From positions 155,578 through 219,577 of the forward strand of contig CAWGIE010000010.1 in NCBI GenBank assembly GCA_963822585.1: a stretch of DNA of 64,000 bases, in the 5' to 3' direction. Below the pieces are notes generated by a model. It saw nothing but the letters and a program-made list of their open reading frames with translations, was not told the origin of the DNA and ran no database searches. Source of the DNA: an uncultured bacterium. Lineage in GTDB: Bacteria > Auribacterota > Erginobacteria > Erginobacterales > Erginobacteraceae. A program made the translations under genes and the position numbers. Shown in pieces: positions 1 to 64,000 of the stretch (position 1 is its first letter; the number at the start of each line of letters is the position of its first letter).

Positions 1-2
1 AT

Positions 3-521
3 GGAGGACTGATCCCTATTCTTCATATCAGTGCACACGGATATAGCGAAGGCATCCAGCTTTCAGACAATACAGTGATACCCTGGGCCAATCTTAGACA
101 ATTCCTTGCTCCTATTAATACTGCATTGAAAAATGGTCTACTTGTTTGTTTGTCTTGCTGTGAGGGGTATTCTGGCACTCGAATGGCCATGTTTATAGAA
201 GACAAAGGCTATCCATTCTATGCAATAGTAGCTAACTCCGAAAAACCTCTTTGGTCAGAAACAGCTGTTGCGTATTCAACTTTTTATCACTTACTTTCTA
301 AAGGTGAATTCATTGTCGATGCAGTTAATGCAATGCGAATAGCGTCAGGAAACAAGACTTTTTGGGTAGAAACTGCAGAGCAATCTAGACAAGGTTATCT
401 AGAATACATCAGGAAAGTCAACGTTCCTGATGCCCAAGAACAACTTGAAGAAAAAGTGTCACAGGAAGAACCAACCCATCTTGCAATGCTACGCAAGGTT
501 GGGGAAGAGATAAAGCCATAA
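3..521 (+). CDS. CHAT/caspase-like peptidase domain protein, 5' end cut by window edge
   Basis: Frame of listed ORF 75..521 (GTG at 75) stays open back to nt 3 (GGLIPILHISAHGYSEGIQ...). HISAHG (His-Gly) and LLVCLSCCEGYSG (Cys) resemble the CHAT/caspase His-Cys dyad. Motif-level call only. Confidence 0.45.
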   Translation, partial: GGLIPILHISAHGYSEGIQLSDNTVIPWANLRQFLAPINTALKNGLLVCLSCCEGYSGTRMAMFIEDKGYPFYAIVANSEKPLWSETAVAYSTFYHLLSKGEFIVDAVNAMRIASGNKTFWVETAEQSRQGYLEYIRKVNVPDAQEQLEEKVSQEEPTHLAMLRKVGEEIKP

Positions 522-742
522 CGAGCTAATCCCCCGGACTCTCGTTCCTCGGGTCGGTGATCTTTGCGTTGAGCCGTCGCTCGCGCGTTGGCTCAATATG
601 ACGCTGCTTTGCCAGCGTGCGGATGATCCTTACTTTGTGCGGCCCAATCATGCTCTGGATCCTTCATCAGTCGCAAGGCGCCTCATTTTCAGAGTGGGTC
701 CGCTTCAGTCGAGGCTCAGCGCCACGTTAGACGAGCAAGAAG
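522..742. repeat. attC-like intergenic repeat, island-1 family copy A (ends ...GTCGAGGCTCAGCGCCACGTTAGAC)
   Basis: Shares TGCTT(T/C)GCCAGCG..GCGGCCCAA(T/C)CA and GTCGAGGCTCAGCGCCA blocks with copies at 1676-1860 and 2690-2880. Terminal CGTTAGAC fits an integron core site GTTRRRY. Confidence 0.5.
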
Positions 743-1675
743 ATGAAAAGAAAGCTTGAGAAATCACTGCAGGCAAAACGTGAATCGAAGCACATCGATT
801 TTAAAGAGACCTTTGATCCAGCATCCAAAGCTGATTGGTGCGAGATATTGAAGGACATAGTCGCAATGGCGAACTCAGAAGGAGGAGTAATTCTGATTGG
901 GCTGAATAATAATGGAAACCCCACCGGATCAGATGTGTCAGATATACTACAACTGGATTCAGCCTGCATTCCCGATAAGATTTATTCATACACAGAAATT
1001 CATTTCTCAGATGTGGAAATCTTGGAACTACATAAAGGGGGATACCAATTGGCGGCAATCGATATCGGTTCTGCCAAAGTCCCAATGGTTTTTGCAAAAC
1101 CCGGCACCTACGCCATATCAACTAAAGAGCAGAAAACGGCTTTCAGTCGAGGAACGATTTACTTCAGACACGGGGCGAAAAGCGAACCTGGTAACACGGG
1201 GGATCTCACTAATGTGATGGAATACCGACTAAGGGAAATCAGGAAGGAATGGATGGCTGGTGTGCGAAAAGTTGTCCAGGCACCAGTTGGATCAAGTGTC
1301 AACATTCTTCCCCCTGATGTGCATGAAACAGATTCGCCACAGGCAACCCCGATTAGAATTGTTGACGACCCGACTGCTCCCAGATATCATATTGTGGATC
1401 CAAATAAAACACATCCACATCGTCAGATGGATGTAGTCAAAAAACTGAATGGAAGGCTGAAGGGCAGAGATCCCATCAAGTCATACGATGTTTTCGCTGT
1501 GAGGCGAATGCAGGGCACAGATAAGCAGATCAAGTTCTACTATAAACCTACTTTCGGGTCTCCTCAGTATAGCCCAGCATTCGTTGAGTGGCTTGAGACA
1601 TGCTATTATAAAGATCCCGATTTTTTCAAAAAGGCACGCAATTTTATGTCAAAACAGCAGAGGAAAATCATCTAA
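743..1675 (+). CDS. AlbA_2 (Schlafen-like, divergent AAA / putative DNA-binding) domain protein
   Basis: N-terminal ESKHIDFKETFDP...EILKDIVAMANSEGGVILIGL matches the AlbA_2 signature (E.K..FD....i.k.i.AfaN..GG.l.iG). The C-terminal half is unknown. Confidence 0.65.
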   Translation: MKRKLEKSLQAKRESKHIDFKETFDPASKADWCEILKDIVAMANSEGGVILIGLNNNGNPTGSDVSDILQLDSACIPDKIYSYTEIHFSDVEILELHKGGYQLAAIDIGSAKVPMVFAKPGTYAISTKEQKTAFSRGTIYFRHGAKSEPGNTGDLTNVMEYRLREIRKEWMAGVRKVVQAPVGSSVNILPPDVHETDSPQATPIRIVDDPTAPRYHIVDPNKTHPHRQMDVVKKLNGRLKGRDPIKSYDVFAVRRMQGTDKQIKFYYKPTFGSPQYSPAFVEWLETCYYKDPDFFKKARNFMSKQQRKII

Positions 1676-1860
1676 CAAACGGCTACAGTGGACGGCTCAC
1701 ATCCGCCGTGATCCGTGGCGTTGCTTCGCCAGCGAGTTGTCGGTCCGCGCTTCACGCGGCCCAACCACACACTGGAGCTTACGCCGGTCACTGGCCCGCT
1801 TCCTCTGGGGTTGGTTCACTCCTGTCGAGGTTTAGCGTTACGTTATAGTTACTTCTATGC
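1676..1860. repeat. attC-like intergenic repeat, island-1 family copy B
   Basis: Starts TCTAACAAACGGCTACAGTGGAC right after the stop. Contains TTGCTTCGCCAGCG...GCGGCCCAACCAC. Ends GCGTTACGTTATAG. Confidence 0.5.
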
Positions 1861-1931
1861 TTTTAAATACGGTAACACCGCACCGAGTTTCATTTCGTCG
1901 ACTGGGGTGGAATCGAAGGAGGTACTGACGA

Positions 1932-2680
1932 TGAGTCAGGTGAACAGCAATGCAAAGAACCATAGAATCTCAATTCGCTGGTCCCGCGTGGATGCCCTCC
2001 TGCGAATAGGCCTGGCATTTCTCGTAATTTCAGGTCTTTTGGTCACTTTTCGCGAACGGATCGTCCTCGTCTGCAGCCACAGTGGCTTGATTGACTTCCC
2101 GATTCTCCACCTGTCGGTTCTGCTTCTCGTCTGCGTTTTATTCTTGATTGTTCAATGGTTCCGTGCCTGCTACGGCGAGATCGTGATGCTTCGCTCATAC
2201 CTAGAGGACTATGTACCTCAAATCCCCAGCGGTGGTTACTACACAGTCGTTCTCACTGCTCTCTTTCTTGGAACCATGGGTTATTTCTCGCCGCGGATCC
2301 TGATATTCTCCGCCATCTTCGTCTGTTATAACCTGTCCGACATTTGGGGCCAGTGGTATATGATAACGCGATTCCGGATCATGATCAAAAGCATGAAAAC
2401 GTCCATTCCCTCCGATGATACCCGTTGGCGTGACTGGCGGATTATTGAGACCTATTATCTTGGAAGGCCTCACATCCGGCGTTGCATCATCATTCTCGTT
2501 TGTTCTATCATCTGCGTAGTGCTCTCGACCCTTGCACTATTTCCAGATTTCGCTGGATCCTCCCGTATGCTTACCATCATCGCCTATGTTATCATGATAC
2601 TCAACATCGCGGTATCAGAGGCGATCATCATGAATTGGAGACGAATTCGCGACCGGGACCTAGAAGAGACCTACGCATGA
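1932..2680 (+). CDS. polytopic membrane protein (5-6 TM), unknown family
   Basis: ATG at 1932 is preceded by GGAGG 8 nt upstream. The protein is hydrophobic (LAFLVISGLLVTF, LLLVCVLFLIVQWF, IIILVCSIICVVLSTLALF). The listed longer ORF from 1715 reads through the upstream repeat. Confidence 0.6.
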
Positions 2681-2689
2681 TGCATGTGT

Positions 2690-2880
2690 GTCAAAGAACT
2701 CCAATAGGCCGTTGAACCAACTCAGTTCCGCTACGTGGTCCCAACTGATTAACGTAGTGCTGCTTCGCCAGCGTGCGGCTAATCCGAGCTTCGCGTGGCC
2801 CAACCACGTGTTGAATCCTTCGCCGCTCACGCCTGCGCCCCCTGCGGGGTCGCTCCGTGCGCGTCGAGGCTCAGCGCCAT
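2690..2880. repeat. attC-like intergenic repeat, island-1 family copy C
   Basis: GTGCTGCTTCGCCAGCGTGCGGCTAATCC...GCGTGGCCCAACCACGTG...GTCGAGGCTCAGCGCCA, co-linear with copies A and B. Confidence 0.5.
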
Positions 2881-2978
2881 CCCCCCAGACCCCCGCGGCT
2901 CTTGCCCCGAGATAGCCAAGCTATTTTTTGGGGTTACATCACGGGTGAATCAGTCCAGCAGCCACCCATTCCGGAATA
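2881..2978. repeat. second short repeat element (CCCCGAGATAGCsAAGCTATTTTTyGGG...GGGTGAATCAGTyCAGC)
   Basis: About 90% identical to 14712-14800. The similarity extends beyond any ORF stop, so it is DNA-level and not coding conservation. Confidence 0.5.
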
Positions 2979-3208
2979 TAGTAGTCGGCATGACCGCCGG
3001 CATGAAAGTACCTGAGCCCGGAGTTCTTCTTTTCAATCCACCCGGAATTGGTTGCGTGAATTGAGCCATAATGAAATTCACCACGGTCATTTTGCTCAAA
3101 ACCAGGGTCATCACGCGCCCGGGTTTGTCTTGACATGCCGGGATCTTTTTGCTGAAATGTAAGAAAAGAACTTCGGTATAACTTATCGTTAGTCTTAAAG
3201 ATATTGAT

Positions 3209-4036
3209 ATGGCAGTTCCTATCATAGAAGTGGACGACATCCTGGCGCACTATTTGTCACCGCGCCACATCGGCGGGGGCGGACAGAAACTCGTCTTCGT
3301 GGTCAATGATGCGCACCGAGGAGAACTCGTTCTGAAGATTGGCGGCTATCGCTCGCAGCAGGCCTTACAAAGAGCCCAAAGAGAAGTCTCCACTTTGTCG
3401 GGCATAAGTTCACAGTACTTCCCGGAACAATATGGCTTCGAGATCATTGATGACCACAGGTATGCGATCACGGAGGAATACCTACCAGGCGTGTCACTCG
3501 CCGCCGTCGTTGCGGATTTTGCCGCCGAGCCCAAGCTCATCAACCTCCTGCTTCATCTCACTCGCGGCCTCTCCGAGTTGTGGCGCAGACGAGTGGTACA
3601 CCGCGACGTAAAACCGGCAAATATCCTAATCACACCAACCGGACCAAAGATAATCGATCTCGGCATAGCGCGTCTCTTAGACTGTACATCCCTTACGCAC
3701 TCCTTCGCTCCCATCGGGCCATGCACTCCGGCATACGCCTCACCGGAGCAATTGCGCAATCGCAAACGAGACATAGACCACAGAAGTGATCAATTCAGTT
3801 TGGGTATCGTGAGCGCTCAACTTGCTATGAGTGGAACTCACCCCTTTGACACGCATCTAATCGGCGGTGACAGTGTGCCCGAGAACATTCTGGGGGGACG
3901 CTGGGCGCGGGATAACATAGCCGCTCGCGTTTCTGATCCGTTGCTCGCAGTCGTTACTCGACTTCTGGCGCCAGAACCATACATGCGATATAGAAGAGGT
4001 AAGGACATTCTGGATTCCTTGGAGAAGGCACTATAG
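3209..4036 (+). CDS. Hanks-type Ser/Thr protein kinase (minimal kinase domain only)
   Basis: Catalytic loop HRDVKPANIL. DLG (DFG variant) in IIDLGIA. Activation-loop end YASPEQ. Gly-rich IGGGGQKLVF and lysine context VLKIG. Confidence 0.8.
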   Translation: MAVPIIEVDDILAHYLSPRHIGGGGQKLVFVVNDAHRGELVLKIGGYRSQQALQRAQREVSTLSGISSQYFPEQYGFEIIDDHRYAITEEYLPGVSLAAVVADFAAEPKLINLLLHLTRGLSELWRRRVVHRDVKPANILITPTGPKIIDLGIARLLDCTSLTHSFAPIGPCTPAYASPEQLRNRKRDIDHRSDQFSLGIVSAQLAMSGTHPFDTHLIGGDSVPENILGGRWARDNIAARVSDPLLAVVTRLLAPEPYMRYRRGKDILDSLEKAL

Positions 4037-4046
4037 GGGATCGCTA

Positions 4047-5222
4047 ATGACCGCACTATTTCATCAATTGGGACATAGATTTCAGTGGAGTCTTGACAGC
4101 CTCACAGACGAAGGAACTGGTGACGGTGCTATTATCGGACCGCGATATATGGACCGTTCCTGTGTTACGAGACTGCCAGATGCAATCAGGACCGTATCTT
4201 TATTCGACCCTCAGTTCTTCCTGCCCCAATCTGCGCAGGGTAAGCTCTCAACATATCCTTTCTTCCCTCAAGTGATTGCCGGGGGATTTGCGACTACCGA
4301 ATGGGACGAAACGCTCGGAGATCGATGTGCGCAGGAGTGCTTGCGATTCCAGGACGAATGTGCATTTGGTAGTCTTGTCATTCCCGGCCGGTTCTATGAT
4401 GGCATGCCATCCGATTTTGTCGAGCGACAGGAAACCCAATTTGTCCGACCATTCATGGAGGCAGCCGAAAGGCTCGGACTGCGTCGGCCAATTCTTCTGC
4501 AGTTGATCGTTACAGACCAGATGCTCCGCGATGAAAGATATCAGGCTGACTTGCTTAACTGGGTCACATCATTCCCCGAACTTGCAGGGGTTTATCTCAT
4601 CTACCACGTGCATAACCGCAGAAAACAGATCGATGATATTGACTTCCTGATAGGTGTTTTACAGTTCTGCCGGTCGCTTAAGCAAGCCGATCTGCGCGTG
4701 GTTGTCGGGTATACCAACACAGAAGCGATCCTCCTCTCATGTGTCGAAGTCGACGTCGTATCAATGGGGGCTTACGAGAACTTGAGGATGTTCAGCACAA
4801 CAGCCTTTGAGGAAAGGGATGAGAGCCCACGCCGCGGGCCGAATGCCCGAGTATACATACCGCGGCTTCTTCAATGGGTTGAGTATCCATACCTTGGTGC
4901 TATTCGGCGCGTGGTTCCAGACATCGATGCCTACATCCACGATAACGAACATCGGGTTGAGATGTTTTCCCCTATCTACAACTGGCATTTTACAAAGCCG
5001 CATCCGTATAAGCACTTCTTTGGTGCCTTTGCCGATCAATTTCGGCGAATATGCTCTACAACGGGAGCCCTTCGGATTGACGCGGTGGTCCAGGAGTGTG
5101 AGCGGGCAATACAAGAGTATGACCAATTGTCCAGATCGGGCTTGGTTTTTGATCCCGAAAGCGCTGGCACGCACATCCCGAGATGGCTTACCGCACTGAA
5201 TCTGTGGCGGCGCACACTATGA
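4047..5222 (+). CDS. hypothetical protein (391 aa), no recognisable family, operon partner of the kinase
   Basis: Starts 10 nt after the kinase stop. Intermediate GC like the rest of the island. No motif recognised. Confidence 0.6.
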   Translation: MTALFHQLGHRFQWSLDSLTDEGTGDGAIIGPRYMDRSCVTRLPDAIRTVSLFDPQFFLPQSAQGKLSTYPFFPQVIAGGFATTEWDETLGDRCAQECLRFQDECAFGSLVIPGRFYDGMPSDFVERQETQFVRPFMEAAERLGLRRPILLQLIVTDQMLRDERYQADLLNWVTSFPELAGVYLIYHVHNRRKQIDDIDFLIGVLQFCRSLKQADLRVVVGYTNTEAILLSCVEVDVVSMGAYENLRMFSTTAFEERDESPRRGPNARVYIPRLLQWVEYPYLGAIRRVVPDIDAYIHDNEHRVEMFSPIYNWHFTKPHPYKHFFGAFADQFRRICSTTGALRIDAVVQECERAIQEYDQLSRSGLVFDPESAGTHIPRWLTALNLWRRTL

Positions 5223-5740
5223 AGAGAAACAAGTCAGAGTTTCATTCAGAGAAGAAGCTTTCTCGCATGTTCCAAGCTGCACGGGTGATCAAGAGCAAAA
5301 TGCGTTACCACAATTGGGAGTCGTGGGAGGCGCATGAGCTTCAAGGTCTATTTGGCGTCCCCGACAACCTTCTGGTCTTGTGGAAGTCAAAACGCTCCGG
5401 CAATCGCGTAGTTCGCACCGTCGCATTCGAAATCAAACGCGAGAAGTGGCCCAGAGCACTTATTCAAGCCTACAAGTATCGCGCCTTTGCCGACTACTCT
5501 TTCGTTGTAATGGACGCGGCTTTCGTGCACAGAGCGGTAGCTGCAATCGATAAGTTCAAATGCGCGAACATTGGTCTGCTTTCTGTTTTCAAGACAGGAG
5601 AAGTTGAATGGCATCATACTCCCCGTCTCTGTCGCCCATATTCCGACAGCGCGAGGACTTTCTTGCGAGAGACAATCCACGCTCACCTGTTTAATGTCCC
5701 TAGACGCAACGGAGGCCCAACAATCAAATGGACCGTATAG
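5219..5740 (+). CDS. hypothetical protein with PD-(D/E)xK-like nuclease motif
   Basis: ATGA overlap with the previous stop (5219-5222). VPDNLLVLWKSK...VAFEIKREKW...ALIQAY resembles a PD...E-x-K core (Hjc/NucS-like). Inference only. An alternative start at 5183 exists. Confidence 0.5.
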   Translation: MKRNKSEFHSEKKLSRMFQAARVIKSKMRYHNWESWEAHELQGLFGVPDNLLVLWKSKRSGNRVVRTVAFEIKREKWPRALIQAYKYRAFADYSFVVMDAAFVHRAVAAIDKFKCANIGLLSVFKTGEVEWHHTPRLCRPYSDSARTFLRETIHAHLFNVPRRNGGPTIKWTV

Positions 5741-5797
5741 TGAACACGCTGTGTGTTTACTGAAGGTCATTTGCGTCATTGGCGCAGAAGAAAGAGA

Positions 5798-6724
5798 ATG
5801 AACACCAAAGCACTCACACGACTCACGGCTCGCCAGTTTGAAAATCTCGTTTACGATCTTCTCGTGGCACTGGGACTACGCAATGCTGCATGGCGCACAC
5901 CAGGACGAGACGCCGGTCGCGATATAGAGGGCGAGTACTTTACTGCTGACATATCGGGAAGTTATGTGAAGCAAAAATGGTATATTGAATGCAAGAAGTA
6001 CAAGTCCTCGGTATCGTGGCCAACCGTACGTGAGAAGTTGAGCTATGCCGAGGCTCAAGCGGCCGATTGCCTTTTTGTCGTGACGACTAGCACCATATCC
6101 CCTCAGTGTCTGGATCAGATCGAGCAATGGAATCATGCTCATTCTAGACCGCAAATCCGGCACTGGGGGAGACACGAGTTATCAAATGCCCTTTTTCGCT
6201 TCCCTCACTTGCTCATCAAGTACCGCCTTCGTGCGCCTCTTCCCGAGATCCGCGCGCGTGCATTTCTAGACTTATCCAAAATCGCACTCAAATATATCTA
6301 CTCTGCCCACTCCGCCAGCGTGTTTGATCGAAGCCCGATGGACTATCTTGAAACCGCATCGATACTCTCCGACTTGATAACGCAGAAACTCAGTCAACTC
6401 GAGAGTACTGGCGTCCTATCAAACGAGCATTTTCATGTCGATCAAGACTCTTTTGAATGGATAAAAGTCATAGGGCAAGTGCCACTCTATTTTGACACGT
6501 ACACTATTCGCGCAATCATCGCTGTCGCTCGACAGATTGCGATGGCGAGACTTGTCACGCTCTGCGTCGTTGGCGATCATAGGCTTGAATTGTCGGGTGA
6601 TCCCTCTTTCCGCACACCTACGGAATCCCAAGAGGCTGATCTCCGCGCGATTGCCTCATGGGGAGACCTTGAATTGGAGTTCGATAACGCCACAATCGCA
6701 ATTGTCGGAAGGAACCACATATGA
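5798..6724 (+). CDS. Mrr_cat-type restriction endonuclease domain protein with unknown C-terminal domain
   Basis: FENLVYDLLVALGL...GRDAGRDIEG...WYIECKKYKSSV...VREKL...LFVVTTSTIS matches the Mrr N-terminal catalytic domain pattern (D..E.K). The ATG at 5798 is preferred over the GTG at 5753. Confidence 0.65.
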   Translation: MNTKALTRLTARQFENLVYDLLVALGLRNAAWRTPGRDAGRDIEGEYFTADISGSYVKQKWYIECKKYKSSVSWPTVREKLSYAEAQAADCLFVVTTSTISPQCLDQIEQWNHAHSRPQIRHWGRHELSNALFRFPHLLIKYRLRAPLPEIRARAFLDLSKIALKYIYSAHSASVFDRSPMDYLETASILSDLITQKLSQLESTGVLSNEHFHVDQDSFEWIKVIGQVPLYFDTYTIRAIIAVARQIAMARLVTLCVVGDHRLELSGDPSFRTPTESQEADLRAIASWGDLELEFDNATIAIVGRNHI

Positions 6725-7461
6725 ATGACAGTGTCGCATCAGGCGCACTCCATTTGCTGTCTAACTTCACGCATCAAGTCATAAATCCATTAAATGGGGT
6801 GATCGGCACACTTGATAATATCATTGACGGCACTATCAGTGGCGAAAGGGTCGATCAGAGGCTTCGAAGCTCTCGTGGGCAGTTGGAGTGTGCCGTGTCG
6901 TTGGTTCGAAACCTTGTCTTTTTCGCAGAGTATTCGGCAGACTACTCGTACGCGAAGCAGGCAAAGACAGACAAGATTTGCATCATCCCGCAATTAGTAA
7001 TTGAATCGGCGATGTTCTTCCAGGAATCTGGTGTCGCTCTCGGAGTTAAGATTGAATTACAGAATCGCCAAATCCAGAATGCTGTTCATGGGAATCCGGA
7101 TCTTCTTCGTCAAGTGTTCATGAATATCTTCGATAATGGAATCAAGTATGGAATTAATCCCTCAGTGATTGAGGTGAAGAATTGGATTCAAAAGGAGTCG
7201 CGCTCACTGATTATTACTGTCGCTGGCAGGAGTGTAGGTTTCGAGAAGACAGAAGATATTTTTGCCCTTGGCATTAGAGGGAGAGCGGCGCAAGAGAGGA
7301 CATCATCAGGCAGCGGTCTTGGCCTTAGTATTTGTCGACTCATAATCGAAAAAGTGTTCAATGGGAGGATTGCTGCCCAGCACAGTCCCAAGACAAAGAT
7401 GACAACATTCGAGATCCGAATACCAAATGCATTCGAACATAGGAGTGATCGCCTTGAATAA
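6721..7461 (+). CDS. sensor-less cytoplasmic histidine kinase (DHp + HATPase_c only)
   Basis: The H-box HQVINPLNGVIG lies at residues 18-29, so there is no room for a sensor or TM domain. N-box FDNGIKYG and G2-box GSGLGLSI are present. The start overlaps the upstream stop (ATGA at 6721). Confidence 0.8.
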   Translation: MNDSVASGALHLLSNFTHQVINPLNGVIGTLDNIIDGTISGERVDQRLRSSRGQLECAVSLVRNLVFFAEYSADYSYAKQAKTDKICIIPQLVIESAMFFQESGVALGVKIELQNRQIQNAVHGNPDLLRQVFMNIFDNGIKYGINPSVIEVKNWIQKESRSLIITVAGRSVGFEKTEDIFALGIRGRAAQERTSSGSGLGLSICRLIIEKVFNGRIAAQHSPKTKMTTFEIRIPNAFEHRSDRLE

Positions 7462-7918
7462 CAAGAACGACACTGTGATGATTTTGGACGACGAACCTCA
7501 GCATCAACAATGGCTTGTGGAGTTTATCGAGAGCAAGAATTATCGCGTCGAATCGGCCATGAACCTTGAGCAGGCTGAGGCATTGCTGCGACAGAATAAA
7601 TATCGGTTTGTTGTCATCGATTTGAATGTTCCGGCCCAAGGCTCATCTGCACGGGTTCTGATGAATGAGGGGGCTCTTGCACGTAGATATCCAGGTATAG
7701 TGGCGGCCCAACTGGCGCGAAACCTAGGATATAGAAATCGCCAGGTGGTTCTGTACTCAGTGCATAACTCTGATGAAGTGCGAAAGGAAGCCGCGAGGAT
7801 CGGCGTGCGTTATATCCTAAAGGGGCGCCCGAAGGAGTTTAAGGAAGAAGTTGAGTCAATCCTTCAACGTGATCCAAGTTCTTCAAGAGTGCCAACAAGC
7901 TCTTCCACTCGTATATGA
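7427..7918 (+). CDS. stand-alone response-regulator receiver (REC) domain protein
   Basis: VMILDDEP...RFVVIDLNVP...VVLYS has the acidic pocket and conserved Asp pattern of REC. There is no output domain. The start could be the internal ATG at 7478. Confidence 0.7.
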   Translation: MHSNIGVIALNNKNDTVMILDDEPQHQQWLVEFIESKNYRVESAMNLEQAEALLRQNKYRFVVIDLNVPAQGSSARVLMNEGALARRYPGIVAAQLARNLGYRNRQVVLYSVHNSDEVRKEAARIGVRYILKGRPKEFKEEVESILQRDPSSSRVPTSSSTRI

Positions 7919-8002
7919 ACCCCGCCACGGGGTTCGCGCCAATGAAGCGCAACGTTGAACGTCTGAATGTTGCCGGGAACCGGGGATAAAGGTTGAGCAC
8001 TT

Positions 8003-10870
8003 ATGAGTAGGACATTCGACCAAGGCAAAGATGAAGTTGCAAAGCTGTGCCAATTCTTCGCCACTAACCAGCATTCCTTTCGCGCCCCGAATGTCAAGGA
8101 AGCCCATGTTCGCCAATCGCTCATCAACCCTTTTTTCGAAGCGCTTGGTTGGGACGTGCGCAATAACTCCATGGCCGCACCCCAATATCGCGAAGTCATT
8201 CCCGAAGACAGTCTGGATGTGGAAGGTCACCAGAAGGCGCCCGACTACACCTTCCGCGTCGGCACCTTGCCGAAGTTCTACGTCGAAGCCAAGAAGTGCG
8301 GCGTCAATATCAGCACCGATCCTGGCTCGGCCTATCAACTTCGCCGCTACGGTTTCAGCGCCAAACTTCCTCTATCCATCCTGACCGACTTCGAGGAATT
8401 CAGCGTGTACGATTGTTCCTCTCGCCCTCGCCCCGGCGATAAGGCCAGCCATGCCCGTATCCAGTATTTAGACTTCACCGAGTATCCTGACCGTTGGCGG
8501 GAGATTTGGGACGTGTTCTCACGCGAGGCGGTCTGGTCTGGGGCATTCGACAAGTATGCTGCCTCCAAGCGCAAGCGCGGCACCTCCGAGGTTGACAGCG
8601 AGTTTCTGAAGGATATCGAAGGCTGGCGCGATGTATTGGCACGAAACCTCGCTCTCCGCAACAGCGATTTGTCGGTAGACGATCTCAACGCTGCCGTTCA
8701 ACGGATCATTGACCGGATCGTCTTCCTGCGGATGGCCGAAGACCGCAGATTGGAATCTTATGGGCGACTACTTAGGCTCTGTGAGCGACCACATATCTAC
8801 GACCGTTTTATGAGCGAATTGTGTCGTAAGGCTGACGAAAAATATAACTCCGGCCTGTTCCACTTCCAGAAAGAACCCGGCATTTCTGATGCGCCTGACA
8901 CACTCACACCTCGTCTGACTGTAGACGACAAGGTTCTCAAACTCATTCTTCAAAGCCTTTACTTCGAATACGGTTGCCCATACCACTTTGGTGTCCTACC
9001 CGTAGAAATCCTCGGTACAGTGTACGAACGTTTCCTCGGCAAAGTCATCCGCCTGACCGCCGGGCATAAAGCCAAAGTCGAGGAAAAACCCGAAGTGCGC
9101 AAGGCCGGCGGCGTGTACTATACCCCTGCCTATATAGTGAATTATATTGTCCAGAATACCGTCGGAAAACAGATTGAAGGCAAAAGCCCGGCCAAGCTCT
9201 CCGGCGGCAAAACCAAGCCCCCCTTCCGCGTGCTCGATATGGCCTGTGGAAGTGGCTCCTTTCTCATCGGAGCTTATCAATTCCTGCTGGAACATTGCCT
9301 GAAGTGGTATCTGCACAACCCCACTAAAAAATACGCCAAGGCCACCTATAGGGACGCTAAAGGTGAGCTTCATCTTACTATCGAGGAACGCAAGCGAATT
9401 CTCATCACCCACATCTACGGCGTTGATATTGACCGGCAGGCCGTTGAAACCACCAAGCTCTCGCTACTGTTGAAGGCTCTCGAAGGTGAAAACGACGCCA
9501 CGCTTTCTCAACAGATGTTACTATTCCACGAACGCGCATTACCAAATCTATCCCACAATATCAAATGCGGAAACTCCCTTATCGCCTCTGACTTCTCAAT
9601 GGATCCCGAAGACTTAGTGCGTGTCCATGCCTTCGATTGGCCTGCACAATTCCCCGATGCCATAAAAGCTGGTGGATTCGATACCGTTATCGGTAATCCA
9701 CCGTATTTATATTCCGCGGGACAAGACAACATTGGTTATTTTCAATCAAACTTTCAATTCAGCGAATATCAAACCGACTTTTACGTATATTTCATCGAGA
9801 AGGCGATTAAACTCACTAAGCCCCAAGGACTGTTGTCTTTTATTGTTTCAGATTCCTGGCTCAAGGCAGAGAACTTTTCAAAACTCAGAAAACATCTCTT
9901 GACGGAACACAGGCTTAATCGACTTGCCATTTTTCAATTCCCGCCATTTGCGGGGGCAACTATCGAGAATTCGATTCTTGTGGTCTCCAAAAACGGGAAG
10001 CCTATGGATATTCCCATTGACTCTTTTTCAGAACCAGAAGTGTTTCGGCAAATCAATATTGTCTCCCCTTCTGTCGCGGCTAACCGTGGATTAGTTGATC
10101 CACGATTCTCAAACAAAGCCGAGAAACTCATTCAAAAACTTGAGCTACACAGCTCGCACCTCGAATCTATTACAGAGATTAACCGTGGAATTCACGCATA
10201 TCGCACAGATGGCTACGGCAAATCTAAGTTTGGCCCGGGACCTCAAACTAAACGCGACAAGGAAGAACAGTCCTACCACGCAAAAAGCCCGCTGAATAAA
10301 ACCTATTTGCCGGAATTAAAAGGTAAAAATGTTTTCCGATTTGAGAGTGTTCCGAGTGGTGACTTTGTTTCCTACGGAAATTGGCTGGCTGAATCCCGCC
10401 AGCCAAAATATTTTCTAAATCCAAAGATTGCCCTCCGCAAAGTTCTTGGGAAAAAACTTCATGGAACCTTCCTGCCGAACCCCGTCATATTAGACCAATC
10501 ACTTTATGTAATGATTTCAACCAGCAATGACGAAGATCATTTAAAGTTTCTTCTTGGCATCCTGCTTTCGAGTGTCGGAGCTTGGTATTTAAGAACCAAG
10601 TTTGCCATCTATGACACATTATACCCTTGGTATACTCGCAAACAGCTGGCCTCGTTCCCGATTAAAGGCGAAAACCCTTGCTTAGTGGAGTTGGTGGAGA
10701 AGATGTTGGTGCTGATGCCGAAGCTGCGCGAGGCTACATCGGAATCCGAAAAGGCCGCATTGCAGAATGCCATAACGACGACTGATGCGGAGATCGACCG
10801 TCTGGTGTATGAACTGTACGGCCTGACGGAGGAGGAAATCAAAATTGTTGAAGGGGAATGCTGCCGATGA
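8003..10870 (+). CDS. Type IIG restriction-modification enzyme (MmeI/Eco57I-like fused endonuclease and N6-adenine methyltransferase with TRD)
   Basis: N-terminal PD-ExK (APDYTFRV...FYVEAKK). SAM motif I VLDMACGSGSFL. Motif IV IGNPPYLY. A roughly 350-aa C-terminal region is the candidate target-recognition domain. Total length 955 aa. Confidence 0.75.
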   Translation: MSRTFDQGKDEVAKLCQFFATNQHSFRAPNVKEAHVRQSLINPFFEALGWDVRNNSMAAPQYREVIPEDSLDVEGHQKAPDYTFRVGTLPKFYVEAKKCGVNISTDPGSAYQLRRYGFSAKLPLSILTDFEEFSVYDCSSRPRPGDKASHARIQYLDFTEYPDRWREIWDVFSREAVWSGAFDKYAASKRKRGTSEVDSEFLKDIEGWRDVLARNLALRNSDLSVDDLNAAVQRIIDRIVFLRMAEDRRLESYGRLLRLCERPHIYDRFMSELCRKADEKYNSGLFHFQKEPGISDAPDTLTPRLTVDDKVLKLILQSLYFEYGCPYHFGVLPVEILGTVYERFLGKVIRLTAGHKAKVEEKPEVRKAGGVYYTPAYIVNYIVQNTVGKQIEGKSPAKLSGGKTKPPFRVLDMACGSGSFLIGAYQFLLEHCLKWYLHNPTKKYAKATYRDAKGELHLTIEERKRILITHIYGVDIDRQAVETTKLSLLLKALEGENDATLSQQMLLFHERALPNLSHNIKCGNSLIASDFSMDPEDLVRVHAFDWPAQFPDAIKAGGFDTVIGNPPYLYSAGQDNIGYFQSNFQFSEYQTDFYVYFIEKAIKLTKPQGLLSFIVSDSWLKAENFSKLRKHLLTEHRLNRLAIFQFPPFAGATIENSILVVSKNGKPMDIPIDSFSEPEVFRQINIVSPSVAANRGLVDPRFSNKAEKLIQKLELHSSHLESITEINRGIHAYRTDGYGKSKFGPGPQTKRDKEEQSYHAKSPLNKTYLPELKGKNVFRFESVPSGDFVSYGNWLAESRQPKYFLNPKIALRKVLGKKLHGTFLPNPVILDQSLYVMISTSNDEDHLKFLLGILLSSVGAWYLRTKFAIYDTLYPWYTRKQLASFPIKGENPCLVELVEKMLVLMPKLREATSESEKAALQNAITTTDAEIDRLVYELYGLTEEEIKIVEGECCR

Positions 10871-10947
10871 CGACGCCCAACAATCAGGTGAAGGCAACGC
10901 GGACGACCACGCGCCTCATCCATCACGTTAGCCAAGAGGATTGAAAT
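10871..10947. repeat. short attC-like site (GCCCAACAATCAGG ... CACGTTAGCC)
   Basis: GCCCAAC fits the inverse core RYYYAAC. AACAATC resembles class-1 59-be starts. Ends in a CGTTAGCC core-like motif 9 nt before the next ATG. Confidence 0.4.
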
Positions 10948-12222
10948 ATGAGGACAGATCAGGTCTTTGGCATATCACCCGAGGTACGTGAGTATTCTTA
11001 TGTTGATCGCGGCAATCTCGACGCAGCTTTGGCCACAATGCTTAAGAGGACTACTCACATTGCTATCCGCGGGCCATCAAAGTCAGGTAAATCTTGGCTT
11101 CGGCAGAAAGTGCTGGGAAATCCGATAACGGTGCAGTGTAGACTCAAGAAACCATTCACCGACATATATGTCGATGCGCTTTCACAGCTAAACATAAACA
11201 TCCAGGTCAAAGAATCACGGCAAGGCGTCTTCAAGGCAAACCTTTCCGCAATGGGCGAAGCAGGTTCAGCACTACTGGCCAAAGTTGGCATCACGGCATC
11301 TCTCGGTCGTGATGTCGCAAACCTGACCGAGCAGAGCATAGTCGGTCATGATATCAACGATCTAAAATATATTGCGGATATCATCAAATCGTCCGATCGT
11401 CGCCTTGTCATTGAGGATTTTCACTACATGTCTACGTCTGATCGACGCAGTTTTGCGTTTGATTTGAAAGCGCTCTGGGATTACGGAGTCTTCGTCGTCA
11501 TCATTGGAGTCTGGTCTGAAACAAATCTATTACTCCATCTGAATCCTGATCTTACCGGCAGAGTGACAGAATTACCGATTGACTGGGTACACGATGACTT
11601 AGTGCGGATACTTACAAAAGGAGGGGATGCGCTTCGCATCGAGTTCGCTCCAAGAATTCAATCTCTGCTCGTATCCTTGTCCTATTCCAACGCAGGATTG
11701 CTTCAGCAACTTACACTCCTGACCCTTGATGAAGCGGGAGTCTATGAGAAGGGCTTTCTTAAGAAGACAATAGATAATATCGCTCACGTAGATGGCGCGA
11801 GCATGGTCTACGCGGAGCAACTAAATCCGGTATATCAACAATTTGCAAAGCGCGTCGCAGCTGGCGTCAGGACGCGAAAAAACGCTACGGGAATTTATGC
11901 CCATGCAATGGCTGTTATATTGGATGCATCGGACGAGGAGCTTGTTAAGGGACTCCATGCCCGTTCAATTTTTGAAAGAGCCGTGAAGCGCCAAGAGCGT
12001 ATTCAGTATAGCAACTTGAAGGCAATTCTCGATCAACTTGAAGGGTTGCAAGTGGATGATGACGGTCGCGGGCTGATTCTTGGATATAGTCCAGCGACCG
12101 AGGAGATTACCATCGTTGATCGCCAATTGCTTCTTTATCGCCGATTTGCCACTGTAAAATGGCCATGGGAAGATTTGATCCGCGAGGCTGATGCATTTGG
12201 TGGGCAAATAGAAGCAGGCTAA
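10948..12222 (+). CDS. P-loop NTPase (AAA-like ATPase)
   Basis: Walker A IRGPSKSGKSWL. Walker B RLVIEDFHYM (hhhhDE-type). 424 aa. Confidence 0.7.
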   Translation: MRTDQVFGISPEVREYSYVDRGNLDAALATMLKRTTHIAIRGPSKSGKSWLRQKVLGNPITVQCRLKKPFTDIYVDALSQLNINIQVKESRQGVFKANLSAMGEAGSALLAKVGITASLGRDVANLTEQSIVGHDINDLKYIADIIKSSDRRLVIEDFHYMSTSDRRSFAFDLKALWDYGVFVVIIGVWSETNLLLHLNPDLTGRVTELPIDWVHDDLVRILTKGGDALRIEFAPRIQSLLVSLSYSNAGLLQQLTLLTLDEAGVYEKGFLKKTIDNIAHVDGASMVYAEQLNPVYQQFAKRVAAGVRTRKNATGIYAHAMAVILDASDEELVKGLHARSIFERAVKRQERIQYSNLKAILDQLEGLQVDDDGRGLILGYSPATEEITIVDRQLLLYRRFATVKWPWEDLIREADAFGGQIEAG

Positions 12223-12287
12223 TCAGCGGGTGGAATACTACGGCCTGAAATGGACCAAGGCTTACCCGTGCTGTTCATCAAATAGCA

Positions 12288-13325
12288 ATGAAACTTATCG
12301 GCCACACAATCTTGGATATCTACGGCGTAGAGCGCATACCTCTCGATGGCGAATATACAACAGATCGCCTCGCCGAGGTTATGATCGAGAACTGGGTGCC
12401 CTTTATAGAATGCCATAGGAAATGCTGCCGCGCCGATTCCTGCAAATTCGCCCCAAAGAAGAAAGGAGAGGATATTCGCTGTGAGGTTGCGGTAAAGGTA
12501 ATACGGAATTTCGTGCATATCACTTCTTCGATCCTCGAAGGGTTGAACAGCATACAAATACAGAAATACTTGGACGGAGCATTTTTTTTGTCGAGGTTCA
12601 TTTTCGAAGCTGAGGGCACGGTGGGGATGTGTATGGACGAGGACTGCGTCAGATACTGGGATGAAATGGCCCCAATACTTTTTGGACGACTGACGCGGCT
12701 GCGAGGCAATCTTAACGACCTTGCCACCAACTGGAAAGAGATACCCGAGCTTCGCGCAACTCAGCACGTGCTACTGGTCGAGGGAGAGTCAGAGCGCGCT
12801 TTCCTCGACGAGTTGAGAAAGTCTCACAGCAGTTGGTTCTTGGACCTCAATATTGACGTGTACGGGGGAAAGGGGAACCGCCGTCCTGGCAGGATCCAGA
12901 TGCTATTGAAACGCTATATTTGCCAAGGGTATACCGTTTATGTAGTGGGCGATGCGGATGGAGCGAATACAGATATCTTCGAGCGACTTGTGGATAGCGG
13001 GTTGGTCAAGAGAGAGAGCACGTTCATTTTCACTCACGATTTCGAGACATCGCTTCCGATTGGGTTACTTCTGCATGTTCTCAAAAACCTTCACTTGATT
13101 GGCGATACTGCCTATTGCCGAGAGCTTCTGGATCATCGAAGTGGCTCCGTGGTACAGCAACTCAAGGATGGTTCTTCACTCGATATAGGTCCGCACAAGG
13201 TTGCCGTGGCCCAGGCAGTCGCACGCGTCCTCAACCATCCCGATGTCATATGGTGGCAGAACGATGGGTTCATGAAAGAGAGTGAACTAGGGCGGTTCCT
13301 CCGCTTCATCCAAGGGATCAGATAG
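12288..13325 (+). CDS. TOPRIM-type (OLD/DUF4435-like) nuclease domain protein with N-terminal Cys-rich segment
   Basis: HVLLVEGESERAFL (Toprim conserved Glu) and VYVVGDADGANTD (DxD) about 75 aa downstream. CHRKCCRADSCKF is a possible Zn site. Partner of the upstream ATPase. Confidence 0.5.
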   Translation: MKLIGHTILDIYGVERIPLDGEYTTDRLAEVMIENWVPFIECHRKCCRADSCKFAPKKKGEDIRCEVAVKVIRNFVHITSSILEGLNSIQIQKYLDGAFFLSRFIFEAEGTVGMCMDEDCVRYWDEMAPILFGRLTRLRGNLNDLATNWKEIPELRATQHVLLVEGESERAFLDELRKSHSSWFLDLNIDVYGGKGNRRPGRIQMLLKRYICQGYTVYVVGDADGANTDIFERLVDSGLVKRESTFIFTHDFETSLPIGLLLHVLKNLHLIGDTAYCRELLDHRSGSVVQQLKDGSSLDIGPHKVAVAQAVARVLNHPDVIWWQNDGFMKESELGRFLRFIQGIR

Positions 13326-13521
13326 ATCCTGGCGAACAATCGACTACAACGTTACACCGGCTTCGCTATATTGCATCGGCGAAGTTGTGGTGGAGTGTTC
13401 ATGAAAAAGCATTCAAGATCCTTGATCTGCAATAAGTGCAGGGGAAAACTGAAGTGGGAAAGATTCAAAAAAAACGGCGAACGCTTCAGAACTGTCTTGT
13501 GGTAATCTTTATAGCGACATT

Positions 13522-13773
13522 GTGGAGGAAATTTACATGGTACTCATCGAAGCAAAAGTAATGGACGCAACCCATCTGGAGTTGACAAAGCCCATCACCG
13601 CAAAACGGGGCAAGAAGGTGTTCGTCGTGGTTGCCGAATCCGCGGAGCAGGACGCGGAACGGCGGGAGTGGCTTGAGGGGTCGGCTGCGACTCTGTGCTC
13701 AGCCTACGGCGATTCCGAGCCCGATTACACCCCTGACATGGTCAGAGAAAGCAATCAGGACTATGAGACATGA
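13522..13773 (+). CDS. DUF104-like putative antitoxin
   Basis: MVLIEAKVMDATHLELTKPI...GKKVFVVVAE follows the DUF104 pattern (M.I.A.YENGVLKPLE...G..V.V.I). RBS GGAGG upstream. Confidence 0.4.
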   Translation: MEEIYMVLIEAKVMDATHLELTKPITAKRGKKVFVVVAESAEQDAERREWLEGSAATLCSAYGDSEPDYTPDMVRESNQDYET

Positions 13774-13826
13774 AGGAAGCCGACATCATTCTCACGCCTC
13801 TGCCGCAGGCTGACGTTCAACAATAA
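13770..13826 (+). pseudogene. MazF/PemK-family toxin remnant, truncated after 18 codons
   Basis: ATGA overlap with the antitoxin stop. MKEADIILTPLPQADVQQ* resembles the PemK/MazF N-terminus (GDIVLVPFPFTD), then stops. The next gene follows with its own RBS. Confidence 0.4.
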
Positions 13827-13838
13827 AGGAGGCAAAAA

Positions 13839-14585
13839 ATGAATGCATATCGAATGACCGTGTTGATTGCCCTGCTGATCGCGGGAATAGCTCACACAAC
13901 ATGGGCGGATGATTGCTCCAAGATATCAGTCTCTGGTTCAGCCACCAAACAACTCAAACCGGATGTCGCGTACATCACGCTCTACGTGAACGGAGACGGC
14001 GTGCTGATGTCAGATGCGGCCAAGAAAGCAGACGACAATGTTGAGACAGTTCTCAAGGCCGTCAAGGAAGGACGAACTAACATCATCGACATTGCCGTAA
14101 CAACAATTGATGTCGGAGAAAAAAGTTCTCGCACCTGGAGCAGCGACCAACAGAGCACTCCCCCAAGGCCGCAGGTATCCAAGCGATTGATGATCGCTAT
14201 CCCGCCGGATTCAACCTTGGCGTATGAAATTATTGATGCCGCAATCAGAGCGGGAGCGATTCTGGCTCGCGATAGTATGACGCACTACTCGGGCGAAGTG
14301 CGTGGAACCGTGGTCTATGGCGTCCGGGATGGAGCAGCAATCGAGGAAGAATTAAATAAGGACGCGTTTGCGGATGCCCGCAAGGAAGCAGAAAAAACGG
14401 CGCAATACGCGGGGAAGAGTGTTGGGCCGTTGTGTTCTATCGGGTGCCAATCGACGACATTATGGTCCCAGAGGATGGTGTTTGGCGAAAAGGCGACGGA
14501 GTATCCGACGAAGTACCTGAGCACAGACTCGAAACAGATCGAGATCAAGGCCACGGTATTGGCAACTTTTGAGCTTCAAGATTAA
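13839..14585 (+). CDS. SIMPL/DUF541 (BP26/YggE-like) periplasmic protein
   Basis: Signal peptide MNAYRMTVLIALLIAGIAHTTWA. SIMPL-like GSATKQLKPDVAYITLYV and late KATV..TFEL. RBS AAGGAGG. Confidence 0.6.
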   Translation: MNAYRMTVLIALLIAGIAHTTWADDCSKISVSGSATKQLKPDVAYITLYVNGDGVLMSDAAKKADDNVETVLKAVKEGRTNIIDIAVTTIDVGEKSSRTWSSDQQSTPPRPQVSKRLMIAIPPDSTLAYEIIDAAIRAGAILARDSMTHYSGEVRGTVVYGVRDGAAIEEELNKDAFADARKEAEKTAQYAGKSVGPLCSIGCQSTTLWSQRMVFGEKATEYPTKYLSTDSKQIEIKATVLATFELQD

Positions 14586-14800
14586 GAACCGTCGAACCAT
14601 TGGCTTCAGTTTGTCCGGATGCCCCGACGGCATTCTCGATCCTAATGCGCTCACGGCCGGTCCCCCTTCGGCGCCGGAGCGCTCACGTCGGAATCCAGTG
14701 CCATCCCCCTTAAATCCCGCGGCTTTTACCCCGAGATAGCGAAGCTATTTTTCGGGATTACGCTGTGGGTGAATCAGTTCAGCGATCATCCATGCCGTAA
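14586..14800. repeat. composite intergenic repeat: attC-like part plus copy of the 2881-2978 element
   Basis: 14712-14800 is nearly identical to 2890-2975. The upstream part is GC-rich and palindromic. Confidence 0.5.
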
Positions 14801-14933
14801 TTAAAGAATCGTTGGCAAAGAAGATATTAAAGAATTTGAATTCTGGATGAATGACCGGACAACCGGTTGCAGCGGACAAGGCTCCGCGTCGCCGTTGAAT
14901 AGGAATGTTGAACAAACATAAAAGGAGGGAAAC

Positions 14934-15374
14934 ATGAAACTGCCGGAGTATATCACTGCCGAGGAAGTAAAAAGAGTCTGCGACGAAATCGGTTTGAGGG
15001 ATTGGTCCACGATCACGGAGCCGACCGTTTCAGAAGAAGAAGCATCCGCGATTCTTAAGATCGTGAATACCAGGGGGATGGAAATCCCCCGGGAGGCTTT
15101 CCGCAAGGGATTGGAAGTTGAGCTGGAGCATGGAACACGGTTTGAGGACGCGAATGTCACGAACAACCACCCGATCCTGACCGGCCAGATCGTTATCGCG
15201 CACCTCAAAGAGACCATGGATTATTATGAAAGAATCGATGTCGCTGAAATGGAAGGCGATTTATTGCACGCTGTCCTGTCTCGCAACCTCGAAAAGATAG
15301 AATCAAAGTATAAAAAACTCATCGCGGCCCGCACTGCCCTGAATCGATCGGTTGCCGACCAATTGCAGAAATGA
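14934..15374 (+). CDS. hypothetical protein (146 aa)
   Basis: Strong RBS AAAAGGAGGG. Last + strand gene before the GC jump. No family recognised. Confidence 0.6.
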   Translation: MKLPEYITAEEVKRVCDEIGLRDWSTITEPTVSEEEASAILKIVNTRGMEIPREAFRKGLEVELEHGTRFEDANVTNNHPILTGQIVIAHLKETMDYYERIDVAEMEGDLLHAVLSRNLEKIESKYKKLIAARTALNRSVADQLQK

Positions 15375-15450
15375 ATATAACCTGCGGCTTGTCCTTATGC
15401 GGGAGCAGCGTGGACTAAAGGAGAAGCGAAAGAGGGGTTAGAGACGATCG

Positions 15451-16269
15451 ATGGAAAACTTTTTATGGCTTATCCCGCTGGGAGTGGCGGTGGGCGCCCT
15501 GGGAACGCTGATCGGGGCCGGCGGTGGATTCGTCCTGGTGCCCGTGTTGCTTCTGTTATATCCCCGGGCGAATCCGAATACCATTACCGCCATTTCGCTT
15601 GCCGTCGTCTTCTTCAACGCCCTGTCCGGCTCAGGGGCCTATGCGCGGATGAAGCGCATCGACTACAAATCCGGGCTGCTCTTTGCCGCCGCCACCATAC
15701 CCGGGGCGATTATCGGCGCCCTGACCACGGACTACATTCCTCGGCGCCTGTTCAACGCCGGCTTTGGTCTGTTGATGGTTTCGGCGGCAGCCTATCTCTT
15801 TTTCCACCGGCCCGATGAGGGGAAACCCATCGAGAGAAAAAGCAAGCGGCAGATGGTCAGAAAGGTGGTTGAGGCAAACGGCACGGCGCATGCCTATTCC
15901 TATAACCTGGGATTGGGAATGCGATGGAGTTTGTTTGTCGGATATGTGTCGAGTTTGCTTGGTATCGGCGGCGGCATCGTCCATGTGCCGGTCCTCGTTC
16001 GTGTGCTTAACTTCCCCGTGCACGTCGCTACCGCGACTTCTCACTTCGTTCTGGCCATCATGGCTCTGACCGGGACGATTGTCCATATTGCCACCGGTTC
16101 ATTTTCGGAAGGCGGCCTCCGGCGGACGATCGCTCTGGGTATCGGTGTCATGCTGGGGGCACAGGTGGGAGCGGCGGTTTCCTCCCGCGTGCATGGGATG
16201 TGGATCATCCGCGGTTTGGCGGTCGCTCTGATCTTCGTCGGCATTCGGATTCTCATGATGGCTTTCTAA
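15451..16269 (+). CDS. TauE/SafE (DUF81) family sulfite/anion exporter
   Basis: Duplicated GAGGGFVLVPVL / GIGGGIVHVPVL half-repeats. About 8 TM segments. Confidence 0.8.
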   Translation: MENFLWLIPLGVAVGALGTLIGAGGGFVLVPVLLLLYPRANPNTITAISLAVVFFNALSGSGAYARMKRIDYKSGLLFAAATIPGAIIGALTTDYIPRRLFNAGFGLLMVSAAAYLFFHRPDEGKPIERKSKRQMVRKVVEANGTAHAYSYNLGLGMRWSLFVGYVSSLLGIGGGIVHVPVLVRVLNFPVHVATATSHFVLAIMALTGTIVHIATGSFSEGGLRRTIALGIGVMLGAQVGAAVSSRVHGMWIIRGLAVALIFVGIRILMMAF

Positions 16270-16570
16270 TCGCGGCGCCGCGCGCCGAACAAGCATAGGA
16301 AATAATGCCGCCGGCAGGAAAGACCATAGACGGATTGGTGTCGAGGGAGATCCGTTCCCGGCAGTGTATTGAAGCCGGAGACTACGTCGTCAAAGGGAAA
16401 GGTTTCCGGAGCCGGATTACGCCGCGAGGCAAGAGGATGGCGCCAGAAATTCGAGACAGAGCCCTGCGGCAAGAGAAAGCAGAATCATTAAACAAACGAA
16501 TGCCGCCCGCGATTATTGCCGCGGCTGACTGGATATCGTTCGCGAGTGACCGAAGTCTCACCGCGCGTGC

Positions 16571-17404
16571 TTAATCGGACAGCAGGGCCTTCCCGATCGC
16601 CTCCGAAAAGCCGTCATCATCGTTGGCGGCGACGGCCGGAAATTCTTCTTTCAGTTCCCGGCAGGCGTTGGCGACGGCGAAACCGGCCCCCGCCCAGCGC
16701 AGGAGGGGCAGGTCGTTGTAGTCGTTCCCGACCGCGATCACGTTCTTTGCCGCCACCCCGATCGTCTCCGCCAGCCCGGCCGCGGCCCGGTCCTTGCCTG
16801 CCCCTTCGGGAAGAATCTCCATCCAGTGCGACCGGTGGTCGAGGGGGGAGGTGGTCCGGATCACGGCGACGCCGGACATTCCCTGCCGGACCCGGAGGAA
16901 GAAGTCATACCCGGTCTCGGGAAAGACGGCGACGATCTGGCAGGATTTTTCCATCCCCGGGGACTCTTCCAGAGGCGCCGCCCAGCGGCGATAAAGGCGG
17001 ATCCGGCGGTGGAAGTCCGGGTTGCCCCGTCCCTCCCCGTGAAAAGAGAAGCGGTGATTTTCGGGGATGGGATCGTGGACCATGAAATCGGCCCCGGCGG
17101 CGATCAGCTTCCGGGAGAGCTTCGTTACCTCGGCGCCCGACAGGTGATACGCCCGCAACAGGCGCCGCTCCGGCCAGTCAAAGATGCCGCACCCGGAAGA
17201 GAAGATGACATAATCGACCGGGAAGGAGGGCGGGAGCACCTTCCGCAAGGAGAAGGGGGACCGGCCGGTCGCGATCACCCGGGTGACCCCCCGGCGGCCG
17301 AGTTCGACCAGGGTTTCATAATCCCGTTTACTGACGGACCGGTCGCTCCGGAGCAGGGTGCCATCGAGGTCGGTGACGGCCATCTTCAGCTGCATGGATC
17401 GCAC
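16571..17404 (-). CDS. HAD-IIB Cof-type hydrolase
   Basis: Motif I VTDLDGTLL. Motif IV AVGNDYNDLPLL. Confidence 0.8.
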   Translation of the reverse strand: MRSMQLKMAVTDLDGTLLRSDRSVSKRDYETLVELGRRGVTRVIATGRSPFSLRKVLPPSFPVDYVIFSSGCGIFDWPERRLLRAYHLSGAEVTKLSRKLIAAGADFMVHDPIPENHRFSFHGEGRGNPDFHRRIRLYRRWAAPLEESPGMEKSCQIVAVFPETGYDFFLRVRQGMSGVAVIRTTSPLDHRSHWMEILPEGAGKDRAAAGLAETIGVAAKNVIAVGNDYNDLPLLRWAGAGFAVANACRELKEEFPAVAANDDDGFSEAIGKALLSD

Positions 17405-17407
17405 TTT

Positions 17408-19009
17408 CTACTCCAGGGCGCCCGGGGTCTTGTGCCGCGCGGCTTTCGTAAAAGAGAAGATAAAGAGCATCGCCGCTACCAGCAGATACCCGACGGCGAA
17501 ATGATAGGGGACCTGCCGGGGGATGGCGTCCAGCGTCCAGGGCAGGTATATCTCACCATCGATGGTGGCGGAATGGATAATCCCGAAAAAGGTCATCAAG
17601 GCGATGACCACGAGATAGAGTGAACTGAGCTTTAACTTCCTGTCTATCATCTCGGCCAGGAAAGCCCCCCAGAGGAGACCGGTGAGGATGAAGCCGTTGC
17701 CGAGAGCGAGGGTGACCAGTACATCGGGGATGGTCGTCCCCGCTTCGGAGATGAGGTGTCTCAGGTGATCGGCGGAGATGATGGTCGCGGTCTCGTATTT
17801 GATCGAGAGGAGCCGGGCGATGGTGGGAAACATGGCCAGGATCACGGCCGGGGCATGCCGTTTGGGCGAATCGGTAAATGCCTGGGAGACGATATCGATG
17901 CCGACGAAGACCAGGATCGGGGCCAGGACCGCGGCCGGTATCAGGTTGAGGAAAAACGATAAGTACCCCATCATTCCGCCGATCCCGATGAAGAGCCCCG
18001 TTAAAAGAGTATAGCCGGCCCGGGCGCCCATCCGCTTGTAGGCCGGCTGGCCGGCATAGGGGGTGGACTGGGCGACGCCGCCGCAGACTCCGGCGACCAG
18101 CGTGGAGATCGCCTCGGTGAGAAGGATGGAACGGGTATTATAGTCATCGCCGGCAAGCTTGGCGCTGGCGGTGACGTTGATCCCCCCGACCACGGTGAGG
18201 ATGGCGAAAGGGATGGCGATTGGAAGGTAGGTAAGCGCGGGGACCAGCCCTTTTATGAAGCCGAGGTGAGGGAGAGGCAACCCGAAATAGAAATGCGTCG
18301 AGGGAGGGGAATAGGTCCCGGCCAGGATCCCCTGTGAGCCGAGGACGTGATAGAGGACGGTGCCGAGAATCACTGCCGCGAAAACACCGGGGATCTTTCC
18401 CGGCAGTTCCAGTTTCGCGACCAGGGAATAGAGAACGAGTCCCAGCGCGATCAGGCCGACAATGGGAAGGCCGAAGATATTCGCCAGGGGGATGAAACCG
18501 ATCAGGAGGAGGCCGATCCCGGCCAGCGAACCCAAAAGCCCCGCGGTGGGGACGATCTTGGCGACCCAGTTCCCGCAGCAGGAGGTGATGACTTTGAAGG
18601 CGCCGATCATGACCATGGTCGCCATTCCCAGGTACCAGGTCATCAGGGCGGCGTCGGTCACCGAGTGGCCGTCTTTCTTGAAGGCGACAAAGGCGGGTCC
18701 GAGGACGGCCAGGGCGATCCCGATGGTGGAGGGCGCGTCCAGACCCAGCGGCATTGCGGTGACGGTCCTGTTGCCCGTCTTCCGGGACAGGCGGAAGGCC
18801 AGCCAGGTGTAGATCAGATCGCCGAAAAGAACTCCGAAAGCCGTCCCCGGTATCATCCGCTTGTAAACGATATCGGCGGGGAAATCAAAAGCGTAGATCA
18901 GAATGCCGGCAAGAAAGGCCAGGACGGCCATATTGTCGGAGATCATGCCGAAAAAACCGCTGATGTCCCCGGCGACGAACCACTGGTATCCTTCCCGGCT
19001 TCCCTTCAT
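17408..19009 (-). CDS. polytopic permease (possibly NCS2/AzgA-like)
   Basis: 533 aa, at least 12 TM segments. The family guess is weak. Confidence 0.6.
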   Translation of the reverse strand: MKGSREGYQWFVAGDISGFFGMISDNMAVLAFLAGILIYAFDFPADIVYKRMIPGTAFGVLFGDLIYTWLAFRLSRKTGNRTVTAMPLGLDAPSTIGIALAVLGPAFVAFKKDGHSVTDAALMTWYLGMATMVMIGAFKVITSCCGNWVAKIVPTAGLLGSLAGIGLLLIGFIPLANIFGLPIVGLIALGLVLYSLVAKLELPGKIPGVFAAVILGTVLYHVLGSQGILAGTYSPPSTHFYFGLPLPHLGFIKGLVPALTYLPIAIPFAILTVVGGINVTASAKLAGDDYNTRSILLTEAISTLVAGVCGGVAQSTPYAGQPAYKRMGARAGYTLLTGLFIGIGGMMGYLSFFLNLIPAAVLAPILVFVGIDIVSQAFTDSPKRHAPAVILAMFPTIARLLSIKYETATIISADHLRHLISEAGTTIPDVLVTLALGNGFILTGLLWGAFLAEMIDRKLKLSSLYLVVIALMTFFGIIHSATIDGEIYLPWTLDAIPRQVPYHFAVGYLLVAAMLFIFSFTKAARHKTPGALE

Positions 19010-19039
19010 CCGTTCCTCCTGTCTCGTCCACTGATTATA

Positions 19040-19600
19040 CTAATGTTCACTGACGGCCCCCGCCGCGCCCTCTTTAATAACCACAAAGACACTAAGACAC
19101 TAAGATAGATATAAAAATATCTTGATCGTTGGACGTTCGAAGTTGGAAGTTAGAAGTTCGACGTTCAGTTTTTCATCCCCCGCCGCGCCCTCTTTCTTGA
19201 ACCGCATAGACGCGGAGATCGCAAAGAAAAAGTTTACGCAACCGACTCGTTCGACGTTCGAAGTTGAGCGTTCGATGTTCGACGTTCAGTTTTTCATCCC
19301 CCGCCGCGCCCCCTTTTTATCAGCCGCAAAAAGGCGCAAAATTCGCAAAAGTATACTATATGAGCACCTGATTAACCTGATTTCCCTGATGGTTCCCTCA
19401 TCGTGCAGCCCTACATGAATGCCCAATTCCCAATGGCCGACTTCCATTATTCAACTATACCATTCGACATTTGGATATTGGTTATTGGAGATTGGTCATT
19501 GGTTATTCGGGCGGATATGGGGGTTCGCCTCTGGATCGTTGGACGTTCGAATGTTGAACGTTCGAACGTTGGACGTTCATTTTTTAACCCCTCCCTCCCG
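19040..19600. repeat. complex direct/palindromic repeat region (CGTTCGAA-rich modules each followed by CATCCCCCGCCGCGCCCTCTTT)
   Basis: Modules at about 19130-19200, 19255-19320 and 19535-19590. Extra CCCCCGCCGCGCCCTCTTT at 19047. Tandem GACACTAAGACACTAAGATAGATAT at 19088. Confidence 0.6.
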
Positions 19601-21439
19601 TTTCCGGCGGGAAAGGAGCAGGATGTGCCGCAGTTCCTCTTCCCCCGTCGCCTCCCGCCACCGTCGGTCGAAGTCGGACCCGTGAGCGATCTGGGCGATG
19701 GCCATCAATGCCCGCAGGTGAAAATTCCTCTCGTCCCTGGACCCGATGAGAACGAACATGGCGTGCACCGGCCGCTCCACGCAGGGGAAGGAGATGCCTT
19801 TCCGGGCGCGGACCAGGAGGAGGTGAAATACTTTCTCGCCCGCGATCAGGATGTGAGGGATGGCAAGACCGGGGTGGATGACGGTGCAGGACTGTTCTTC
19901 CCGTTCCCGGAACATGCCCACCAGTGAGTCTTCGTCTTGGTGCAGCAGCGGTGAGAGCGCGCGGGCGATCTCCCGAAACGCCTCCCCGGATGATATCGCC
20001 TCCGGGAAGTCGATCACCGGACAGACGTTTACCAGGCGGTCGAAACGGTCTTCGATAATTTCGTCCCGTTGCATCAGGATATCTTTCAGCTCGTTCTCCA
20101 ACGTGGGCTGAAGGAGTTCCCGGTCGGTCACCCGCTGTACCACGTGCATCAGGGCGGATTGCCGCCGGACCCCCTTCCGGGGGTAGATGAGATACCAGAA
20201 GATGCCTACGATGACAAAGAGCCCGGTGATGAGCAGGGGGACTGCTCCCATCTCGAAAATAAGGAACGCGTAGATGATAATCGCTCCAATCTGTATCCAG
20301 GGATAGAAGGGGGACCGGAAGAGGGGGCGATAACTGTGGATCTTGCTCTCCCTCATGATAATGACGCTGAGGTTCACGCTCATGAAAAGAAGGATCATCA
20401 TGGTGGAGGCGGTCTTGACCAGGTTCTCCAGATCGAGAAAGAGGATCACGCAGATCATGAAGGCCGCGGTGACGAGGATGGAGGTTATCGGCGTCCCGCT
20501 CCGGTGGTGAGTTCTTTTGAAAAGAGGGGGCAGGAGACTGTCCGCGCTCATCGCCATCGGGGCCCGGGAGGCCGCGAGGATTCCGGCATTAGCGGTGGTG
20601 ATGAAGGCGATCATGGCCGCTCCGGCAAGAATAAGCATCCCGGGGGTCCCCATCAGGGCCCGGGCGGCCAGGGAGATCGGGGTGAGGGAATTTCTGAGAA
20701 CCGGCGCCGGCAATACCCCGACCGTTATCCCGACCACGACGATGTAAAGAAGGCCGACCACGACATAGGCGGCGATCATCCCCCGGGGAATACTCCGCCC
20801 CGGGTTGATGGTCTCCTCGGCCACGCTGGCGACCTTGGTCAGGCCGCCGTAGGATATGAAGATCAGACCCACGGTGGCGAAGACGGCCTTCATACCGTCC
20901 GGGGCGAAGTTCTTGAAGTGATCGAGCTGGATCCTCTGGATCCCGACGGCGGAAAAAAGGATGAGGGCCCCCAGGAGAGCCAAAACCAGCCAGATCTGGA
21001 ACCGTCCGGCGTGCTTGACTGAAATAATGTTGACGGCGGTGAAGACAAGACAGAAGAAGACGGCGATCAGATCCATCTGGAACTCGGTGATGCCGGGGAA
21101 GATCAAGATCCCGAACGCTCCCATCCCCGCCAGCGCGAAGGCGCTCTTGAAGCTGATCGAGAACCAGTTCGCCAGCCCCGCCAGCGTCCCGGCCAGGGGA
21201 CCCAGGCTGCGCTCGATGAAAAAGTAGGTCCCCCCCGATTTGGGCATCGCCGTGGCCAGTTCCGCCTTGGAAAGGAGACTGGGAATGATAAGAAGCCCAG
21301 CCAGCAGATAGGCGAGGATGACGGCCGGTCCGGCCCGCGCGAAGGCGAGCCCGGGGAGGACAAAGAGCCCGGAGCTGATCATCGCCCCGGCGGCGATGCT
21401 GAAGATGCCGACGGTTCCCAGTGTGCGTTTAAGTTCCAT
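19577..21439 (-). CDS. APC-family amino-acid permease fused to C-terminal PTS EIIA-Ntr (PtsN-like) domain
   Basis: N-terminal 12-TM APC-like region (MELKRTLGTVGIFSIAAGAMISSG...). The C-terminal 150 aa has GLAIPHI (EIIA-2 phospho-His motif, cf. PtsN GIAIPHG) plus PtsN-like VHAMFVLIG...HLRALMAIA. Confidence 0.7.
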   Translation of the reverse strand: MELKRTLGTVGIFSIAAGAMISSGLFVLPGLAFARAGPAVILAYLLAGLLIIPSLLSKAELATAMPKSGGTYFFIERSLGPLAGTLAGLANWFSISFKSAFALAGMGAFGILIFPGITEFQMDLIAVFFCLVFTAVNIISVKHAGRFQIWLVLALLGALILFSAVGIQRIQLDHFKNFAPDGMKAVFATVGLIFISYGGLTKVASVAEETINPGRSIPRGMIAAYVVVGLLYIVVVGITVGVLPAPVLRNSLTPISLAARALMGTPGMLILAGAAMIAFITTANAGILAASRAPMAMSADSLLPPLFKRTHHRSGTPITSILVTAAFMICVILFLDLENLVKTASTMMILLFMSVNLSVIIMRESKIHSYRPLFRSPFYPWIQIGAIIIYAFLIFEMGAVPLLITGLFVIVGIFWYLIYPRKGVRRQSALMHVVQRVTDRELLQPTLENELKDILMQRDEIIEDRFDRLVNVCPVIDFPEAISSGEAFREIARALSPLLHQDEDSLVGMFREREEQSCTVIHPGLAIPHILIAGEKVFHLLLVRARKGISFPCVERPVHAMFVLIGSRDERNFHLRALMAIAQIAHGSDFDRRWREATGEEELRHILLLSRRKREGGVKK

Positions 21440-21601
21440 TTTAAAATTTTTCTTCGAAATAAAATTTTTCTTCGAAAAATTTTTGATTTGAAAAATGATC
21501 AGGACAAAAAAGCGACACGTCAGCGGCCTGATTTTATCAAAATATAATACCATTCATTCTTTTGAACCAGAATAATTAACCCGATTTATCAATAAATCGG
21601 G

Positions 21602-22492
21602 TTAACGCCAATGGGGGAGGCGGTCGTTACCCGGGCTGGTCATGAACGGGCGGACGGTCCCCCGCTCGAGATCATAAAGAAAAAGCTGCCAGCGCCCGGT
21701 ATCCCGCAGTGAGGAGAAGAGGATCTTCTTTCCGTCCGGCGAGAAGACGGGGAAGTAGTCCTTGGCCGGGTTGTCGGTCAGCCGGGTCAGTTCCCGGGAA
21801 GAGAGACTATGGAGGTATATCTCGGTGTTGGGCCGGTCGATGTGCCGGACCAAGGTGACGGTTTCCCCGTCCGGCGACCACCCGGGGTGGCAATTTCCGG
21901 GGCCGCCGCAGAATTCCCGGACCGAGAGATCGGCAAGGTCCATGACGGCCGCCCGCCAGCGCCGGCCCGGCTTCGACTTCAGGGTAAATGCCAGGCGATC
22001 ACCCCCCGGAGAATAGACCGCCCCGAAACGCGCTCCTTCGTCCCGGTACCGGGTCAGCTGCTTGAGATCGCTGCCTGCGGGGTCCATGGTATAGAAGTTT
22101 TCGGAACCGTCCCGGTCTGAGCAGAAGAGTATCCGCCGGCCGTCGGGGGACCAGGCGGGAGACCAGTCCCGGGCCGGGTGGTCGGTCAGGCGGGTGAGGC
22201 CGCTCCCGTCGATATTTATCAGGTAGATCTCGCCGTTTCCGTCCCGGTCCGATTCGAAGATGACCCTGGTTTTATCGGGGGAGAGTCGAGGGGATTCGTC
22301 GGCGGCCGGATCCGCGGTCAGCCGCCGGATGTCTTCACCTTCCGGTCCGCAGAGGTAAATCTCCCGGTTGCCGTCCCGGTCGGAGTCGAAGACGATCCAT
22401 TCCCGGGCGGGTTGGGGTGTCGGATCTTCTCTTGCGGGGTGAATGATTAAGAGTAAAAACGAAAGGAGAAAGGATATCGCCAAAATGAACAT
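21602..22492 (-). CDS. TolB-like PD40 beta-propeller repeat protein
   Basis: Repeated DG..i.F.SDRDG..eIY units. Confidence 0.75.
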   Translation of the reverse strand: MFILAISFLLSFLLLIIHPAREDPTPQPAREWIVFDSDRDGNREIYLCGPEGEDIRRLTADPAADESPRLSPDKTRVIFESDRDGNGEIYLINIDGSGLTRLTDHPARDWSPAWSPDGRRILFCSDRDGSENFYTMDPAGSDLKQLTRYRDEGARFGAVYSPGGDRLAFTLKSKPGRRWRAAVMDLADLSVREFCGGPGNCHPGWSPDGETVTLVRHIDRPNTEIYLHSLSSRELTRLTDNPAKDYFPVFSPDGKKILFSSLRDTGRWQLFLYDLERGTVRPFMTSPGNDRLPHWR

Positions 22493-22499
22493 AATTCCC

Positions 22500-22620
22500 G
22501 GTGGTCGGTTAGCCGGTAATCAGTAATCGGTAATCGGTAATCGGTCCGCTGCTGCCCGATGCAACACCGATCTCTGATTACCGATCACTGATTACCGATT
22601 ACTATTAGTTATTGTTCTAT
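22500..22620. repeat. long imperfect hairpin of TAATCGG/CCGATTA heptads
   Basis: CGGTAATCAGTAATCGGTAATCGGTAATCGG ... CTGATTACCGATCACTGATTACCGATTAC. Confidence 0.6.
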
Positions 22621-23533
22621 CTTGGCTGTCCCCGCCATTCCCCGCAGCCGCCTGATCCGTTCTTCGACCGGAGGATGGGTGCTGAACAGGGAGCTCTCTT
22701 TTCTTTTCCCGGATTGACTTGATCGGGCTGACGATGTAGAGATGCTGGGTGGCCCGGTTGGATACTTCCAGCACCCCCGGGTTCCGGGATATCTTCTCCA
22801 GGGCGGAGGCGAGGCCCTCCGGGTACCGCGTCATCAGGGCGGCCTGGGCGTCGGCCAGGTACTCCCGCTGGCGGGAGACGGCCAGCTGGATGATCAGGGC
22901 GAAGAGGGGCGCCAGAATAGCCAAAACCAGGGCCACCACCATCAGGATTCCGCCTCCTCCCGATGAACTGCCGCTTGACCTTCGCCGCCCCCCGCCGGTC
23001 CAGAAAGTGTAGCGGAGAAAGAAATCGGACATCAGGGCCACCATCCCCACCAGGATGCCGATCAGGGTGGCGAAAAGAATGTCGTAATCGCCGACGTGGC
23101 TCAGTTCATGAGCCAGGACCCCCTGGAGTTCGGCCCGGTCGAGACGCCGCAGGAGCGCGGTGGTGACGGCGATCGAGGCGTGAGCGGGATCCCTTCCGGT
23201 GGCGAAGGCGTTGGGAGCGTCGTCGTCCGTAATGATGTAGAGCGCGGGCATGGGGAGGCCGGAGGCGATGGTCAGTTCCTCCACGACGTTATAGAGCTGG
23301 GGATACTGTGCCCGATCGGCCGGCCGGGCGTGGCTCACCGCCAGCACGATCCGGTCCCCCCGGTAATAGCCGGTCAGGGCCATGGCGACCGAGAAGACAA
23401 AGGCGATGATGACGGCGTAGGGTCCGAAGCCGGCCACCCGGCCGAAGATGTAGCCGAGGAGGATAACCGCGGCCACAAAGACGACGACCAGGATGAGGGA
23501 GTTGCGCTTGTTTTGAGAGATTTCCGAGTACAT
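22592..23533 (-). CDS. htpX: HtpX-like M48 zinc metalloprotease
   Basis: HELSHV (HExxH), then EYLAD. N-terminal TM helices. Start set at MYSEISQ; the longer listed ORF reads through a repeat. Confidence 0.8.
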   Translation of the reverse strand: MYSEISQNKRNSLILVVVFVAAVILLGYIFGRVAGFGPYAVIIAFVFSVAMALTGYYRGDRIVLAVSHARPADRAQYPQLYNVVEELTIASGLPMPALYIITDDDAPNAFATGRDPAHASIAVTTALLRRLDRAELQGVLAHELSHVGDYDILFATLIGILVGMVALMSDFFLRYTFWTGGGRRRSSGSSSGGGGILMVVALVLAILAPLFALIIQLAVSRQREYLADAQAALMTRYPEGLASALEKISRNPGVLEVSNRATQHLYIVSPIKSIREKKRELPVQHPSSGRRTDQAAAGNGGDSQDRTITNSNR

Positions 23534-23566
23534 ACGATTTGCCCCGTTTTTTTGAAAATAGCTAAG

Positions 23567-23660
23567 AGGAGTGATGGAGTGTTGGAGTGTTGGAGTGTTG
23601 GAAAAACGGGGCCTTCGATACCCATTACTCCACCACTCCACTATTCCATCACTCCATTTC
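23567..23660. repeat. R1 palindromic element (GGAGTGATGGAGT... / ...ACTCCATCACTCC hairpin)
   Basis: One of four copies; the others are at 41674-41766, 51485-51568 and 53946-54052. Confidence 0.7.
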
Positions 23661-23711
23661 GCTTTCTCCCCTCGCGTGAATTAGCCGGATAGCAGGTGCC
23701 CGGGGCAACAG

Positions 23712-24269
23712 TTACTGGAACGATACCTTCACCGGTTCTTTCTCTTCCGGAGTCTCGACCTCGAAGAACTCTACCCCGGTGAACCCGAAGGTCCCGGCGA
23801 TCAGGTTGGTCGGGAAGACCTGGATCCGGGTGTTCATCTTCATCGCCTGGTCGTTATAATGCTGCCGGGCGAAAGAAATCCTGTTCTCGGTGGTGGTCAG
23901 CTCCTCCTGGAGCTTGAGCATGTTCTCGTTGGCCTTCAACTGGGGATAGTTTTCCGCCACCGCGAAGAGAGAGCGGAGGGTCTGGGAGAGGAAGTTTTCC
24001 GCTTTTGCCTGTTCGGCGGCGCCGCCAGTGACATCAATCGCCTGGGTCCGGGCCCGGGTCACGTTCTCCAGCACCTCCCTCTCGTGCTTCATGTAGCCCT
24101 TGCAGGTTTCCACCAGGTTCGGGATCAGATCGTAGCGCCGCTTCAGCTGGACGTCGATCTGGCTCCAGGCGTTCTTCACTTGCTGGCGGAGCCGAACCAG
24201 CCCATTATAGGCGGAGATGGCCCAGATAATGAGGACGGCAAAAAGAATAACGGGAATCCAGAGCATCAC
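23712..24269 (-). CDS. lemA: LemA family protein
   Basis: N-terminal TM helix. LemA-like NGLV..RQ...AWSQIDVQLKRRYDLIPNLV. Confidence 0.8.
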   Translation of the reverse strand: MMLWIPVILFAVLIIWAISAYNGLVRLRQQVKNAWSQIDVQLKRRYDLIPNLVETCKGYMKHEREVLENVTRARTQAIDVTGGAAEQAKAENFLSQTLRSLFAVAENYPQLKANENMLKLQEELTTTENRISFARQHYNDQAMKMNTRIQVFPTNLIAGTFGFTGVEFFEVETPEEKEPVKVSFQ

Positions 24270-24351
24270 TGACCTCCTTTTCTTGAACCCAATTTAAAAA
24301 TCAGGTTAGTTTTGAACAATGACGAAAGATACAGGGACCGCATTCATGACG

Positions 24352-24598
24352 AGAGCTTACTCGAAAATTTCGTAAGCTTTCAAATCCTAATCTCTACATC
24401 CTTAATAATATCAAATTCAGCCGCCGTAGCCAAAAGGCTACTATGGCGAAGGAGGCTGACTCAAACTAAAAAAATCCAGAACAACGGGGCGACAACTGGC
24501 GATATTTGAAACATTTGGTCATTTGGATTTTGGATTTGTTTAGGATTTCGAAATTAGGATTTCGGATTTCCCGCTCGAAATCCTTTTCGAGCGGGGTG
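24352..24598. repeat. R2: about 245-bp AT-rich MITE-like element (AAATCCTAA-rich, internal hairpin CAGCC..GGCTG, terminal hairpin CCCGCTCGAAATCCTTTTCGAGCGGG)
   Basis: One of four copies; the others are at 30882-31122, 33990-34195 (inverted) and 45487-45742. Confidence 0.7.
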
Positions 24599-24606
24599 TG
24601 GATTGT

Positions 24607-25875
24607 TTATTTTTCCTCCCCGGATATCGGTTCCGCCCAGGGAGGGTGTTGTAAAAGATAGCGGCTGATTTCCCGGGCGACCAGATTCGAACCCTGAACG
24701 GTCAGGTGGCAATCGTCATAAAACACGTCGGTGGTGCGGGGGAAGACCGCGGCCAGGTCGATGCATTCCATCCCCCGCCACCGGCAGAAACTGACCACGA
24801 GCTGATTGTATCTCTCCAGGCCGTCCGCGAGCGCCCGGGCCGTATAGTAAGGCTGCCCCCGGCTGGTTTTAAACGGTCCCACCCCTCCCATCCAGAGCCG
24901 GTTTTCTTCCTCGGGCGTCATCTCTTTCTTCCAGAGCGCGGGCTGGGTGACAAAGATGAGCCGAACGTCTTTCCGGGCGGCGAGGTCGATCAGTTCGCGG
25001 ATATTAGAGAGATACTCCCGCAGGGCCGGCCCCAGATCCGGGAGTTGATCGATCCGGTCAGGGGAATTCCGGCGGTTTTCGCGCCAGAGAGCGACGATCT
25101 TTCCCCGGGAATCCTGGGGGCGTTCGGAGAAAAATCGTCTCCCGATCCGTTTTGCCACTCTCCAGAGGCCGGTCTTTTTATAAAAGGGAGGAGGGGGGAG
25201 GGAAAACTGATAAGGGACGAAGAGAAAGGCGTGGTCGAGCTGACGGCTCTCCGCTTCCGGCTGTTCCAGGTAATGAGGGTCATAGGCTTCTCCCTGACGG
25301 AGCCGGAGCAGGAGGTCGTTGACTCCGAGCAGAACGATGACGGCGTCGACGTCAAGGGCCAGGGGCTGGAGAGGAAGGTATTTGAGATGGCAGATGTGAT
25401 CCCGGCTGTTCATGCCGCTCCGTCCGCCGTTGCCGACCCAAACTTGCAGCCGGGGCTGCTCTTTTTCCAGGTTGGAGATGATCAGCCGGGGCCAGGTGAC
25501 TCTCTGGTCCAGATAGAGGCATTCGGCCGCGCTCCCTCCCAGAACCAGGAGCCGGTAATCGTCGTTGGGAGCCGGATTGTAGCTTCTCAGTCCGTAGGAG
25601 TTGGTGCGGAACCAGACCCGGGGGCTGGTCCCGGGAAGAATCTTCTGGTCCGGAGCGAAGATTCTTTCCATCCCGGGCGGCCAGATATAGAAATTGTCGG
25701 GCGCCGGGATCAGGCGGGCGGCGAAGAGTTCCAGCAGGAGGATGGAGATCAGCACGATGATGATCACCATGCAGGTCTTGAGCAGCTTCAGCTTGAAAGC
25801 GATATCCTTCATCATGCGCGGAATAGCGGGTGACGCGATAGAGAGCACGTTAACCCGATTTATTCCTGTTGTCAA
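24607..25875 (-). CDS. SGNH/GDSL-family hydrolase with N-terminal membrane anchor
   Basis: LVLGGSAAE (block I Ser), GVNDL (block III) and DDCHLT (DxxH). Confidence 0.65.
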   Translation of the reverse strand: MTTGINRVNVLSIASPAIPRMMKDIAFKLKLLKTCMVIIIVLISILLLELFAARLIPAPDNFYIWPPGMERIFAPDQKILPGTSPRVWFRTNSYGLRSYNPAPNDDYRLLVLGGSAAECLYLDQRVTWPRLIISNLEKEQPRLQVWVGNGGRSGMNSRDHICHLKYLPLQPLALDVDAVIVLLGVNDLLLRLRQGEAYDPHYLEQPEAESRQLDHAFLFVPYQFSLPPPPFYKKTGLWRVAKRIGRRFFSERPQDSRGKIVALWRENRRNSPDRIDQLPDLGPALREYLSNIRELIDLAARKDVRLIFVTQPALWKKEMTPEEENRLWMGGVGPFKTSRGQPYYTARALADGLERYNQLVVSFCRWRGMECIDLAAVFPRTTDVFYDDCHLTVQGSNLVAREISRYLLQHPPWAEPISGEEK

Positions 25876-26113
25876 GCCGGGGGTTTTTTCATTAGAGTTG
25901 TATAAAGTAGCGCCGAAGGCGGTAATTTATTGCTTCGGAATTTCAATGAATCGAAATTCCTGGGTATCGTTGATCGGTTGCGCAGCTCGAAACGTTGAAC
26001 GGTGTACGGTTACGTGGGGCTCGCCCCGCAACCGTTCCCCGCAACCGATTCGAGCAGCGCAACCGCAACCTTTTAACCCGAATGTCGCCCGAACAAAGTG
26101 AGGGCTAAGTTCT

Positions 26114-27412
26114 ATGTATTATCTGATCTATAATTATTTGTTCTCGATGGGACTGCTGCTGGCGCTCCCGTTTTTGCTGGTCCGGATGGCCACTACCCGT
26201 CGTTTCCGGGCCGGACTCGGCGAGCGGCTGGGGTTTTACGGTCCCCGCGGGAAACAGCTTTCCGGACGGCGTTCCATCTGGATTCAGGCGGCTTCGGTGG
26301 GGGAAGTACATGCCGCCCTGCCGTTGATCGAACTCCTGGCCCGTGAGTTTCCCCACGACTCGCTGGTTCTGACCTGCCAGACAGCGGCCGGCCGGGCGGT
26401 CGCCCGGGAGAAGCTCGGCCGCCGGGCGATCGCCGTCCTCTCCCCACTCGACCTGGGATGTATCGTCGGGAAATTGATCCGCCGGATATCCCCCCGGGTA
26501 TTGATCCTGATCGAAACCGAGATCTGGCCGGGCATGATCATGACCGCCCGGAAGAAGGGGGTGCCGATCATCATTGTTAACGGAAGGATTTCCGCCTCGT
26601 CCTTCAGGGGGTACCAAAAGATCGGTTTCCTGATCGGGCCGCTGCTGGAGATGATCGCCGCCTTCGGGATGCGGACGGAAGAAGACGCGGTCCGCATCAA
26701 GCGCCTGGGCGCTCGTCCCGGCCGGGTGGCGGTGACCGGAAACACCAAGTTTGATTCTCTCCCCGGTCCTCTTCTGGCCCCGGAAGTCCAGAGCGATCTG
26801 AAGACCCGGCTGGGGCTGGACGGAAGCGAATTGCTGATCGTGGGGGGGAGCACGTTCGAAGGCGAGGACGTGATTCTGTATCAGGCATACCGGGAACTCC
26901 GGCCCCGATTTCCGGGGCTGCGGCTGATTTTGGCGCCCCGTCATCTGGAGAGGGTCCCCGCGGTTGCATCCTCCCTCCGTTCCCGAGGGGAGAACAGCGT
27001 TCTTTTCTCCCGGCTGCCCGCCGGGGCCCCGGGCCGTAAAGCAGATGTTGTGATCCTCGATCGGTTGGGGGTATTATCCTCACTATATGGGCTGGCCGCC
27101 GTCGTCTTTATCGGGAGAAGCCTCCGCGGGGGGGGAGGGCAGAACCCGATCGAGCCCGCCGCGCTTTTGAGGCCGGTGCTTTTCGGGCCCCGGATGGAGA
27201 ACTTTCGGGAGATCGCCGACGCTCTGGTCGCGGCGGGGGGAGCGATCATGATCGGCGATGCCAAGGATCTGACGGCCCGGCTAGCCGAGCTTCTCTCCGA
27301 TCCGGAAAAGCGCGAAATAATGGGCGGGAAGGCCCGCCGGGTGGTGGAAGGCCTGGGCGGCGCCAGTGGGAAGAACCGGGAGCTGATATCCCGGGTCATT
27401 CACGAAAATTGA
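26114..27412 (+). CDS. waaA: 3-deoxy-D-manno-octulosonic acid (Kdo) transferase
   Basis: IWIQAASVGEV. GT30 fold pattern. Confidence 0.85.
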   Translation: MYYLIYNYLFSMGLLLALPFLLVRMATTRRFRAGLGERLGFYGPRGKQLSGRRSIWIQAASVGEVHAALPLIELLAREFPHDSLVLTCQTAAGRAVAREKLGRRAIAVLSPLDLGCIVGKLIRRISPRVLILIETEIWPGMIMTARKKGVPIIIVNGRISASSFRGYQKIGFLIGPLLEMIAAFGMRTEEDAVRIKRLGARPGRVAVTGNTKFDSLPGPLLAPEVQSDLKTRLGLDGSELLIVGGSTFEGEDVILYQAYRELRPRFPGLRLILAPRHLERVPAVASSLRSRGENSVLFSRLPAGAPGRKADVVILDRLGVLSSLYGLAAVVFIGRSLRGGGGQNPIEPAALLRPVLFGPRMENFREIADALVAAGGAIMIGDAKDLTARLAELLSDPEKREIMGGKARRVVEGLGGASGKNRELISRVIHEN

Positions 27413-27563
27413 AATTTTTCACTTTTCATGAATAATCCAGGCTAAGGGCTTCCCGTTATGGATTAAACAGTTGGTTGCGAACTAATTTTCGGGCCGTTAT
27501 CAATCTGTTTTGTGTTTTAAAAGCGAAAATTTGCTAAATTAGAGGCGAAGCCGCTAATTTATA

Positions 27564-28721
27564 ATGAATACCAGGGAAAGAATCGAAAGATATTATCTGA
27601 AGGTGCTGGGAGGGGAGAAGAAAGGCTTCCCCGTCCGGCTCTTCCAGGGGCTCCTCTGGACGTTTTCTCTGCTTTACCTGGCCGTCATCCAGATGCGTTT
27701 CCTCCTCTACCGCCTTCGGATATTCCGGTCTCGTTCGGTAACGGCCTGGGTCGTCAGCGTCGGCAATATCACCCTGGGGGGGACCGGGAAAACCCCGGTG
27801 GTGGAACGGCTGGCGAATCTTTTGCATTCCCGGGGAAGGAAAGTCGCGATTATCAGCCGGGGGTACCGGAGAAAGACGGGACCGCGCTGGCGGCGCCTGA
27901 AAGAGAAGATACTGGGCGCCCCCACTACCCGGGTGGTCTCCGATGGCCAGAATATTCTGCTCAATTCACGGGTCGCGGGGGATGAGCCGTACATGCTGGC
28001 CACCAACCTGAAGAATGTTCCGGTCCTGATCAACCGGAACCGGGTCAAGGCGGCATGGTACGCGATCCGCCGGCTGAAGGCCGATACCCTCATCCTCGAT
28101 GACGGATACCAGCATCTCGACTTGAAGAGAGATCTGAATATCGTTCTCGTCGACGCCGGCCTCCCGTTCGGCAACGGTCATCTCTTCCCCCGCGGGATAC
28201 TGCGGGAACCTCCCCGCAACCTCTCCCGGGCTGACCTGATCCTGATCACGAAAGCCGCCGCGGGCGCCCAGGAGGAGTTGAAAAAGGAGTTGCGGCGATA
28301 TAATCAGCGGGCCGAGATCATGGAGTGCCGCCACCGGCCGATGTATTTCTACGACGTCCGGACGTCATTGAAGACATCCCTGGATTTTATTCGGGGTTCC
28401 CGAGTGGCCACCCTGGCCGGGATCGCCCGCCCCGAGGGATTCGAACGGATGATCTCCGAACTGGGTGCCACGGTCATCTACTCCCGCCGTTTCGTGGACC
28501 ATCATTTCTATACTCAGCAGGAACTGATCGATATCCTGAACCGGGCGCAGAGGAAAGGGGCCGAGATCCTGCTCACCACCGAAAAAGACGCCGTCCGTTT
28601 TCCGCGTCTCCCCCGCGGAAAGATGCCGGTCTTCGCGATCCGGGTCAGGATCGACAGCGTGGAGGAAGGGGATGTCTTCGATACCGAGCTGCTCCGCTTC
28701 CTGCGGGAAAGAAATCAATAA
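27564..28721 (+). CDS. lpxK: tetraacyldisaccharide 4'-kinase
   Basis: VVSVGNITLGGTGKTP P-loop. DDGYQH. Confidence 0.85.
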   Translation: MNTRERIERYYLKVLGGEKKGFPVRLFQGLLWTFSLLYLAVIQMRFLLYRLRIFRSRSVTAWVVSVGNITLGGTGKTPVVERLANLLHSRGRKVAIISRGYRRKTGPRWRRLKEKILGAPTTRVVSDGQNILLNSRVAGDEPYMLATNLKNVPVLINRNRVKAAWYAIRRLKADTLILDDGYQHLDLKRDLNIVLVDAGLPFGNGHLFPRGILREPPRNLSRADLILITKAAAGAQEELKKELRRYNQRAEIMECRHRPMYFYDVRTSLKTSLDFIRGSRVATLAGIARPEGFERMISELGATVIYSRRFVDHHFYTQQELIDILNRAQRKGAEILLTTEKDAVRFPRLPRGKMPVFAIRVRIDSVEEGDVFDTELLRFLRERNQ

Positions 28722-28785
28722 ACGTTAACTATACCTTGCTCCTAGAGGTATTCTTACGATTTTTCCCGCAACAACGAAGTAAATC

Positions 28786-28880
28786 ACCACGAAGTTCACG
28801 AAGAACACGAAGGATAATCAAAACAAGGTAAGGTTGATCTTATTGTTTAAAGATCTTCGTGACCTTCGTGTCCTTCGTGG
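28786..28880. repeat. R3 hairpin element (triplicated CCACGAAG heptads / CTTCGTGG)
   Basis: Second copy at 46801-46896. Confidence 0.65.
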
Positions 28881-28910
28881 TTTCAAATGATTTAGCTTCA
28901 TTGGGAATAG

Positions 28911-29903
28911 CTAATTCCCAGGGAAGATGCGGAGGTCGGCGGGGAGGGCGTTTCCCTCGCGGTCGACCAGAAAGATATTGCCGGTCCCGCTCAGGCATTC
29001 CCGGACGAACTCCCGATAGAGGCGTTTCCTGGTGATTCCGGGGACCTTGCTGTATTCGAAGAGCAGCTTCAGGAAGCGTTCCGATTCCCCTTTCGCCGCC
29101 TGGATCGATTTATCGCGGTAGGCCGCGGCCTCCTTCCGGTTCCGGTCGCCATCCGCCCGCGCCCGGGCGATCTCCTCGGTGGCGTACGATTCAGCCCGGC
29201 TCTCCATTTTCTTCTTGTCGATCTGGGAGTTGATCACGTCGTCGAAATAAGACTGGACCACGGAGGGAGGTCGGATGCCTTTGATGTCCACCCGATCGAT
29301 GGCGATCCCGGACCGGTTCTCATCGAGCTTTTTCTGCGCCAGCGCCTGGAGCCGCTCCTTGATTTCATCCTTCCCGGTGGTGAGGATGATGTCCACCGGC
29401 CTGGCCGCCAGCAGATGGATGATTTGCTGGCAGATAATGTCCCGGAGGAGCGACTCTTTCTGGGTGGCGCCGAAAAGGTAGTCGAAGGGATCGGAGAATC
29501 GGTACTGGACGACCACCTTCACCTCGACGGTGTTGTTGTCCCCGGAGAGAGAATAGGACTCCAGACCGGTCAGCTTGTAGAAGATATCGGCCCGGGAACC
29601 GTTCTCGTTGTCCTGATAAAAATCATCCACCGTCAGGCTCTTCGATTGTTTCACCGGGACCTTGTATATCCGGCTAAAAGGCCAGGGGAATGTGTAGTGA
29701 AGCCCCGGGGGGACCCGCCGGTCGACCACTTTCCCCAGGATCTCCTCGACCCCCAGTTCATTGGTTCTGATGGTGTAGAACCCCCAGCCGAGGTAGAAGA
29801 TGACGACGCCCAGCAGGAGCCAGCGGACGAAACGCCGGCTGCCGAAAACGGCATTCTTCAATTCGTTCCCGATAGTCGGAATGTTCTGTTCATTCTCTGT
29901 CAT
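28911..29903 (-). CDS. hflK: SPFH/band-7 protein, HflK-like
   Basis: HflK-like FYTIRTNELGVEEILGKVV..VPPGLHYTFPWPF and C-terminal PEITRKRLYRE. Confidence 0.75.
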   Translation of the reverse strand: MTENEQNIPTIGNELKNAVFGSRRFVRWLLLGVVIFYLGWGFYTIRTNELGVEEILGKVVDRRVPPGLHYTFPWPFSRIYKVPVKQSKSLTVDDFYQDNENGSRADIFYKLTGLESYSLSGDNNTVEVKVVVQYRFSDPFDYLFGATQKESLLRDIICQQIIHLLAARPVDIILTTGKDEIKERLQALAQKKLDENRSGIAIDRVDIKGIRPPSVVQSYFDDVINSQIDKKKMESRAESYATEEIARARADGDRNRKEAAAYRDKSIQAAKGESERFLKLLFEYSKVPGITRKRLYREFVRECLSGTGNIFLVDREGNALPADLRIFPGN

Positions 29904-29912
29904 GATGGATTT

Positions 29913-30827
29913 TTATTCTCCGGCGGCCTTCCCGGACGCTCCGGCCGGCGCCGTGTCGCCCGGCAGGAGAAAACGGAAGAGATCGGAGTCGAGGGAGAGG
30001 ATCAGGGTAGTCTCCCGCCCGATGATCTTGCGGTAGGTATCGAGGGAATCCAGGAAGTCGAAGAGTTCCGGGGCCTGGCTGTACGCTTCACCGCGGATCC
30101 TGATCGCTTCCTTGTCACCCTCTCCTTTCGTGATCTCGGCGTCCCGGTTGGCCTCGGCCCGTATCCGGGATGCCTGCATGTCCGCCTCCGCCTCGATCTT
30201 GGCCGCCGCCTCCCCGCCTTCCGCGCGATATCTCTTGGCTTCCTTCTCCCGGTCCGACTTCATCCGGTTATAGACGGCCTCGGCCACGATGGTGGGGTAG
30301 GTAATGCGGCGGATCCCGAGATCGACCACGTTCAGCCCGTACTGGTCCCGGGCCTGTTCATTGCACTCCCGGAGGATCCGTTCCTCAATCTCGTTCAGCT
30401 TGACTTTCTCCGGATCGATGTTGATGATCTGGGAGAGAGTGTAATCTCCCAGCACGTTCTCCAGACGGGCATTGACCATATCGCCCAGTTTCTCTTCGGC
30501 GGTACCGGAGGTCCCCAAGGCCTGGAAAAAGACCAGGGGGTCGTTTATCTGCCAGCAGACGTAACAGGTCATGATGATCGGGTTCTGGTCTTCCAGGAGA
30601 AGCTGGATCGGGCGTGATTTGAAAACGTGGATCCTTTTGTCCAGGTAATTGATTTTTTCCAGAAAGCCGGGAAGCTTCCAGTGCCAGCCCGGTTCCCGTT
30701 CAATCCGGACCGGATCGCCGAACCGGGTGACGATGGCGATCTCTTTCTCATTGACGGTAAATATGCTCAGGGCGCCCAGGATGATCAGGATGCCCAGGAT
30801 GATGAGAAGCAAGGTGAACTTTTTCAT
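29913..30827 (-). CDS. hflC: SPFH/band-7 protein, HflC-like
   Basis: Signal-anchor MKKFTLLLIILGILIILGAL, then SPFH with coiled-coil Ala/Glu-rich tail. Confidence 0.75.
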   Translation of the reverse strand: MKKFTLLLIILGILIILGALSIFTVNEKEIAIVTRFGDPVRIEREPGWHWKLPGFLEKINYLDKRIHVFKSRPIQLLLEDQNPIIMTCYVCWQINDPLVFFQALGTSGTAEEKLGDMVNARLENVLGDYTLSQIINIDPEKVKLNEIEERILRECNEQARDQYGLNVVDLGIRRITYPTIVAEAVYNRMKSDREKEAKRYRAEGGEAAAKIEAEADMQASRIRAEANRDAEITKGEGDKEAIRIRGEAYSQAPELFDFLDSLDTYRKIIGRETTLILSLDSDLFRFLLPGDTAPAGASGKAAGE

Positions 30828-30881
30828 GGTGTCCTCTTTTAAACTGCGAATGACGTGAATGTGATCTTGAACATTTAGATC

Positions 30882-31122
30882 GAGCTTATTTGAATAGCTC
30901 GTAAGCTCTCAAATCCTAATATCTTCAGCCAAAGGCTGATCCGCCTCTGGAGGAAAATACTAAATCCTAAATAATATCAAATGACCAAAACTAAAAAATC
31001 CAAAACAATGGGGCTAAAACCGGCGATATTCGAAACATTTGATCATTTGGATTTTGGATTTATTTAGGATTTCGAAATTAGGATTTAGGATTTCCTGCTC
31101 GAAATCCCTTTCGAGCAGGGTA
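30882..31122. repeat. R2 MITE-like element copy
   Basis: Above 85% identity to 24352-24598 and 45487-45742. Confidence 0.7.
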
Positions 31123-31129
31123 TAGTTCA

Positions 31130-32872
31130 TTAGAACTGGCTGTCCAGAAAGACCGGTTTGCCTTTCTTCATCCAGATCTCCGGGGTTCCCGCCGCCGGAT
31201 CGACGAGCACGAGCGATTTATCGGCCAGCGCCTCCTTGATCGTTTCCCGGTAGAGAAATGCGCGGGCGATCTCGGGATGCTCCTGGATGGCCGCCACCCG
31301 ATCGGTGAAGCGGCTGGCGTCTCCGGCCGCGTTTTCTTTTTTATCCGTGACGTACGATTGTGCCTGCATCACGGTTCTGGCCGCCTGGCCCCGGGCTTCC
31401 GGGATCGAGCTGTTCCGGTATCCCAGCGCCTGGTTGATCTTCTCCTCTTTCTCCTGCACCGCCGCGATGACCTGTTCATAGGAATCGGCAACGGAAACGG
31501 GAGGATGGATATCCTTGGTGTTGACGGAGACGATCTCCAGCCCCGACCGGAGCCGGTCCAGCTCTTTCTGCACCTCCCCCTTGACCCGATTCTCCATCGG
31601 CACCCGGTAGCTGGTGACGATCTCGGCGAAAACCCGGGTGGAGAATATCTCCGTGATCAGCCGATCGGCCGCGTTCTGGAGAAGCTCCTCCGGCTTCCGG
31701 AAGCTATAGGCGTAGTTGAAGATGTTCTTGACCCGGTAATGAAGCACCAAATACGGATAGAAGAAATAATTTTCGGCCGAGAGGAATGATTCCTCCGATC
31801 CATGCGGCTTGGTCCAGAGAAGAGCGATCGCCCGGGGATCGGAGGTATTGCCGATGTTCATTCTCCGGATCGATCGGGAGTCGATTTTGATGATCTTTTC
31901 CAGGGGCCAGGGCAGTTTCGCGTGCAACCCCGGTTCCAGGGGCGCTCCCCGGTTGACGACTCTGCCCAGCCGTTCCCGGATGCCTTCCTCGGAGGGGCCG
32001 ATCACCGTCAGGCAGCTGAGCATGACGGCGGCCAGGACGCCCAGAATGAGGGCGGCGAGGGCGCACCGGCGCAGCCGGAGCCGGAATCCGGGGGCCAGCC
32101 GGTCCCAGTTGACGGTCCGGCTGAGGCGTTGCAACAGATCTTGCCAGGTCCGCATATCCAGAGCGCCCGCCAGCAGTCCGACCGCGACCCGGTCTTTCCA
32201 GCCGGCCCGGCCGTGGAGGGACCACCAGAAATTGACGAAGGTCTCCAACGAGAAGGAGAGGATAAAAACAATAACGATGACCGCCCCGATCTTGTCGATA
32301 TTGATCCCCAGTTGATTGATGCCCAGCTGGAGAGCGATCATGGCGGTGCCCGCGACCAGGGAACCGATCATGTCCGCTTTCGAGTGCAGTCCGTCGGCGA
32401 TCAGACCCGGCGAATTTTCCCTCTTCCCGATCCTGATCTCGAAGACGGAGACGATAAAAGAGCAGACGGCGAAGAAAAGAAAGAAAAGGCCGAAGAGGAA
32501 GGGGGAGGTAATAGGGGAGGGGGGGGAGTAAAGCACCTTGTGGACAACCCCGGCGGCCGCGGCCAGGATGATGCAGCCGATGGCGAGTGATATCCATTTC
32601 TCAAAGGTCAGATTCTTCCAGTCGATCCTCCCCCTCGGGGGAGAAGAGCCCTGGTCCGGATTCGTCTTCTTCGGCTGGGGAGAAGGAAACTGCTCCGATC
32701 GCGGGGAGACCGAGAAATAGACCAAAAGCGAGGTGATCACGTCGGTGAGACTATGCCAGGCCTCCGCCAGGATGACCAGGCTGCCGCTGGCGGCGGCGAG
32801 AACGAATTTCAGGACCGTGAGCAGGAGATTTAACAGCGTGGAGACGGCGGCTGTTTTCTGCTTCACATTCAT
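31130..32872 (-). CDS. fusion protein: cation-diffusion-facilitator (CDF) TM domain + SPFH/HflK-like domain
   Basis: N-terminal LAEAWHSLTDVITS and IADGLHSKADMIGS (the two CDF H..D motifs). C-terminal SPFH with HflK-like EITRERLY-type end (FLYRETIKEAL). Confidence 0.65.
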   Translation of the reverse strand: MNVKQKTAAVSTLLNLLLTVLKFVLAAASGSLVILAEAWHSLTDVITSLLVYFSVSPRSEQFPSPQPKKTNPDQGSSPPRGRIDWKNLTFEKWISLAIGCIILAAAAGVVHKVLYSPPSPITSPFLFGLFFLFFAVCSFIVSVFEIRIGKRENSPGLIADGLHSKADMIGSLVAGTAMIALQLGINQLGINIDKIGAVIVIVFILSFSLETFVNFWWSLHGRAGWKDRVAVGLLAGALDMRTWQDLLQRLSRTVNWDRLAPGFRLRLRRCALAALILGVLAAVMLSCLTVIGPSEEGIRERLGRVVNRGAPLEPGLHAKLPWPLEKIIKIDSRSIRRMNIGNTSDPRAIALLWTKPHGSEESFLSAENYFFYPYLVLHYRVKNIFNYAYSFRKPEELLQNAADRLITEIFSTRVFAEIVTSYRVPMENRVKGEVQKELDRLRSGLEIVSVNTKDIHPPVSVADSYEQVIAAVQEKEEKINQALGYRNSSIPEARGQAARTVMQAQSYVTDKKENAAGDASRFTDRVAAIQEHPEIARAFLYRETIKEALADKSLVLVDPAAGTPEIWMKKGKPVFLDSQF

Positions 32873-33123
32873 TTATAAATTAGCTCCTTTCAGTCGCTAA
32901 TTTATGTGGACCCCCGACTGAATCAGTGGGGGTCTGTTATTTAAAAAACAATTAATTTCTTGAAGGCAACGTTATAAAAGGTATTTTTTACCAAAGCCGA
33001 CATCCAGAATCAAGGGCATACGGTAGGGAGTGTACAAATAGATTCATATATTGTTTTCAAATAAAATTATTATACTATACGCTGAAATCGATGTTGAACA
33101 ATTAATAATTTGGGGTTCATTGC

Positions 33124-33981
33124 GTGTTCTCATACTGGTTATTACTGTTAATGCGGAGGCTGATCTGTCTGCTCCCGATCCGGGTTGCCCGGTTTTTGGG
33201 TCGCTTATTGGGGGAAACCGCGTATTATTTTGATTGGAAGCATAGAAGTATCGCCCTTGCCAATCTGCGCCGGGCTTTTCCGGATCGTCCGGCGGACGAA
33301 CTGCGTCGCCTGGGCCGCCGCTCCTTCGGCCAGCTGGGCTTTAACCTGGTCGAGACGCTGGCCGTCCCAGCGTTCGTCAGCCGGGGCTGGCGCCGCTGCT
33401 TCGATCTCCGGGGAGAGGAGAACGTGCGGGAAGCCTTCCGGCGGGGAAAGGGGATCATTTTCGTCATCTCTCATTTCGGCAACTGGGAGTATCTCGGGTT
33501 CATGCCCCGCCTGCTCTCCTTCCGCGGCGCCGCGGTCGGGCAGAAGATAAAGAACCCGGCCGTGGACGGGATGATCAGGGACCTGCGCGAGTTGATCGGC
33601 CTGGAACTTTTTTCGAAACGGGAGGTCGTCTCCGGGATGACCGGGTATCTGGCAAAAAACGGAGCGGTAGCCATCCTGGCCGATCAACGGGCCCGGCAGA
33701 TGAGCGTGGAGGTCGAGTTTTTCGGGCATCCGGCCCCGACCACGGCCGCCCCGGCGGTTTTGGCCTTGAAAACAGGCGCCGCTTTGATCCCGGTGTTTAT
33801 CTATTTCCAGCCCGGCGGCCGCTATCAGGTGGTCTTCGAACGGGCGATCGAGATGAAAGAGCGGCTCCCCGTGAAAAAGGCGGTCCGGGAACTGACACAA
33901 CGCTTTACCGCCGTCTTTGAAGAAAAGATCCGCGAGCGACCGGAACTCTGGTTCTGGGTCCACCGGAGGTGGGAGAAATAA
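33124..33981 (+). CDS. lpxL: lipid A biosynthesis (Kdo)2-lipid IVA acyltransferase (LpxL/HtrB/MsbB family)
   Basis: ISHFGNWE catalytic HX4E motif. Confidence 0.8.
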   Translation: MFSYWLLLLMRRLICLLPIRVARFLGRLLGETAYYFDWKHRSIALANLRRAFPDRPADELRRLGRRSFGQLGFNLVETLAVPAFVSRGWRRCFDLRGEENVREAFRRGKGIIFVISHFGNWEYLGFMPRLLSFRGAAVGQKIKNPAVDGMIRDLRELIGLELFSKREVVSGMTGYLAKNGAVAILADQRARQMSVEVEFFGHPAPTTAAPAVLALKTGAALIPVFIYFQPGGRYQVVFERAIEMKERLPVKKAVRELTQRFTAVFEEKIRERPELWFWVHRRWEK

Positions 33982-33989
33982 CCTGACCC

Positions 33990-34195
33990 TACTCGAAAAG
34001 TGTTTCGATCAGAAAATCCTAAATCCTAATATCGAAATCCTAAATAAATCCAAAATCTAAATGATCAAATGCTTCAAATATCGCCGGTTTTAGCCCCATT
34101 GTTTTGGATTTGTTAGTTTGGGTCATTTGATATTATTTAGGATTTAGTATTTTCCTCCAGAGGCGGATCAGCCTTTGGCTGAAGATAGTAGGATT
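33990..34195. repeat. R2 MITE-like element copy, inverted orientation
   Basis: Reverse complement of the 30882-31122 body. Confidence 0.7.
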
Positions 34196-34218
34196 TTTAA
34201 TGCATCATCAGACCTAAA

Positions 34219-35280
34219 ATGACGGCTTGTATGAAATATAACTGTAAGAATATTCTGATTCGTGTACCTAACTGGTTGGGGGACAATATATTTACGCTCC
34301 CCGCCGTGCGTGAACTCCGGCGGCTTTTTCCCGCCGCCCGTCTGACGGTGCTGGCCTCCACCGGACTGGCCCCTCTCTGGGATCTGGTGGAAGAGGTGGA
34401 CGGTAGTATCGCCTACGACCTGAGGGGCGGGGCGCGCGACCTGAAGAAAAAGCTGGATCTGATCAGGGTCCTGCGATCCCGGAGGTTCGACCTGGCGGTT
34501 ATCTTTCCCCGGTCGTTCGAATCCGCTCTCTGGGTCCGCCTGGCCGGGATCCCCCGCCGATGGGGTTACGCCGAGGAAGGACGGTCGTTCCTCCTGACCC
34601 GGGGAGCCGTCTCCCCGCGCGGTTACCGGCACACCCCCCGGATCGATTACTACTATCACCTCATTGACGATTGCGAGAGCGATGATCCGGCCCCCCCGGG
34701 GGTCCTGGAAATCTCCCCCGAACTTCTCGCCCGGGTCCGGGAAAAGCTTTCGGCGACTGGCGGCGACGGGATGGAGGAAAACCTGGCCGGTTTCCATCCC
34801 CTGGCCAGCTACGGTCCGGCCAAGTGCTGGCCGCTGCAAAAATTTATCCGGCTGGCGCGTCTGCTGGTGAAGGAAAGAGGCATGCGCGTTCTCCTTTTTG
34901 GATCGGGGGGGGAGCGGGAATTGCTGCAGGAGGCGGCCGAAACCGCCGGTCCGGGCGTTATCAACCTGGTGGGGCGGACGGACCTGAAAGAACTGGCCGC
35001 CCTGATCAGCCTCTGCCGGGTATTTGTGGCCAACGATTCCGGTCCACTTCACCTGGCGGCCGCTCTCGATGTGCCGGTTGTCGGTCTCTATGGCTCCACC
35101 GATCCGGCGGCCACCGGTCCCCGGGGGAGGATGACCCGGATCATCTATAAAGATGCCGACTGCAGCCCCTGTTTGAAAAGAACGTGCTCGACCGATTTTA
35201 GGTGCATGGAAGAGATCACACCGGAAGAAGTGATGCGGGAAATGGATTTACTGCTCGCTCAACATGAAGGGAGTTCCTAA
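34219..35280 (+). CDS. ADP-heptose:LPS heptosyltransferase (GT9, WaaF/WaaC family)
   Basis: NWLGDNIFTLPAV at N-terminus. GSGGERE...VANDSGPLHLAAALDVPVVGLYG. Confidence 0.8.
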   Translation: MTACMKYNCKNILIRVPNWLGDNIFTLPAVRELRRLFPAARLTVLASTGLAPLWDLVEEVDGSIAYDLRGGARDLKKKLDLIRVLRSRRFDLAVIFPRSFESALWVRLAGIPRRWGYAEEGRSFLLTRGAVSPRGYRHTPRIDYYYHLIDDCESDDPAPPGVLEISPELLARVREKLSATGGDGMEENLAGFHPLASYGPAKCWPLQKFIRLARLLVKERGMRVLLFGSGGERELLQEAAETAGPGVINLVGRTDLKELAALISLCRVFVANDSGPLHLAAALDVPVVGLYGSTDPAATGPRGRMTRIIYKDADCSPCLKRTCSTDFRCMEEITPEEVMREMDLLLAQHEGSS

Positions 35281-35308
35281 ATTTCCGACTGAAAGGAGAT
35301 AATTTATA

Positions 35309-35737
35309 ATGGAGATAGAAACATTTGTTCTCTGTGACGCGGCAACGGACTACCGGGGAAAATTGAACCTGCTGGGAACGTTCGATACCATCTGGGGCGC
35401 CCGGCTGCCCGTGATCTGGCCGCATTGCGCTCTGGCTCTTCGGGTTCGTTTCTCCCGGATCGAGGAAGGGGAGCATCGGGTCCGGATCACTTTTATCGAC
35501 GAAGACGGTTCCGCCGTTCTTCCTCCGCTGGACGGCGGGGTCCGGGTAACGTTCGGACCCGGGGCCGCGACCGTGGCCACCAATCTGATCCTGAACATGG
35601 AGCGGGTCCGGCTGGAAAAACCGGGGGAGTATTCCATTTCCCTGGCCATCGACGGCCGGCAGGAACGAACTCTGCCCCTCTACCTCCGTCTGCGGGAGGG
35701 AGAACAGGTGAAGGAAGCTCAAAGTGAAGAGGAATGA
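35309..35737 (+). CDS. hypothetical protein (142 aa) embedded in LPS cluster
   Basis: No motif recognised. Confidence 0.55.
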   Translation: MEIETFVLCDAATDYRGKLNLLGTFDTIWGARLPVIWPHCALALRVRFSRIEEGEHRVRITFIDEDGSAVLPPLDGGVRVTFGPGAATVATNLILNMERVRLEKPGEYSISLAIDGRQERTLPLYLRLREGEQVKEAQSEEE

Positions 35738-36018
35738 AGTACCGATTGGGAACTTTAAAAATAATAATGTAGTATCGTCCTTTCGCTTCGCTGCCCTTCG
35801 GCAAGCTCAGGGTCCGCGACAGGACTTGTAGGATCAGAATGCCTCCGGCATTCTTTGTAGGAATTGTAGGATCGCTTACCGCCTGCCTGGCGGCCGGCAG
35901 ACGCTTGCATTTTAGCAAGCCTTACCGTAGGCAAGGCGATACTGCATCTACTACAAGTCCTGAACGAAGTGAAGGACGATCCTACATAAATTTGCGAGCG
36001 CAGCGAGCTAATTTATTT

Positions 36019-37074
36019 ATGCAGGTCCCACGGAAAATTCTGATCGTCAAGCTGGGTTCGATCGGGGATGTGGTCAACACATTGCCGTTTGTCAATGCCG
36101 TCAAGGCCGCGCGGCCGGAATGGCAGCTCGGCTGGCTGATCGAGCCGAAATCCTTCCCCATCGTCGAGGGGCACCCGGCCGTGGACCGGTTTATTGTTTA
36201 CAAAAGAGGGGAGGGGGTCACCGCCGTCCGTCAGGCACTGGCGGAGATCAAAAGTTTTCAGCCGGACCTGGTGATCGATCTGCAAAGAATACTGCGGTCC
36301 GCTTTTTTTACCGCCCTCTCCGGTTGCCGGGAACGTCTGGGCTTCGACCGTAAACGGTGCAAGGAACTCTCCTGGTTTTTCACCAACCGGAAGATCCTCC
36401 CCCGTGATCCCGGAGGGCACATGGTCCGGCAATATCTGGAGTTCGCCGACTATCTCGGGATCCCCTCTTCGGATATTCATTTCCGGGTGCCGATAGCGGA
36501 ATCCGCGCGGACCGCGGCCCGAACGCTTATCCCCGCCCCCTTCCTCGAGCGGGGTTTCATCGCCTTCAATGTCGGCGCCGCCAAAAAGGCCAATCGGTGG
36601 CCTTTGTTCCGGTGGGCGCAACTGGGCAAGATAATCCTCGATCAGACGCCCTTCTCCCTGGTTGTCACCGGGGGCAGGCAGGATATCTCCCGAGGGCGGG
36701 CGGTCGGTGACCTCCTGGGAGAGGGGGGGAGAGTGCGGGACTGTACCGGGAAAACGTCGTTAAAAGAGCTGGGAGCCGTTTTCTCTCTTGCCCGGGCGGT
36801 GGTTTCCGGGGACACCGGCCCGATGCACATATCCTCCGCTCTGGGGGTTGCGACCGTCGGACTCTTCGGCCCCGCGGACCCGGGTCGGACCGGGCCTTTC
36901 CGTCACCTCGATCTGGTGGTCCGGTCCGGCGGGGGATGCTCCCCCTGCGGCAAGCGGAGGTGCTCTTCAACCCGGTGCATGGATGAGATCCGGCCGGAGG
37001 CGGTCTTCTCCGTACTTTTTCCCGCCGCCCGGCAAAGCGCCGGCGGCCGGAAAAAGTATCTTGATCAGGTGTAA
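36019..37074 (+). CDS. ADP-heptose:LPS heptosyltransferase (GT9), second copy
   Basis: ILIVKLGSIGDVVNTLP. VVSGDTGPMHISSALGVATVGLFG. Start chosen at MQVPRK. Confidence 0.8.
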   Translation: MQVPRKILIVKLGSIGDVVNTLPFVNAVKAARPEWQLGWLIEPKSFPIVEGHPAVDRFIVYKRGEGVTAVRQALAEIKSFQPDLVIDLQRILRSAFFTALSGCRERLGFDRKRCKELSWFFTNRKILPRDPGGHMVRQYLEFADYLGIPSSDIHFRVPIAESARTAARTLIPAPFLERGFIAFNVGAAKKANRWPLFRWAQLGKIILDQTPFSLVVTGGRQDISRGRAVGDLLGEGGRVRDCTGKTSLKELGAVFSLARAVVSGDTGPMHISSALGVATVGLFGPADPGRTGPFRHLDLVVRSGGGCSPCGKRRCSSTRCMDEIRPEAVFSVLFPAARQSAGGRKKYLDQV

Positions 37075-37076
37075 CG

Positions 37077-38018
37077 ATGCGTGATCCGTCGAAAATACAG
37101 AACTTCCTCCCGGAAGGGTTCGGTTGCCTGGAAGGGGGCGGAATGATCGGCGTTTTTCATCACCGCTGGGAGAACGAGATCAGGGGGCTCTGTGAAAACG
37201 GTCTCCCGGCAGGAGGGGAAAGCGGGCGACTCCGCGGCCGGGGCCGTCCTGCGCTGGTCCCCGCGGGGCCGGTGAATCTGGTCGTCCGGCATTATTATCA
37301 CGGCGGAATCCTTCGTCGGCTGACCGGAGATCTCTTCCGGGGAGCGGCGCGTCCGCTGAACGAGATTGGCATGCTCGCCGCCGCCCGGAAGGCCGGGATC
37401 AACGCGCCCGAGCCGGCGGGTCTCCTGCTGGAGCCGGTCTCCTCTTATTTTTGCCGGGCCGACCTGGTTACGGTGTACCTTCCCGGCTGCGTGGACCTGC
37501 TGACGTATTACCGTGAGTTTTTCCGGACCGCCGGGGGGCGTACCCGCGGGGAAAAGCGCCGGATGATCGCGGCCGCCGCCCGGCAGGTGGCTCTTCTTCA
37601 CCTTGGCGGGATCGAGCACGGGGATCTCCAGCTCAAGAACCTGCTTTTTCGGGATTCGCCGGGTGAACCGCGGGTTTTCATCCTCGACTTCGACCGGGCC
37701 CGGAGGACGGCTTCGTCCAACGGTCGGGCGCGGAGAAACCTCCTCCGTCTCTACCGTTCCTTCCGGAAGATGAGTCTCTCCCTTCCCGGCGTCTCGAGAT
37801 ACGACCCCCTTCGTTTTCTGCGCGCCTATGCCCCGGACGATAAGGAATTCCGCCGGAGTATCGTCCGCGCCCTCCGGCGCCGCCGCTGGCGGGAAAGACT
37901 CCATCTGCTGAAGTGGAAGCTGTCGTTGCGTCTGGGGGGCGGACTTTACGCGCGCCCGATGTCAGGCCCGAGGGACGAAGAAGGGGAGGGAGCACAGGTA
38001 CATTCCGGCCGGCCATGA
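37077..38018 (+). CDS. Kdo kinase / LPS-kinase family protein (KdkA/InaA-like)
   Basis: LHLGGIEHGDLQLKNLLF and FILDFDRA (kinase catalytic and DFD motifs). Confidence 0.65.
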   Translation: MRDPSKIQNFLPEGFGCLEGGGMIGVFHHRWENEIRGLCENGLPAGGESGRLRGRGRPALVPAGPVNLVVRHYYHGGILRRLTGDLFRGAARPLNEIGMLAAARKAGINAPEPAGLLLEPVSSYFCRADLVTVYLPGCVDLLTYYREFFRTAGGRTRGEKRRMIAAAARQVALLHLGGIEHGDLQLKNLLFRDSPGEPRVFILDFDRARRTASSNGRARRNLLRLYRSFRKMSLSLPGVSRYDPLRFLRAYAPDDKEFRRSIVRALRRRRWRERLHLLKWKLSLRLGGGLYARPMSGPRDEEGEGAQVHSGRP

Positions 38019-38085
38019 TTTTTTCTTTCCAATTTAATTATGGCAAAACTTTAGTTACTATTATTTTTCCGCAGGAAAAATAATA

Positions 38086-39246
38086 ATGAAGATAGCCTTC
38101 TGCATCGAGAATTTCATCACCGCCCGGGGCGGCGCCGAGCAGTACGTCAACGATCTCTCCCGGCTTCTCTCCGAAGGCGAACACGAGGTCCATATCTTTA
38201 CCCTCAAGAGCCGGAAACAAAGCTCGGGGGACCTCCATATCCATCTCCTGAAATGCCTGCCGGTGCCCCGCTTCGCCAAGGCCGTCTGTTTTGCCCGCCG
38301 GTGTCGCCGGGAGGTGGCCGACCGGGGGTTTGATATCGTGCATTCGTTTGGAAGAACCTGGGGGATGGATGTTTTCCAGCCTCTGGGAGGATCCCAGATG
38401 GCCGGCCTGGTGGGAAACATCCGATCCATCGAACGGCCGTACAAACGGATCTTGAAGGTCGTGACCTACCTGTTCAGCCTGCGGAGGATAGCCTATTTCA
38501 TGATAGAAAAAGTGCAGATCAGAGAGGCGAATATCGTGATCGCCATCTCGGCGATGGTCAAAGACGACCTGATCCGGTACTGTCGTTTAAGACCGGAGAA
38601 GGTCAGGATCGTCAGGAACGGCGTTGACCTGGAAAGGTTCCACCCCCGGAATAAGAACCTTTACCGGGAGAAGATCAGGAAGCTGATCGGCTTGAACGAC
38701 CGGGATATCTTTATCATCTTCGTCGCCCATAATTTCCGCCTCAAGGGTCTGCAGTCCCTGATCCGGACCCTGGCCTATCTCAACGATATCTCCCCCGGCC
38801 ATCCCTTCAAAGTCGGCGTGCTGGGTGCCGGGAAGATTAAAAAATACACTTCCCGGGCCCGGAAGCTGGGCGTGGCCGACCGACTGATCTTTCTCAGCAG
38901 CGAGGATCCGCCCCGTTATTATGCCGCGGCCGACATCTGCGTCCACCCCAGCTATTATGACCCCTCCGCCCTGGTGGTGCTGGAAGCGATGGCCAGCGGG
39001 CTGCCGGTCATTACCACCACCTATTGCGGGACCTCGGAGATCATGCAGGACGGAAGAGAAGGGTTCGTCGTCGCCACGCCGAACGATATCCCCGATCTGA
39101 CCGACCGAATCACCCGTCTGGGCGACCCTGAACTGCGGCGGAAGATGGGGAAGGAAGGGAGGCTACGGGCCGAGGAATTCCCCTATCCCCGGAACATGAG
39201 GGAGATTCTGGATATCTACGATGAATATATTGGTTCTTGTTCCTGA
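38086..39246 (+). CDS. glycosyltransferase family 4
   Basis: E..ARGGAEQ start. EAMASGLPVITT C-terminal motif. Confidence 0.8.
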   Translation: MKIAFCIENFITARGGAEQYVNDLSRLLSEGEHEVHIFTLKSRKQSSGDLHIHLLKCLPVPRFAKAVCFARRCRREVADRGFDIVHSFGRTWGMDVFQPLGGSQMAGLVGNIRSIERPYKRILKVVTYLFSLRRIAYFMIEKVQIREANIVIAISAMVKDDLIRYCRLRPEKVRIVRNGVDLERFHPRNKNLYREKIRKLIGLNDRDIFIIFVAHNFRLKGLQSLIRTLAYLNDISPGHPFKVGVLGAGKIKKYTSRARKLGVADRLIFLSSEDPPRYYAAADICVHPSYYDPSALVVLEAMASGLPVITTTYCGTSEIMQDGREGFVVATPNDIPDLTDRITRLGDPELRRKMGKEGRLRAEEFPYPRNMREILDIYDEYIGSCS

Positions 39247-40204
39247 TCGGAACGCTCCCAGCTGCCGGTTCCGGATCCTCCAGTTTCTGGGTCCGCTGGC
39301 CGCCGTCGGGATCACTCTCTCCGTGGCCGATCTGGGGAAAGGGGGCGATGAGCGCGGAGGGATACTGGAATCCGCCGCCGATTTCGACGCGGTTATTCTC
39401 CACCGGAAGCTTCTCAACCGGTTCGATTTTCACCGTCTCCGCCGCCGGGCCCGCCGCCTGATCTATGACTTCGATGACGCGGTCATGTTCCGTGACTCCA
39501 ACGCCCGTCGGCTCCGCTCCCGGATGCGCTGGCGGAAATTCCGGCGGCTGGTCGCCGGCGCCGATCTGGTCATCGCCGGGAATGAATATCTCCGGGGCTT
39601 AGCGGCTCCCCGTTGCCGGAAGGTCGCCGTCATCCCGACCGCGATCGATCTGACTCCTTTTCCCGAGGATCCGGCCCCGGGCGCCGGCACGACGATCGGC
39701 TGGATGGGAACCGGAAGTAATTTTATCTACCTTTCGCTGATCGAAGCCGCTCTCTCCTCCCTGATCCGGAGCCGCCCCGGGGTCTCCTTCCAGATAGTCA
39801 GCGACGCCAGACCTCTTCTCCCCGGAGTTCCGGTCATGGTTAAAAAATGGACGCGTGACGAAGAAGTATCGGACCTGACCGGGTTCGACATCGGGATTAT
39901 GCCCCTCTTCGACGATCCCTGGGCCGAGGGGAAGTGCGCCCTCAAAATTCTTCAGTACTCGGCGGCCTTTTTGCCGGTTGTCTGCTCGCCGGTGGGGGCC
40001 AACCGGGAGGTGATACGGGAGGGGGTCAATGGTTTCTTCGCCCGATCGCCGGAAGAATGGCGACGGCGTCTGGAAGAACTGCTTGACTCGGCCCCGCTGA
40101 GAGAAGAGATGGGCCGGGCGGGGAGGAAGATTGTCGAGGAGCGGTATTCGGTCGCGATCCTGGCGCCCCGTATGGAGAAGCTGCTGCGGGAGGCGGTCTC
40201 ATAA
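39221..40204 (+). CDS. glycosyltransferase (GT1/GT4-like C-terminal domain)
   Basis: GWMGTGSN...ILQYSAAFLPVVCSPVGANREVI. Confidence 0.65.
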   Translation: MNILVLVPDRNAPSCRFRILQFLGPLAAVGITLSVADLGKGGDERGGILESAADFDAVILHRKLLNRFDFHRLRRRARRLIYDFDDAVMFRDSNARRLRSRMRWRKFRRLVAGADLVIAGNEYLRGLAAPRCRKVAVIPTAIDLTPFPEDPAPGAGTTIGWMGTGSNFIYLSLIEAALSSLIRSRPGVSFQIVSDARPLLPGVPVMVKKWTRDEEVSDLTGFDIGIMPLFDDPWAEGKCALKILQYSAAFLPVVCSPVGANREVIREGVNGFFARSPEEWRRRLEELLDSAPLREEMGRAGRKIVEERYSVAILAPRMEKLLREAVS

Positions 40205-40454
40205 GAGGCAGAGGAAATCGCCTAAGATAAAAATACCATAGCTCGCGGTAACGTTTTCGGCTGTAGAAACATCCCATTTTTAAGATGCATTGCCGCCGTG
40301 ATTGGGTTATGCTTTTTTCTTATCAATCTGTTTTAAGTTAAAAAGTGAAAATTTACTCAATTTGTGCCGGAGGCGCTCATTTATTCTTGGTGTCTTTGTG
40401 TCTTAGTGGTTAAAAGGTTCGCCGGGGGGGTCTGTTCCGGAGGAGAAGTTTCCT

Positions 40455-41606
40455 ATGGATGTTATTCCGGGTAAAAAGATAGCGATTGCCGTCATCGTGA
40501 TCATCGCGGCTATTTTTGTCTATATCCTGATTAATACCTTTTTTATCACCAAGGACTACATGTACGGTCCGCTGGTGCTTTTTATCAAGAACCGCTACCT
40601 CAAGGTTGATATCTATCCCCGGGGTTACGAATCGGCCACGGTCTTCACCAACAACTATATCGAGGGATCGAGCACCCCCGAAGACATCGATATTCTCCGC
40701 CTTTTTCTGAAGAAAAAAGACATCAAGGGGGTCTTCTTCGTCATCCCCGATTATGTCAGAACCCATCCTCTGGATAAAAGCCCGCAGGTGGTGGCCGAGC
40801 TCCAGAAGTTGAAGAATGACGGGCATGAGATCGCTCAGGCGGGGACCTACCATACCTACGGGCCGGACATGGCCCGGGGAGCGGAGGCCGGCCAGGAGCT
40901 GCTCACCCTTTCCTTTGATGAGCAGATTGAACGGATCAGGGAGGGGAAAGACCTCCTGACTAAACTGGGCTTTCCCCCTGCCGGTTTCCGGGCGCCCTCA
41001 TTCTGCACCAATCAGGAAACCTTCCGGGTTCTGGAGATGCTTGATTATCTTTATGATTCCAGCTCGATCGTCCCCCCCCGGACGTTCAACACCCTCCTCA
41101 AGCCCTCTCTCTCCGAAGGCTTGTTGTATCCCTATCACCCGTCCGGTTTCGAACTTTTGGAATTTACTGATTATATCGATCCCACCCAGCAGTATGCCAA
41201 GGCATGGTCGCTCTTCCGGCGGGTCACCGCCCGGAACGGGGTTTTTGTTTACCATACGTTCATCGGCAGTATCGCTCAGCCGGAACGCCTGCAGATGCTG
41301 GACGCGTTCATAGACGTTATCCAGAAGGAAAACACCTGGTGCTGCACTCTCGGCGAACTCAGCCGGTGGTGGCAGGCCCGGGAGAAACTGCGGGTGGAAA
41401 CCAGGCGCGAAGGGACCGTCTTCCTGATCATGATGGAGAACCGTTCCCCCTATCCATTGACCGAGTTCGGGGTGGAGCTGACAAAGTTCCCCTATGGGGT
41501 GACGGAGTACCGGATAATAGACGACCGGGGGAATATTCTCTCCCGGGGTGGGTTGCCCGTGCAGGAGAAAATCTTCATTACCCTCTCCGGGAACCCGGCG
41601 TCGTGA
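40455..41606 (+). CDS. membrane-anchored polysaccharide deacetylase-like (NodB/DUF2334-like) protein
   Basis: N-terminal TM helix. FFVIPDYV...DGHEIAQ.GTYH metal-site-like pattern. Weak family call. Confidence 0.5.
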   Translation: MDVIPGKKIAIAVIVIIAAIFVYILINTFFITKDYMYGPLVLFIKNRYLKVDIYPRGYESATVFTNNYIEGSSTPEDIDILRLFLKKKDIKGVFFVIPDYVRTHPLDKSPQVVAELQKLKNDGHEIAQAGTYHTYGPDMARGAEAGQELLTLSFDEQIERIREGKDLLTKLGFPPAGFRAPSFCTNQETFRVLEMLDYLYDSSSIVPPRTFNTLLKPSLSEGLLYPYHPSGFELLEFTDYIDPTQQYAKAWSLFRRVTARNGVFVYHTFIGSIAQPERLQMLDAFIDVIQKENTWCCTLGELSRWWQAREKLRVETRREGTVFLIMMENRSPYPLTEFGVELTKFPYGVTEYRIIDDRGNILSRGGLPVQEKIFITLSGNPAS

Positions 41607-41673
41607 ATCGATCGTGGCCCTTTGTTCTGCGAGAGGAGATGCCTGTCTGCCGACCGTCGGTGGTAGGGGCGGC

Positions 41674-41766
41674 ATGGAGTGATGGAATAATGGAGTATGG
41701 GAGTGACAGCTGGGTGTCCCCCGGTTTTCCATCACTCCACTATTCCATTACTCCATCACTCCATTC
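41674..41766. repeat. R1 palindromic element copy
   Basis: GGAGTGATGGAATAATGGAGT...CCATCACTCCACTATTCCATTACTCCATCACTCC. Confidence 0.7.
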
Positions 41767-41801
41767 TTGTTTATGAACAGGCTCCTCCTGTTCTGGATAC
41801 A

Positions 41802-42794
41802 ATGAATAACAAGCCAATGGAAGAACCTGATCTCTCGATCTGTATAGTCAGCTGGAATGTGAAGAGGGCGCTCGGCGATTGCCTGGATTCCATCCGGGAG
41901 GTCCGGCCGGCACTGCGCTATGAGGTTGTAGTGGTTGATAACGCCTCCGACGACGGAAGCGGGGATATGGTCAGGGAGAAGTTCCCGGAGAGCGAACTGA
42001 TCCGGAACCATTCCAATCTTGGCTTCGCCGCCGCCTGCAACCAGGCGATACGGAGAAGCCGCGGCCGGTATATGGTTCTTCTCAACCCCGATACCCGGGT
42101 CCGGGAAGGCGCCCTGGAAGAGATGGTCGGCTTTCTGGACGCCCGCCCCGCCGCCGGGGGAGGAGGCCCCCGGCTGATCTATCCGGACGGAAGGCATCAG
42201 CCATCGGTGCGCGCTTTTCCTACCTTCAAAAGCAGCCTCCAGCAGTTTACCCTGCTGGGAGATCTCGGCCTCTTCCGCGGGGCCCGATCCCGGTACCTGC
42301 GGCTGGATTTTCCCTATGACCGGGCGGCCGTCGTCGACCAGCCGATGGGGGCGGCGCTTTTTCTGCGTCGGGAGGCCCTGGAGGAGGTGGGACTGCTGGA
42401 CGAAGGATTCTTCCTATATTTCGAAGAAGTCGATCTTTGCCGTCGGCTGACCGGGGCGGGGCGGCTCCTCTGGTACAATCCTCTCTCGATCATCGTTCAT
42501 GAAGGGGGCAGGAGCACGGAGCAGGCCGGCGCCCGGGCCCGGTACTGGTTTCTCCAGAGCCAGTTCCGCTATTTCAGCAAGCAGGAGGGAGCGGTCCGGA
42601 CGGCGCGGTTCAAGCTGCTCTTCAAGCCCCTTTTCCTAGCCGGTCTTTACTGGTCGATTATCCGCGGCTCGGTCTCCCTTCTCTGGGCCGCCGCGGTCCG
42701 CCGGGACCCCGGTATCAGAGAGCGGAAACGCCTCCGCCTGCGGGTCAAATGGCGTTTCCTGACGGAGTACCTGCTTGACTTCCTGCTCTTGTGA
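41802..42794 (+). CDS. glycosyltransferase family 2
   Basis: SICIVSWN...VVVVDNASDDGS...LLNPDT. Confidence 0.8.
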   Translation: MNNKPMEEPDLSICIVSWNVKRALGDCLDSIREVRPALRYEVVVVDNASDDGSGDMVREKFPESELIRNHSNLGFAAACNQAIRRSRGRYMVLLNPDTRVREGALEEMVGFLDARPAAGGGGPRLIYPDGRHQPSVRAFPTFKSSLQQFTLLGDLGLFRGARSRYLRLDFPYDRAAVVDQPMGAALFLRREALEEVGLLDEGFFLYFEEVDLCRRLTGAGRLLWYNPLSIIVHEGGRSTEQAGARARYWFLQSQFRYFSKQEGAVRTARFKLLFKPLFLAGLYWSIIRGSVSLLWAAAVRRDPGIRERKRLRLRVKWRFLTEYLLDFLLL

Positions 42795-42975
42795 ACTTAT
42801 TTTCGCTGCTTAAAAACGGGCTAAATTTATTGTTTCGGAATTTTCAGCCGGAGGCTGATGCGCCTCCGGCGCACAATAACGTAGTATGAAGTGTAAGGTG
42901 TGAAGGGGGAAGTTTCATTACACTTTAAACATTACACTTTACACTACAAGTTGCGCCGGAGGCGCTAACTTGTAT

Positions 42976-44103
42976 ATGAAGATCATTTTCATCTCGCATG
43001 CCTCGGTCATGAACGGCGCCCCGATCACCCTGGCTGAACTGGTTGAGGAGCTCTTAAAAGACACGGAGCTCGGGGATATTGCCGTGGGGCTGCCGGGGGA
43101 CGGGATGCTTTTGAAAAGACATCCCCTGACCGGCGCCGGGGTGTTTTTTTACGCCCGTGCTTTCGCCGGCCGCGAGATCATCGTCACCCATCCCCGGATC
43201 AGGGGCCGGTTGCGAAAGATTTTCATGAAAGAAGAGGCGGACCTGGTGGTGGCGAACAGCCTGGAGTCCTTCCGGGCCGTCCAGGCGGCGGCCGACGCCG
43301 GTGTCCCGGTGATCTGGATGCTGCATGAACTGATGACCGCCTACCGGGAAAGACGGGAGCTGGGATATATGAAGGAAGCCGCTCTATTAGCCGACCGCCT
43401 GATCTTCAATTCCCGCTCGGCTCTCGATCTGGCGCCGCTCCTGGGGCCCGGACTGGAGGAAAAGTCCGGGTTCATCTATCCGGGAATCCCCCTGCCGCCC
43501 GGGGATGAAGAAAGTGTTTACCGCCGGGAGAACCCGGGGAAGCGGGATGCCGGCCCGCTCCTGGGGAGTGTCGGCGATCTCTGTCCTCAGAAGGGGTATG
43601 AGTCGCTGATCAGGGGGTTCGGGATACTTTCCCGTGAGTACCCCTCCGCCCGGCTGCTGATTATCGGCAGAACTCCCAAACGATATCGCGACTTTCAAAA
43701 CGGGATGGAGGCTCTTTGCCGGGAGCTGGGCATCGGGGAACGGGTTGTTTTCATGGGGGAGAGGAGCGATCTCCCCCGCTATTTGCGGGCGCTCGATCTG
43801 CTTGTTCATCCGTCCTGGGGCGAATCTTTCGGGAGGGTGATTGTTGAAGCCCTGGCTCGCGGGGTGCCGGTGGTGGCGACCCGTTCCGGAGGCGTCGAGG
43901 AGATTCTGACCGACGGTTTAACCGGGCTCCTGGTCCCCCGGGAGGATCCGGGCGCGCTGGCCGCCGCCGTCCACCGGATGATCGATCGCCCGGCCGAAGC
44001 CGGGGCGATGGCACGGCGGGGAAAGGAGACGGTCGAGAAGAAATTCACCATGTTCCGTTTTGCCGGGGAACTGAAGAAAGAGATACTGAAGGAAAGGCGC
44101 TGA
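42976..44103 (+). CDS. glycosyltransferase family 4
   Basis: EALARGVPVVATRSGG. The ORF track began at the TTG at 42970; ATG at 42976 is preferred. Confidence 0.8.
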   Translation: MKIIFISHASVMNGAPITLAELVEELLKDTELGDIAVGLPGDGMLLKRHPLTGAGVFFYARAFAGREIIVTHPRIRGRLRKIFMKEEADLVVANSLESFRAVQAAADAGVPVIWMLHELMTAYRERRELGYMKEAALLADRLIFNSRSALDLAPLLGPGLEEKSGFIYPGIPLPPGDEESVYRRENPGKRDAGPLLGSVGDLCPQKGYESLIRGFGILSREYPSARLLIIGRTPKRYRDFQNGMEALCRELGIGERVVFMGERSDLPRYLRALDLLVHPSWGESFGRVIVEALARGVPVVATRSGGVEEILTDGLTGLLVPREDPGALAAAVHRMIDRPAEAGAMARRGKETVEKKFTMFRFAGELKKEILKERR

Positions 44104-44110
44104 GGAAAAG

Positions 44111-45436
44111 ATGCATGTGATCATCAAGGACGGGGCCGCTAAATATCGCCTGATTTTGTGGATCGTTTTTCTGGTTGTCATCTTCTTTATCGGGGTGGGA
44201 CAGGTCTCCCTCAATAAGGCTGGAGGGGCCTCCGACTCCCTCGAGCAACCGGTCTTCCGCCTGTCTATTCCCGCTTTGGGTTGGCTTCATTTCAGTATCG
44301 GCGGCAAGATCCGGAATCTGATCTATCTCCTCCTGCTTCTCTGGGCGGCCGGTTGTCTCCTGGACCGGCGGCTCCGGCCGAGGTGGACGGCATTGACACC
44401 GCCCCTGCTCGTATTCCTCTCGATCACCGCTCTGGCCTATCTTGTCTCGCCGCTGAGGGAGTTGAGCTGGTCGGAGGGGCTGCGGGAAATTCTGTTGGGG
44501 GGAGGCGTCTTCTTCGCCGCTTCAGTTTTGCTTGCCTCCGGACGGGAGCAACGAACGGCCCTTGTCGTCCTCTTTATCGGCATCGGGCTGAGCGTCCTGG
44601 CGGGGTTGTTGCTCTTCAGCCGCGGGATTTATTTCCCGGAGACCCCCCGGAGAATCTGGCTTTCCTTCATGCACCCCAACACTTCCGGATCGGTCCTCCT
44701 CCTCCTGATCCCCCTCGGGCTTTCCCTGGTCACGGTCGGGATCTCCGCCCGGCTGAGAGTGTTCTTCGGCCTCCTGACCCTGTTATTGGCGGCGGCCATG
44801 ATACTTACCTTTTCCCGGACCGCCTGGCTCAGCCTGCTGGTGGCGCTGGTGATCCTGGCGATCCACTGGAAGGGCCGGTTTTATTATCTGGCGGCTCTGG
44901 CGCTGCTCGCCATGCTTCTCATTCTGGGGGTGAATGTGGGGCCGCAGACGTATTTCAAGGAACGTCTGAAAAGTTTTACGGCCTTCACGTCGGATCCCAA
45001 CATCGAGAAAAGACTTATCTACTGGGAAGGTGTCCGGCGGATGATCGCCCGGCGGCCGGTGCTGGGATATGGTCCCGGTTACCGGGTCTTCATGAAAGAG
45101 TACGAAACGAGCTTCCAGAAAGTGGATACGGATGAGAATCCGATTCACGCGCATAATATGTATCTCTCCCTGGCGGCGGCGTCGGGGTTGGCGGGAGCGG
45201 GGGCTTTCCTCTGGCTGCTGGCCGCCGCGTTTTTTCTTCTTCTCTCCGGGGAACGGGCCGGGGAAGAGCCGTTTCAACGGGCCCTGCGCCGCGGCCTGAC
45301 GGCCGGCCTGGCCGGTTTTATCGTCGGGGGGCTGGCCGATAATCCGTTTTTCTCCTTCCGGCTGATGCTTGTCTTCTGGCTGCTGCTGGCCCTGATCGCC
45401 GCGCGCCGGATCTCCCCGCCGGCTCCGGAAGGCTGA
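44111..45436 (+). CDS. O-antigen ligase (WaaL/Wzy_C) family membrane protein
   Basis: LTFSRTAWLSLLVAL and HAHNMYLS motifs. More than 10 TM segments. Confidence 0.75.
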   Translation: MHVIIKDGAAKYRLILWIVFLVVIFFIGVGQVSLNKAGGASDSLEQPVFRLSIPALGWLHFSIGGKIRNLIYLLLLLWAAGCLLDRRLRPRWTALTPPLLVFLSITALAYLVSPLRELSWSEGLREILLGGGVFFAASVLLASGREQRTALVVLFIGIGLSVLAGLLLFSRGIYFPETPRRIWLSFMHPNTSGSVLLLLIPLGLSLVTVGISARLRVFFGLLTLLLAAAMILTFSRTAWLSLLVALVILAIHWKGRFYYLAALALLAMLLILGVNVGPQTYFKERLKSFTAFTSDPNIEKRLIYWEGVRRMIARRPVLGYGPGYRVFMKEYETSFQKVDTDENPIHAHNMYLSLAAASGLAGAGAFLWLLAAAFFLLLSGERAGEEPFQRALRRGLTAGLAGFIVGGLADNPFFSFRLMLVFWLLLALIAARRISPPAPEG

Positions 45437-45486
45437 GGCCCCCGGGGTTTTTCCGGCTTGTGAAAGAACCGGGGCTCGGGTAATAT

Positions 45487-45742
45487 AATCAGCACGAGCT
45501 ATTTAGAGCTTACTCGAAAAGCTTTTAAGTGCTCAAATTCTAATATCTTCAGCCAAAGGCTGATCCGCCTCCGGCGGAAAATACTAAATCCTAAATAATA
45601 TTCGATGACCAAAACTCAAAATCCAAAACAATGGTGCGAACCCGGCGATATTTGAAACATTTGATCATTTGGATTTTGGATTTATTTGGGATTTCGATAT
45701 TAGGATTTAGGATTTCCTGCCTGAAATCTTTTGCGAGCAGGG
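45487..45742. repeat. R2 MITE-like element copy
   Basis: Matches 30882-31122 along the full length. Confidence 0.7.
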
Positions 45743-45771
45743 TATAATTAGCGAACGAAGAGAGCTGATTT

Positions 45772-46755
45772 ATGAAAGAAAAAATAGTGGTCACCGGGGG
45801 GGCCGGTTTCATCGGCAGCGCCCTGGTCTGGGACTTGAACCGCAAGGGGGAGGACGATATCATCATCGTCGACTCTCTCGGCAGCGGTGAAAAGTGGAAG
45901 AATCTCGCCTCTCTCCGTTTCGCGGATTACCTGGAGAAAGATGATTTCCTCCAGCTGGTTACCGCCGGCCGCCTCCCCGATTCGATCGAGGCCATCTTCC
46001 ATTTCGGGGCCTGCTCCTCCACCAGCGAGACGGATCTGCGCTATTTGATACAAAACAATTATCAGTACAGCAAATCCCTGGCCGAATACGCGCTCGGGGG
46101 CGGCATCCGGTTCATCTACGCGTCCAGCGCGGCCACCTACGGTGACGGAAGCAACGGGTACGGAGATGATGAGTCGACGATCGGAAACCTCCGCCCGCTG
46201 AACGGCTATGGTTTTTCAAAGCACCTCTTCGATCTCCATGCCCGCCGCGAAGGCTGGCTGGATCGGATAACCGGACTCAAGTTCTTTAATGTTTTCGGTC
46301 CCAACGAGTATCATAAAGGAGATATGAGGAGCATGGTCTGCAAGGGATTTGAACAGATCAAGGCCAAGGGAAAGATGAATCTATTCCATTCTTACCGTGA
46401 CGGATATATGGACGGAGAACAGGAACGGGACTTTATCTATGTGAAGGACGCGGTGGATATGGTCCTCTTCCTGTATGAACGGCCCGGATTGAAGGGGTTA
46501 TTTAATATCGGTTCCGGAACCGCCCGGACCTGGAATGATCTGGCGCACGCCATTTTCGATGTTATGCAGCTCAGACGTCAGATCCAGTACATCCCCATCC
46601 CGGAAGCCATCAAGGATGCCTATCAATATCATACGGAAGCCGATATGGGGAAATTGCGCCGGGCCGGTTATGAGAAAGATACCCTGCCCCTGGAGGAAGC
46701 GGTCGCGGATTACGTTAAAGAATACCTGCTGCCGGGACGGTACCTGAGCGAATAA
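45772..46755 (+). CDS. hldD: ADP-L-glycero-D-manno-heptose 6-epimerase
   Basis: VTGGAGFIGS. YASSAATYGD. Overall HldD co-linearity. Confidence 0.85.
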   Translation: MKEKIVVTGGAGFIGSALVWDLNRKGEDDIIIVDSLGSGEKWKNLASLRFADYLEKDDFLQLVTAGRLPDSIEAIFHFGACSSTSETDLRYLIQNNYQYSKSLAEYALGGGIRFIYASSAATYGDGSNGYGDDESTIGNLRPLNGYGFSKHLFDLHARREGWLDRITGLKFFNVFGPNEYHKGDMRSMVCKGFEQIKAKGKMNLFHSYRDGYMDGEQERDFIYVKDAVDMVLFLYERPGLKGLFNIGSGTARTWNDLAHAIFDVMQLRRQIQYIPIPEAIKDAYQYHTEADMGKLRRAGYEKDTLPLEEAVADYVKEYLLPGRYLSE

Positions 46756-46800
46756 TTTACTGCACCGGAATTTCAAAAACGTAGAAAAAACAGATAATCA

Positions 46801-46896
46801 CCACGAAGAGCACGAAGAACACGAAGAAAGAGATGAAAAATGCAATAATTATTTCAATCTTTAAAAATCCCTTCGTGCACTTCGTGTCCTTCGTGG
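46801..46896. repeat. R3 hairpin element copy
   Basis: CCACGAAGAGCACGAAGAACACGAAG ... CTTCGTGCACTTCGTGTCCTTCGTGG. Confidence 0.65.
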
Positions 46897-46939
46897 TTAA
46901 AAGGTACGCCTAAGGCGCTCATTCATTCCCGGAAAAGAC

Positions 46940-47926
46940 ATGAAAAATCGTATATCAGAGAAGAGATGTGATGACATTATCGGCCGGTTTGCCGGAAAGA
47001 CCATCCTGGTGGTCGGCGATGTCATGCTGGACGAGTATATCTGGGGGGAGGTGGAAAGGATTTCTCCGGAAGCGCCGGTCCCGGTCGTGCGGGTGAAGTC
47101 CGAAACCTGGGTTCCCGGCGGCGCGGCCAACGTGGCCCACAACATCAGTTCTCTGGGGGGAAAGCCCTTTTTAGCCGGGTTCATCGGTTCCGATCCGCCG
47201 GGCCGGAAATTGAAAAACCTGCTGCGCCGGAAGGGGATTGACGGCCGGGGTCTGGTGGTGGATGCCGGCCGTCCCACCGTGACCAAGTCCCGGATCCTGG
47301 CCGGGCATCAACAGGTGGTGCGGATAGACCGGGAATATTCGGCCGCCGTTGATGACGGCCTGCGGCGCAAGCTTCTGGAGGGGATCCGCCGGATCGACCG
47401 GCCGATCGACGGCGTCATTCTGGAAGATTACGCCAAAGGGGTGATTAACCAGGAGCTGATTCGGGAGCTGGTGGCATTCGCCCGGGAACGCGGTTCTTTC
47501 CTGGTCGTGGATCCCAACGGCCGCCATCGTTTCACCTACCGGGGCGCCACCCTGATCACCCCCAACCATAAGGAAGCCATCGAGACGGCGGGGATGGGCA
47601 GCGAAATCGAGCTGGAGGGTCTGGGCCGGCACCTCCTGAAAAAATGGGGTTCGGAGGCGGTATTAATAACCATCGGTGAAGAGGGGATGTGCCTTTTCCA
47701 GCGGAAGAGGAAGCCGTTTCATATCCCCACCGTCGCCCGGGAGGTCTTCGATGTTTCGGGGGCCGGCGATACCGTTGTCGGGGCGGTGGCACTGGCCCTG
47801 GCGGCGGGCGCCGATCTGCGGGAGGCGTCCCGTCTGGCCAACTGCGCGGCCGGGGTAGTGGTCGGCAAATTAGGGACGGCGGTCCTCACCCGGGACGAAC
47901 TGAAGAACGCCCTGAACTGGTTATGA
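46940..47926 (+). CDS. hldA: D-glycero-beta-D-manno-heptose 7-phosphate kinase (RfaE domain I only, no adenylyltransferase domain)
   Basis: pfkB-like ILVVGDVMLDEY and GAGDT. 328 aa, i.e. the kinase half only. Confidence 0.75.
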   Translation: MKNRISEKRCDDIIGRFAGKTILVVGDVMLDEYIWGEVERISPEAPVPVVRVKSETWVPGGAANVAHNISSLGGKPFLAGFIGSDPPGRKLKNLLRRKGIDGRGLVVDAGRPTVTKSRILAGHQQVVRIDREYSAAVDDGLRRKLLEGIRRIDRPIDGVILEDYAKGVINQELIRELVAFARERGSFLVVDPNGRHRFTYRGATLITPNHKEAIETAGMGSEIELEGLGRHLLKKWGSEAVLITIGEEGMCLFQRKRKPFHIPTVAREVFDVSGAGDTVVGAVALALAAGADLREASRLANCAAGVVVGKLGTAVLTRDELKNALNWL

Positions 47927-48474
47927 GGAGGGCCGTCTTTCTTGACCGGGATGGGACCATTAATGCCGATACCGGGTATATCCGCTCCCCGTCGGAGCTG
48001 CATATTTTCCCGGCTGCCCGCCGTGGTCTGTCGCTGCTGGTGGAAAACGGTTTTTTGCTGTTTGTGGTGACCAATCAATCGGGTATCGGCAGAGGGTATT
48101 TTTCGCTGGAGGAGATGGAGGCGGTCAATCGGAAACTGGAGGAGGACCTCGGTCGGGAGGGCATTTTTCTGGAGGAGATCGCTTATTGTCCCCATCACCC
48201 GGCCGACGGTTGCGCCTGCCGGAAGCCGTCCCCGTACTTGATTGAGAAACTGGCCGTCGAGAACGGCGTTGATCTGAACGGCTCGTTTTTTATCGGAGAC
48301 AAGCCGAGCGACGTGCTCACCGGCAGCAACGCCGGCTGCCGGACGGTCTTGCTGGCCCCGCTGTCCCGGGTCACCAAGATGCGGGAACTTAAGGAGTGGC
48401 GGGAACCCGATTTTACGGCGGAAGATCTCTACCACGCCGCCCGGTGGATCGTGGGGTCTGTAAACTCCACATGA
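47923..48474 (+). CDS. gmhB: D,D-heptose 1,7-bisphosphate phosphatase
   Basis: FLDRDGTIN and Zn-site CxC (CACRKP). ATGA overlap with the upstream stop. Confidence 0.8.
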   Translation: MRRAVFLDRDGTINADTGYIRSPSELHIFPAARRGLSLLVENGFLLFVVTNQSGIGRGYFSLEEMEAVNRKLEEDLGREGIFLEEIAYCPHHPADGCACRKPSPYLIEKLAVENGVDLNGSFFIGDKPSDVLTGSNAGCRTVLLAPLSRVTKMRELKEWREPDFTAEDLYHAARWIVGSVNST

Positions 48475-48522
48475 CAAGCACCGATATCAAATCAATTCCA
48501 AATTATAAATATCAATCTACCA

Positions 48523-49286
48523 TGGCAAAAGAAACGAACTGCCGTCTTCGGGTCATCGGGATCATCCCGGCGCGTTTCCAGGCGAGCCGGTTCCCGGGGA
48601 AGCTCCTGGCCCGCCTCGATGATCGGACCGTCATCGAGCATGTCTTCCGGCGGGCGTCGAGAGCGTCCCGGCTGGACGCTCTCTTTGTGGCCACCGATGA
48701 TGAACGCATCTCCCGGGCGGTGGAGGAATTCGGCGCCACGGTGATCATGACCACTTCCCGCCCGACCACGGGAACGGAACGGGTGGCGGAAGCGTGCCGG
48801 GGTCGGGAGGCGGAGATAGTGGTCAATATTCAGGGCGATGAGCCTTTTCTCGAGAGCGGGATGATCGACAGGGTGGTCGAAGAACTGATCCGGGACCGCA
48901 CCCTGGACGTCGTCACCCTGAAAAGAAGGATAGAAAAGACCGGAGATCTCCATGATCCCAACCTGGTGAAGGTAGTGGCCGACCGTGCCGGCCGCGCCCT
49001 CTATTTTTCCCGCTCCCCGATCCCGTTCCCCGGCGCTGTTCGATCCCCGGACGCCTATAAGCATATCGGTCTTTACGGCTACCGGAGGGATTTTCTGGAA
49101 CGGCTGGTGGCGATGCCGCCGGGGGTGCTGGAGCAACAGGAGCGTCTGGAACAGTTGCGGGTACTCGAGAACGGATATACAATCAAAGTGCTGGAGACGG
49201 ACCGGGACACGATCGGGATCGATACCCCGGATGATCTGGTCCGGGCCCGGGAGTGGTTGGAAGCGGAGAAAAAGAAAATCGTTTAA
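48523..49286 (+). CDS. kdsB: 3-deoxy-manno-octulosonate cytidylyltransferase (CMP-Kdo synthetase)
   Basis: IIPARFQASRFPGK...NIQGDEP. Confidence 0.85.
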
Positions 49287-49331
49287 CCTGGATTATTCAT
49301 GAAAATTGAAAATTTTCATGAATAATCCAGG
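49287..49331. repeat. perfect 45-bp AT-rich palindrome (21-bp arms CCTGGATTATTCATGAAAATT)
   Basis: Immediately after the kdsB stop. Partial relative at 27395-27450 after waaA. Confidence 0.7.
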
Positions 49332-49601
49332 TTACTAATTGTCGTTCAATATAGTATGAATAGTAACCTTATTTATGCGGCGAGGGCACTCTGCTTTTTC
49401 TTCTCCGAAAGGACAATGTATTGTCCTTCCTGTTAACGGTGCCGGCAGCAATAGGCCTTTGACTGTAATTCATTGCCGGAGAATTGGATAAAAGTAATAT
49501 CTTATCGTGCTTCTGTTCATTTAATCCTTGTCATGGTTCAAAACTAACCCGATTTCTTAATAAATCGGGTTCAACGGCTCGAACGGTTTCGGATAGTTGC
49601 C

Positions 49602-50441
49602 ATGATTGAAAAAGTCGAAGCGTTTAAAATCGGTTCGGTCCCGGTCGGGGGGAACCGCCCCCTGATAGTAATCGCCGGGCTGTGCGTGATCGAGAGCGAG
49701 GAGCATACCGTCCGGATTGCCGCCGCGCTGAAGGAGATCAGCCGGGAGCAGAAAATCCCCTTGATCTTCAAGGCCTCCTATGACAAGGCCAACCGGACCG
49801 CCCTTTCTTCGTACCGGGGGCCGGGGATCGCTGCCGGGTTGAAGATACTGGAGCGGGTCAAGCGCGAACTGGACCTTCCCCTCCTGGTTGATTTTCACCG
49901 CGAGACGGACGCGGCGGAAGTGGCCCGGGTGGCCGATGTCCTCCAGGTCCCGGCTTTTCTCTGCCGCCAGACGGATATGCTTTTGGCCGCCGCCCGGACC
50001 GGGCGCGCGGTCAATGTCAAGAAAGGGCAGTTCCTGGCCCCGGGCGACGCGCGCTATATTATCGATAAGGTTGTCTCCGGCGGGAACCGGAGGCTCCTGA
50101 TTACCGAACGCGGCGTCAGTTTCGGTTACCATAACCTCATCAATGACATGAGGGCGCTCCCGATCATGAGAAGGTTCGGCTTCCCGGTGATATTCGATGC
50201 CACTCACAGTGTTCAGGCGCCGGGGGGAGGGGAAGGATATACCGGCGGCGACCGGGAGTTTATTCCTTTCCTGGCCCGGGCGGCGGCGGCCGCCGGCTGC
50301 GACGGGATTTTCATGGAAGTTCATGATCGCCCGGAGAAGGCGCGGTCGGATACCGCCAGTGTTCTGCCGCTGGATGACCTGCCGGAACTGCTGAGAATGA
50401 TCGGAGAAATAGACCGATTGGTGAAGAGAAATGAATCCTGA
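49602..50441 (+). CDS. kdsA: 2-dehydro-3-deoxyphosphooctonate aldolase (Kdo-8-P synthase)
   Basis: LIVIAGLCVIESE...KASYDKANRT...FDATHSVQ. Confidence 0.85.
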   Translation: MIEKVEAFKIGSVPVGGNRPLIVIAGLCVIESEEHTVRIAAALKEISREQKIPLIFKASYDKANRTALSSYRGPGIAAGLKILERVKRELDLPLLVDFHRETDAAEVARVADVLQVPAFLCRQTDMLLAAARTGRAVNVKKGQFLAPGDARYIIDKVVSGGNRRLLITERGVSFGYHNLINDMRALPIMRRFGFPVIFDATHSVQAPGGGEGYTGGDREFIPFLARAAAAAGCDGIFMEVHDRPEKARSDTASVLPLDDLPELLRMIGEIDRLVKRNES

Positions 50442-51420
50442 TCGATCAACACGGGGGAAGGATATCCGCGGGATCGGCCGTTCGGTTTTGAAAACGGAGG
50501 GAGAGGCGGTCTTGTCCCTGATCCCGAAATTGGGGAAGGAATTTGAGTCCGCCGTGGAGGTCCTCTACCGCTGCCGGGGAAGAATTATCGTCGTCGGGAT
50601 GGGGAAGGCGGGGATCATCGCCCGTAAAATTTCCGCCACGATGGCCAGTACGGGCTCACCCAGCCTGAGTCTCCACCCCGTGGAAGCGCTCCACGGAGAC
50701 CTGGGGATCGTGGGCAAGGATGACGTCGTGGTCATGATCTCGCGCAGCGGGGAATCGGAGGAAATCAAGAACCTGATCCCCTTCATCAAGCGGATGGGGA
50801 TCCCTCTGATCAGCATAACCGGGAACCTTTCTTCCACCCTGGCCGCCCACAGCGATGTCGCGCTCGACGCCGGGGTGGAGAAAGAGGCCTGCCCGCTGAA
50901 CCTGGCGCCGACCGCCAGTACCACGGCGGCTCTGGCTCTGGGGGATGCCCTGGCCGTCGCCCTGATCGAAAAAAGGGATTTCCAACCGGCTGACTTCGCC
51001 CGTTTACATCCGGCCGGGGCGCTGGGCAAGAGACTGTTGCTTCGGGTCTCGGACCTGATGAGAAAAGGAGTCGACAACCCGGTGGTCGGTGAGGAGAGCC
51101 GGGTAAAAGAGGTTATTCTCCGGATCACCGCGGCCCGGGCCGGCGCCGCCAGCGTGGTCGATCGGGACGGACGCCTCTGCGGATTTTTTACCGACGGCGA
51201 TCTGCGCCGGCATATCGAAAGTCGGTCGAATATTCTCGAGGAGCCTATCCGGCTGGTCATGACCAAAGACCCCCTGACGATCGAGGAAGATCGCCTGGCC
51301 GTGGAAGCTCTCCGGCTGATCGGGTCGCGGAAGGTCGATGAGCTGCCGGTGGTCAACGCGGCCGGGGAGCCGGTGGGGATGCTCGACGTTCAGGACCTCC
51401 TGAACGCGGGGATCGTCTGA
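50431..51420 (+). CDS. kdsD: arabinose-5-phosphate isomerase (SIS + tandem CBS)
   Basis: GRIIVVGMGKAG, ISRSGESEE, then CBS pair. Confidence 0.85.
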   Translation: MNPDRSTRGKDIRGIGRSVLKTEGEAVLSLIPKLGKEFESAVEVLYRCRGRIIVVGMGKAGIIARKISATMASTGSPSLSLHPVEALHGDLGIVGKDDVVVMISRSGESEEIKNLIPFIKRMGIPLISITGNLSSTLAAHSDVALDAGVEKEACPLNLAPTASTTAALALGDALAVALIEKRDFQPADFARLHPAGALGKRLLLRVSDLMRKGVDNPVVGEESRVKEVILRITAARAGAASVVDRDGRLCGFFTDGDLRRHIESRSNILEEPIRLVMTKDPLTIEEDRLAVEALRLIGSRKVDELPVVNAAGEPVGMLDVQDLLNAGIV

Positions 51421-51484
51421 ACAATACATCAGGGTCATGAGGCCGCCGGTTCGTTGTTACAAAGCGGAATAACGGGGGAAACAA

Positions 51485-51568
51485 GGAGTACTGGAGTGAT
51501 GGAGTAATGGAGTGGTGGGAGCCCGGATACCCATCACTCCAGCACTCCATCACTCCAACATTCCATTT
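51485..51568. repeat. R1 palindromic element copy
   Basis: GGAGTGATGGAGTAATGGAGTGGTGGGAG...CCATCACTCCAGCACTCCATCACTCC. Confidence 0.7.
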
Positions 51569-51596
51569 CACCGAAAGTATCGAGGGCTCGGTATCA

Positions 51597-52094
51597 ATGA
51601 ATCCGGAAATCATCAAGCGGGCGGCAAAGATCAAACTGCTGGTCCTCGATGTCGACGGCGTTTTAACCGATGGAAAAATTTATTATGGCAGCCGGGGTGA
51701 AGAACTGAAGGCTTTCCATGTCCGGGATGGATCGGCACTGGTCCGGGGGCGCGAAGCGGGTCTGCAAATAGCGCTGGTCAGCGGCCGGAAATCAGGGGCG
51801 GTGGCCCGCCGGGCCCGGGAGCTGGGGATCGCCGATCTTTATCAGGGGATCGAGGACAAGGTCCCGGTGCTGGAGGAACTGATGAACCGCTATCACTGCG
51901 GCCGTGATGAGACGGCTTGCGCGGGGGACGACGTGGCCGATCTCCCCCTGCTGGAAAGAGCGGGGTTCGCCATCGCCGTTGCCGATGCCCATCCGCTTGT
52001 TCACGCCGTTGCTGATTACGGAACAGTCAACCGGGGCGGGGCGGGAGCGGTCAGGGAGATCGTGGAACTGATACTGAGCGCCCGGAAGAAATGA
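51597..52094 (+). CDS. kdsC: Kdo-8-phosphate phosphatase
   Basis: LLVLDVDGVLTDG. GDDVADLP. The start lies after the R1 element. Confidence 0.8.
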   Translation: MNPEIIKRAAKIKLLVLDVDGVLTDGKIYYGSRGEELKAFHVRDGSALVRGREAGLQIALVSGRKSGAVARRARELGIADLYQGIEDKVPVLEELMNRYHCGRDETACAGDDVADLPLLERAGFAIAVADAHPLVHAVADYGTVNRGGAGAVREIVELILSARKK

Positions 52095-52621
52095 AAAGCG
52101 GTCTTTTTAATTCGGTGTTTCTGATCGCCGCCCTCGCGGCGGCCTTCTCCGGATCCGCGGGCGCGGCCGACGCGCCCTCCCCCTCCCCACGGTCGACCCC
52201 CGCCTCGTTCACCCCCTCGCCGACCGCGGTTCCGGCCACTCCGGTGCCCCCCCTCCCGGTGCAGGAGGTGACCGGAGGGTTCACCCGGTACATCCCGAAC
52301 CGGGACGGTGATATGGAGTGGAAACTGGAGGGCAGTTCGGTCCATTTTCTCACCCCGACCTGCATGCAGATCTCGGATTTGCTGGCCACCGCCCTGGCGC
52401 CCGATATCAGCGATTTGACGATAAACGCCGGCTTGATGCTTTTTCACACGGACACGAAGATCGCCCGCGGAGAAGATCAACGAATTACCGTGCGCCGGGA
52501 AAACATGGTCCTGACCGGCCGGGGATATCTCTGGACCCCTCAGAGTGAGCAGATCCGGGTTTTCGAGGACGTGCAGCTTTTAATCAAGGAAACCGGCAAC
52601 CAGGGACTGTTCCCCTTATGA
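52091..52621 (+). CDS. lptC: LPS export protein LptC-like
   Basis: Signal-anchor. Position immediately upstream of lptA-lptB. Weak sequence evidence. Confidence 0.55.
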   Translation: MKSGLFNSVFLIAALAAAFSGSAGAADAPSPSPRSTPASFTPSPTAVPATPVPPLPVQEVTGGFTRYIPNRDGDMEWKLEGSSVHFLTPTCMQISDLLATALAPDISDLTINAGLMLFHTDTKIARGEDQRITVRRENMVLTGRGYLWTPQSEQIRVFEDVQLLIKETGNQGLFPL

Positions 52622-53133
52622 GACACGTTTTCAGGTTCGCGTTTTTGGTTGTCGTCGGAGTTGGGCTGGCGCCGCTTTTCCTGGCCGGTCAGGAACCGAC
52701 GCCGGCACCGTCACCGGCTCCCACGCCGCATGAAGATTGGACGGTTGTCACCTGCGACGGGAATCTTTTCATGGATTACCGGAACCAGCAGGTGACTTTC
52801 TTCAACAATGTCCTGGTGAAGAACCCCCGGGGAAGCCTCCGGGCCGATCGGCTGATCATCTTCTTCACCCCGGACGGGAAGAAGGTGGATAGGACGGAAG
52901 GGGAGGGGAACATCAAAATCATCACCGAGGAGAAGGCCGGCAGCGCCGATAAGATTATTTATTATCCGGACGGAAGGAAAGCCGTCCTCCTCGGCAATGC
53001 CGTGGTCACTTCCGGCACCGACAGCGTCCGGGGAGGGAAGATTACCTTCTATCTGGACAAGAAGGAGATGGAAGTCGAGGAAACCCCCGACATCAAGTTC
53101 TTCCCCGACAAAGACTTCAACGTGAATTTCTAG
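52618..53133 (+). CDS. lptA: LPS export periplasmic protein LptA (OstA-like fold)
   Basis: Signal peptide. Repetitive beta-jellyroll pattern ...VTCDGNLFMDYRNQQVTFFNNV... Confidence 0.7.
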   Translation: MRHVFRFAFLVVVGVGLAPLFLAGQEPTPAPSPAPTPHEDWTVVTCDGNLFMDYRNQQVTFFNNVLVKNPRGSLRADRLIIFFTPDGKKVDRTEGEGNIKIITEEKAGSADKIIYYPDGRKAVLLGNAVVTSGTDSVRGGKITFYLDKKEMEVEETPDIKFFPDKDFNVNF

Positions 53134-53163
53134 AACTATTTTTTTACGAAGTAAAAAAATAAA

Positions 53164-53886
53164 ATGGAACTTTTCCGGGCGGAAAATTTAGTCAAGGTGT
53201 ATAAAAAACGCCGGGTCGTCGACCGGGTCAGTCTCCACGTCAACCGGGGGGAGATCGTCGGGCTCCTGGGGCCGAACGGCGCCGGCAAGACCACCAGCTT
53301 TTACATGATCGTCGGCCTGATCAAGGCCAACGGAGGGAGAGTTTTTTTCCAGCAGAAGGACATCACTCACCTCCCCATGTCCCGCCGGGCGCGGCTGGGG
53401 ATGAGCTATCTGGCCCAGGAGCCGTCGGTCTTCAGGAATCTGACCGTGGAAGACAATATCATGGCTATCCTGCAGACGCTGAAGATGAAGTCGGCCGATC
53501 GCAAGCAAAGGATGACGGAGCTGCTCCAGGAGTTGGGGATCAATCATCTGGCCAAGAGCAAGGCGTATATGCTTTCGGGGGGGGAGAGAAGACGCCTGGA
53601 GATCGCCCGGGCCCTGGTCACTTCTCCCCGGTTTATTCTTCTTGATGAGCCCTTCTCCGGCGTCGATCCGATCGCCGTCTTTGAGGTGCAGCAGATTATC
53701 ATCGATTTAAAAAAACGCGGCCTGGGGATCCTGCTGACAGATCACAACGTCAGGGAAACGCTGGCGGTGACCGATCGTTCTTATATTATGTTTCAAAGCC
53801 GGATATTGATTTCCGGGACCTCCGAGGAATTGATTAACAGCCCGCAAGCCCGGGAGATTTATCTCGGAGAACAGTTCAGCATGTAA
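53164..53886 (+). CDS. lptB: LPS export ABC transporter ATPase
   Basis: GPNGAGKTT. LSGGERRRLEIARAL. ILLDEPF. Confidence 0.85.
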   Translation: MELFRAENLVKVYKKRRVVDRVSLHVNRGEIVGLLGPNGAGKTTSFYMIVGLIKANGGRVFFQQKDITHLPMSRRARLGMSYLAQEPSVFRNLTVEDNIMAILQTLKMKSADRKQRMTELLQELGINHLAKSKAYMLSGGERRRLEIARALVTSPRFILLDEPFSGVDPIAVFEVQQIIIDLKKRGLGILLTDHNVRETLAVTDRSYIMFQSRILISGTSEELINSPQAREIYLGEQFSM

Positions 53887-53945
53887 AGCGGCGCCGGCGT
53901 ATGAAGGACCGGGGTGACAATTCTTTATTGTTGTTTCATGTAATA

Positions 53946-54052
53946 GGGAGTAATGGAGTATTGGAATAGTGGAGTGATGGGATGAGAAAGAAACAAGAGC
54001 CTCGATTATCCATTACTCCGGCACTCCAACACTCCAGCACTCCCGGTTGGAT
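53946..54052. repeat. R1 palindromic element copy
   Basis: GGGAGTAATGGAGTATTGGAATAGTGGAGTGATGG...CCATTACTCCGGCACTCCAACACTCCAGCACTCC. Confidence 0.7.
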
Positions 54053-54115
54053 CTTTTACTAATTGAGCGGCACGTTAAACCGCTGATCAAACTAAAATTG
54101 TAAGGAGGACTCCCC

Positions 54116-54628
54116 ATGTCGATTATGATTACGGCCCGGCACGCTTCCATCACCGAGGAGATCAAGGATTACGCGCGGGAAAAGCTGGAAGCTCTGGAAC
54201 ACCTCTGGCATACCGACGCCGTCGCCCATCTGGTTATCGAAGCCGAAAAAGCGGGGTATTTTCTGGAGATCAACCTCCAGTCGGGCCACCATCAGATTAA
54301 CTGCCGGGCCCGCAACCGGAACATTCAGACCGCGGTGAACCAGGTGGTCAAGAAACTCGAGAAACAGCTGAAGAAGAACAAGGATAAATCAACCCACCAC
54401 CGGAAAGAAAAAAACCAGGTCCCCTATGCCCCCGAGGACCTGCCGGTCGATATCCCCCGCCTGATCAAGGAGAGGTTGGAGATCGAGGATCTTGATGAAC
54501 GGGAGGCTTCTCTTCAGGTCCGGGAGGGCGACCGGGACTTTCTGGTTTACCGGGACGCCGTCAGCCATAAGATAAGCATCATCTTTCGCCGGAAGGATGG
54601 CGATTTGGGGCTGCTGGAGATAGAATGA
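54116..54628 (+). CDS. hpf: ribosome hibernation promoting factor, long form
   Basis: MSIMITARHASITEEIKDYAREKLE... plus C-terminal dimerisation extension. RBS AAGGAGG. Confidence 0.8.
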   Translation: MSIMITARHASITEEIKDYAREKLEALEHLWHTDAVAHLVIEAEKAGYFLEINLQSGHHQINCRARNRNIQTAVNQVVKKLEKQLKKNKDKSTHHRKEKNQVPYAPEDLPVDIPRLIKERLEIEDLDEREASLQVREGDRDFLVYRDAVSHKISIIFRRKDGDLGLLEIE

Positions 54629-54854
54629 TATTATTTTCCCTTCCCCGATTAATGCTTCGGGGGGGACCGGGAAAATAATAGTGGTACACATCAAGTCGAT
54701 AGGAAAAATATCTCTCAGGAGGTAAATGTCGGCTGATGTATGAAAGTCTTTTTTATACAATTGCCCCTATCGATTATGTGAGTTTAACCAACAGATCCCG
54801 ATTGGAACAATCGGGATCCACTATTAAGTAGCGCCGGAGGCGCTAATTAATATA

Positions 54855-55814
54855 ATGAAAGGCCTTACGGTCAGACAATTTTACGACAGCTTGAAGGATA
54901 AGCTCGAACTCAGGCTGGCGGCCGGAGAGAAGGGGTTGAAAAGAAAGATTCTGATCTCCGAGATCAATCGCCCGGGGCTTGCCCTGGCCGGATATCTGAC
55001 ATTTTTTGCCAACCGGCGCGGCCAGGTTCTGGGCAAGGTCGAGATCAGCTATCTCCGGGGATTGCCGCCCGGAGAGCGGAAAAAACGCATCAATCTTTTT
55101 TTGCGGCAGAAGATTCCTTTCTGTATCGTCTCCCGGAATTATGTCCCCCCCCCCGAACTGCTCTCCCAGGCCGATCGGATCGGGGTGCCGGTTTTCCGTT
55201 CCCCCATGGTGACCACCCGCCTCCTCAATCTGTGTACGATTTTACTGGAGGAGATGTTCGCGCCCCACGCCAGCCTCATCGCCAATCTGGTTGAGGTATA
55301 CGGGGTGGGGGTCCTGATCAAAGGCAAGAGCGGAGTGGGCAAGAGCGAATGCACGTTGAGCCTGGTGGAACGGGGCCATCGTCTGGTCAGCGACGACTAT
55401 ATCCATGTCCGGCAGATGGAAGGGACCTATCTGCTGGGAGAGGGATCGGAACTGACCCGGTTTCACATGGAGATCAGGGGGTTGGGAATTATTGATGTCC
55501 GCAATCTCTTCGGCGTGGGGTGCGTCCGCCAGCGCAAACGTCTGGACTTGGCGGTTACTCTGGAGGCGTGGGATCCGGAAAAGGAATACGAACGGCTGGG
55601 GTTGGATGAGGAATACCTGAGCATTCTCGGGGTCGACATCCCTCACATCGTCCTTCCGGTCGGTCCCGGGCGGGATCTGGCTCTTCTGATTGAAGTCGCC
55701 GCCCTCAATCACCGGATCAAGCGGATGGGGTATCATGCGGCCCGTGAACTGGACCGCAGCGTCCGGGAGAGGATCGGGAATCCTGAAAAAAAAGAGGGGA
55801 GAGGATATGCCTGA
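54855..55814 (+). CDS. hprK: HPr kinase/phosphorylase
   Basis: Walker A GKSGVGKSE. LVSDD. Confidence 0.85.
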   Translation: MKGLTVRQFYDSLKDKLELRLAAGEKGLKRKILISEINRPGLALAGYLTFFANRRGQVLGKVEISYLRGLPPGERKKRINLFLRQKIPFCIVSRNYVPPPELLSQADRIGVPVFRSPMVTTRLLNLCTILLEEMFAPHASLIANLVEVYGVGVLIKGKSGVGKSECTLSLVERGHRLVSDDYIHVRQMEGTYLLGEGSELTRFHMEIRGLGIIDVRNLFGVGCVRQRKRLDLAVTLEAWDPEKEYERLGLDEEYLSILGVDIPHIVLPVGPGRDLALLIEVAALNHRIKRMGYHAARELDRSVRERIGNPEKKEGRGYA

Positions 55815-56079
55815 AGTGATACGCAACATTCAGATTGAAAACAAGCTCGGTATTCATGCCCGACCGGCCGCCCGTCTCGTGCAGTTAACAAGCCGGTTCA
55901 GTTCCGAGATTATCTTGAAGCGGGGTGCCGACGAAGTGAACGGTAAGAGCATCATGGGGGTTTTGATGCTGGCTGCCCCTCAGGGATCGATCGTCCAGGT
56001 CATCGCCCGGGGAGAAGATGCCGAGACGGCCATGGATGAGATCGAAACGTTGTTCAGGGAGAAATTCGGAGAAGAATAA
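55807..56079 (+). CDS. ptsH: phosphocarrier protein HPr
   Basis: GIHARPAA (His15 site). NGKSIMGV (Ser46 site). 8-nt overlap with hprK. Confidence 0.85.
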   Translation: MPEVIRNIQIENKLGIHARPAARLVQLTSRFSSEIILKRGADEVNGKSIMGVLMLAAPQGSIVQVIARGEDAETAMDEIETLFREKFGEE

Positions 56080-57845
56080 TGAAGGAAAAGGTCTTCGAGG
56101 GGATTGCCGCCTCACCCGGTTTCGTGGTGGGGAAGGTGTACCGGTTCGATCTGGAAGAGACCGCCGTCACTCCACATCAGATCCCCGAGAAAGAGGTCGG
56201 GGCCGAGATCGCCCGTTTTGAAGACGCCCTCATCGCAACCCGCAAGGAGCTGATCAATATCCGGCAGGACCTGGCCGACCGGGCGGGCCGGAAAGTTACC
56301 GATCTTTTCGAAGCGCACCTTCTGGTGGTGGAAGACCGCACCCTGATCGCCGAGGTGGTCAAGGGAATCGAAGAAAAGAAGCTTAATGCCGAGTATGTAT
56401 TCCAGGAGATGATCGGCGAATATACCAAGGCTTTCCTGCAGGTCAAGGATGACTACATCAAGGAACGCCTGAGCGATATCCGGGACGTCGCCCGGCGCGT
56501 GCTCCATAACCTGACCGGCCGCAAGCGCGCGGACCTGGCCTCCCTGGATGAGGAAGTTGTCGTGGTGGCTCACGATCTTTCTCCCTCCGATACAGCGCTG
56601 ATGCATAGGGAGAACGTCATCGGTTTCGCCACCGATATCGGGGGGAGAACGTCCCATACGGCGATCATGGCCCGATCCCTGGAGATCCCGGCCGTGGTCG
56701 GCCTGGGGGATATCTCAACCCTCGTCAACACCGGCGATCCGGTCGTAGTGGACGGCACCACGGGCCGCGTGATCGTCTTCCCCTCGCGGCCGACCCTGGC
56801 CAGGATAAAACGGGAACAGACGGATCTGGCCCGGTTTGAGGCCCAGCTGAAGGAATTAAAGGACGTCCCGACCGAGACCCGGGACGGTTTCGGCATAACC
56901 CTGGCCGCCAACATCGAGATGCCGGAGGACCTCCCCTCGGTCATCTCGCACGGCGCCGATGGGGTGGGACTTTATCGGACCGAGTACTTTTACCTCAACC
57001 GGACCGATGTCCCGGACGAGGAAGAACAGTTCCGGGCATATGACCGGGTCGCGGCCCGGCTCAAACCGGCTTCGGTCATCATCCGCACACTCGACCTGGG
57101 CGGGGACAAGTTCAATTCCGCTCTGGAGATCCCGCGGGAGATTAACCCGTTTATGGGCTGGCGGGCGATTCGTTTCTGCCTGGAGCGGCAGGATATTTTC
57201 AAAGCCCAGCTCCGGGCCATCCTGAGGGCGAGTTGTCAGAAAAACGTCAAGGTCATGTTCCCCATGATCTCCGGCTATACGGAACTGAAACGGGTCTTGA
57301 AGATATGGGAGGATACCAAGGATGATCTGAAGAGGGAAGGGATCCCGTTCTCTCCCGATATGGAGGTCGGGATTATGATCGAGGTCCCGGCGGCGGTGGT
57401 GGTGGCGGATGATCTGGCCCATCAGGTCGATTTTTTCAGCATCGGCACCAATGACCTGATTCAGTACACTCTGGCGGTGGATCGGGTCAATGAAAAGATC
57501 GCCTATCTGTACGATCCGCTGAACCCGGCGGTGATTCGTCTTATCCACCAGGTGATCACGATCGGACATCAAAATAATATCTGGGTCGGGATGTGCGGAG
57601 AGATGGCCGGAGACGTACTTGCCGTACCCATCCTGCTGGGCCTGGGGCTGGATGAATTCAGCGTGAGCCCGGTCATGATCCCGGAGGTGAAGAAGGTGAT
57701 CACTTCCCTCCACCTGTCCGAAGCCAGAAAATTGGCGCAGACCGTGCTCCAGTATCAATCCGCGGACAAGATCAGGAGCGAGGTGCAGGATGTGCTGGGT
57801 CGGGCGGTTCCCATGCTCCTGAAAAGGGAGGAGAACAAACGATAA
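56079..57845 (+). CDS. ptsI: phosphoenolpyruvate-protein phosphotransferase (enzyme I)
   Basis: GGRTSHTAIMARSLEIPAVVG. PEP-utilising C-terminal domain. Confidence 0.85.
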   Translation: MKEKVFEGIAASPGFVVGKVYRFDLEETAVTPHQIPEKEVGAEIARFEDALIATRKELINIRQDLADRAGRKVTDLFEAHLLVVEDRTLIAEVVKGIEEKKLNAEYVFQEMIGEYTKAFLQVKDDYIKERLSDIRDVARRVLHNLTGRKRADLASLDEEVVVVAHDLSPSDTALMHRENVIGFATDIGGRTSHTAIMARSLEIPAVVGLGDISTLVNTGDPVVVDGTTGRVIVFPSRPTLARIKREQTDLARFEAQLKELKDVPTETRDGFGITLAANIEMPEDLPSVISHGADGVGLYRTEYFYLNRTDVPDEEEQFRAYDRVAARLKPASVIIRTLDLGGDKFNSALEIPREINPFMGWRAIRFCLERQDIFKAQLRAILRASCQKNVKVMFPMISGYTELKRVLKIWEDTKDDLKREGIPFSPDMEVGIMIEVPAAVVVADDLAHQVDFFSIGTNDLIQYTLAVDRVNEKIAYLYDPLNPAVIRLIHQVITIGHQNNIWVGMCGEMAGDVLAVPILLGLGLDEFSVSPVMIPEVKKVITSLHLSEARKLAQTVLQYQSADKIRSEVQDVLGRAVPMLLKREENKR

Positions 57846-58095
57846 TCCCGCTTGCCGGCCCGGTTACTCGTTGCCCGACACGTACTTTCTGCTTGCCAGA
57901 CACCGGCGAGTCTACTATTCTTACCCCTTTTATTTTTCTTGTCCCGATTAATACTTTGGTGGCCGGAAAAAGTAGAATATGAGGCATTGAATTAATGCAG
58001 CTGACTTATTAAAAGTAAATTCGTGTAATTCGCGTAATTCGTAGTTCTATTCGGTTACGCGAGCGAGGCGAGCTAATGGAGAAGGAGGAAGTTTC

Positions 58096-59286
58096 ATGAA
58101 GCCGAAGCATTATATATTTACGTCGGAATCGGTAACCGAAGGGCATCCCGACAAGGTCTGCGATCAGATCTCGGACACTGTTCTGGACAAGGTCATGAAG
58201 GACGATCCCCAGGGCCGGGTGGCCTGCGAGACTTTCATCACCGCCGGTCTCGCCATCGTGGGGGGAGAGATCACCACTACCACCTATATCGATGTTCCCG
58301 ACCTGGTCCGGGAAGTCGTCAAGAGTATCGGCTATACCGACCCCCGATACGGGTTCGACTACAAGAGTTGCGCCATCCTCAACGCCATCGGCCGCCAGTC
58401 GCCCGACATTTCCCAGGGGGTCACCGAGGGGGAAGGGGAGCACAAGGAACAGGGCGCCGGCGACCAGGGTCTGATGGTCGGCTACGCCTGCCGGGAGACC
58501 CCGGAGTTGATGCCGCTGCCGATCATGATGGCGCACCGTCTCTGCCATCAGCTGGCGAAGGTCAGGAAGGAAAAGGTTCTCCCCTGGCTCGGTCCCGACG
58601 GAAAGTCCCAGGCAACGGTTGAATATCGGGACTGCAAGGTGGTTTCCATCCCCCGGGTGGTTATCGCCGCCCAGCACACCAGTGAAGTGGTCGATAAGTC
58701 CGGGAAGTTCATGACCGAAGAAGCGAAGGAAGCCATCCGGGACGAAGTCATCAAGCCCGTCCTGAAGGATTTTTACCGGGAAGGGGAAACGATCTGGATC
58801 GTGAACGGGACGGGAAAATTCGAGGTCGGGGGACCCCAGTCGGACACGGGCATGACCGGACGCAAGATCATCGTCGACACCTACGGGGGTGAAGCCCCCC
58901 ACGGCGGCGGCGCTTTCTCCGGCAAGGACCCTTCCAAGGTCGACCGGAGCGCCTCTTACATGTGCCGGTATATCGCCAAGAACATCGTCGCCGCCGGGCT
59001 GGCCGACCGCTGTGAAATTCAGCTCGCCTACGCGATCGGGGTGGCGGAGCCGGTCTCAGTTTACGTGAACGCCCACGGGACTAGCGCTCTCACCGATGAC
59101 GAACTGGTCGCCCTGGTCCGGGACGTCTTCGCCCTCAAACCCCGGGGGATCATCGAGATGCTCGATCTCCGCCGCCCGATCTATCGGCGGACCGCCGCTT
59201 ACGGACACTTCGGGCGGGAGGAGGAAGGTTTTACCTGGGAGAAAAAGGACAAGGTCGACGAGCTGAAAAAGGCCGCCAAAAAGTAA
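58096..59286 (+). CDS. metK: S-adenosylmethionine synthetase
   Basis: [29 protein letters not shown]. Confidence 0.9.
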
Positions 59287-59536
59287 CACGGACATTCCTG
59301 TCTGTGTGGGGCGTCCTTCAGGCCTAAAGTAGCACAGACATTCCTGTCTGTGCGGGGCGTCCGCCAGGCCGAAAGTAGCACAGACATTCCAGTCTGTGGC
59401 GCGTGCCCCAGCCAAGAGTAGCACAGACATTCCTGTCTGTGCGGGGCGTCCGCTAGGCCGAAAGTAGCACAGACATTCCTGTCTGTGCGGGGCGTCCTTC
59501 AGGCCTAAAGTAGCACAGACATTCCTGTCTGTGTGA
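59284..59536. repeat. tandem array, 5.5 copies of a 46-bp unit (TAGCACAGACATTCCTGTCTGTGCGGGGCGTCCGCCAGGCCGAAAG)
   Basis: Each unit contains the hairpin CACAGAC-ATTCCT-GTCTGTG. The variants are ordered A-B-C-B'-A. Confidence 0.8.
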
Positions 59537-59578
59537 AAACGCCCCTCCCCGCCATCAGCGGGGAGGGGCGTTTTCCTT
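59537..59578. terminator. strong bidirectional rho-independent terminator
   Basis: AAAACGCCCCTCCCCGC-CATCA-GCGGGGAGGGGCGTTTTCC between convergent metK and the intI remnant. Confidence 0.7.
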
Positions 59579-59591
59579 CCGCAAATCCCGT

Positions 59592-59945
59592 TCAGCCGGT
59601 GGCGTTTCCGGGATCGGGGCTCCGGTCCGGCAGGACGTCCAGCGGGCTGCGGGCCCGGGTCTTCAACTCGCGGGCGACGTGGGTGTAGATCATCGTCGTC
59701 TCCACGCTCTTATGACCTAATAGGTCCTGTGTCTCCCGGATGCCGGTTCGGCCTCCGATCTCGGCCAGGAAGAGGTCAAGGGTCTGCTCGAAAGTGTAGC
59801 CGGGGTGCGCCCGCGCGAAGTGAAGAAACTCCTTCACCCATCGGACCAGGTAGGGCTGATGCTTGGGCGGCGCTAATTTTTTCTCGCGCAAAAACTTGGC
59901 ATAATTATTTAGCACCGTCTGGAATTGTTTTCCTGCCTGGTCCAT
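59592..59945 (-). pseudogene. intI: integron integrase remnant with large internal deletion (117 aa instead of about 320-340)
   Basis: N-terminus [32 protein letters not shown] aligns with IntI1 YVHWVRAFIRFHGVRHP...VEAFLSWLA. Its C-terminus [22 protein letters not shown]...RSPLDVLPD aligns with IntI1 [22 protein letters not shown]...RSPLDALPP. The R/K/HxxR catalytic middle is absent. Confidence 0.7.
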
Positions 59946-60639
59946 AACTAATCCCCAGCATTATCCTCAACTTTATATATATTAAGGGAATATAGATGTT
60001 AGATTAATAAATATGATATTTCTGATGAAGTATATTTCCTTTATAAAGAGGGGAGAGAAAAAATCCCGGTTTCTCATTGATAAAATATATCTCGGGGGGT
60101 AAAATACTCCCAGTTTTCCGATGACTGTATGGATGCCCTAGGGGGGCTCTGTGCATCAGTGTTGCCAGAGGGTATACGCCAGGTTTAGCCACCGCTTCTT
60201 TTCGGATGGAGGCGGTGGCTTTTTCTTTTAATTTTGCCTAACAAATATGTAATCAATAGACTTCCTGAAAAAGTACGAATTTTTGCCAAGGATTTGCTTG
60301 TCTCGATTGTCAAATATATCAAAGAAGAGAATCGCCATTATAAATTGATTGGGGCATTGATTTGAAAGCAGGAGTTGTTCCCGGATCCCCAAGGAGCTAT
60401 CAAAATATTGATCTCCCGTATTATGTATAATAAATATACATAACCAGGATAATTAAGGGTAATAGGTAATTCCGCTACCTTTATCCTGATCAGGAACAAA
60501 GGAATACCCGATCTTTTCCGAGGAAATATTGTTGCGAAGGCATCAAAAGGGAGATTGGGTATAATAACAAGATATGCGGACCGCTCGCTAAGGCTCGCTT
60601 TCGCCTGACGGCGAATCCGCTTATCGGAGAGCTGAGCAG

Positions 60640-60775
60640 CAAGCTGCTCGATCAGCTGGAAAGGCTGCGCGCTTCGCGCTCCGCCTATCCAGCCGCTCGA
60701 GCAGAAATCGGCCTAATCGCCGAGCAAGCTCGGCATTAGGTCAATTCTGCTGCTCAGCTTCTCCGTTCTGGAGGT
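60640..60775. repeat. attC-like imperfect inverted repeat (first recombination site of array 2)
   Basis: CTATCCAGCCGCTCGAGCAGAAATCGGCCTAATCGCCGAGC / GCTCGGCATTAGGTCAATTCTGCTGCTCAGC arms. Shares its left end with sites at 62835 and 63730. Confidence 0.5.
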
Positions 60776-60779
60776 AAAA

Positions 60780-61293
60780 ATGAAAATAATTACTAAAACT
60801 AAAGCAGCATTACTAATAATCCCTGCGGCACTACTCTTCACCTTCATCAGCTTTTCCTCCCATGCTGATGACCTAAAGGAAGTGCCAAGAACACAGCTTA
60901 TAAAGCGGGGAGATTTATTATTCAAGGTAGATTCGGAAACGCCCTTCACGGGAAAATCGGTTGGCTTTTGGCCAAACGGGCAAAAGATGTTCGAAGATGA
61001 GTTTATTAACGGCATGCCCCATGGGAAATGGATCGGTTGGCGTGAGGATGGGCGGTTATTCAAAAGAGGAAGAATATATAAAAGGCAAACTGCATGGAAA
61101 AACGGTTTTCTGGCACAAGAATGGAAAAAAAGATTTCGAAGGCACTTATTGTAACGGCATTAAATGCGGTATATGGCTATCCTGGTGGGAGAACGGCGCG
61201 AAAAAGTCTGAGGTACAATACACAGAAGGGAAAATTATCAGCCAAAAATATTGGGATGAACAAGGAAAACCGATCAATTTTCTAGATAAATAA
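60780..61293 (+). pseudogene. MORN-repeat (YwqK-like) secreted protein, frameshifted
   Basis: ORFs 60780..61154 and 60961..61293 are in different frames but both carry MORN-like G.w..w.enG units (GKWIGWREDG / GKTVFWHKNGKK / GIWLSWWENG). The frame switch lies near 61045-61070. Confidence 0.5.
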
Positions 61294-61350
61294 TATTCAT
61301 TTTTCTCTTACTTGAAAATATATGCAAAATCGATAATTGAATTAATCTCC

Positions 61351-61420
61351 AGAACCAGTCGCTACAGCAGACCAGAGCCCGCTCTGCGGGCTCTGGCTGC
61401 TGAGCTCGGCGTTAAGCGAG
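61351..61420. repeat. attC-like site (CCAGTCGCTACAGCAGACCAGAGCCCGC / GCGGGCTCTGGCTGCTG ... GGCGTTAAGCG)
   Basis: Near-perfect 17-bp arms. GTTAAGC fits GTTRRRY. Ends 4 nt before the next ATG. Confidence 0.55.
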
Positions 61421-61424
61421 TGAT

Positions 61425-61808
61425 ATGCAACCATCATCATCAACAGGAAGAAAAGCACGCATGGCGTTGTTGCCTCTCTCGTGGTTAGTCGCGTTTGCCA
61501 CAGCCGCGGGTATTCTGTTAGTTGTAGCTATGATTCGTGGAGTGGCCATCAGACAACTATTACAAACAGACTCTCCTTGGCTTCTAGCCCTAATCTTGCC
61601 CTCGTTAGCCTTTGGGAAGGTTTTGGGACTCATTTTAATCAATCTCATCGCTTATATAACACCACTGCGCCGGGTTTTTGAGAAGGAATGCAGAGACACC
61701 GGCCGTCAAGATTTCTCCAAGGCCATCTTTGGCCTCATGCGGTGGGCTCTCATACTTTTTTTGGTGACTGTGGTCGGAGCGGTTGCATTTCTTTCATTCA
61801 CCCAATGA
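61425..61808 (+). CDS. hypothetical small membrane protein (cassette ORF)
   Basis: 3 TM helices. No family recognised. Confidence 0.5.
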   Translation: MQPSSSTGRKARMALLPLSWLVAFATAAGILLVVAMIRGVAIRQLLQTDSPWLLALILPSLAFGKVLGLILINLIAYITPLRRVFEKECRDTGRQDFSKAIFGLMRWALILFLVTVVGAVAFLSFTQ

Positions 61809-61814
61809 GAACAT

Positions 61815-61887
61815 CGCCTAACAAACCGCTCCACCCGACTTTTGACCGCCATGCGGCGGCCAAAAGCGGGTGAGCTCTACGTTATAT
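61815..61887. repeat. attC-like site (CGCCTAACAAACCGCTCCACCCGAC...GACCGCCATGCGGCGGCC...TACGTTATAT)
   Basis: GCCTAAC is exactly RYYYAAC. The overall layout parallels class-1 59-be sites. Confidence 0.55.
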
Positions 61888-61992
61888 GAAAAATTATCCG
61901 ATTGCTTTAATCGGCTTGTTCCTTGTTACTTCCGCGAACTCTGAATCTGAACTGACTCCCGAACCACCCCCCTTGTCATAGGCACGGATAAT

Positions 61993-62517
61993 ATGCTCTC
62001 CTGGATACTGCCTGATGAGAACTCCAGGGAATACCATACCCCCGAATCTACCATTGAGGAGTTTAACCGACTGGTCGGGGAATGTATTACCACGGAAGGT
62101 AAAATCTGGGAGGGCGCAGAAGATTTAAAGGTCGGCCTTATAGAATGGTTTATCCCAAGAATACTGGCGGAGCATTATAAATTGCGGGGTCGGGATGTGG
62201 TTACCCTGATCGAACAATTCGGACCACCTAAAAGAATCTTGCGGGTACGAGAAGATATCAATCTGGAAAGCCACGAATGGTTGATGAACGATGTCCCCTT
62301 GAGTTTCGGTTGGGTGTTGACGGTCGATGGCGACGATATATGGTTCGAGAAAAGAGCCCCTTTTGAGTGCTATGAATACGATGATTTCTTTATTTGGGTA
62401 GCAGGGAAGGACTCTGATTCAAAAAAAGCTGATAAAGTTTTAGCCATAAGTCCTCGATCCTCCCGATATGATCAATATATCTATAATCTAAATATATTCG
62501 AACAAGAAGATGACTAA
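61993..62517 (+). CDS. hypothetical protein (cassette ORF, 174 aa)
   Basis: No motif recognised. Confidence 0.5.
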   Translation: MLSWILPDENSREYHTPESTIEEFNRLVGECITTEGKIWEGAEDLKVGLIEWFIPRILAEHYKLRGRDVVTLIEQFGPPKRILRVREDINLESHEWLMNDVPLSFGWVLTVDGDDIWFEKRAPFECYEYDDFFIWVAGKDSDSKKADKVLAISPRSSRYDQYIYNLNIFEQEDD

Positions 62518-62590
62518 CATATAACCAACCGCTCCACTCGACCTTGTCCGCTTCGCGGCCCCGGCGAGTGAGCTTTTCGTAGGCTCAAAA
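62518..62590. repeat. attC-like site (CATATAACCAACCGCTCCACTCGACC...CCGCTTCGCGGCCCCGGCG...)
   Basis: The left end is homologous to 61822 and 1676. The internal CCGCTTCGCGG palindrome resembles aadA-type 59-be. Confidence 0.5.
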
Positions 62591-62602
62591 AAAAGAAATC
62601 AA

Positions 62603-62818
62603 ATGATCGAACCTGAAGTAGCCGCAAGGATAGTTGATTCATTATTCAAATCATTATTAATTCCGATCGTCCTCTTCATATTCCTCCTAAAATGGCGTAG
62701 AGATAAGAAGAAGGGACGAGTCAGAAAAACTCTACCTCCAGGATGGGGACGGTTCATTAAAAGATCGGCATGGATAATATTTTGGATTATTTTACTTTGG
62801 ATTACTTCGCTTAGATAA
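62603..62818 (+). CDS. hypothetical small membrane protein (71 aa, cassette ORF)
   Basis: Two TM helices, Lys/Arg-rich loop. Confidence 0.4.
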   Translation: MIEPEVAARIVDSLFKSLLIPIVLFIFLLKWRRDKKKGRVRKTLPPGWGRFIKRSAWIIFWIILLWITSLR

Positions 62819-62965
62819 CCCTTGAACAACAATGAACAAGCCTATCCAGCCGCTCAAGCAGACCGGAAGGGCTAGTGCAACTATCAAACGTATTTATTTC
62901 GCCGGAGGTTTTCGGGGAGCAAACTTTCTCAGTTGGCCCCTTCCGGCAGCTTAGCTTTCCGATTA
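62819..62965. repeat. attC-like site (AACAACAATGAAC...CCAGCCGCTCAAGCAGACCGGAAGGGC / GCCCCTTCCGGCAGCTTAGC)
   Basis: About 85% identical to 63728-63848. Confidence 0.55.
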
Positions 62966-62978
62966 GATATAAATAATT

Positions 62979-63308
62979 ATGAATAAAAATGAAATATCGA
63001 AATCATTTGAAACGGATTTTACAAATCCTGGATCAATAAAATCGGGAGAATATTTGCAGGAAAAGATTTTATCCCGTGCGCGAAATATTGTTCAAAAAAA
63101 TCGTCCGAATTTAATAGAATTATTAAAAGAATGGTTGGCCCTTAGATCGGAACCAAAAACTATGTTAGCTGTGAGATTAGCAAAAGAACTATCATTAATC
63201 GAACTACTTCCAGAAATTGAGAAACTTAAAAATGATATTCAAACTGGAAAATGTTTTTTTCCATTTTACATAAATATAATTAACGATAGTTTAGCTTCGC
63301 TAAGATAG
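62979..63308 (+). CDS. hypothetical protein (cassette ORF, 109 aa)
   Basis: AT-rich. No motif recognised. Confidence 0.45.
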   Translation: MNKNEISKSFETDFTNPGSIKSGEYLQEKILSRARNIVQKNRPNLIELLKEWLALRSEPKTMLAVRLAKELSLIELLPEIEKLKNDIQTGKCFFPFYINIINDSLASLR

Positions 63309-63329
63309 ACGATCTTAATATAGATTTAA

Positions 63330-63425
63330 CCATCTAACAATTCATTGCAGCGGACTTGCGGATAAAGCGCCGCAATGCTCGTTACACTCGCACCCCTTCG
63401 GGGCGCTGAATTCTAACGTTCGCCA
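63330..63425. repeat. attC site, class-1-like (TCTAACAATTCATTGCAGCGGAC...GCGCCGCAATGCTCGTTACAC)
   Basis: The first 23 nt match the aadA-type 59-be start GTCTAACAATTCGTTCAAGCCGAC at 19/23. Ends with a CGTTACAC core-like motif. Confidence 0.6.
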
Positions 63426-63428
63426 CTA

Positions 63429-63773
63429 ATGAAAATAAGTAAAAAGACATCTAAAATCTCTTTGATTATTTACATAGTTTTATTATTGCTTTCATGTTTT
63501 CTGGCTTGCGCCCCTGGTGGACGCGTTTTTTGGTATTGCATAATGACCATCTTTGCGATTCCCCCACTTTTTGCTGGACCACGCTTATATAGAATTCTTG
63601 GAGCGGTTGCGCTCTTAGCCGGAATTATGTTGATTATCTTTGATTACCGTGCTGGTAAAAGTTTTAGCGATGATATCGAGAAAGTCCCGAAACAATATCA
63701 AGATATCAGCTCGACAAAAGATTTGGCAAACCAGTCGCTCAAGCTGACCGGAAGGGCTGGTGCAACTGTCTAA
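63429..63773 (+). CDS. hypothetical membrane protein (cassette ORF)
   Basis: Three hydrophobic helices. The 3' end runs into the next attC-like repeat, so the true stop is uncertain. Confidence 0.45.
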   Translation: MKISKKTSKISLIIYIVLLLLSCFLACAPGGRVFWYCIMTIFAIPPLFAGPRLYRILGAVALLAGIMLIIFDYRAGKSFSDDIEKVPKQYQDISSTKDLANQSLKLTGRAGATV

Positions 63774-63848
63774 CATTTTCAACTTCGCCGGAGTTTTTCG
63801 AGGTAGCATAGTTTTTTAGTCGGCCCCTTCCGGCCGCTTAGATAGTAT
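63728..63848. repeat. attC-like site (CCAGTCGCTCAAGCTGACCGGAAGGGC / GCCCCTTCCGGCCGCTTAGATAG)
   Basis: Homologous to 62835-62965. Confidence 0.55.
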
Positions 63849-63918
63849 GAAAAAGTTGTGAACCTTCTTTGACACAACGGTATTGTCACTGACAACCGTC
63901 AAAGAAAGGAGGTCCACA

Positions 63919-64000
63919 ATGTACTACGTCGGAATCGACCATCACAAAAAGACCAATGCCGTCACCGTGGTGGATAAGGAGGGGACAATCCTGAAACGAG
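63919..64000 (+). mobile_element. IS110-family transposase, N-terminus only (cut by window end)
   Basis: RBS AAAGGAGG. MYYVGIDHHKKTNAVTVVDKEGTIL fits the IS110-family start M..VGID..K....V.V.D..G, including the first Asp of DEDD. Upstream inverted repeat CTTTGACACAACGG...CCGTCAAAG. Confidence 0.45.

What the first reader, a model, noticed from the sequence alone, without database searches (positions are those of the whole stretch)
1..15450. Lower-GC island of 15 co-oriented genes separated by attC-like repeats: probable integron cassette array (or CALIN) full of defence genes
Every gene from 3 to 15374 is on the + strand. Intergenic spaces at 522-742, 1676-1860, 2690-2880 and 14586-14711 hold members of one repeat family (TGCTTCGCCAGCG...GCGGCCCAACCA...GTCGAGGCTCAGCGCCA). 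Repeat ends look like integron recombination sites: TCTAACAAACGGCTACAG right after a stop codon, and CGTTAGAC or GCGTTACGTTATAG just before the next ORF. Shorter attC-like spacers (GCCCAACAATCAGG...CACGTTAGCC at 10871-10947; GGCGAACAATCGAC...CAACGTTACAC at 13330-13360) separate other units. Left-end motifs (GGCTACAGTGGAC) recur in the second array at 61351 (CGCTACAGCAGAC), which links both arrays to one attC family. The cargo is CHAT, AlbA_2, Type IIG RM, ATPase with TOPRIM, TA remnants and the kinase/Mrr operon. This is what has been described for defence-carrying sedentary chromosomal integrons. GC rises abruptly to about 65% at about 15.4 kb.
Basis: partly seen in the sequence, partly recalled or inferred. 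Interest (0 to 1): 0.8.

Follow-up and report, generated by a model that had tools for sequence, protein, structure and literature searches.

The report
Decayed integron array carrying defence genes
The low-GC island is best read as a partly decayed integron gene-cassette array loaded with anti-phage genes, a known kind of element, but its long repeats are not plain recombination sites: they are small, gene-less, strongly folded cassettes that also occur in unrelated bacteria.

Summary
Fifteen + strand genes lie in a 45-53% GC island that ends at about 15.44 kb. One repeat family is present: three good copies and one degenerate copy.

I built an attC covariance model only from class-1 plasmid attC sites. 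It recovers the window's second array (45, 32, 18 and 13 bits), which lies next to a truncated intI. In the island it finds two sites: 14857-14913 (26.8 bits) and 10875-10933 (17.7 bits). It does not accept the long repeats.

Those repeats form a separate family. Relatives occur in a Lentisphaerae MAG and two metagenome contigs. In two of these, the unit starts exactly at the R' box of a model-supported attC, so it behaves as its own gene-less cassette of about 150-200 nt. Well-preserved copies fold as single-stranded DNA into a three-way junction (z -10.7 and -6.2) with compensatory changes. The window's copies are decayed, and two are truncated.

PADLOC supports defence cargo: a Type IIG restriction-modification enzyme, a PD-T4-6-like kinase and a PDC-S59 ATPase. 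CHAT is not supported. A 7.7 kb stretch of seven genes has no attC.

No intI is visible, because the window starts inside the array. Defence genes in integrons are already described.

The parts
1..521 (+). 3' part of gene 1. The full protein is 243 aa (locus L001 62-793). No family was assigned and CHAT is not supported.
516..574 (+). Weak attC-like site of the gene 1 cassette. R'' is CCATAAC, overlapping the stop codon. R' is GTTGAGC, which is also the first half of hairpin H1.
   Evidence: The class-1 attC model gives only 7.4 bits (L001 788-846), which is within noise. The assignment rests on position and on the homologous arrangement in L005 and L008.
569..732 (+). Module M1 (repeat r1), a gene-less cassette. 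It comprises hairpin H1 (568-597), the outer arm GCTG (601-604) with only partial pairing of the 5 nt before it, hairpin GCTG-CTTTGC-CAGC, a hairpin that sequesters GCCCAAT (642-648), an L-box-like stem CTG[G]ATCCT[T]C / G-AGGCT-CAG, and R' GTTAGAC (726-732).
727..1726 (+). AlbA_2/Schlafen-like gene cassette. The gene is at 743-1675. The cassette starts at TTAGAC. Its own short attC-like site at 1670-1726 has R'' ATCTAAC, which is 6/7 complementary to GTTAGAC.
   Evidence: Pfam PF04326 at 7.7e-17. The attC model gives only 9.2 bits. The boundary logic is read from the sequence.
1721..1848 (+). Module M2 (repeat r2). It lacks most of H1, and its 3' arm carries C-to-T changes. R' is GTTATAG (1842-1848).
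1931..2680 (+). Membrane-protein gene (249 aa, no family). It is followed by a collapsed R''/R' pair, AAAGAAC..GTTGAAC, at 2693-2717.
2712..2879 (+). Module M3 (repeat r3). It is truncated one base before the R' box, at GCGCCA|TCCCCCC.
2880..3208 (.). Element X, of unknown nature. It holds a 66-codon minus-strand ORF (2939-3139) and an R'-like GTTAGTC (3189-3195) 14 nt before the kinase gene. Its left end recurs at 14705-14801, and its right end recurs upstream of gene 1.
3209..7918 (+). Six-gene operon: protein kinase (PD-T4-6-like), two unknown proteins, Mrr-type nuclease, HATPase_c protein, and receiver domain.
8003..10870 (+). Type IIG restriction-modification enzyme (Eco57I/MmeI-like).
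   Evidence: Pfam. PADLOC REase_MTase_IIG at 6e-172.
10875..10933 (+). attC site of 59 nt. R'' is GCCCAAC and R' is GTTAGCC. The next ORF starts 15 nt downstream.
   Evidence: The class-1 attC model gives 17.7 bits, E 0.026, which is above the negative control. The fold z-score is not significant.
10948..13325 (+). Two-gene unit: an ATPase (PADLOC candidate PDC-S59, 2.8e-182) and an OLD-type TOPRIM protein (weak hit).
13331..13357 (+). Collapsed site. R''-like GGCGAAC and R'-like GTTACAC lie 13 nt apart. It is too short to be a working attC.
   Evidence: no model hit
13522..14585 (+). An 83-aa ORF, an 18-codon MazF-like stub (13770-13826), and a SIMPL/DUF541 gene (13839-14585).
   Evidence: The toxin stub was judged by eye only.
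14620..14801 (+). Degenerate module remnant (r4, 3' half) joined to X' at the same junction as r3|X.
14857..14913 (+). attC site of 57 nt. R'' is GGACAAC and R' is GTTGAAC. The RBS and ATG of the next gene lie 21 nt downstream.
   Evidence: The class-1 attC model gives 26.8 bits, E 5.5e-5. The fold z-score is not significant.
14934..15441 (+). DUF5661 gene (14934-15374) and the right end of the island. ATATAAC..GTTAGAG at 15376-15441 has no model support. The backbone gene TauE starts at 15451.
59592..59945 (-). Truncated integron integrase gene of the second array. It is 117 aa: an N-terminal piece fused to the C-terminal 39 residues.
   Evidence: NCBIfam TIGR02249 at 7.5e-11 over model positions 277-315.
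60615..63850 (+). Second cassette array. It holds one copy of the same module (60615-60773) and attC sites at 61349-61417, 61816-61887, 62519-62584 and 63332-63387. Long attC-like sites lie at about 62846-62970 and 63740-63840.

Best explanation
Positions 1-15441 are a stretch of an integron cassette array, of the 'attC cluster without visible integrase' type as far as the window shows. It has partly decayed and carries mostly anti-phage genes.

Inferred history. Units were inserted one after another by an integron integrase that recombines the folded bottom strand of attC sites at G|TT. This explains three features: every unit has the same orientation, R' boxes sit a few bases before ribosome-binding sites, and composition is foreign.

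The left 2.9 kb alternates two kinds of unit:
- Small gene cassettes: gene 1, AlbA_2 and a membrane protein.
- A gene-less cassette family, the 'module' of about 150-200 nt. It has no conserved protein. In its well-preserved relatives, the single-stranded bottom strand folds into a three-way junction with three parts:
  - P1, a 13-16 bp helix between an outer R''-like arm and the R'/L' arm.
  - P2, the L-box-like stem.
  - P3, a hairpin that sequesters a second, inner R''-like box.

My inference is that the module is an attC-derived cassette whose fold either locks the site against excision or insulates the downstream defence gene from read-through. Neither role is shown.

The array here is no longer fully mobile. 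Two modules lost their R' box to an unknown 330-bp element (X), two attC sites are collapsed, and the short attCs at 516-574 and 1670-1726 score within noise. The 7.7 kb kinase-Mrr-RM block has no internal site, so it is either one oversized cassette or a later insertion.
For: - Independent attC model, built from 10 class-1 sites taken from plasmid records. All six hits of at least 13 bits in the 64 kb window are on the + strand inside the two low-GC arrays. Two are in the island: 26.8 bits at 14857-14913 and 17.7 bits at 10875-10933.
- Negative control: in 51.5 kb of unrelated DNA, the best full-length hit is 11.8 bits.
- The second array validates the model (45.2 and 32.4 bits). It has textbook hairpins with two bulged bases and a truncated intI.
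- The module family occurs only in the two arrays.
- Module relatives in L008 and L005 start exactly at the R' box (GTTGAGC) of model-supported attC sites (25.1 bits, E 3e-5; 20.5 bits, E 7e-4). L004 also holds a parse-supported attC-like site at 1814-1877 that the model did not report.
- The AlbA_2 cassette starts at TTAGAC, and its own R'' is ATCTAAC, 6/7 complementary. This is expected if G|TTAGAC was its R' in circular form.
- Module structure: L004 dG -78 kcal/mol, z -10.7; L008 z -6.2. RNAalifold recovers P1 and P3. 83% of cells are paired, against 23-43% when partners are slid. Eight pairs changed on both sides. Covariation is 0.29, against 0.05-0.13.
- The module has no conserved protein and no Rfam family.
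- Defence cargo by PADLOC.
Against: - The attC model does not accept the modules. The best hit is 10.1 bits, in L004.
- The window's own copies fold no better than shuffles (z -1.7 to +0.1).
- The short attCs at 516-574 and 1670-1726 score within noise (7.4 and 9.2 bits).
- The two model-supported sites do not fold better than shuffled sequence (z +0.4 and -0.3).
- There is no attC for 7.7 kb (3209-10870). Cassettes are usually about 0.5-1 kb, and published integron defence systems are described as streamlined for size (10.1101/2024.07.02.601686).
- No intI or attI is seen, because the window starts inside the array and the only other contig adds 272 bp.
- My model is a proxy for IntegronFinder's model, built from only 10 seeds with trimmed loops.
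- The module family has only 7 members, 4 of them from this window, so the covariation statistics are thin.
Confidence: 0.62

Rival explanations
1. Mixed origin. Only the flanks (about 1-2880 and 10875-15441) are cassette-array remnants. The central 3209-10870 block (kinase-Mrr-HATPase-receiver operon plus the Type IIG enzyme), together with element X, arrived by another route, such as homologous recombination between the r+X repeats or an unrecognised mobile element. The island would then be an ordinary defence island that grew on top of a dead integron array.
For: - No attC-model hit lies in the 7.7 kb block.
- Direct repeats r3+X (2796-2977) and r4+X' (14620-14801) at 70-73% identity flank 11.8 kb.
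- X interrupts two modules at the same base, which is not the integrase crossover point G|TT.
- X's right end also precedes gene 1.
Against: - GC and gene orientation in the central block are the same as in the flanks.
- An R'-like GTTAGTC sits 14 nt before the kinase gene, and a model-supported attC follows the RM gene directly. This is what a single oversized cassette would look like.
- No transposase, other recombinase or terminal inverted repeats are seen.
Confidence: 0.25
2. The long repeats act at the RNA level. They would be structured leaders, terminators or small RNAs that control the downstream defence genes, and their resemblance to attC sites would be secondary.
For: - A strong conserved fold with compensatory changes.
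- Every module precedes a gene: AlbA_2, the membrane protein, an MTase-like N-terminus in L004, and a SIR2-like N-terminus in L008.
- G-T pairs are about as frequent on the top strand as on the bottom strand overall (15 against 20), so the strand that folds is not settled.
Against: - Module ends coincide with R'' and R' consensus boxes, and with the crossover point of model-supported attC sites in L005 and L008.
- In the two best-preserved copies, all four non-Watson-Crick pairs are G-T on the bottom strand only.
- No Rfam family matches.
- No U-run terminator and no sigma-70-like promoter lies in the modules.
Confidence: 0.1
3. The repeats are a REP or MITE family of the host genome, unrelated to integrons.
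For: - They are about 125-180 nt, intergenic and palindrome-rich.
- The attC model rejects them.
- The genome does hold REP-like families elsewhere.
Against: - No copy lies in the 44 kb backbone between the arrays, while the backbone repeat families never occur in the arrays.
- Relatives in other phyla lie in cassette arrays.
- There are no terminal inverted repeats or target-site duplications.
Confidence: 0.03

Closest known systems
[quoted passage not shown]
   Same: - Co-oriented, promoter-poor genes of foreign composition.
- attC sites directly after ORFs and a few bases before the next RBS.
- Toxin-antitoxin remnants.
- Defence cargo: RM, kinase, ATPase/TOPRIM and AlbA_2.
   Different: - Several sites are decayed or truncated.
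- One 7.7 kb, seven-gene stretch lacks any site, whereas described integron defence systems are compact.
- The integrase status is unknown.
- The host appears to be an uncultivated lineage that is absent from the GTDB representative genomes.
Gene-less integron cassettes of Vibrionaceae superintegrons (Blanco et al., bioRxiv 10.1101/2023.11.21.568050 / PMC11014356)
   Same: - Cassette-sized units bounded by recombination points.
- No conserved protein.
- Interspersed among gene cassettes.
   Different: - The unit here is little more than one long attC-like structure (about 140 nt from outer R'' to R') plus a roughly 15-nt palindromic cap.
- It is conserved between this genome, a Lentisphaerae MAG and two metagenome contigs of unknown host, and it folds into a three-way junction.
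- Promoter activity, the function shown for the Vibrio cases, is neither supported by a consensus scan nor testable here.
Long attC sites with a branched variable terminal structure, such as Vibrio cholerae repeats (attC range 57-141 bp; Nivina et al. 2016, PMC5027507)
   Same: - RYYYAAC...GTTRRRY ends.
- Length at the upper end of the known range.
- A branched single-strand fold.
- Bulged bases on the 5' arm of the top strand.
   Different: - The five bases that form the unpaired central spacer in ordinary sites are fully paired with the outer arm, with compensatory changes.
- A second, inner R''-like box is locked in its own hairpin.
- The branch sits where the first extrahelical base normally is.
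- A class-1-derived attC model does not recognise the unit.

Membership tests
Complete integron | An intI gene (tyrosine recombinase with the IntI-specific insertion) next to the array, divergently oriented, with attI and Pc. | not testable with these tools
   The window starts inside the array. The only other contig (L001) adds 272 bp. The source genome is not among the GTDB representatives. The only intI in the window is the truncated one at 59592-59945, which belongs to the second array.
[quoted passage not shown] | At least two attC sites accepted by an attC covariance model, on the same strand, no more than 4 kb apart. | tested here: met
   A proxy model built from 10 class-1 attC sites gives 10875-10933 (17.7 bits, E 0.026) and 14857-14913 (26.8 bits, E 5.5e-5). 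Both are on + and lie 3924 nt apart. This is not IntegronFinder's own model.
attC site (applied to the long repeats r1-r4) | Accepted by an attC covariance model. | tested here: not met
   No hit at E of 10 or below for 642-732, 1759-1848 or 590-732. The L004 copy reaches 10.1 bits as a partial match.
attC site (applied to the long repeats r1-r4) | R'' RYYYAAC and R' GTTRRRY boxes at the ends. | tested here: met
   r1 has GCCCAAT...GTTAGAC, r2 has GCCCAAC...GTTATAG, L004 has GCCCAAC...GTTAGCC and L008 has GCCCAAC...GTTCGGC. Outer boxes are GCTCAAC or GCTCAAT. r3 and r4 lack R'.
attC site (applied to the long repeats r1-r4) | An unpaired central spacer, and an L box with extrahelical bases on the arm that is 3' in the bottom strand. 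| tested here: inconclusive
   The inner reading fits: spacer 6/6, then CTG[G]AGCCT[T]CG against CG-AGGCT-CAG. This is the same geometry as the ereA attC, and [G] also occurs in the VIM-1 and cmlA5 sites. However, the thermodynamically favoured and covarying fold pairs the spacer with the outer arm and locks the inner R'' in hairpin P3.
Gene-less integron cassette | Bounded on both sides by integrase crossover points (G|TT), with no ORF of a conserved protein. | tested here: met
   The left boundary is the R' of model-supported attC sites in L008 (25.1 bits) and L005 (20.5 bits). No protein relatives of the translation were found. In the window itself the left-hand attCs are weak (7.4 and 9.2 bits).
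Gene-less integron cassette | Promoter activity (the function shown for the Vibrio examples). | not testable with these tools
   The consensus scan finds no sigma-70-like site in the modules, and the total number of sites is below the shuffle mean. This says little for an unknown host.
REP / MITE | Many copies dispersed through the genome in non-integron contexts. | tested here: not met
   All five copies in the 64 kb window lie in the two low-GC arrays, and none lies in the 15.5-59.5 kb backbone. Only the window could be tested, not the whole genome.
Sedentary chromosomal integron | A large array (more than 10-20 cassettes) with highly similar attC sites, vertically inherited. | not testable with these tools
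   Only about 10 units are visible, and their attC sites are heterogeneous. No sister genomes could be found.

The most novel reading that the evidence does not exclude
The 'module' would be an undescribed class of mobile, gene-less integron cassette. It would be an attC-derived element that folds into a three-way junction, spreads between phyla and sits in front of defence cassettes. A perfectly complementary outer arm and a hairpin that hides a second R'' box would form a built-in switch, either locking the recombination site or insulating the downstream, potentially toxic defence gene from read-through.
Probability: 0.3. Interest if true: 0.6.

Novelty: new member of a known kind. Interest (0 to 1): 0.42.

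Why it matters
Integron arrays as stores of anti-phage genes were described in 2024-2025, mostly in Vibrio and other cultured Gammaproteobacteria. This locus extends that picture to what appears to be an uncultivated lineage. It also shows large multi-gene systems (a Type IIG RM and a kinase-Mrr operon) embedded in such an array.

The more original point is the structured gene-less cassette. It is shared between this genome, a Lentisphaerae MAG and two metagenome contigs of unknown host. If it modulates recombination or expression, it would be a new regulatory part of integrons.

It would also be a practical problem. Standard attC models miss it, so cassette boundaries around it would be drawn wrongly.

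Tried and rejected
- **Rfam.** No family matched at gathering scores over the window, and none at E of 1 or below over the related loci.
- **tRNA scan** for an integration site found none.
- **Source genome and upstream intI.**
  - The genome contigs pattern scan found only one true relative and not the source.
  - The metagenome scan found two more relatives and five chance hits in coding DNA.
  - Viral contigs gave nothing.
  - Exact-protein look-ups gave only short contigs of the same sample or nothing.
- **The module as a protein.** A plus-strand frame, LLRQR..P.F.RPN, looked conserved with some synonymous changes. Frames shift between members, and a 5.8-billion-protein search with the alignment found nothing. 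Rejected.
- **Group II intron domain V/VI remnant for hairpin H1.** Rejected, because H1 has no bulge and there is no Rfam hit.
- **Strict hand-written attC architecture scan.** It found only the two perfect sites of array 2. Relaxed versions reached noise level before reaching r1 and r2.
- **First alignments of full-length class-1 attC sites.** They misaligned the 3' arms. I replaced them with loop-trimmed seeds.
- **Sigma-70 promoter and terminator scan.** Nothing exceeded chance, and nothing lay in the modules.
- **Strand of the fold, judged from G-T pairs.** 20 pairs on the bottom strand against 15 on the top, which is not decisive.

Full report
**1. The observation**

The first 15.4 kb hold fifteen ORFs on the + strand. 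GC is 0.45-0.53, against 0.55-0.65 in most of the backbone. It reaches 0.62 at 16-17 kb, so the rise at about 15.4 kb is real but slightly smaller than stated.

One repeat family is present:
- GTCGAGGCTCAGCGCCA occurs exactly twice, where 0.2 is expected.
- A profile built only from relatives in other organisms hits 564-727, 1714-1842 and 2747-2878 at E 2e-19, 2.5e-20 and 2.8e-15. It hits nothing in the backbone.
- The fourth copy is only a degenerate 3' half (14634-14703, E 0.04).
- Copies 3 and 4 both break off at GCGCCA|TCCCCC. This is one base before the R' box that copies 1 and 2 carry. Both then run into a shared sequence, 2880-2977 and 14705-14801.

**2. A yardstick for attC sites**

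No attC model is available in Rfam, and no Rfam family hits the window. I therefore built one that owes nothing to this window.

- I located class-1 integron arrays in plasmid records through the aadA1 attC/3'-CS junction and fetched seven arrays.
- I extracted the attC sites of aadA1, aadA2, aac(6')-IIa, aac(6')-Ib-cr, dfrA27, dfrA12, arr-3, ereA, blaVIM-1 and cmlA5.
- I trimmed their variable loops, aligned them and built a covariance model. The model encodes R box, 5-6 nt spacer, 3 bp, bulge, 6 bp, bulge, stem.

With filters off over the whole window, the six hits of at least 13 bits are all on the + strand and all inside the two low-GC regions:

| Site | Bits | E-value | Region |
|---|---|---|---|
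| 61816-61887 | 45.2 | 1.8e-10 | second array |
| 61349-61417 | 32.4 | not recorded | second array |
| 14857-14913 | 26.8 | 5.5e-5 | island |
| 62519-62584 | 18.0 | not recorded | second array |
| 10875-10933 | 17.7 | 0.026 | island |
| 63332-63387 | 13.4 | not recorded | second array |

The best backbone hit is 11.3 bits. In 51.5 kb of unrelated DNA, the best full-length hit is 11.8 bits and the best partial hit is 14.3 bits.

The second array is a true, if dead, integron:
- Its sites fold as classic hairpins with two bulged bases (z -4.4 and -5.7).
- The 117-aa ORF at 59592-59945 (minus strand) matches the integron-integrase model TIGR02249 best, but only over the last 39 model positions.

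The model therefore works. The island contains two sites that pass it, and both sit a few bases before the RBS of the next gene. They are 3.9 kb apart, which satisfies the usual operational definition of an attC cluster without integrase.

**3. What the long repeats are**

The model rejects the long repeats. No hit at E of 10 or below appears for the window's copies, and the best relative scores 10.1 bits. The window's copies also do not fold better than shuffles.

They are nevertheless tied to integrons:
- Pattern scans found true relatives in a Lentisphaerae MAG (L004) and in two metagenome contigs (L005, L008).
- In L008 and L005 the repeat begins exactly at the R' box (GTTGAGC) of a model-supported attC that closes the preceding gene cassette (25.1 bits, E 3e-5; 20.5 bits, E 7e-4).
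- L004 also holds a parse-supported attC-like site at 1814-1877 that the model did not report.
- A fifth, diverged copy in this window lies in the second array (60615-60773).

The repeat is therefore a unit of its own. It is bounded on the left by a crossover point G|TTGAGCC and on the right by its own R' (GTTAGAC, GTTATAG, GTTAGCC or GTTCGGC). In other words, it is a gene-less cassette of about 150-200 nt.

The same boundary logic works in the window. The AlbA_2 cassette starts at TTAGAC (727), and its own short attC-like site begins with ATCTAAC (1670). This is 6/7 complementary, as expected if G+TTAGAC was its R' box in the circular form. That short site itself scores only 9.2 bits, and its counterpart after gene 1 (516-574) scores 7.4 bits. 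Both are within noise.

**4. Anatomy of the module**

From 5' to 3' on the top strand:
1. A perfect hairpin H1, GTTGAGCC...GGCTCAAC. Its first half is the split R' box and its second half is an R''-like box.
2. An outer arm of 5 nt plus GCTG.
3. A hairpin P3 that contains a second R''-like box, GCCCAAC.
4. An L-box-like stem P2 with bulged bases, CTG[G]AGCCT[T]CG against CG-AGGCT-CAG. This has the same geometry as the ereA site, and [G] also occurs in the VIM-1 and cmlA5 sites.
5. CAGC, 5 nt, and R'.

The outer arm is the exact complement of CAGC plus 5 nt plus R', and it changes in step with them:

| Copy | Outer arm | Partner |
|---|---|---|
| L004 | GGCGAGCTG | CAGCTCGCC |
| L008 | GTGGCTCTG | CAGAGCCAC |
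| Array-2 copy | GGAGAGCTGAGCAGCA | TGCTGCTCAGCTTCTCC |

Folded as single-stranded DNA, the bottom strand of the L004 copy gives -78 kcal/mol (z -10.7) and the L008 copy gives z -6.2. Both adopt the same three-way junction of P1, P2 and P3.

- RNAalifold on six copies recovers P1 and P3, with 10 pairs changed on both sides.
- For my 28-pair structure, 83% of cells pair, against 23-43% when partners are slid.
- Eight pairs have double changes, against 1-5 in the slid controls.
- The covariation score is 0.29, against 0.05-0.13, and at most 5 of 500 shuffles reach the observed values for the first three measures.

With only six sequences this is suggestive, not conclusive.

The translation has no relatives among 5.8 billion proteins, and no Rfam family matches.

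In the two best copies, all four non-Watson-Crick pairs are G-T on the bottom strand only. Over all copies the split is 20 to 15, so the strand that folds is not settled.

**5. Layout of the island**

| Coordinates | Feature |
|---|---|
| to 521 | gene 1 |
| 516-574 | weak attC |
| 569-726 | module M1 |
| 727-1720 | AlbA_2 cassette |
| 1721-1842 | module M2 (lacks H1; 3' arm has C-to-T changes) |
| 1843 to about 2711 | membrane-protein cassette, with a collapsed R''/R' pair |
| 2712-2879 | module M3 (no R') |
| 2880-3208 | element X |
| 3209-10870 | seven genes without any site |
| 10875-10933 | attC |
| 10948-13325 | ATPase + TOPRIM |
| 13331-13357 | collapsed site |
| 13522-14585 | toxin-antitoxin remnant and SIMPL |
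| 14620-14801 | module remnant + X' |
| 14857-14913 | attC |
| 14934-15374 | DUF5661 |
| from 15451 | backbone |

Cargo:
- PADLOC gives REase_MTase_IIG at 6e-172 for 8003-10870.
- It gives PD-T4-6 at 4.6e-29 for the kinase.
- It gives PDC-S59 at 2.8e-182 for the ATPase.
- It gives weaker candidate-system hits for AlbA_2, the Mrr protein and the HATPase_c protein.
- Pfam agrees on the domains.
- Gene 1 matches nothing, so 'CHAT' is unsupported.

**6. Mechanism, and which steps are shown**

Shown:
- Integron-type sites, correctly oriented and positioned.
- A shared repeat family that occurs only in cassette arrays, here and in other phyla.
- A conserved fold of that family.
- Defence-type cargo.
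- Decay of several sites.

Inferred:
- The units were inserted by an integron integrase at G|TT.
- The module is an attC-derived gene-less cassette.
- Its fold either locks the site or insulates the downstream gene. In that fold, the outer arm pairs the bases that are the unpaired spacer in working sites, and the inner R'' is hidden in P3.

Unexplained:
- Element X, which replaced the R' box of two modules at the same base and whose right end also precedes gene 1.
- The 7.7 kb block without a site.

The main rival is a mixed origin. In that reading, the central block plus X arrived by another route onto a dead array.

**7. Comparison with what is known**

- Defence systems in chromosomal integron cassettes are published (10.1101/2024.07.02.601686). 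That work stresses compact, streamlined systems.
- Gene-less cassettes are published for Vibrionaceae, where many carry promoters (10.1101/2023.11.21.568050).
- attC sites of 57-141 bp with branched terminal structures are known in chromosomal integrons (PMC5027507).

The island is therefore a new member of a known kind.

The module differs from all three precedents:
- Its spacer is paired and covaries.
- It has a second R'' box that is sequestered.
- The branch sits at the position of the first extrahelical base.
- It is conserved across this genome, a Lentisphaerae MAG and two metagenome contigs of unknown host.

I did not find it described. My literature search was limited to four queries of an open-access library.

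**8. Verdict**

- The integron interpretation is partly supported.
- The 'attC-like repeats' are reinterpreted as composite spacers, each made of a weak gene-cassette attC plus a structured gene-less cassette.
- No integrase can be shown.
- Overall interest is moderate. Most of the interest lies in the module.

Noticed in passing
window 59592-63900: A second, clearer integron remnant. It has a truncated intI (117 aa, N-terminal piece fused to the last 39 residues), then a cassette array of small ORFs with canonical attC hairpins. An IS110-like transposase gene starting at 63920 closes it within the window.
   Followed up: partly
window 59233-59579: Six tandem units of about 46 nt, GTAGCACAGACATTCCTGTCTGTGCGGGGCGTCC.., each with a GTAG head and a palindrome. 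This is a REP/BIME-like cluster directly after metK (58096-59286), followed by a terminator hairpin.
   Followed up: no
window 23560-23666, 41668-41765, 51477-51583, 53947-54046: Four intergenic loci where 3-4 tandem octamers GGAGTGNT face the same number of inverted octamers (ANCACTCC) across a short centre. This is an unusual long-hairpin repeat family of the backbone.
   Followed up: no
window 2880-3208, 14705-14801; L001 3-40: Element X. It is a 330-bp unit with a 66-codon minus-strand ORF that has no family. It is joined to two module copies at the identical base, and its right end is reused upstream of gene 1 and of the kinase operon. Its nature is unknown.
   Followed up: partly
window 2693-2717 and 13331-13357: Two 'collapsed' sites where an R''-like box and an R'-like box are only 11-13 nt apart (AAAGAAC..GTTGAAC and GGCGAAC..GTTACAC). 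They may be deletion remnants of attC sites.
   Followed up: no
window 13522-13826: An 83-aa ORF overlaps by ATGA an 18-codon ORF, MKEADIILTPLPQADVQQ*. The short ORF resembles the N-terminus of MazF/PemK-type toxins. This is probably a toxin-antitoxin remnant, judged by eye only.
   Followed up: no
window 3209-7918: An operon that combines a PD-T4-6-like Ser/Thr kinase, two proteins without any family, an Mrr-type nuclease, a GHKL ATPase-domain protein and a stand-alone receiver domain. It may be an undescribed multi-gene defence system.
   Followed up: partly
L008 1-640 (minus strand) and L004 2948-3038: In the related contigs, the module is followed by a SIR2-like gene (L008) and by an MTase/restriction-enzyme-like N-terminus, MNYVKSKQRVADHGEVFTPAWMVEAML (L004). 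This suggests the module often precedes defence genes. Both were judged from the sequence only.
   Followed up: no
window 24353-24597, 30882-31121, 45506-45743: A backbone repeat family of about 240 nt (75-89% identity), present three times in intergenic regions. It is unrelated to the array repeats.
   Followed up: no

Follow-up and report, generated by a model that had tools for sequence, protein, structure and literature searches.

Kinase-driven abortive infection is an established theme. Defence systems based on kinases include KKP (PMC11341870). The two-component defence system Detocs consists of the sensor kinase DtcA, the free receiver DtcB and the receiver-effector DtcC, and a restriction endonuclease serves as effector in a minority of its operons (10.1101/2023.01.24.525353). 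Ambrosia comprises five genes encoding an XRE regulator, an N6 methylase, a HATPase, a REC-wHTH protein and an HNH protein, and its receiver, which carries the DNA-binding wHTH, is proposed to act on transcription (10.1101/2025.09.30.679545). TGT-type enzymes act in the Dpd system, as DpdA (PMC12839542).

Here we analyse six consecutive open reading frames, all on the + strand (3209-7918), in a 64,000-nucleotide stretch of DNA from an uncultured bacterium (the window; Table 1). Our best reading is that they form two independently mobile, phosphorylation-controlled nuclease modules lying side by side, g1-g3 (module A) and g4-g6 (module B), with functions that are predicted.

Table 1 Features of the six-gene stretch and its flanks, with positions in the window
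Feature	Coordinates	Strand	Description	Basis
Schlafen/AlbA_2 gene	743-1675			
g1	3209..4036	+	Minimal Hanks-type Ser/Thr protein kinase, 275 aa, kinase domain only	Pfam Pkinase, E 1.6e-25
g2	4047..5222	+	391-aa protein, transglycosylase-like TIM barrel	Fold
g3	5219..5740	+	Small PD-(D/E)xK nuclease, 173 aa	Conserved motif; ATGA overlap with g2
57-nt spacer	5741..5797		Boundary of modules A and B	A ends and B begins here in all comparative loci
g4	5798..6724	+	Mrr-type nuclease (residues ~1-145) fused to a histidine-kinase-like region (~146-308)	Mrr_cat, E 3.6e-13
g5	6721..7461	+	Sensor-less histidine kinase (DHp + CA), 246 aa, atypical G1 box	HATPase_c, E 4.8e-14
g6	7455..7918 (TTG, likely) or from ATG 7427 (longest ORF)	+	Stand-alone receiver (REC)	Response_reg, E 2.1e-10
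Type IIG RM	8003-10870			PADLOC, E 6e-172
PDC-S59	10948-12222			PADLOC, E 3e-182

Organization and conservation of the six genes

All open reading frames and domain calls of an earlier sequence-only reading hold: a Hanks kinase in g1, a PD...EIK-type motif in g3, an Mrr_cat domain with an intact D...ExK motif in g4, a sensor-less g5 with the H-box histidine at residue 18, and a bare REC domain in g6. Read directly from the sequence, g1 and g2 are 10 nt apart, ATGA overlaps join g2 to g3 (5219-5222) and g4 to g5 (6721-6724), and 57 nt separate g3 from g4, with AGAAAGAGA preceding the g4 ATG at 5798. Gene g6 is likely to start at TTG 7455, which has AGGAG 9 nt ahead and is equivalent to the position at which homologues begin; with this start g5 and g6 overlap by 7 nt, which calls for a minor adjustment of the earlier junction range of -4 to +57 nt. 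The two ATGA overlaps described earlier stand.

The flanking Type IIG RM, PDC-S59 and Schlafen/AlbA_2 genes bear out the defence-island setting. Imperfect-palindrome repeats follow three upstream genes (at 603, 1720 and 2759), with canonical R''/R' boxes unclear by eye, and there are none within 2977-14620; none of the dispersed repeat families falls between the six genes, as expected from the earlier statement that no attC-like repeat lies among them. No integron integrase was found among the window open reading frames from 75 to 21553 scanned against Pfam.

Genes g4-g6 lie within 6 kb of g2 in none of 80 genome loci, and g1-g3 are absent from all 80 metagenome loci that carry g4-g5-g6 in order. 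Nine genome or assembly loci with g4 or g5, representing six distinct places (L006-L011 and L175-L177), likewise have the order g4-g5-g6 and lack g1-g3. The earlier proposal that the six genes form one system fails in this comparison, as the loci carry one triad or the other and never both, save in another assembly of the same sample; when its suggested check of neighbourhood conservation was run, each triad proved to be conserved but the six together did not. Given this zero co-occurrence, each kind of phosphorylation belongs to a module of its own. A phosphorylation-gated nuclease, as proposed before, is the simplest reading for each half, but not one nuclease under both kinds of control.

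The six genes thus probably represent two independent three-gene modules, each with its own phosphorylation-controlled nuclease mechanism, juxtaposed by chance in a low-GC defence island. A single composite system, in which Hanks-kinase and two-component branches converge on the Mrr and PD-(D/E)xK nucleases, would fit the shared strand, the tight packing and the presence of phospho-signalling plus a nuclease in both halves. It is nevertheless very unlikely, because the two halves never co-occur in the 80 loci of module A or the about 90 of module B, the sole other six-gene copy comes from the same sample, and either half forms a complete unit that is conserved independently across phyla. The spacer contains neither a terminator-like nor a promoter-like site, a point that the composite system could also claim, so co-transcription of g1-g6 is possible in this genome, and cross-talk between the two modules, only 57 nt apart, may occur here. 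Correcting the cluster boundary matters, as two systems would be confounded if all six genes were cloned together as one.

Module A: kinase, TIM barrel and nuclease

Module A is an invariant triad in 80 species genomes from at least 12 bacterial and archaeal phyla, with representatives among the Bacillota, Chloroflexota, Desulfobacterota, Bacteroidota, Planctomycetota, Verrucomicrobiota, Bdellovibrionota, Pseudomonadota, Methanocellaceae, haloarchaea and others, and it occurs on Natribaculum and Bacillus plasmids. Wherever the contig extends far enough, g1 immediately precedes g2; g3 adjoins g1-g2 in every locus that is not truncated by a contig end, an adjacency that became complete only once a profile HMM was used. 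Type I RM genes and genes of mobile elements abound in the surroundings: the 148 nearest neighbours include 7 HsdS and 4 integrases, as well as IS21 and Mutator transposases, MobA, RmuC, RhuM, Psu and DUF4007. In some gamma-proteobacteria the module is followed by a Metallophos phosphoesterase. Both modules are found on a few IMG/VR contigs.

The kinase residues of g1 (K43, E59, HRD, N137, D150 of the DLG motif, and the PE of the P+1/APE loop) are conserved across 71 homologues. Its best match to the PADLOC PD-T4-6 models (E 4.6e-29, 99.9 bits) spans the kinase domain; assignment to MADS through its MAD6 kinase was rejected, as g1 scores 78.3 bits against the NCBIfam antiphage_MADS6 model, below the cut-off of 460. 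In g3, the pattern G46-x-x-D49 ... E71-x-K73 ... W77 ... Q83-A is conserved across 64 homologues, and no family match was found for the protein.

The g2 product, which could not be placed before, still has no sequence family in Pfam, NCBIfam, PADLOC or PHROGs, but its fold can now be placed as a transglycosylase-like TIM barrel, with TGT-type enzymes as the nearest structures. In the family alignment 35 residues on the face of the barrel are invariant, and the candidate catalytic residues D54, E226 and E244 sit at strand ends. Gene g2 is nonetheless without a TGT sequence signature: none of 40 members matches a transglycosylase family even at E 10, nothing was returned by a profile search of the PDB or by hhalign comparison with E. 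coli Tgt, and in place of the zinc site CxCxxC...H the alignment contains no CxCxxC and one invariant cysteine only (C98).

We propose that the g2 barrel recognizes or acts on the N-glycosidic bond of a nucleic acid or nucleotide, with a foreign or modified guanine-type base as candidate target. The g1 kinase would couple this event, through Ser/Thr phosphorylation, to activation of the nuclease or of host targets, with g3 as the putative executor; the Metallophos phosphoesterase, possibly a phosphatase, could reset the switch in some gamma-proteobacteria. Module A is a widespread candidate anti-phage system, none like it being described in the databases and literature searched, with a function predicted from context. 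It would bring into the defence repertoire an enzyme of transglycosylase fold that is coupled to Ser/Thr phosphorylation, and bears on how cells handle phages with modified guanines.

Module B and the case for defence

The g4-g5-g6 triad is present in about 90 loci, and those from genomes and assemblies (L006-L011 and L175-L177) come from Rhodospirillales, Nevskia, Vibrio cholerae and Shewanella algae. Gene g5 always follows g4 except in L178 (Pseudomonas), where g5-g6 are kept and an insertion sequence lies upstream of g5 at the place expected for g4. The module consists of three genes in all loci examined, with no methylase, XRE or HNH gene. It adjoins P22-like prophage genes in V. cholerae, and the 148 open reading frames that neighbour 58 loci form a housekeeping mix in which RM genes and integrases are not enriched.

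Mrr_cat is the sole Pfam domain of g4, and its D42 and E64-C-K66 are invariant in 42 sequences. The unplaced C-terminal domain of ~200 aa reported earlier is present, at about 160 aa, and is now seen to be histidine-kinase-like, comprising a DHp hairpin and a small alpha/beta domain with no conserved histidine; it matches DHp/CA folds and not receivers. In the structural model the catalytic domain comes first and the remainder appears DHp/CA-like, with no domain for recognition of DNA or modified bases. Members of the g5 family are 236-254 aa long, lack an N-terminal sensor and have an invariant His18, N box and G2 box. The G1-box aspartate, which contacts adenine in GHKL ATPases, is replaced by G, S, N or E in all members, so autophosphorylation from ATP is uncertain. 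Gene g6 encodes a REC domain only, without a wHTH, in which the DD pair, D65, S111 and K132 are conserved across 44 homologues.

The signalling residues of the module (g5 His18 and g6 Asp65) are kept alongside an intact nuclease motif, and module B is a candidate phage-defence system in the form of a self-contained phosphorelay-controlled nuclease. The g6 receiver would dock on the DHp-like hairpin of g4, as receivers dock on real kinases, and its phosphorylation state would switch the dimeric nuclease on or off. Because g5 has no sensor, the trigger is probably an infection-caused change in phosphoryl flow, or an input through g4 itself. Such a module would extend the Detocs idea of two-component systems as immune systems and would supply a natural example of a pseudo-kinase domain through which a docked receiver switches a nuclease.

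In agreement with the earlier statement that no named system matches, neither triad was found as one in PADLOC, Pfam, NCBIfam, PHROGs or the literature searched. As each is conserved alone across many phyla and no description of either was found, both are candidate new phage-defence systems. Jointly, it is possible, though on balance doubtful, both that module A is a new immune mechanism common to bacteria and archaea, in which a eukaryote-like Ser/Thr kinase controls a transglycosylase-fold enzyme that cleaves or exchanges a nucleic-acid base, or that strips a guanine-type base from, or conjugates one to, a nucleotide or protein, with a dedicated nuclease as executioner, and that module B is, independently, a new two-component wiring, in which a degenerate kinase domain lets the effector read the receiver and the histidine kinase that drives it has a non-canonical nucleotide pocket. 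The core proteins g2, g3 and the g4 C-terminal domain belong to no family of Pfam, NCBIfam, PADLOC or PHROGs and lie in compact, well-delimited, widespread cassettes; culturable hosts carry the modules (Vibrio metschnikovii, Aeromonas and Bacillus plasmids, among them one of B. mycoides, for module A, and V. cholerae and S. algae for module B) and make the predictions directly testable.

Two other readings concern function. Module A could be a Dpd-type, RM-like system in which a TGT-like g2 marks host DNA or RNA by base exchange, g3 cuts unmarked nucleic acid and the kinase merely tunes the process. We consider this improbable: the module A loci inspected and the 25 commonest neighbour families (of 137 matched) include no 7-deazaguanine synthesis genes and neither DpdB nor DpdC, g2 lacks the TGT signature and zinc motif, and known RM systems have no role for a kinase, which here is strictly conserved. 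Alternatively, one or both triads may not serve defence, module B being an ordinary regulatory two-component pair that neighbours a protein of type IV restriction-like or DNA-processing type and module A a kinase-regulated nucleic-acid modification or repair unit. The housekeeping neighbours of module B are consistent with this, as are the annotation of g5 and g6 homologues as ordinary sensor kinases in the source records and the restriction of PADLOC matches to characterized defence models to the g1 kinase domain (PD-T4-6, mad6 and Stk2) and weak hits of g4 to mREase_IV (E 0.0083) and g6 to SduA (E 9.7e-5). However, a receiver without an output domain and a kinase without a sensor cannot by themselves regulate genes, the distribution of both triads is patchy and reaches across distant phyla and two domains, the triads occur on plasmids and beside prophage or RM genes, and the nucleases of both have intact catalytic residues, all of which makes a non-defence role unlikely.

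Relation to described systems

The nearest named systems are Stk2/PD-T4-6 and Dpd for module A, and Detocs and Ambrosia for module B. Module A, with its Hanks kinase g1, compares with the single-gene or kinase-centred defences Stk2, PD-T4-6 and KKP, but PD-T4-6 is a single-gene system, whereas g1 is a kinase domain only and is always flanked by g2 and g3. For g2 the closest comparison is with the guanine transglycosylases of immunity, DpdA of Dpd and Cap10 (PDB 9ntn), the latter from type IV CBASS; g2 shares neither sequence similarity nor the zinc motif with them, is not accompanied by a DpdB partner ATPase, a QueC-like gene or a CD-NTase, and has instead a protein kinase and a nuclease as partners.

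Module B resembles Detocs in combining a histidine kinase, a stand-alone receiver and an effector in three genes, and g6, a lone REC domain with a conserved phospho-accepting aspartate, corresponds to DtcB. In contrast to DtcA, g5 has no N-terminal sensor region, and in place of the receiver-effector fusion of DtcC, g4 carries a histidine-kinase-like DHp/CA domain. The order effector-kinase-receiver and the loss of the G1-box aspartate also differ from Detocs. With Ambrosia the module shares the clustering of a restriction-type nuclease with a HATPase kinase and a receiver, but it has none of the methylase, XRE, wHTH receiver and HNH components of that five-gene system. The g4 Mrr_cat domain with its D...(D/E)xK motif is akin to Mrr and type IV enzymes such as MspJI and AspBHI. 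Recognition of DNA is provided in E. coli Mrr by an N-terminal winged helix and in MspJI by an SRA-like domain, whereas in g4 the recognition domain is replaced by a histidine-kinase-like domain and a dedicated kinase-receiver pair.

The gene cluster and its division

ORF calling recovers the six consecutive genes g1–g6 that a sequence-only reading had described, and the domain assignments of g1, g4, g5 and g6 are matched by Pfam. The junctions are also as first described, with g1 and g2 10 nt apart, ATGA overlaps at 5219 (g2/g3) and 6721 (g4/g5) and a 57-nt gap ahead of g4. The true start codon of g4 has AGAAAGAGA just 5′ of it, and the database copy of its protein is 308 aa long. For g6 the most likely start is a TTG that lies 9 bases past AGGAG, in the same place as the starts of homologues. 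The products of g2 and g3 and the C-terminal half of g4 have no family in NCBIfam, PADLOC or PHROGs. The six genes are free of the dispersed repeat families, no Rfam or tRNA match was obtained anywhere in the window, and promoter and terminator scans gave counts equal to or under shuffle expectation.

Coordinates of the cluster and of surrounding features
Feature	Position	Strand	Basis or setting
Six consecutive ORFs	3209-7918	+	ORF calling
g1, Pkinase	3209-4036	+	Pfam E 1.6e-25
g2, 391 aa	4047-5222	+	no Pfam match
g3	5219-5740	+	no Pfam match
g4, Mrr_cat in N-terminal third	start ATG 5798	+	Pfam E 3.6e-13
g5, HATPase_c	6721-7461	+	Pfam E 4.8e-14
g6, Response_reg	likely start TTG 7455	+	Pfam E 2.1e-10
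Repeats after three small upstream genes	603-665, 1720-1782, 2759-2821		imperfect palindromes
Schlafen/AlbA_2 protein	743-1675		Pfam E 7.7e-17
182-nt direct repeat	2796-2977, 14620-14801		70% identity
Low-GC block with g1–g6 and type IIG RM gene	2977-14620		between direct repeats
PDC-S59 gene	10948-12222		E 3e-182
345-aa ORF without assignment	12288-13325		in low-GC block
SIMPL/DUF541 gene	13839-14585		in low-GC block
GGAGTGWT inverted-repeat sites	23560-23666, 41668-41765, 51477-51583, 53947-54046		intergenic
Dispersed ~136-nt repeat	24462-24597, 30986-31121, 45608-45743		75-89% identity
Tandem array	59280-59533		46-nt unit, 5.6 copies

The sequence-only reading had further taken the six genes as a single unit. 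This part does not survive comparison with other genomes, which indicates that the cluster very probably comprises two independent modules, module A (g1–g3) and module B (g4–g6). There are 299 homologues of g2, all of the same length and none named. On long contigs of three lineages g2 is preceded by a 275-aa kinase and followed by a protein of 153-157 aa, with no Mrr, histidine kinase or receiver gene nearby. Scanning one genome per species gave 80 module A loci, in which a kinase lies directly upstream of g2 wherever there is enough contig, commonly with a 4-nt overlap, and a g3 homologue adjoins g1–g2 in every locus that reaches far enough, as became apparent only once a profile HMM was applied. 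Its placement varies: in Bacillota, Chloroflexota, Bacteroidota and others the g3 homologue follows g2 on the same strand, the form found in Proteobacteria (about 230 aa) is convergent, and in haloarchaea, Brocadiaceae and one Bacillus plasmid the gene lies upstream. Homologues of g4, g5 or g6 were found within 6 kb of g2 in none of the 80 loci.

Conversely, where g4 homologues occur in Rhodospirillales, Nevskia and a soil MAG, the next two genes encode a HATPase_c protein of 235-254 aa and a receiver of 144-157 aa. Across 80 metagenome loci every sufficiently long contig keeps the g4–g5–g6 order, and g1–g3 are absent from all of these loci. The one other place where all six genes occur together is another assembly made from this sample. 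The separation of the triads across loci, with the only other six-gene copy coming from that sample, marks the spacer at 5741-5797 as the module boundary. As this spacer contains no terminator-like site, the two modules may nevertheless be co-transcribed in this genome.

Upstream of the cluster, three small genes are each followed by a 65-130-nt imperfect-palindrome repeat in a cassette-like layout. Canonical attC R''/R' boxes were not identifiable by eye in these repeats, a single copy, at 1690-1830 on the minus strand, has a more stable fold than its shuffles (z -2.5), and a Pfam scan of the ORFs at 75-21553 identified no integron integrase. The same array includes a Schlafen/AlbA_2 protein with weak PADLOC matches to the candidates PDC-S50 and PDC-S19. 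A 182-nt direct repeat flanks an 11.6-kb low-GC block, which may be one inserted island; GC rises from ~0.45-0.54 to 0.55-0.64 past ~15 kb. Elsewhere in the window, short GGAGTGWT octamer arrays with complement arrays (CCAYTACTCC-like) coming within ~20 nt after them make up large inverted repeats at four intergenic sites. A dispersed ~136-nt repeat, with adjoining shared segments at 24353-24401, 30882-31004 and 45506-45628, resembles MITE or REP elements. A tandem array (86% match, TRF score 375) has too short a period to be a CRISPR.

Module A

The g1 protein is a kinase domain alone. Its K43, E59, HRD, N137, DLG Asp and P+1/APE loop are retained across 71 homologues, and the enzyme should be active. 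The g3 protein carries a PD-(D/E)xK nuclease signature (G-x-P-D49 ... E71-x-K73 ... W ... QA) that is kept in 64 sequences, and longer proteobacterial forms have a weak MarR-type wHTH in front.

The g2 model (pLDDT 91) shows a beta/alpha barrel followed by a helical region at the C terminus. In structure comparison, guanine transglycosylase (TGT)-type structures rank first and generic glycosidase-type barrels follow at 13.4 or less. A Foldseek search of the model against the PDB does not reproduce this ranking and returns only generic TIM barrels (E ~1e-4). The g2 family profile gives only chance matches to PDB sequences (E 0.06 or worse), hhalign against E. coli Tgt gives a probability of 0.2%, no TGT family is detected in Pfam at E 10 for 40 members, and the CxCxxC zinc motif is absent from the family alignment. 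Because the Foldseek ranking differs, no sequence method sees TGT and the zinc motif is missing, we describe g2 as transglycosylase-like with only moderate confidence. The alignment has 35 invariant residues, including H6, Q7, D54, Q56, K193, Q194, N224, E226, Y243, E244, R247 and R268. According to the strand list of the model, as we read it, most of these come after barrel strands, a placement that suggests an enzyme rather than a scaffold.

Metallophos (calcineurin-like phosphoesterase) genes occur six times among module A neighbours, and the inspected copies, from Vibrio and Aeromonas, are positioned right past g3. In five loci (L048, L055, L056, L060 and L064) a 254-aa ORF is found at ~7960-8720, just past the convergent g3 homologue; its identity was confirmed in L055 and L064, with the Silvania and second Vibrio copies judged by size and position. 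This gene may be a fourth component of module A.

Module A spans 12 or more bacterial and archaeal phyla, with Methanocellaceae, Natribaculum and Halorubrum among its hosts, and it is plasmid-borne in Natribaculum breve, Bacillus mycoides and B. bombysepticus. Searching plasmids with g2 (tblastn) gave three distant matches, labelled 'hypothetical protein' wherever the match has an annotated gene. Phage genomes gave no match to g2 in the same search, and none of the complete E. coli genomes matched the Silvania triad by blastn. Module A is also present on three IMG/VR contigs. The 148 nearest ORFs at ~50 loci include seven type I specificity subunits and four integrases, together with IS21 and Mutator transposases, MobA, RmuC, RhuM, Psu and DUF4007. 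We consider it likely that module A is a defence system.

Module B

Residues 146-308 of the g4 model (pLDDT 94) form two long antiparallel helices and then a small alpha/beta domain, in which the conserved His, N box and G boxes of a histidine kinase are all absent. A profile of this domain finds nothing among PDB sequences, and because hhalign against the g5 family gives a probability of only 0.3%, the likeness to a kinase is one of fold only. Among 1.84 billion proteins the profile retrieves ~200 representatives, nearly all of them ~305-aa Mrr fusions with the same layout. This rules out a promiscuous regulatory module shared with other effectors, and by this distribution the domain is a dedicated part of an Mrr-type nuclease.

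The g5 protein has an invariant H-box (F-T-H18-Q-x-I-N-P-L) with nothing ahead of it, an N box and a G2 box. The G1-box Asp of GHKL ATPases touches adenine. When 6721-7461 was compared with homologues (L006-L172 and P0321-P0439), every one of the 54 + 26 sequences examined had G, S, N or E in place of the Asp of DxGxG, suggesting that the nucleotide pocket of the family is unusual or that its members act chiefly in phosphotransfer or as phosphatases. In g6 the acidic pair, D65, S111 and K132 are kept, and there is no output domain.

The triad is found in complete Shewanella algae genomes, in five IMG/VR contigs, and in Vibrio cholerae, where P22-like prophage genes and the remnant of an integrase lie next to it. 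In Pseudomonas sp. AA-38 (L178) an insertion sequence occupies the expected position of the Mrr gene, with a DDE transposase gene (within 4301-6000) ~720 nt before the g5–g6 pair; the locus resembles a naturally occurring nuclease knock-out in which kinase and receiver remain. The neighbours of module B (148 ORFs at 58 loci) form a mixture of housekeeping genes with no enrichment in RM or integrase genes. We lean only slightly towards a defence role for module B.

Proposed mechanisms and known systems

The two triads are inherited separately, and nuclease and phospho-signalling residues are intact in each. The specific mechanisms proposed here are held with less confidence than the division into modules or either defence assignment. 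In module A, the g2 barrel would recognise or process the N-glycosidic bond of a nucleic acid or nucleotide, and its structural relatives make a foreign or modified guanine-type base the obvious candidate; defence systems against 7-deazaguanine-modified phage DNA exist, such as GrwAB (PMC12137116). The kinase g1 would convert this event to Ser/Thr phosphorylation, the nuclease g3 would execute and, where present, the Metallophos protein, if a phosphatase, would reset the switch. In module B, g4 would dimerise through its DHp-like hairpin, on which the free receiver g6 would dock as on a true kinase, and phosphoryl flow from His18 to Asp65 would decide whether the nuclease is restrained or set free. 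Since g5 has no sensor, the trigger may be disturbance of this flow in infection, or input through the g4 protein.

A full-text literature search, of incomplete coverage, found no published description of either triad. In module A, g1 matches PADLOC PD-T4-6 models (E 5e-29); PD-T4-6 is a single-gene system, whereas g1 always occurs with g2 and g3, and we therefore reject this assignment. MAD6 is likewise rejected (78 bits against a cut-off of 460). DpdA and Cap10, both TGT-type enzymes, resemble g2 in fold only and their partners are missing; g2 is not DpdA, as the TGT-type sequence signature and the zinc motif are missing and no 7-deazaguanine synthesis genes, DpdB or DpdC were seen in the inspected loci or among the 25 most frequent of 137 matched neighbour families. 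Module B shares with Detocs the plan of kinase, free receiver and effector (10.1101/2023.01.24.525353), but two of the three defining features fail, as g5 is sensor-less and g4 has no receiver domain, and it is not Detocs. Ambrosia also combines HATPase, REC and nuclease but differs in its five genes, which include a methylase and an XRE regulator, and in its DNA-binding receiver (10.1101/2025.09.30.679545), and on these differences it too is rejected. Modules A and B are candidate conflict modules, undescribed, compact and broadly distributed, in which known kinds of parts appear in new arrangements.

Follow-up and report, generated by a model that had tools for sequence, protein, structure and literature searches.

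The window analysed here, a stretch of 64,000 nucleotides, carries near its right end a 117-aa ORF on the minus strand (59592 to 59945) that the ORF list, profile, structure and relative matches identify as a remnant of the integron integrase gene intI. On one side of this integron lies metK, and synteny points to ahcY as the other neighbour; at three loci in the synteny comparison (L040, L041 and L045) metK is followed directly by a convergent ahcY, which represents the empty site. A perfect G+C-rich hairpin read from the sequence (59536 to 59574; 17-bp stem AAAACGCCCCTCCCCGC / GCGGGGAGGGGCGTTTT) lies 18 nt past the stop codon of the remnant, and resembles a bidirectional terminator separating the convergent metK and intI remnant. 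GC content is 0.55 to 0.60 before position 60000 and 0.40 to 0.46 after it, matching the fall to about 40-45% described in the original prediction, which had been made from the sequence alone. The host is an uncultured bacterium of the PVC group (Candidatus Auribacterota-like), with a sedentary, chromosomal integron; the syntenic relative used below (L006) has metK and ptsI genes with 83-85% nucleotide identity to those of the window.

An internally deleted integrase gene

The remnant consists of residues 1-66 joined, without a change of frame, to roughly the last 45 residues (including ...SPLDVL) of an IntI of ~427 aa, and about 316 residues, or about three quarters of the gene length, are missing. 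Intact close relatives have 427-434 aa, and the remnant aligns to them in one frame, at residues 1 to ~69-73 and ~385-387 to 425. An ORF with IntI signatures had been predicted here, with an in-frame internal deletion that left a dead integrase; the quoted motifs are present, integrase models are matched, and the one-frame alignment to both ends of intact relatives, together with the loss of catalytic boxes I and II, bears this out. The alignment to PF00589, proposed as a check, confirms the deletion, because only the extreme C-terminus is matched (positions 147-170 of 172). The match to TIGR02249 covers positions 277-315 of 315 (41.9 bits, where the cut-off is 265) and leaves out positions 1-276, the region that defines IntI; intact relatives pass this model with 401-425 bits over residues 111-426. 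Of the six catalytic residues only two are kept, the histidine of LGH and the tyrosine of IYTHV; the other four are gone, as is the IntI-specific patch, and the 117-aa product cannot cleave DNA.

The C-terminal signature is that of IntI, as predicted, but the N-terminal one is not that of the canonical N-domain. We rejected the retained N-terminus as a canonical IntI N-domain, because it falls within a clade-specific extension of ~110 aa that precedes the complete TIGR02249 region in the relatives (mostly Planctomycetota). By hhalign (probability 80%, E 1.3e-5) this extension is a diverged copy of the SAM-like domain. An intact relative (P0158) aligns to the whole chain of VchIntIA (E 1.4e-64), including the ALxRKYP and WxYxFPS patch. 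The ancestral gene would have encoded a member of this 'extended' IntI clade, of ~430 aa and with SAM-like N-terminal domains, two in tandem. When measured on the syntenic ortholog in L006, the deletion corresponds to nt 199-750 of that ORF (552 nt, or 184 codons), and would have taken the second SAM-like domain along with boxes I and II and the patch specific to IntI. The L006 gene carries a different deletion of the same intI, also internal and in frame, and of 34 related genomic loci only 3 have an intact intI.

Between the remnant and its L006 ortholog dN/dS is 0.107 at dS 0.56, similar to that of metK (0.087); this low ratio and the open ORF are unexpected for an old pseudogene, so the deletion has to be assumed recent. 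The same observations would suit a retained mini-protein, made of half of the extra SAM-like domain and the C-terminal tail. Tyrosine recombinases donate their C-terminal tail to a neighbouring protomer, and such a product could serve as a platform regulator or pair in a dominant-negative way with an IntI encoded elsewhere. The deletion in the L006 ortholog, being likewise in frame, points the same way, as do several database proteins that join the same N- and C-termini at other junctions and the break points of independent remnants, which cluster just after codon 60. We consider this explanation unlikely: two recent deletions in an until-then functional gene explain the low dN/dS equally well, the chance of two in-frame events is about 1 in 9 (not significant), and the search query by itself favours in-frame fusions. 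Moreover, the N-terminal remnants of other lineages (L011, L023 and L033) have in-frame stops and dN/dS > 1, and the part kept here is a truncated domain, with 66 of about 90 residues.

Somewhat less probable still is an assembly error, in which the genome has a full-length intI and the contig skips about 0.95 kb of it. The source is indeed a metagenome assembly (a 220,716-bp contig), integron regions are rich in repeats, and several intI copies are possible in related genomes. The deletion end points in the ortholog, however, share at most a few bases (GGACGG/GTC versus AGAGGC/ACC), less than is needed to collapse a de Bruijn graph, which makes misassembly unlikely; no second intI copy was detected in the window, the sister lineage, assembled independently, likewise has an internally deleted gene at this place, and real truncated copies are the norm among long contigs, one of 7.5 Mb among them.

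Recombination platform and cassette array

Next to the intI remnant, alignment of 24 upstream regions delimits a plus-strand block (59946 to 60020; ATTATCC...GTTAGATTAAT) that is homologous to the intI-adjacent block of relatives, the blastn match to L006 reaching 60007. The GTTAGAT in this block is not the attI crossover. The attI core of the clade (CATCAAAAGGGAGATTGGGTATAATAACAAG/AT) lies at 60541-60573 on the plus strand, where a profile of the attI cores of 29 relatives gave its sole significant match in the window (E 0.0019; E 0.003). The AT-rich stretch adjoining intI, predicted to be attI-like, is therefore not attI. The core ends AACAAG/AT and not G/TT (a non-canonical crossover triplet, GAT instead of GTT), and stands about 430 nt farther from intI than in relatives; the bases right after it (ATATGC) match the inverse core of attC0 at five of six positions. 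A search for the Pc promoter, also suggested beforehand, returned a sigma-70-like candidate directed toward the cassettes (TTGATA-17-TAAAAT, 60077 to 60105, plus strand), chosen by position and a weak profile match (E 2.1), in the place of the relatives' conserved CTTGAC-N17-GGTAnnnT. Between this candidate and attI the plus strand has a strong intrinsic-terminator-like hairpin with a T-run (60187 to 60230; 13 pairs, 8 of them G-C), and because of it Pc-driven expression of the array is probably blocked. A second, foreign-looking plus-strand block (TTTATCCTGATCAGGAACAAAGGAATACCCG, 60476 to 60510) resembles the intI-adjacent block of Thermoguttaceae-type relatives at a borderline nhmmer E value of 0.07.

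The array comprises seven same-strand attC sites and one inverted mini-attC. The six plus-strand ORFs of the original prediction (starting at 60780, 61425, 61993, 62603, 62979 and 63429) all exist. An imperfect inverted repeat follows each of them and stops 8-14 nt short of the next ATG, as with GTTAAGC at 61411-61417 and the ATG at 61425; the attC array holds, but the count of six cassettes does not, and one gene is probably frameshifted. Ahead of the first ORF cassette is the ORF-less cassette 0 (about 60572-60765, plus strand), bounded by the attI core and attC0 and containing a head-to-head pair: the mini-attC on the minus strand (60619 to 60665; inverted repeat I1, covariance model 16.6 bits, E 0.003) and attC0 (60683 to 60771; R'' GCCTATC, R' GTTCTGG; fold z -3.1, covariance model E 0.005), which ends the cassette. 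All features that follow are on the plus strand. The cassette 1 gene (60780 to 61293) encodes a secreted MORN-repeat protein in two overlapping frames (60780-61154 and 60961-61293), both with PF07661 (MORN_2) and one matching NF033566 weakly, and is probably frameshifted near 61050-61070. It is followed by attC1 (61349 to 61417; R'' CCAGAAC, R' GTTAAGC; fold z -5.4), whose R'' complements the attC0 R' exactly. Cassette 2 has a hydrophobic 127-aa ORF (61425 to 61808) and attC2 (61816 to 61887; R'' GCCTAAC, R' GTTATAT; fold z -5.9), in which the bottom-strand R boxes are paired and the R''/L'' arm has two single-base bulges (T, G). Cassette 3 has a 174-aa ORF (61993 to 62517), preceded by a 31-aa mini-ORF (61887-61982), and attC3 (62519 to 62585; R'' ATATAAC, R' GTAGGCT), recognised by core match and fold, with an R'' exactly complementary to the attC2 R'. 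Cassette 4 pairs a hydrophobic, basic 71-aa ORF (62603 to 62818) with the long-type, 129-nt attC4 (62840 to 62968; R'' GCCTATC, R' (G)ATTAGAT; weak fold, z -1.4), and cassette 5 a 109-aa ORF (62979 to 63308) with attC5 (63332 to 63424; R'' ATCTAAC, R' GTTCGCC; fold z -2.4, covariance model E 0.03). The 114-aa membrane protein ORF of cassette 6 (63429 to 63773) runs into attC6 (63725 to 63842; R'' GGCAAAC). Family searches gave no match for the ORFs of cassettes 2 and 3, and no convincing function for the cassette ORFs.

attC4 and attC6 are paralogues, as seen in their global alignment and the direct-repeat families D3 (86%) and D4 (83%). They align closely up to GCTTAG and then diverge, so the R' end of attC6 is missing (weak fold, z -1.2). 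The similarity ends about 75 nt before the start of a transposase gene (ATG at 63920, MYYVGIDHHKK...), whose 27 codons inside the window match the start of PF01548 (positions 1-23, E 0.008), confirming the predicted IS110-like gene at the array end. We place the left end of this IS110/IS1111-type element (63843 to 64000, plus strand, running past the window end) at the attC6 break, which gives a leader of ~75 nt with an RBS-sequestering hairpin (63866-63909). The break is compatible with insertion into attC, and not just after the array; the loss of 12 nt between two TTAG repeats is another possible cause.

Evidence for attC identity comes from several directions. Five of the seven sites form bottom-strand hairpins with one-arm bulges (z -2.2 to -5.9), compensatory pairs are present, and the R''-L'' motif families D1 and D2 are common to the sites. 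The 5' motif CMARYCGCTCNAS has five zero-mismatch occurrences, all on the plus strand within 60689-63743, and at one mismatch there are 18 matches in the whole window, compared with 4.35 expected. When each R' was compared with the reverse complement of the next R'', 22 of 24 variable positions matched, a value equalled by only 2 of 720 permutations; this complementarity across each cassette shows that the cassettes entered by IntI-type attC x attI recombination. A covariance model built from three sites of this window recovers attC0, attC5 and the inverted site, and yields 19 matches at loci with a related intI gene, 17 on the strand that diverges from that gene. That the repeats are other intergenic palindromes (REP-like or terminators) among the small ORFs of an ordinary low-GC island is very improbable, even though two sites fold no better than shuffles and no ORF has a convincing function, because the cross-cassette complementarity is specific to integron cassettes, the RYYYAAC/GTTRRRY ends lie on one strand adjoining an IntI remnant and the attI core of the clade, and the model from these sites also detects sites in the arrays that adjoin related intI genes.

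Decay of the integron and comparison with known systems

We read the locus as a sedentary chromosomal integron of the PVC group that has decayed in intI, platform and array, and assign this reading as a whole a probability of roughly 0.85. The dead intI and the genuine cassette array with attC sites support the degenerate chromosomal integron or CALIN originally proposed. Seven cassettes would persist as fossils (one ORF-less, one frameshifted, and the last attC cut at the IS start), immobile in cis, and only IntI supplied in trans could move them. The locus is a real but broken chromosomal integron, and such decay is ordinary among integrons; a proportion of about one third pseudogenes has been reported for intI (PMC2426708).

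The C-terminal part of the 117-aa product aligns to chain residues 267-317 of VchIntIA (PDB 2a3v), its best solved-structure match, but chain residues ~12-280 have no counterpart in it. In length (427-434 aa) and in their ~110-aa N-terminal extension, the intact relatives can be likened to the 'Clade 15' integrases, which are about 120 aa longer than other IntI by gene fusion (Nemergut et al. 2008, PMC2426708). 'Clade 15', however, was placed in Deltaproteobacteria, whereas the relatives here are mostly Planctomycetota, with a host in the PVC group, and the extension is a diverged SAM-like domain duplicate. At the array end, a DEDD (IS110-type) transposase about 75 nt after the end of attC6 similarity recalls the IS1111-attC group (ISPst6, ISKpn4), whose target is one attC end (Tetu & Holmes 2008 and Post & Hall 2009, cited after PMC11187229), and the short non-coding region upstream of tnp fits the description of IS1111-type elements, a likeness that concerns 27 transposase codons and the left side.

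The locus as a whole resembles degenerate chromosomal integrons and CALIN whose intI is a pseudogene (Cury et al. 2016, PMC4889954; Nemergut et al. 2008, PMC2426708) in its same-strand attC cluster, mostly unknown-function cassettes, adjoining inactivated intI, nearby IS and chromosomal position beside housekeeping genes. It differs from them in that the pseudogene is an in-frame internal deletion with an open 117-aa ORF, and in that the attI core is recognisable but displaced. The published intI pseudogene screen needs > 50% profile coverage (PMC4889954); since the remnant entirely lacks the intI_Cterm region and would be missed, these methods would presumably call the locus a plain CALIN.

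The integrase remnant and its intact relatives

The locus is a degenerate chromosomal integron, as the original prediction had proposed, and its components are an integrase gene (intI) gutted in frame, a displaced putative attI, seven fossil cassettes and a probable distal insertion sequence (IS). [quoted passage not shown] This fossil integron belongs to a host lineage that is poorly known at the phylum level (PVC group, Candidatus Auribacterota).

The minus-strand ORF at 59592-59945 is present and encodes the 117-amino-acid protein quoted for it, which matches models of the integron integrase (IntI) at its extreme C-terminus. Its best NCBIfam match is TIGR02249 'integron integrase' (41.9 bits against a cut-off of 265, covering positions 277-315 of 315 only), and the match to PF00589 (Phage_integrase) falls short of the gathering score (22.6 against 27.1 bits) and covers positions 147-170 of 172 (the last 24) only. 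The IntI-specific additional domain near patch III is missing. Among solved structures the Vibrio integron integrase 2a3v matches best, with the C-terminal part corresponding to chain residues 267-317 and the N-terminal part aligning weakly with residues 10-70. Compared with intact relatives, the remnant represents residues 1 to about 69 plus about 385-425 in a single frame; about 316 residues are gone (the last part of the first SAM-like repeat, the canonical N-domain in full, both boxes I and II with the lysine, and the IntI patch), and the catalytic set R-K-H-R-H-Y is reduced in this alignment to the last histidine (LLGH) and the tyrosine (IYTHV). The one-frame alignment and the confinement of both profile matches to the C-terminal end confirm the predicted in-frame internal deletion and non-functional integrase; judged from its sequence, the 117-amino-acid product cannot act as a recombinase. 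Of the IntI signatures claimed for its two ends, the C-terminal one stands, and the N-terminal one proves to be a clade-specific extension.

A word-indexed protein search gave 339 relatives, the best 120 of which were all short, and an exhaustive search with a longer fragment as query revealed full-length members of 410-460 amino acids. Scanning species-representative genomes yielded 34 loci, mostly from Planctomycetota, with intI intact in three (L008, L014 and L027; 427-434 amino acids). The proteins of these three loci score 401-425 bits against TIGR02249 across residues 111-426, above the cut-off, and the more distant intact protein P0158 scores 352; P0158 also aligns end to end with VchIntIA (E 1.4e-64), IntI-specific patch included. 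The family is therefore genuine IntI, indicating that the ancestor of the remnant was an IntI, which the present product of the window is not. Members of this clade (extended-IntI, about 430 amino acids) carry an N-terminal extension of about 110 amino acids without any Pfam domain. Profile-profile comparison (probability 80%, E 1.3e-5) shows that this extension arose by duplication of the SAM-like core-binding domain and has since diverged.

Cassette array and recombination platform

An array was defined as two or more same-strand attC sites no further than 4 kb apart, each an imperfect palindrome of the form R''(RYYYAAC)-L''...L'-R'(GTTRRRY), where R'' and R' are the outer core boxes. Seven such sites (attC0 to attC6) lie on the + strand at 60683-63842, each spanning from a RYYYAAC-like inverse core to a GTTRRRY-like core just before the next start codon; AAC and GTT are present in most, the exceptions being ATC in attC0 and attC4, GTA in attC3 and ATT in attC4. 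Direct-repeat analysis grouped the 5' halves of all seven, and their shared 5' motif, searched with zero mismatches, is absent from the rest of the window.

Three independent tests bear on the identity of these sites. First, their bottom-strand DNA folds into hairpins (z from -2.2 to -5.9 in five sites, with weak folds for the long sites attC4 and attC6) that agree in general layout (extrahelical bases, unpaired central spacer) with Fig. 2 of PMC4889954, and the R''/L'' arm carries one or two bulges of a single base; the three short sites have a consensus fold in common, with five compensatory pairs. Second, the core following each site complements the next inverse core at 22 of 24 variable positions (equalled by 2 of 720 permutations), as expected for circular cassettes inserted at G|TT. 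Third, we built a covariance model (R1) from the three short sites, because variable loops hampered alignment of all, and used it in place of the curated IntegronFinder model; within the window R1 picks up attC0, attC5 and an inverted mini-attC, and in related intI loci it has 19 matches, of which 17 lie on the strand that runs divergently to intI. Taken together, these tests identify the sites as attC and the cassettes as seven.

All six + strand ORFs of the original prediction are present, as is the fall in GC (from 0.55-0.60 to 0.40-0.46 beyond 60 kb), and its attC sites are upheld; its count of six cassettes becomes seven with the inclusion of cassette 0 (about 60572-60765, + strand), which is ORF-less and has a head-to-head attC pair. 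The MORN-repeat gene of cassette 1 is split over two frames, and searches of Pfam, NCBIfam and PADLOC with the cassette ORFs gave no family match besides MORN_2; the proteins of the other cassettes are small. The cassettes would be frozen unless an integrase came from elsewhere in trans.

In cassette 4 the inverse core is ATC in place of AAC, and the boundaries (62579-62585 and 62961-62968) are one base off the canonical G|TT, the left one reading G|TAGGC and the right one GA|TTAGAT; its halves, joined on circularisation, give a perfect GATAGGC. The ATC inverse core also occurs in attC0, and attI likewise ends in G|AT (60571-60573). At the other end of the window (1-15000), + strand genes carry defence-type domains (SLFN_AlbA_2, protein kinase, Mrr_cat and an Eco57I-type methylase/endonuclease), with attC model matches at gene ends (516-574, 1670-1726 and 7890-7960), the best being 516-574 (E 7.7e-5; R'' CCATAAC, R' GTTGAGC). 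This region is probably what had been reported as a first integron, an array of large defence cassettes.

To our knowledge, attI is unidentified in most non-clinical integrons. Aligning the regions upstream of intI in the relatives revealed a conserved order: a block of TTATCC/GGATAAC motifs by the start codon, then an outward promoter (CTTGAC-N17-GGTAnnnT), and an attI core that in most loci sits about 185-215 nt away from that codon, beyond which the sequences diverge. The resulting attI consensus of extended-IntI relatives, CCGGCAAAAGGGGATTTCTGTAGAAnAACAAG|TT, lies about 190 nt from intI with a conserved outward promoter before it, and may help integron surveys. A profile of the attI cores of 29 relatives has a single significant match in the window, at 60541-60573 (+ strand; E 0.0019), with which a second search agrees. 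The matched core ends in AACAAG|AT, not G|TT, and the ATATGC directly after it agrees with the attC0 inverse core GCCTATC at five of six positions.

The putative attI core of the window is 626 nt from the intI start, compared with about 190 nt in relatives. The proximal platform block is kept (59946-60020, + strand), and a candidate outward promoter (60077-60105, + strand) is a promoter-like sequence match at the conserved position; a strong terminator-like hairpin (60187-60220, + strand) lies between this candidate and attI. About 430 extra nucleotides, terminator included, separate the promoter site from attI, and within them is a second, foreign-looking platform block (60476-60510; E 0.07). 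The platform thus looks rearranged or mosaic, and read-through from the conserved promoter into the array would, on this arrangement of elements, be doubtful.

A 22-nt direct repeat (60103-60124 and 60503-60524, 73% identical) brackets about 400 nt of extra segment and may be a footprint of platform rearrangement; a solitary GCCTAAC occurs within it as well (about 60235), adjoining the terminator. Two other candidates for attI were set aside: GTTAGAT at 60009 as the crossover, because the family alignment places GTTAGAT in the intI-proximal platform block, and GGGGGGCTCTGTGCATCAGTGTT at about 60141-60163 as a degenerate attI, which the profile search did not support. An Rfam search (E of at most 1) of 59200-64000 returned chance miRNA and sRNA matches only, and no known RNA family for the promoter-to-terminator unit at 60077-60230.

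Age of the deletion and decay across the clade

The metK gene of the window has its best match, at 90% identity, in a 'PVC group bacterium' MAG; Candidatus Euphemobacter and Auribacterota come next. The contig of this MAG (L006) keeps the gene order of the window across ptsI, metK and the intI remnant (83-88% nucleotide identity), and the in-frame deletion in its intI is a different one that removes about 137 residues. With L006 as the reference, the window deletion comprises ORF nucleotides 199-750, exactly 184 codons, with its junction between GGR and TDIRE (break at codon 66); there is no repeat beyond a few bases at the two deletion ends, which argues against an assembly collapse. In more distant relatives metK is followed directly by a convergent ahcY, so the integron insertion dates to the common ancestor of the window and L006; the search for orthologous loci via metK gave empty sites (L040-L043, L045 and L046) and, in L044, an unrelated neighbour.

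For the codons retained in both the window and L006 remnants, dN/dS is 0.107 (at dS 0.56), close to the 0.087 of metK. The simplest reading of this codon comparison is that intI would have been functional for most of the divergence time, followed by recent, independent deletions in the two lineages. A second explanation, in which selection would act on the remnant itself, also fits this ratio and is improbable.

Between the metK stop and the intI remnant (59280-59533) are 5.6 tandem copies of a 46-nt unit, which carries the palindrome CACAGACA-TTCC-TGTCTGTG. L006 has a single copy, indicating that a terminator-like hairpin was amplified locally in the window.

Selection on truncated N-terminal fragments was tested elsewhere in the clade with pairs of loci having a common truncation. 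The L001 and L009 fragments (142 codons) differ at 6 of 426 nucleotides, too few for a selection test, whereas stops interrupt those of L011, L023 and L033 and their dN/dS exceeds 1; this pairwise test therefore gives no general support for function in truncated N-terminal fragments, and the in-frame stops and high dN/dS of some remnants indicate that remnants are not generally functional. Around the L001 and L009 fragments (6001-6426 and flanks), identity is 95% downstream and 78% in the upstream platform, an unevenness that could reflect gene conversion among intI copies.

Independent truncations or deletions of intI lose homology at codons 64-74 in 10 of about 27 cases by tblastn end points (13 after inspection). 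These clustered break points sit just after ...LDLFLAEVGGR (codons about 60-74; loci L001-L039), and several genomes have two to four intI remnants each. The clustering may stem from a hot spot of mutation or from a boundary set by selection. The extent of this decay (3 of 34 intact, with breaks clustering after codon 60 or so) may be useful to integron surveys. Profile-based pseudogene screens would overlook remnants of this kind, in which nothing is left but the clade-specific N-terminus and the final 40 residues, and the count of 'integrase-less' CALINs would thereby be inflated.

We regard it as improbable that the first 60-70 or so intI codons of the clade are a unit that persists when the rest is lost, whether as a recombination hot spot or through a selected platform function. 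As a hot spot, codons about 60-71 would undergo repeated truncation and internal deletion, perhaps through IntI activity at a secondary site within intI itself; as for function, it is possible that the N-terminal half-domain, as in the 117-amino-acid fusion, is selected at the platform. Were either true, the clade would have a built-in way to shut off the integron yet retain the platform.

Some intI fragments are tied to cassette arrays or attC-like sequence (L003, L011, L019 and L039). The L003 fragment (6001-6219) lies inside a cassette array, with same-strand attC matches on both sides (at 3766 and 9101), and L019 and L039 have, by eye, attC-like sequence on the intI strand after the break. 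The attC or attC-like sequence around the L003, L019 and L039 fragments hints at events between attC and secondary sites inside intI.

The distal end and comparison with known systems

The last site, attC6, closely follows its paralogue attC4 as far as GCTTAG (about 63842), where the two begin to diverge. About 75 nt past this break begins an ORF whose 27 in-window residues match positions 1-23 of PF01548 (E 0.008), the start of the IS110 DEDD transposase model; since the window ends inside the gene, the match stays under the cut-off. An exact-pattern scan of the genome contigs for the transposase start gave no match. An inverted repeat at 63866-63909 (CCTTCTTTGAC ... GTCAAAGAAAGG) would form a hairpin sequestering AAGGAGG, the ribosome-binding site of the IS110-like transposase gene. 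According to PMC11187229, the IS1111-attC group targets one end of attC sites. Elements of this group are expected to sit in attC at a set position and orientation, and to have subterminal inverted repeats and, downstream of tnp, a seekRNA region. The likeness in the window lies in the DEDD transposase start near the attC6 break, seen at the left junction alone, and by this analogy the IS at attC6 would resemble an IS1111-attC insertion.

As regards the window, the main gain is good annotation. The clade-specific attI consensus, the orthologous pair of different in-frame deletions and the clustering of break points add slightly to this. The locus belongs to a well-known kind, since frequent intI decay has already been documented (PMC2426708). 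The same study (Nemergut et al.) described an IntI clade about 120 amino acids longer through gene fusion, and the extension of about 110 amino acids in the family of the window fits that description.
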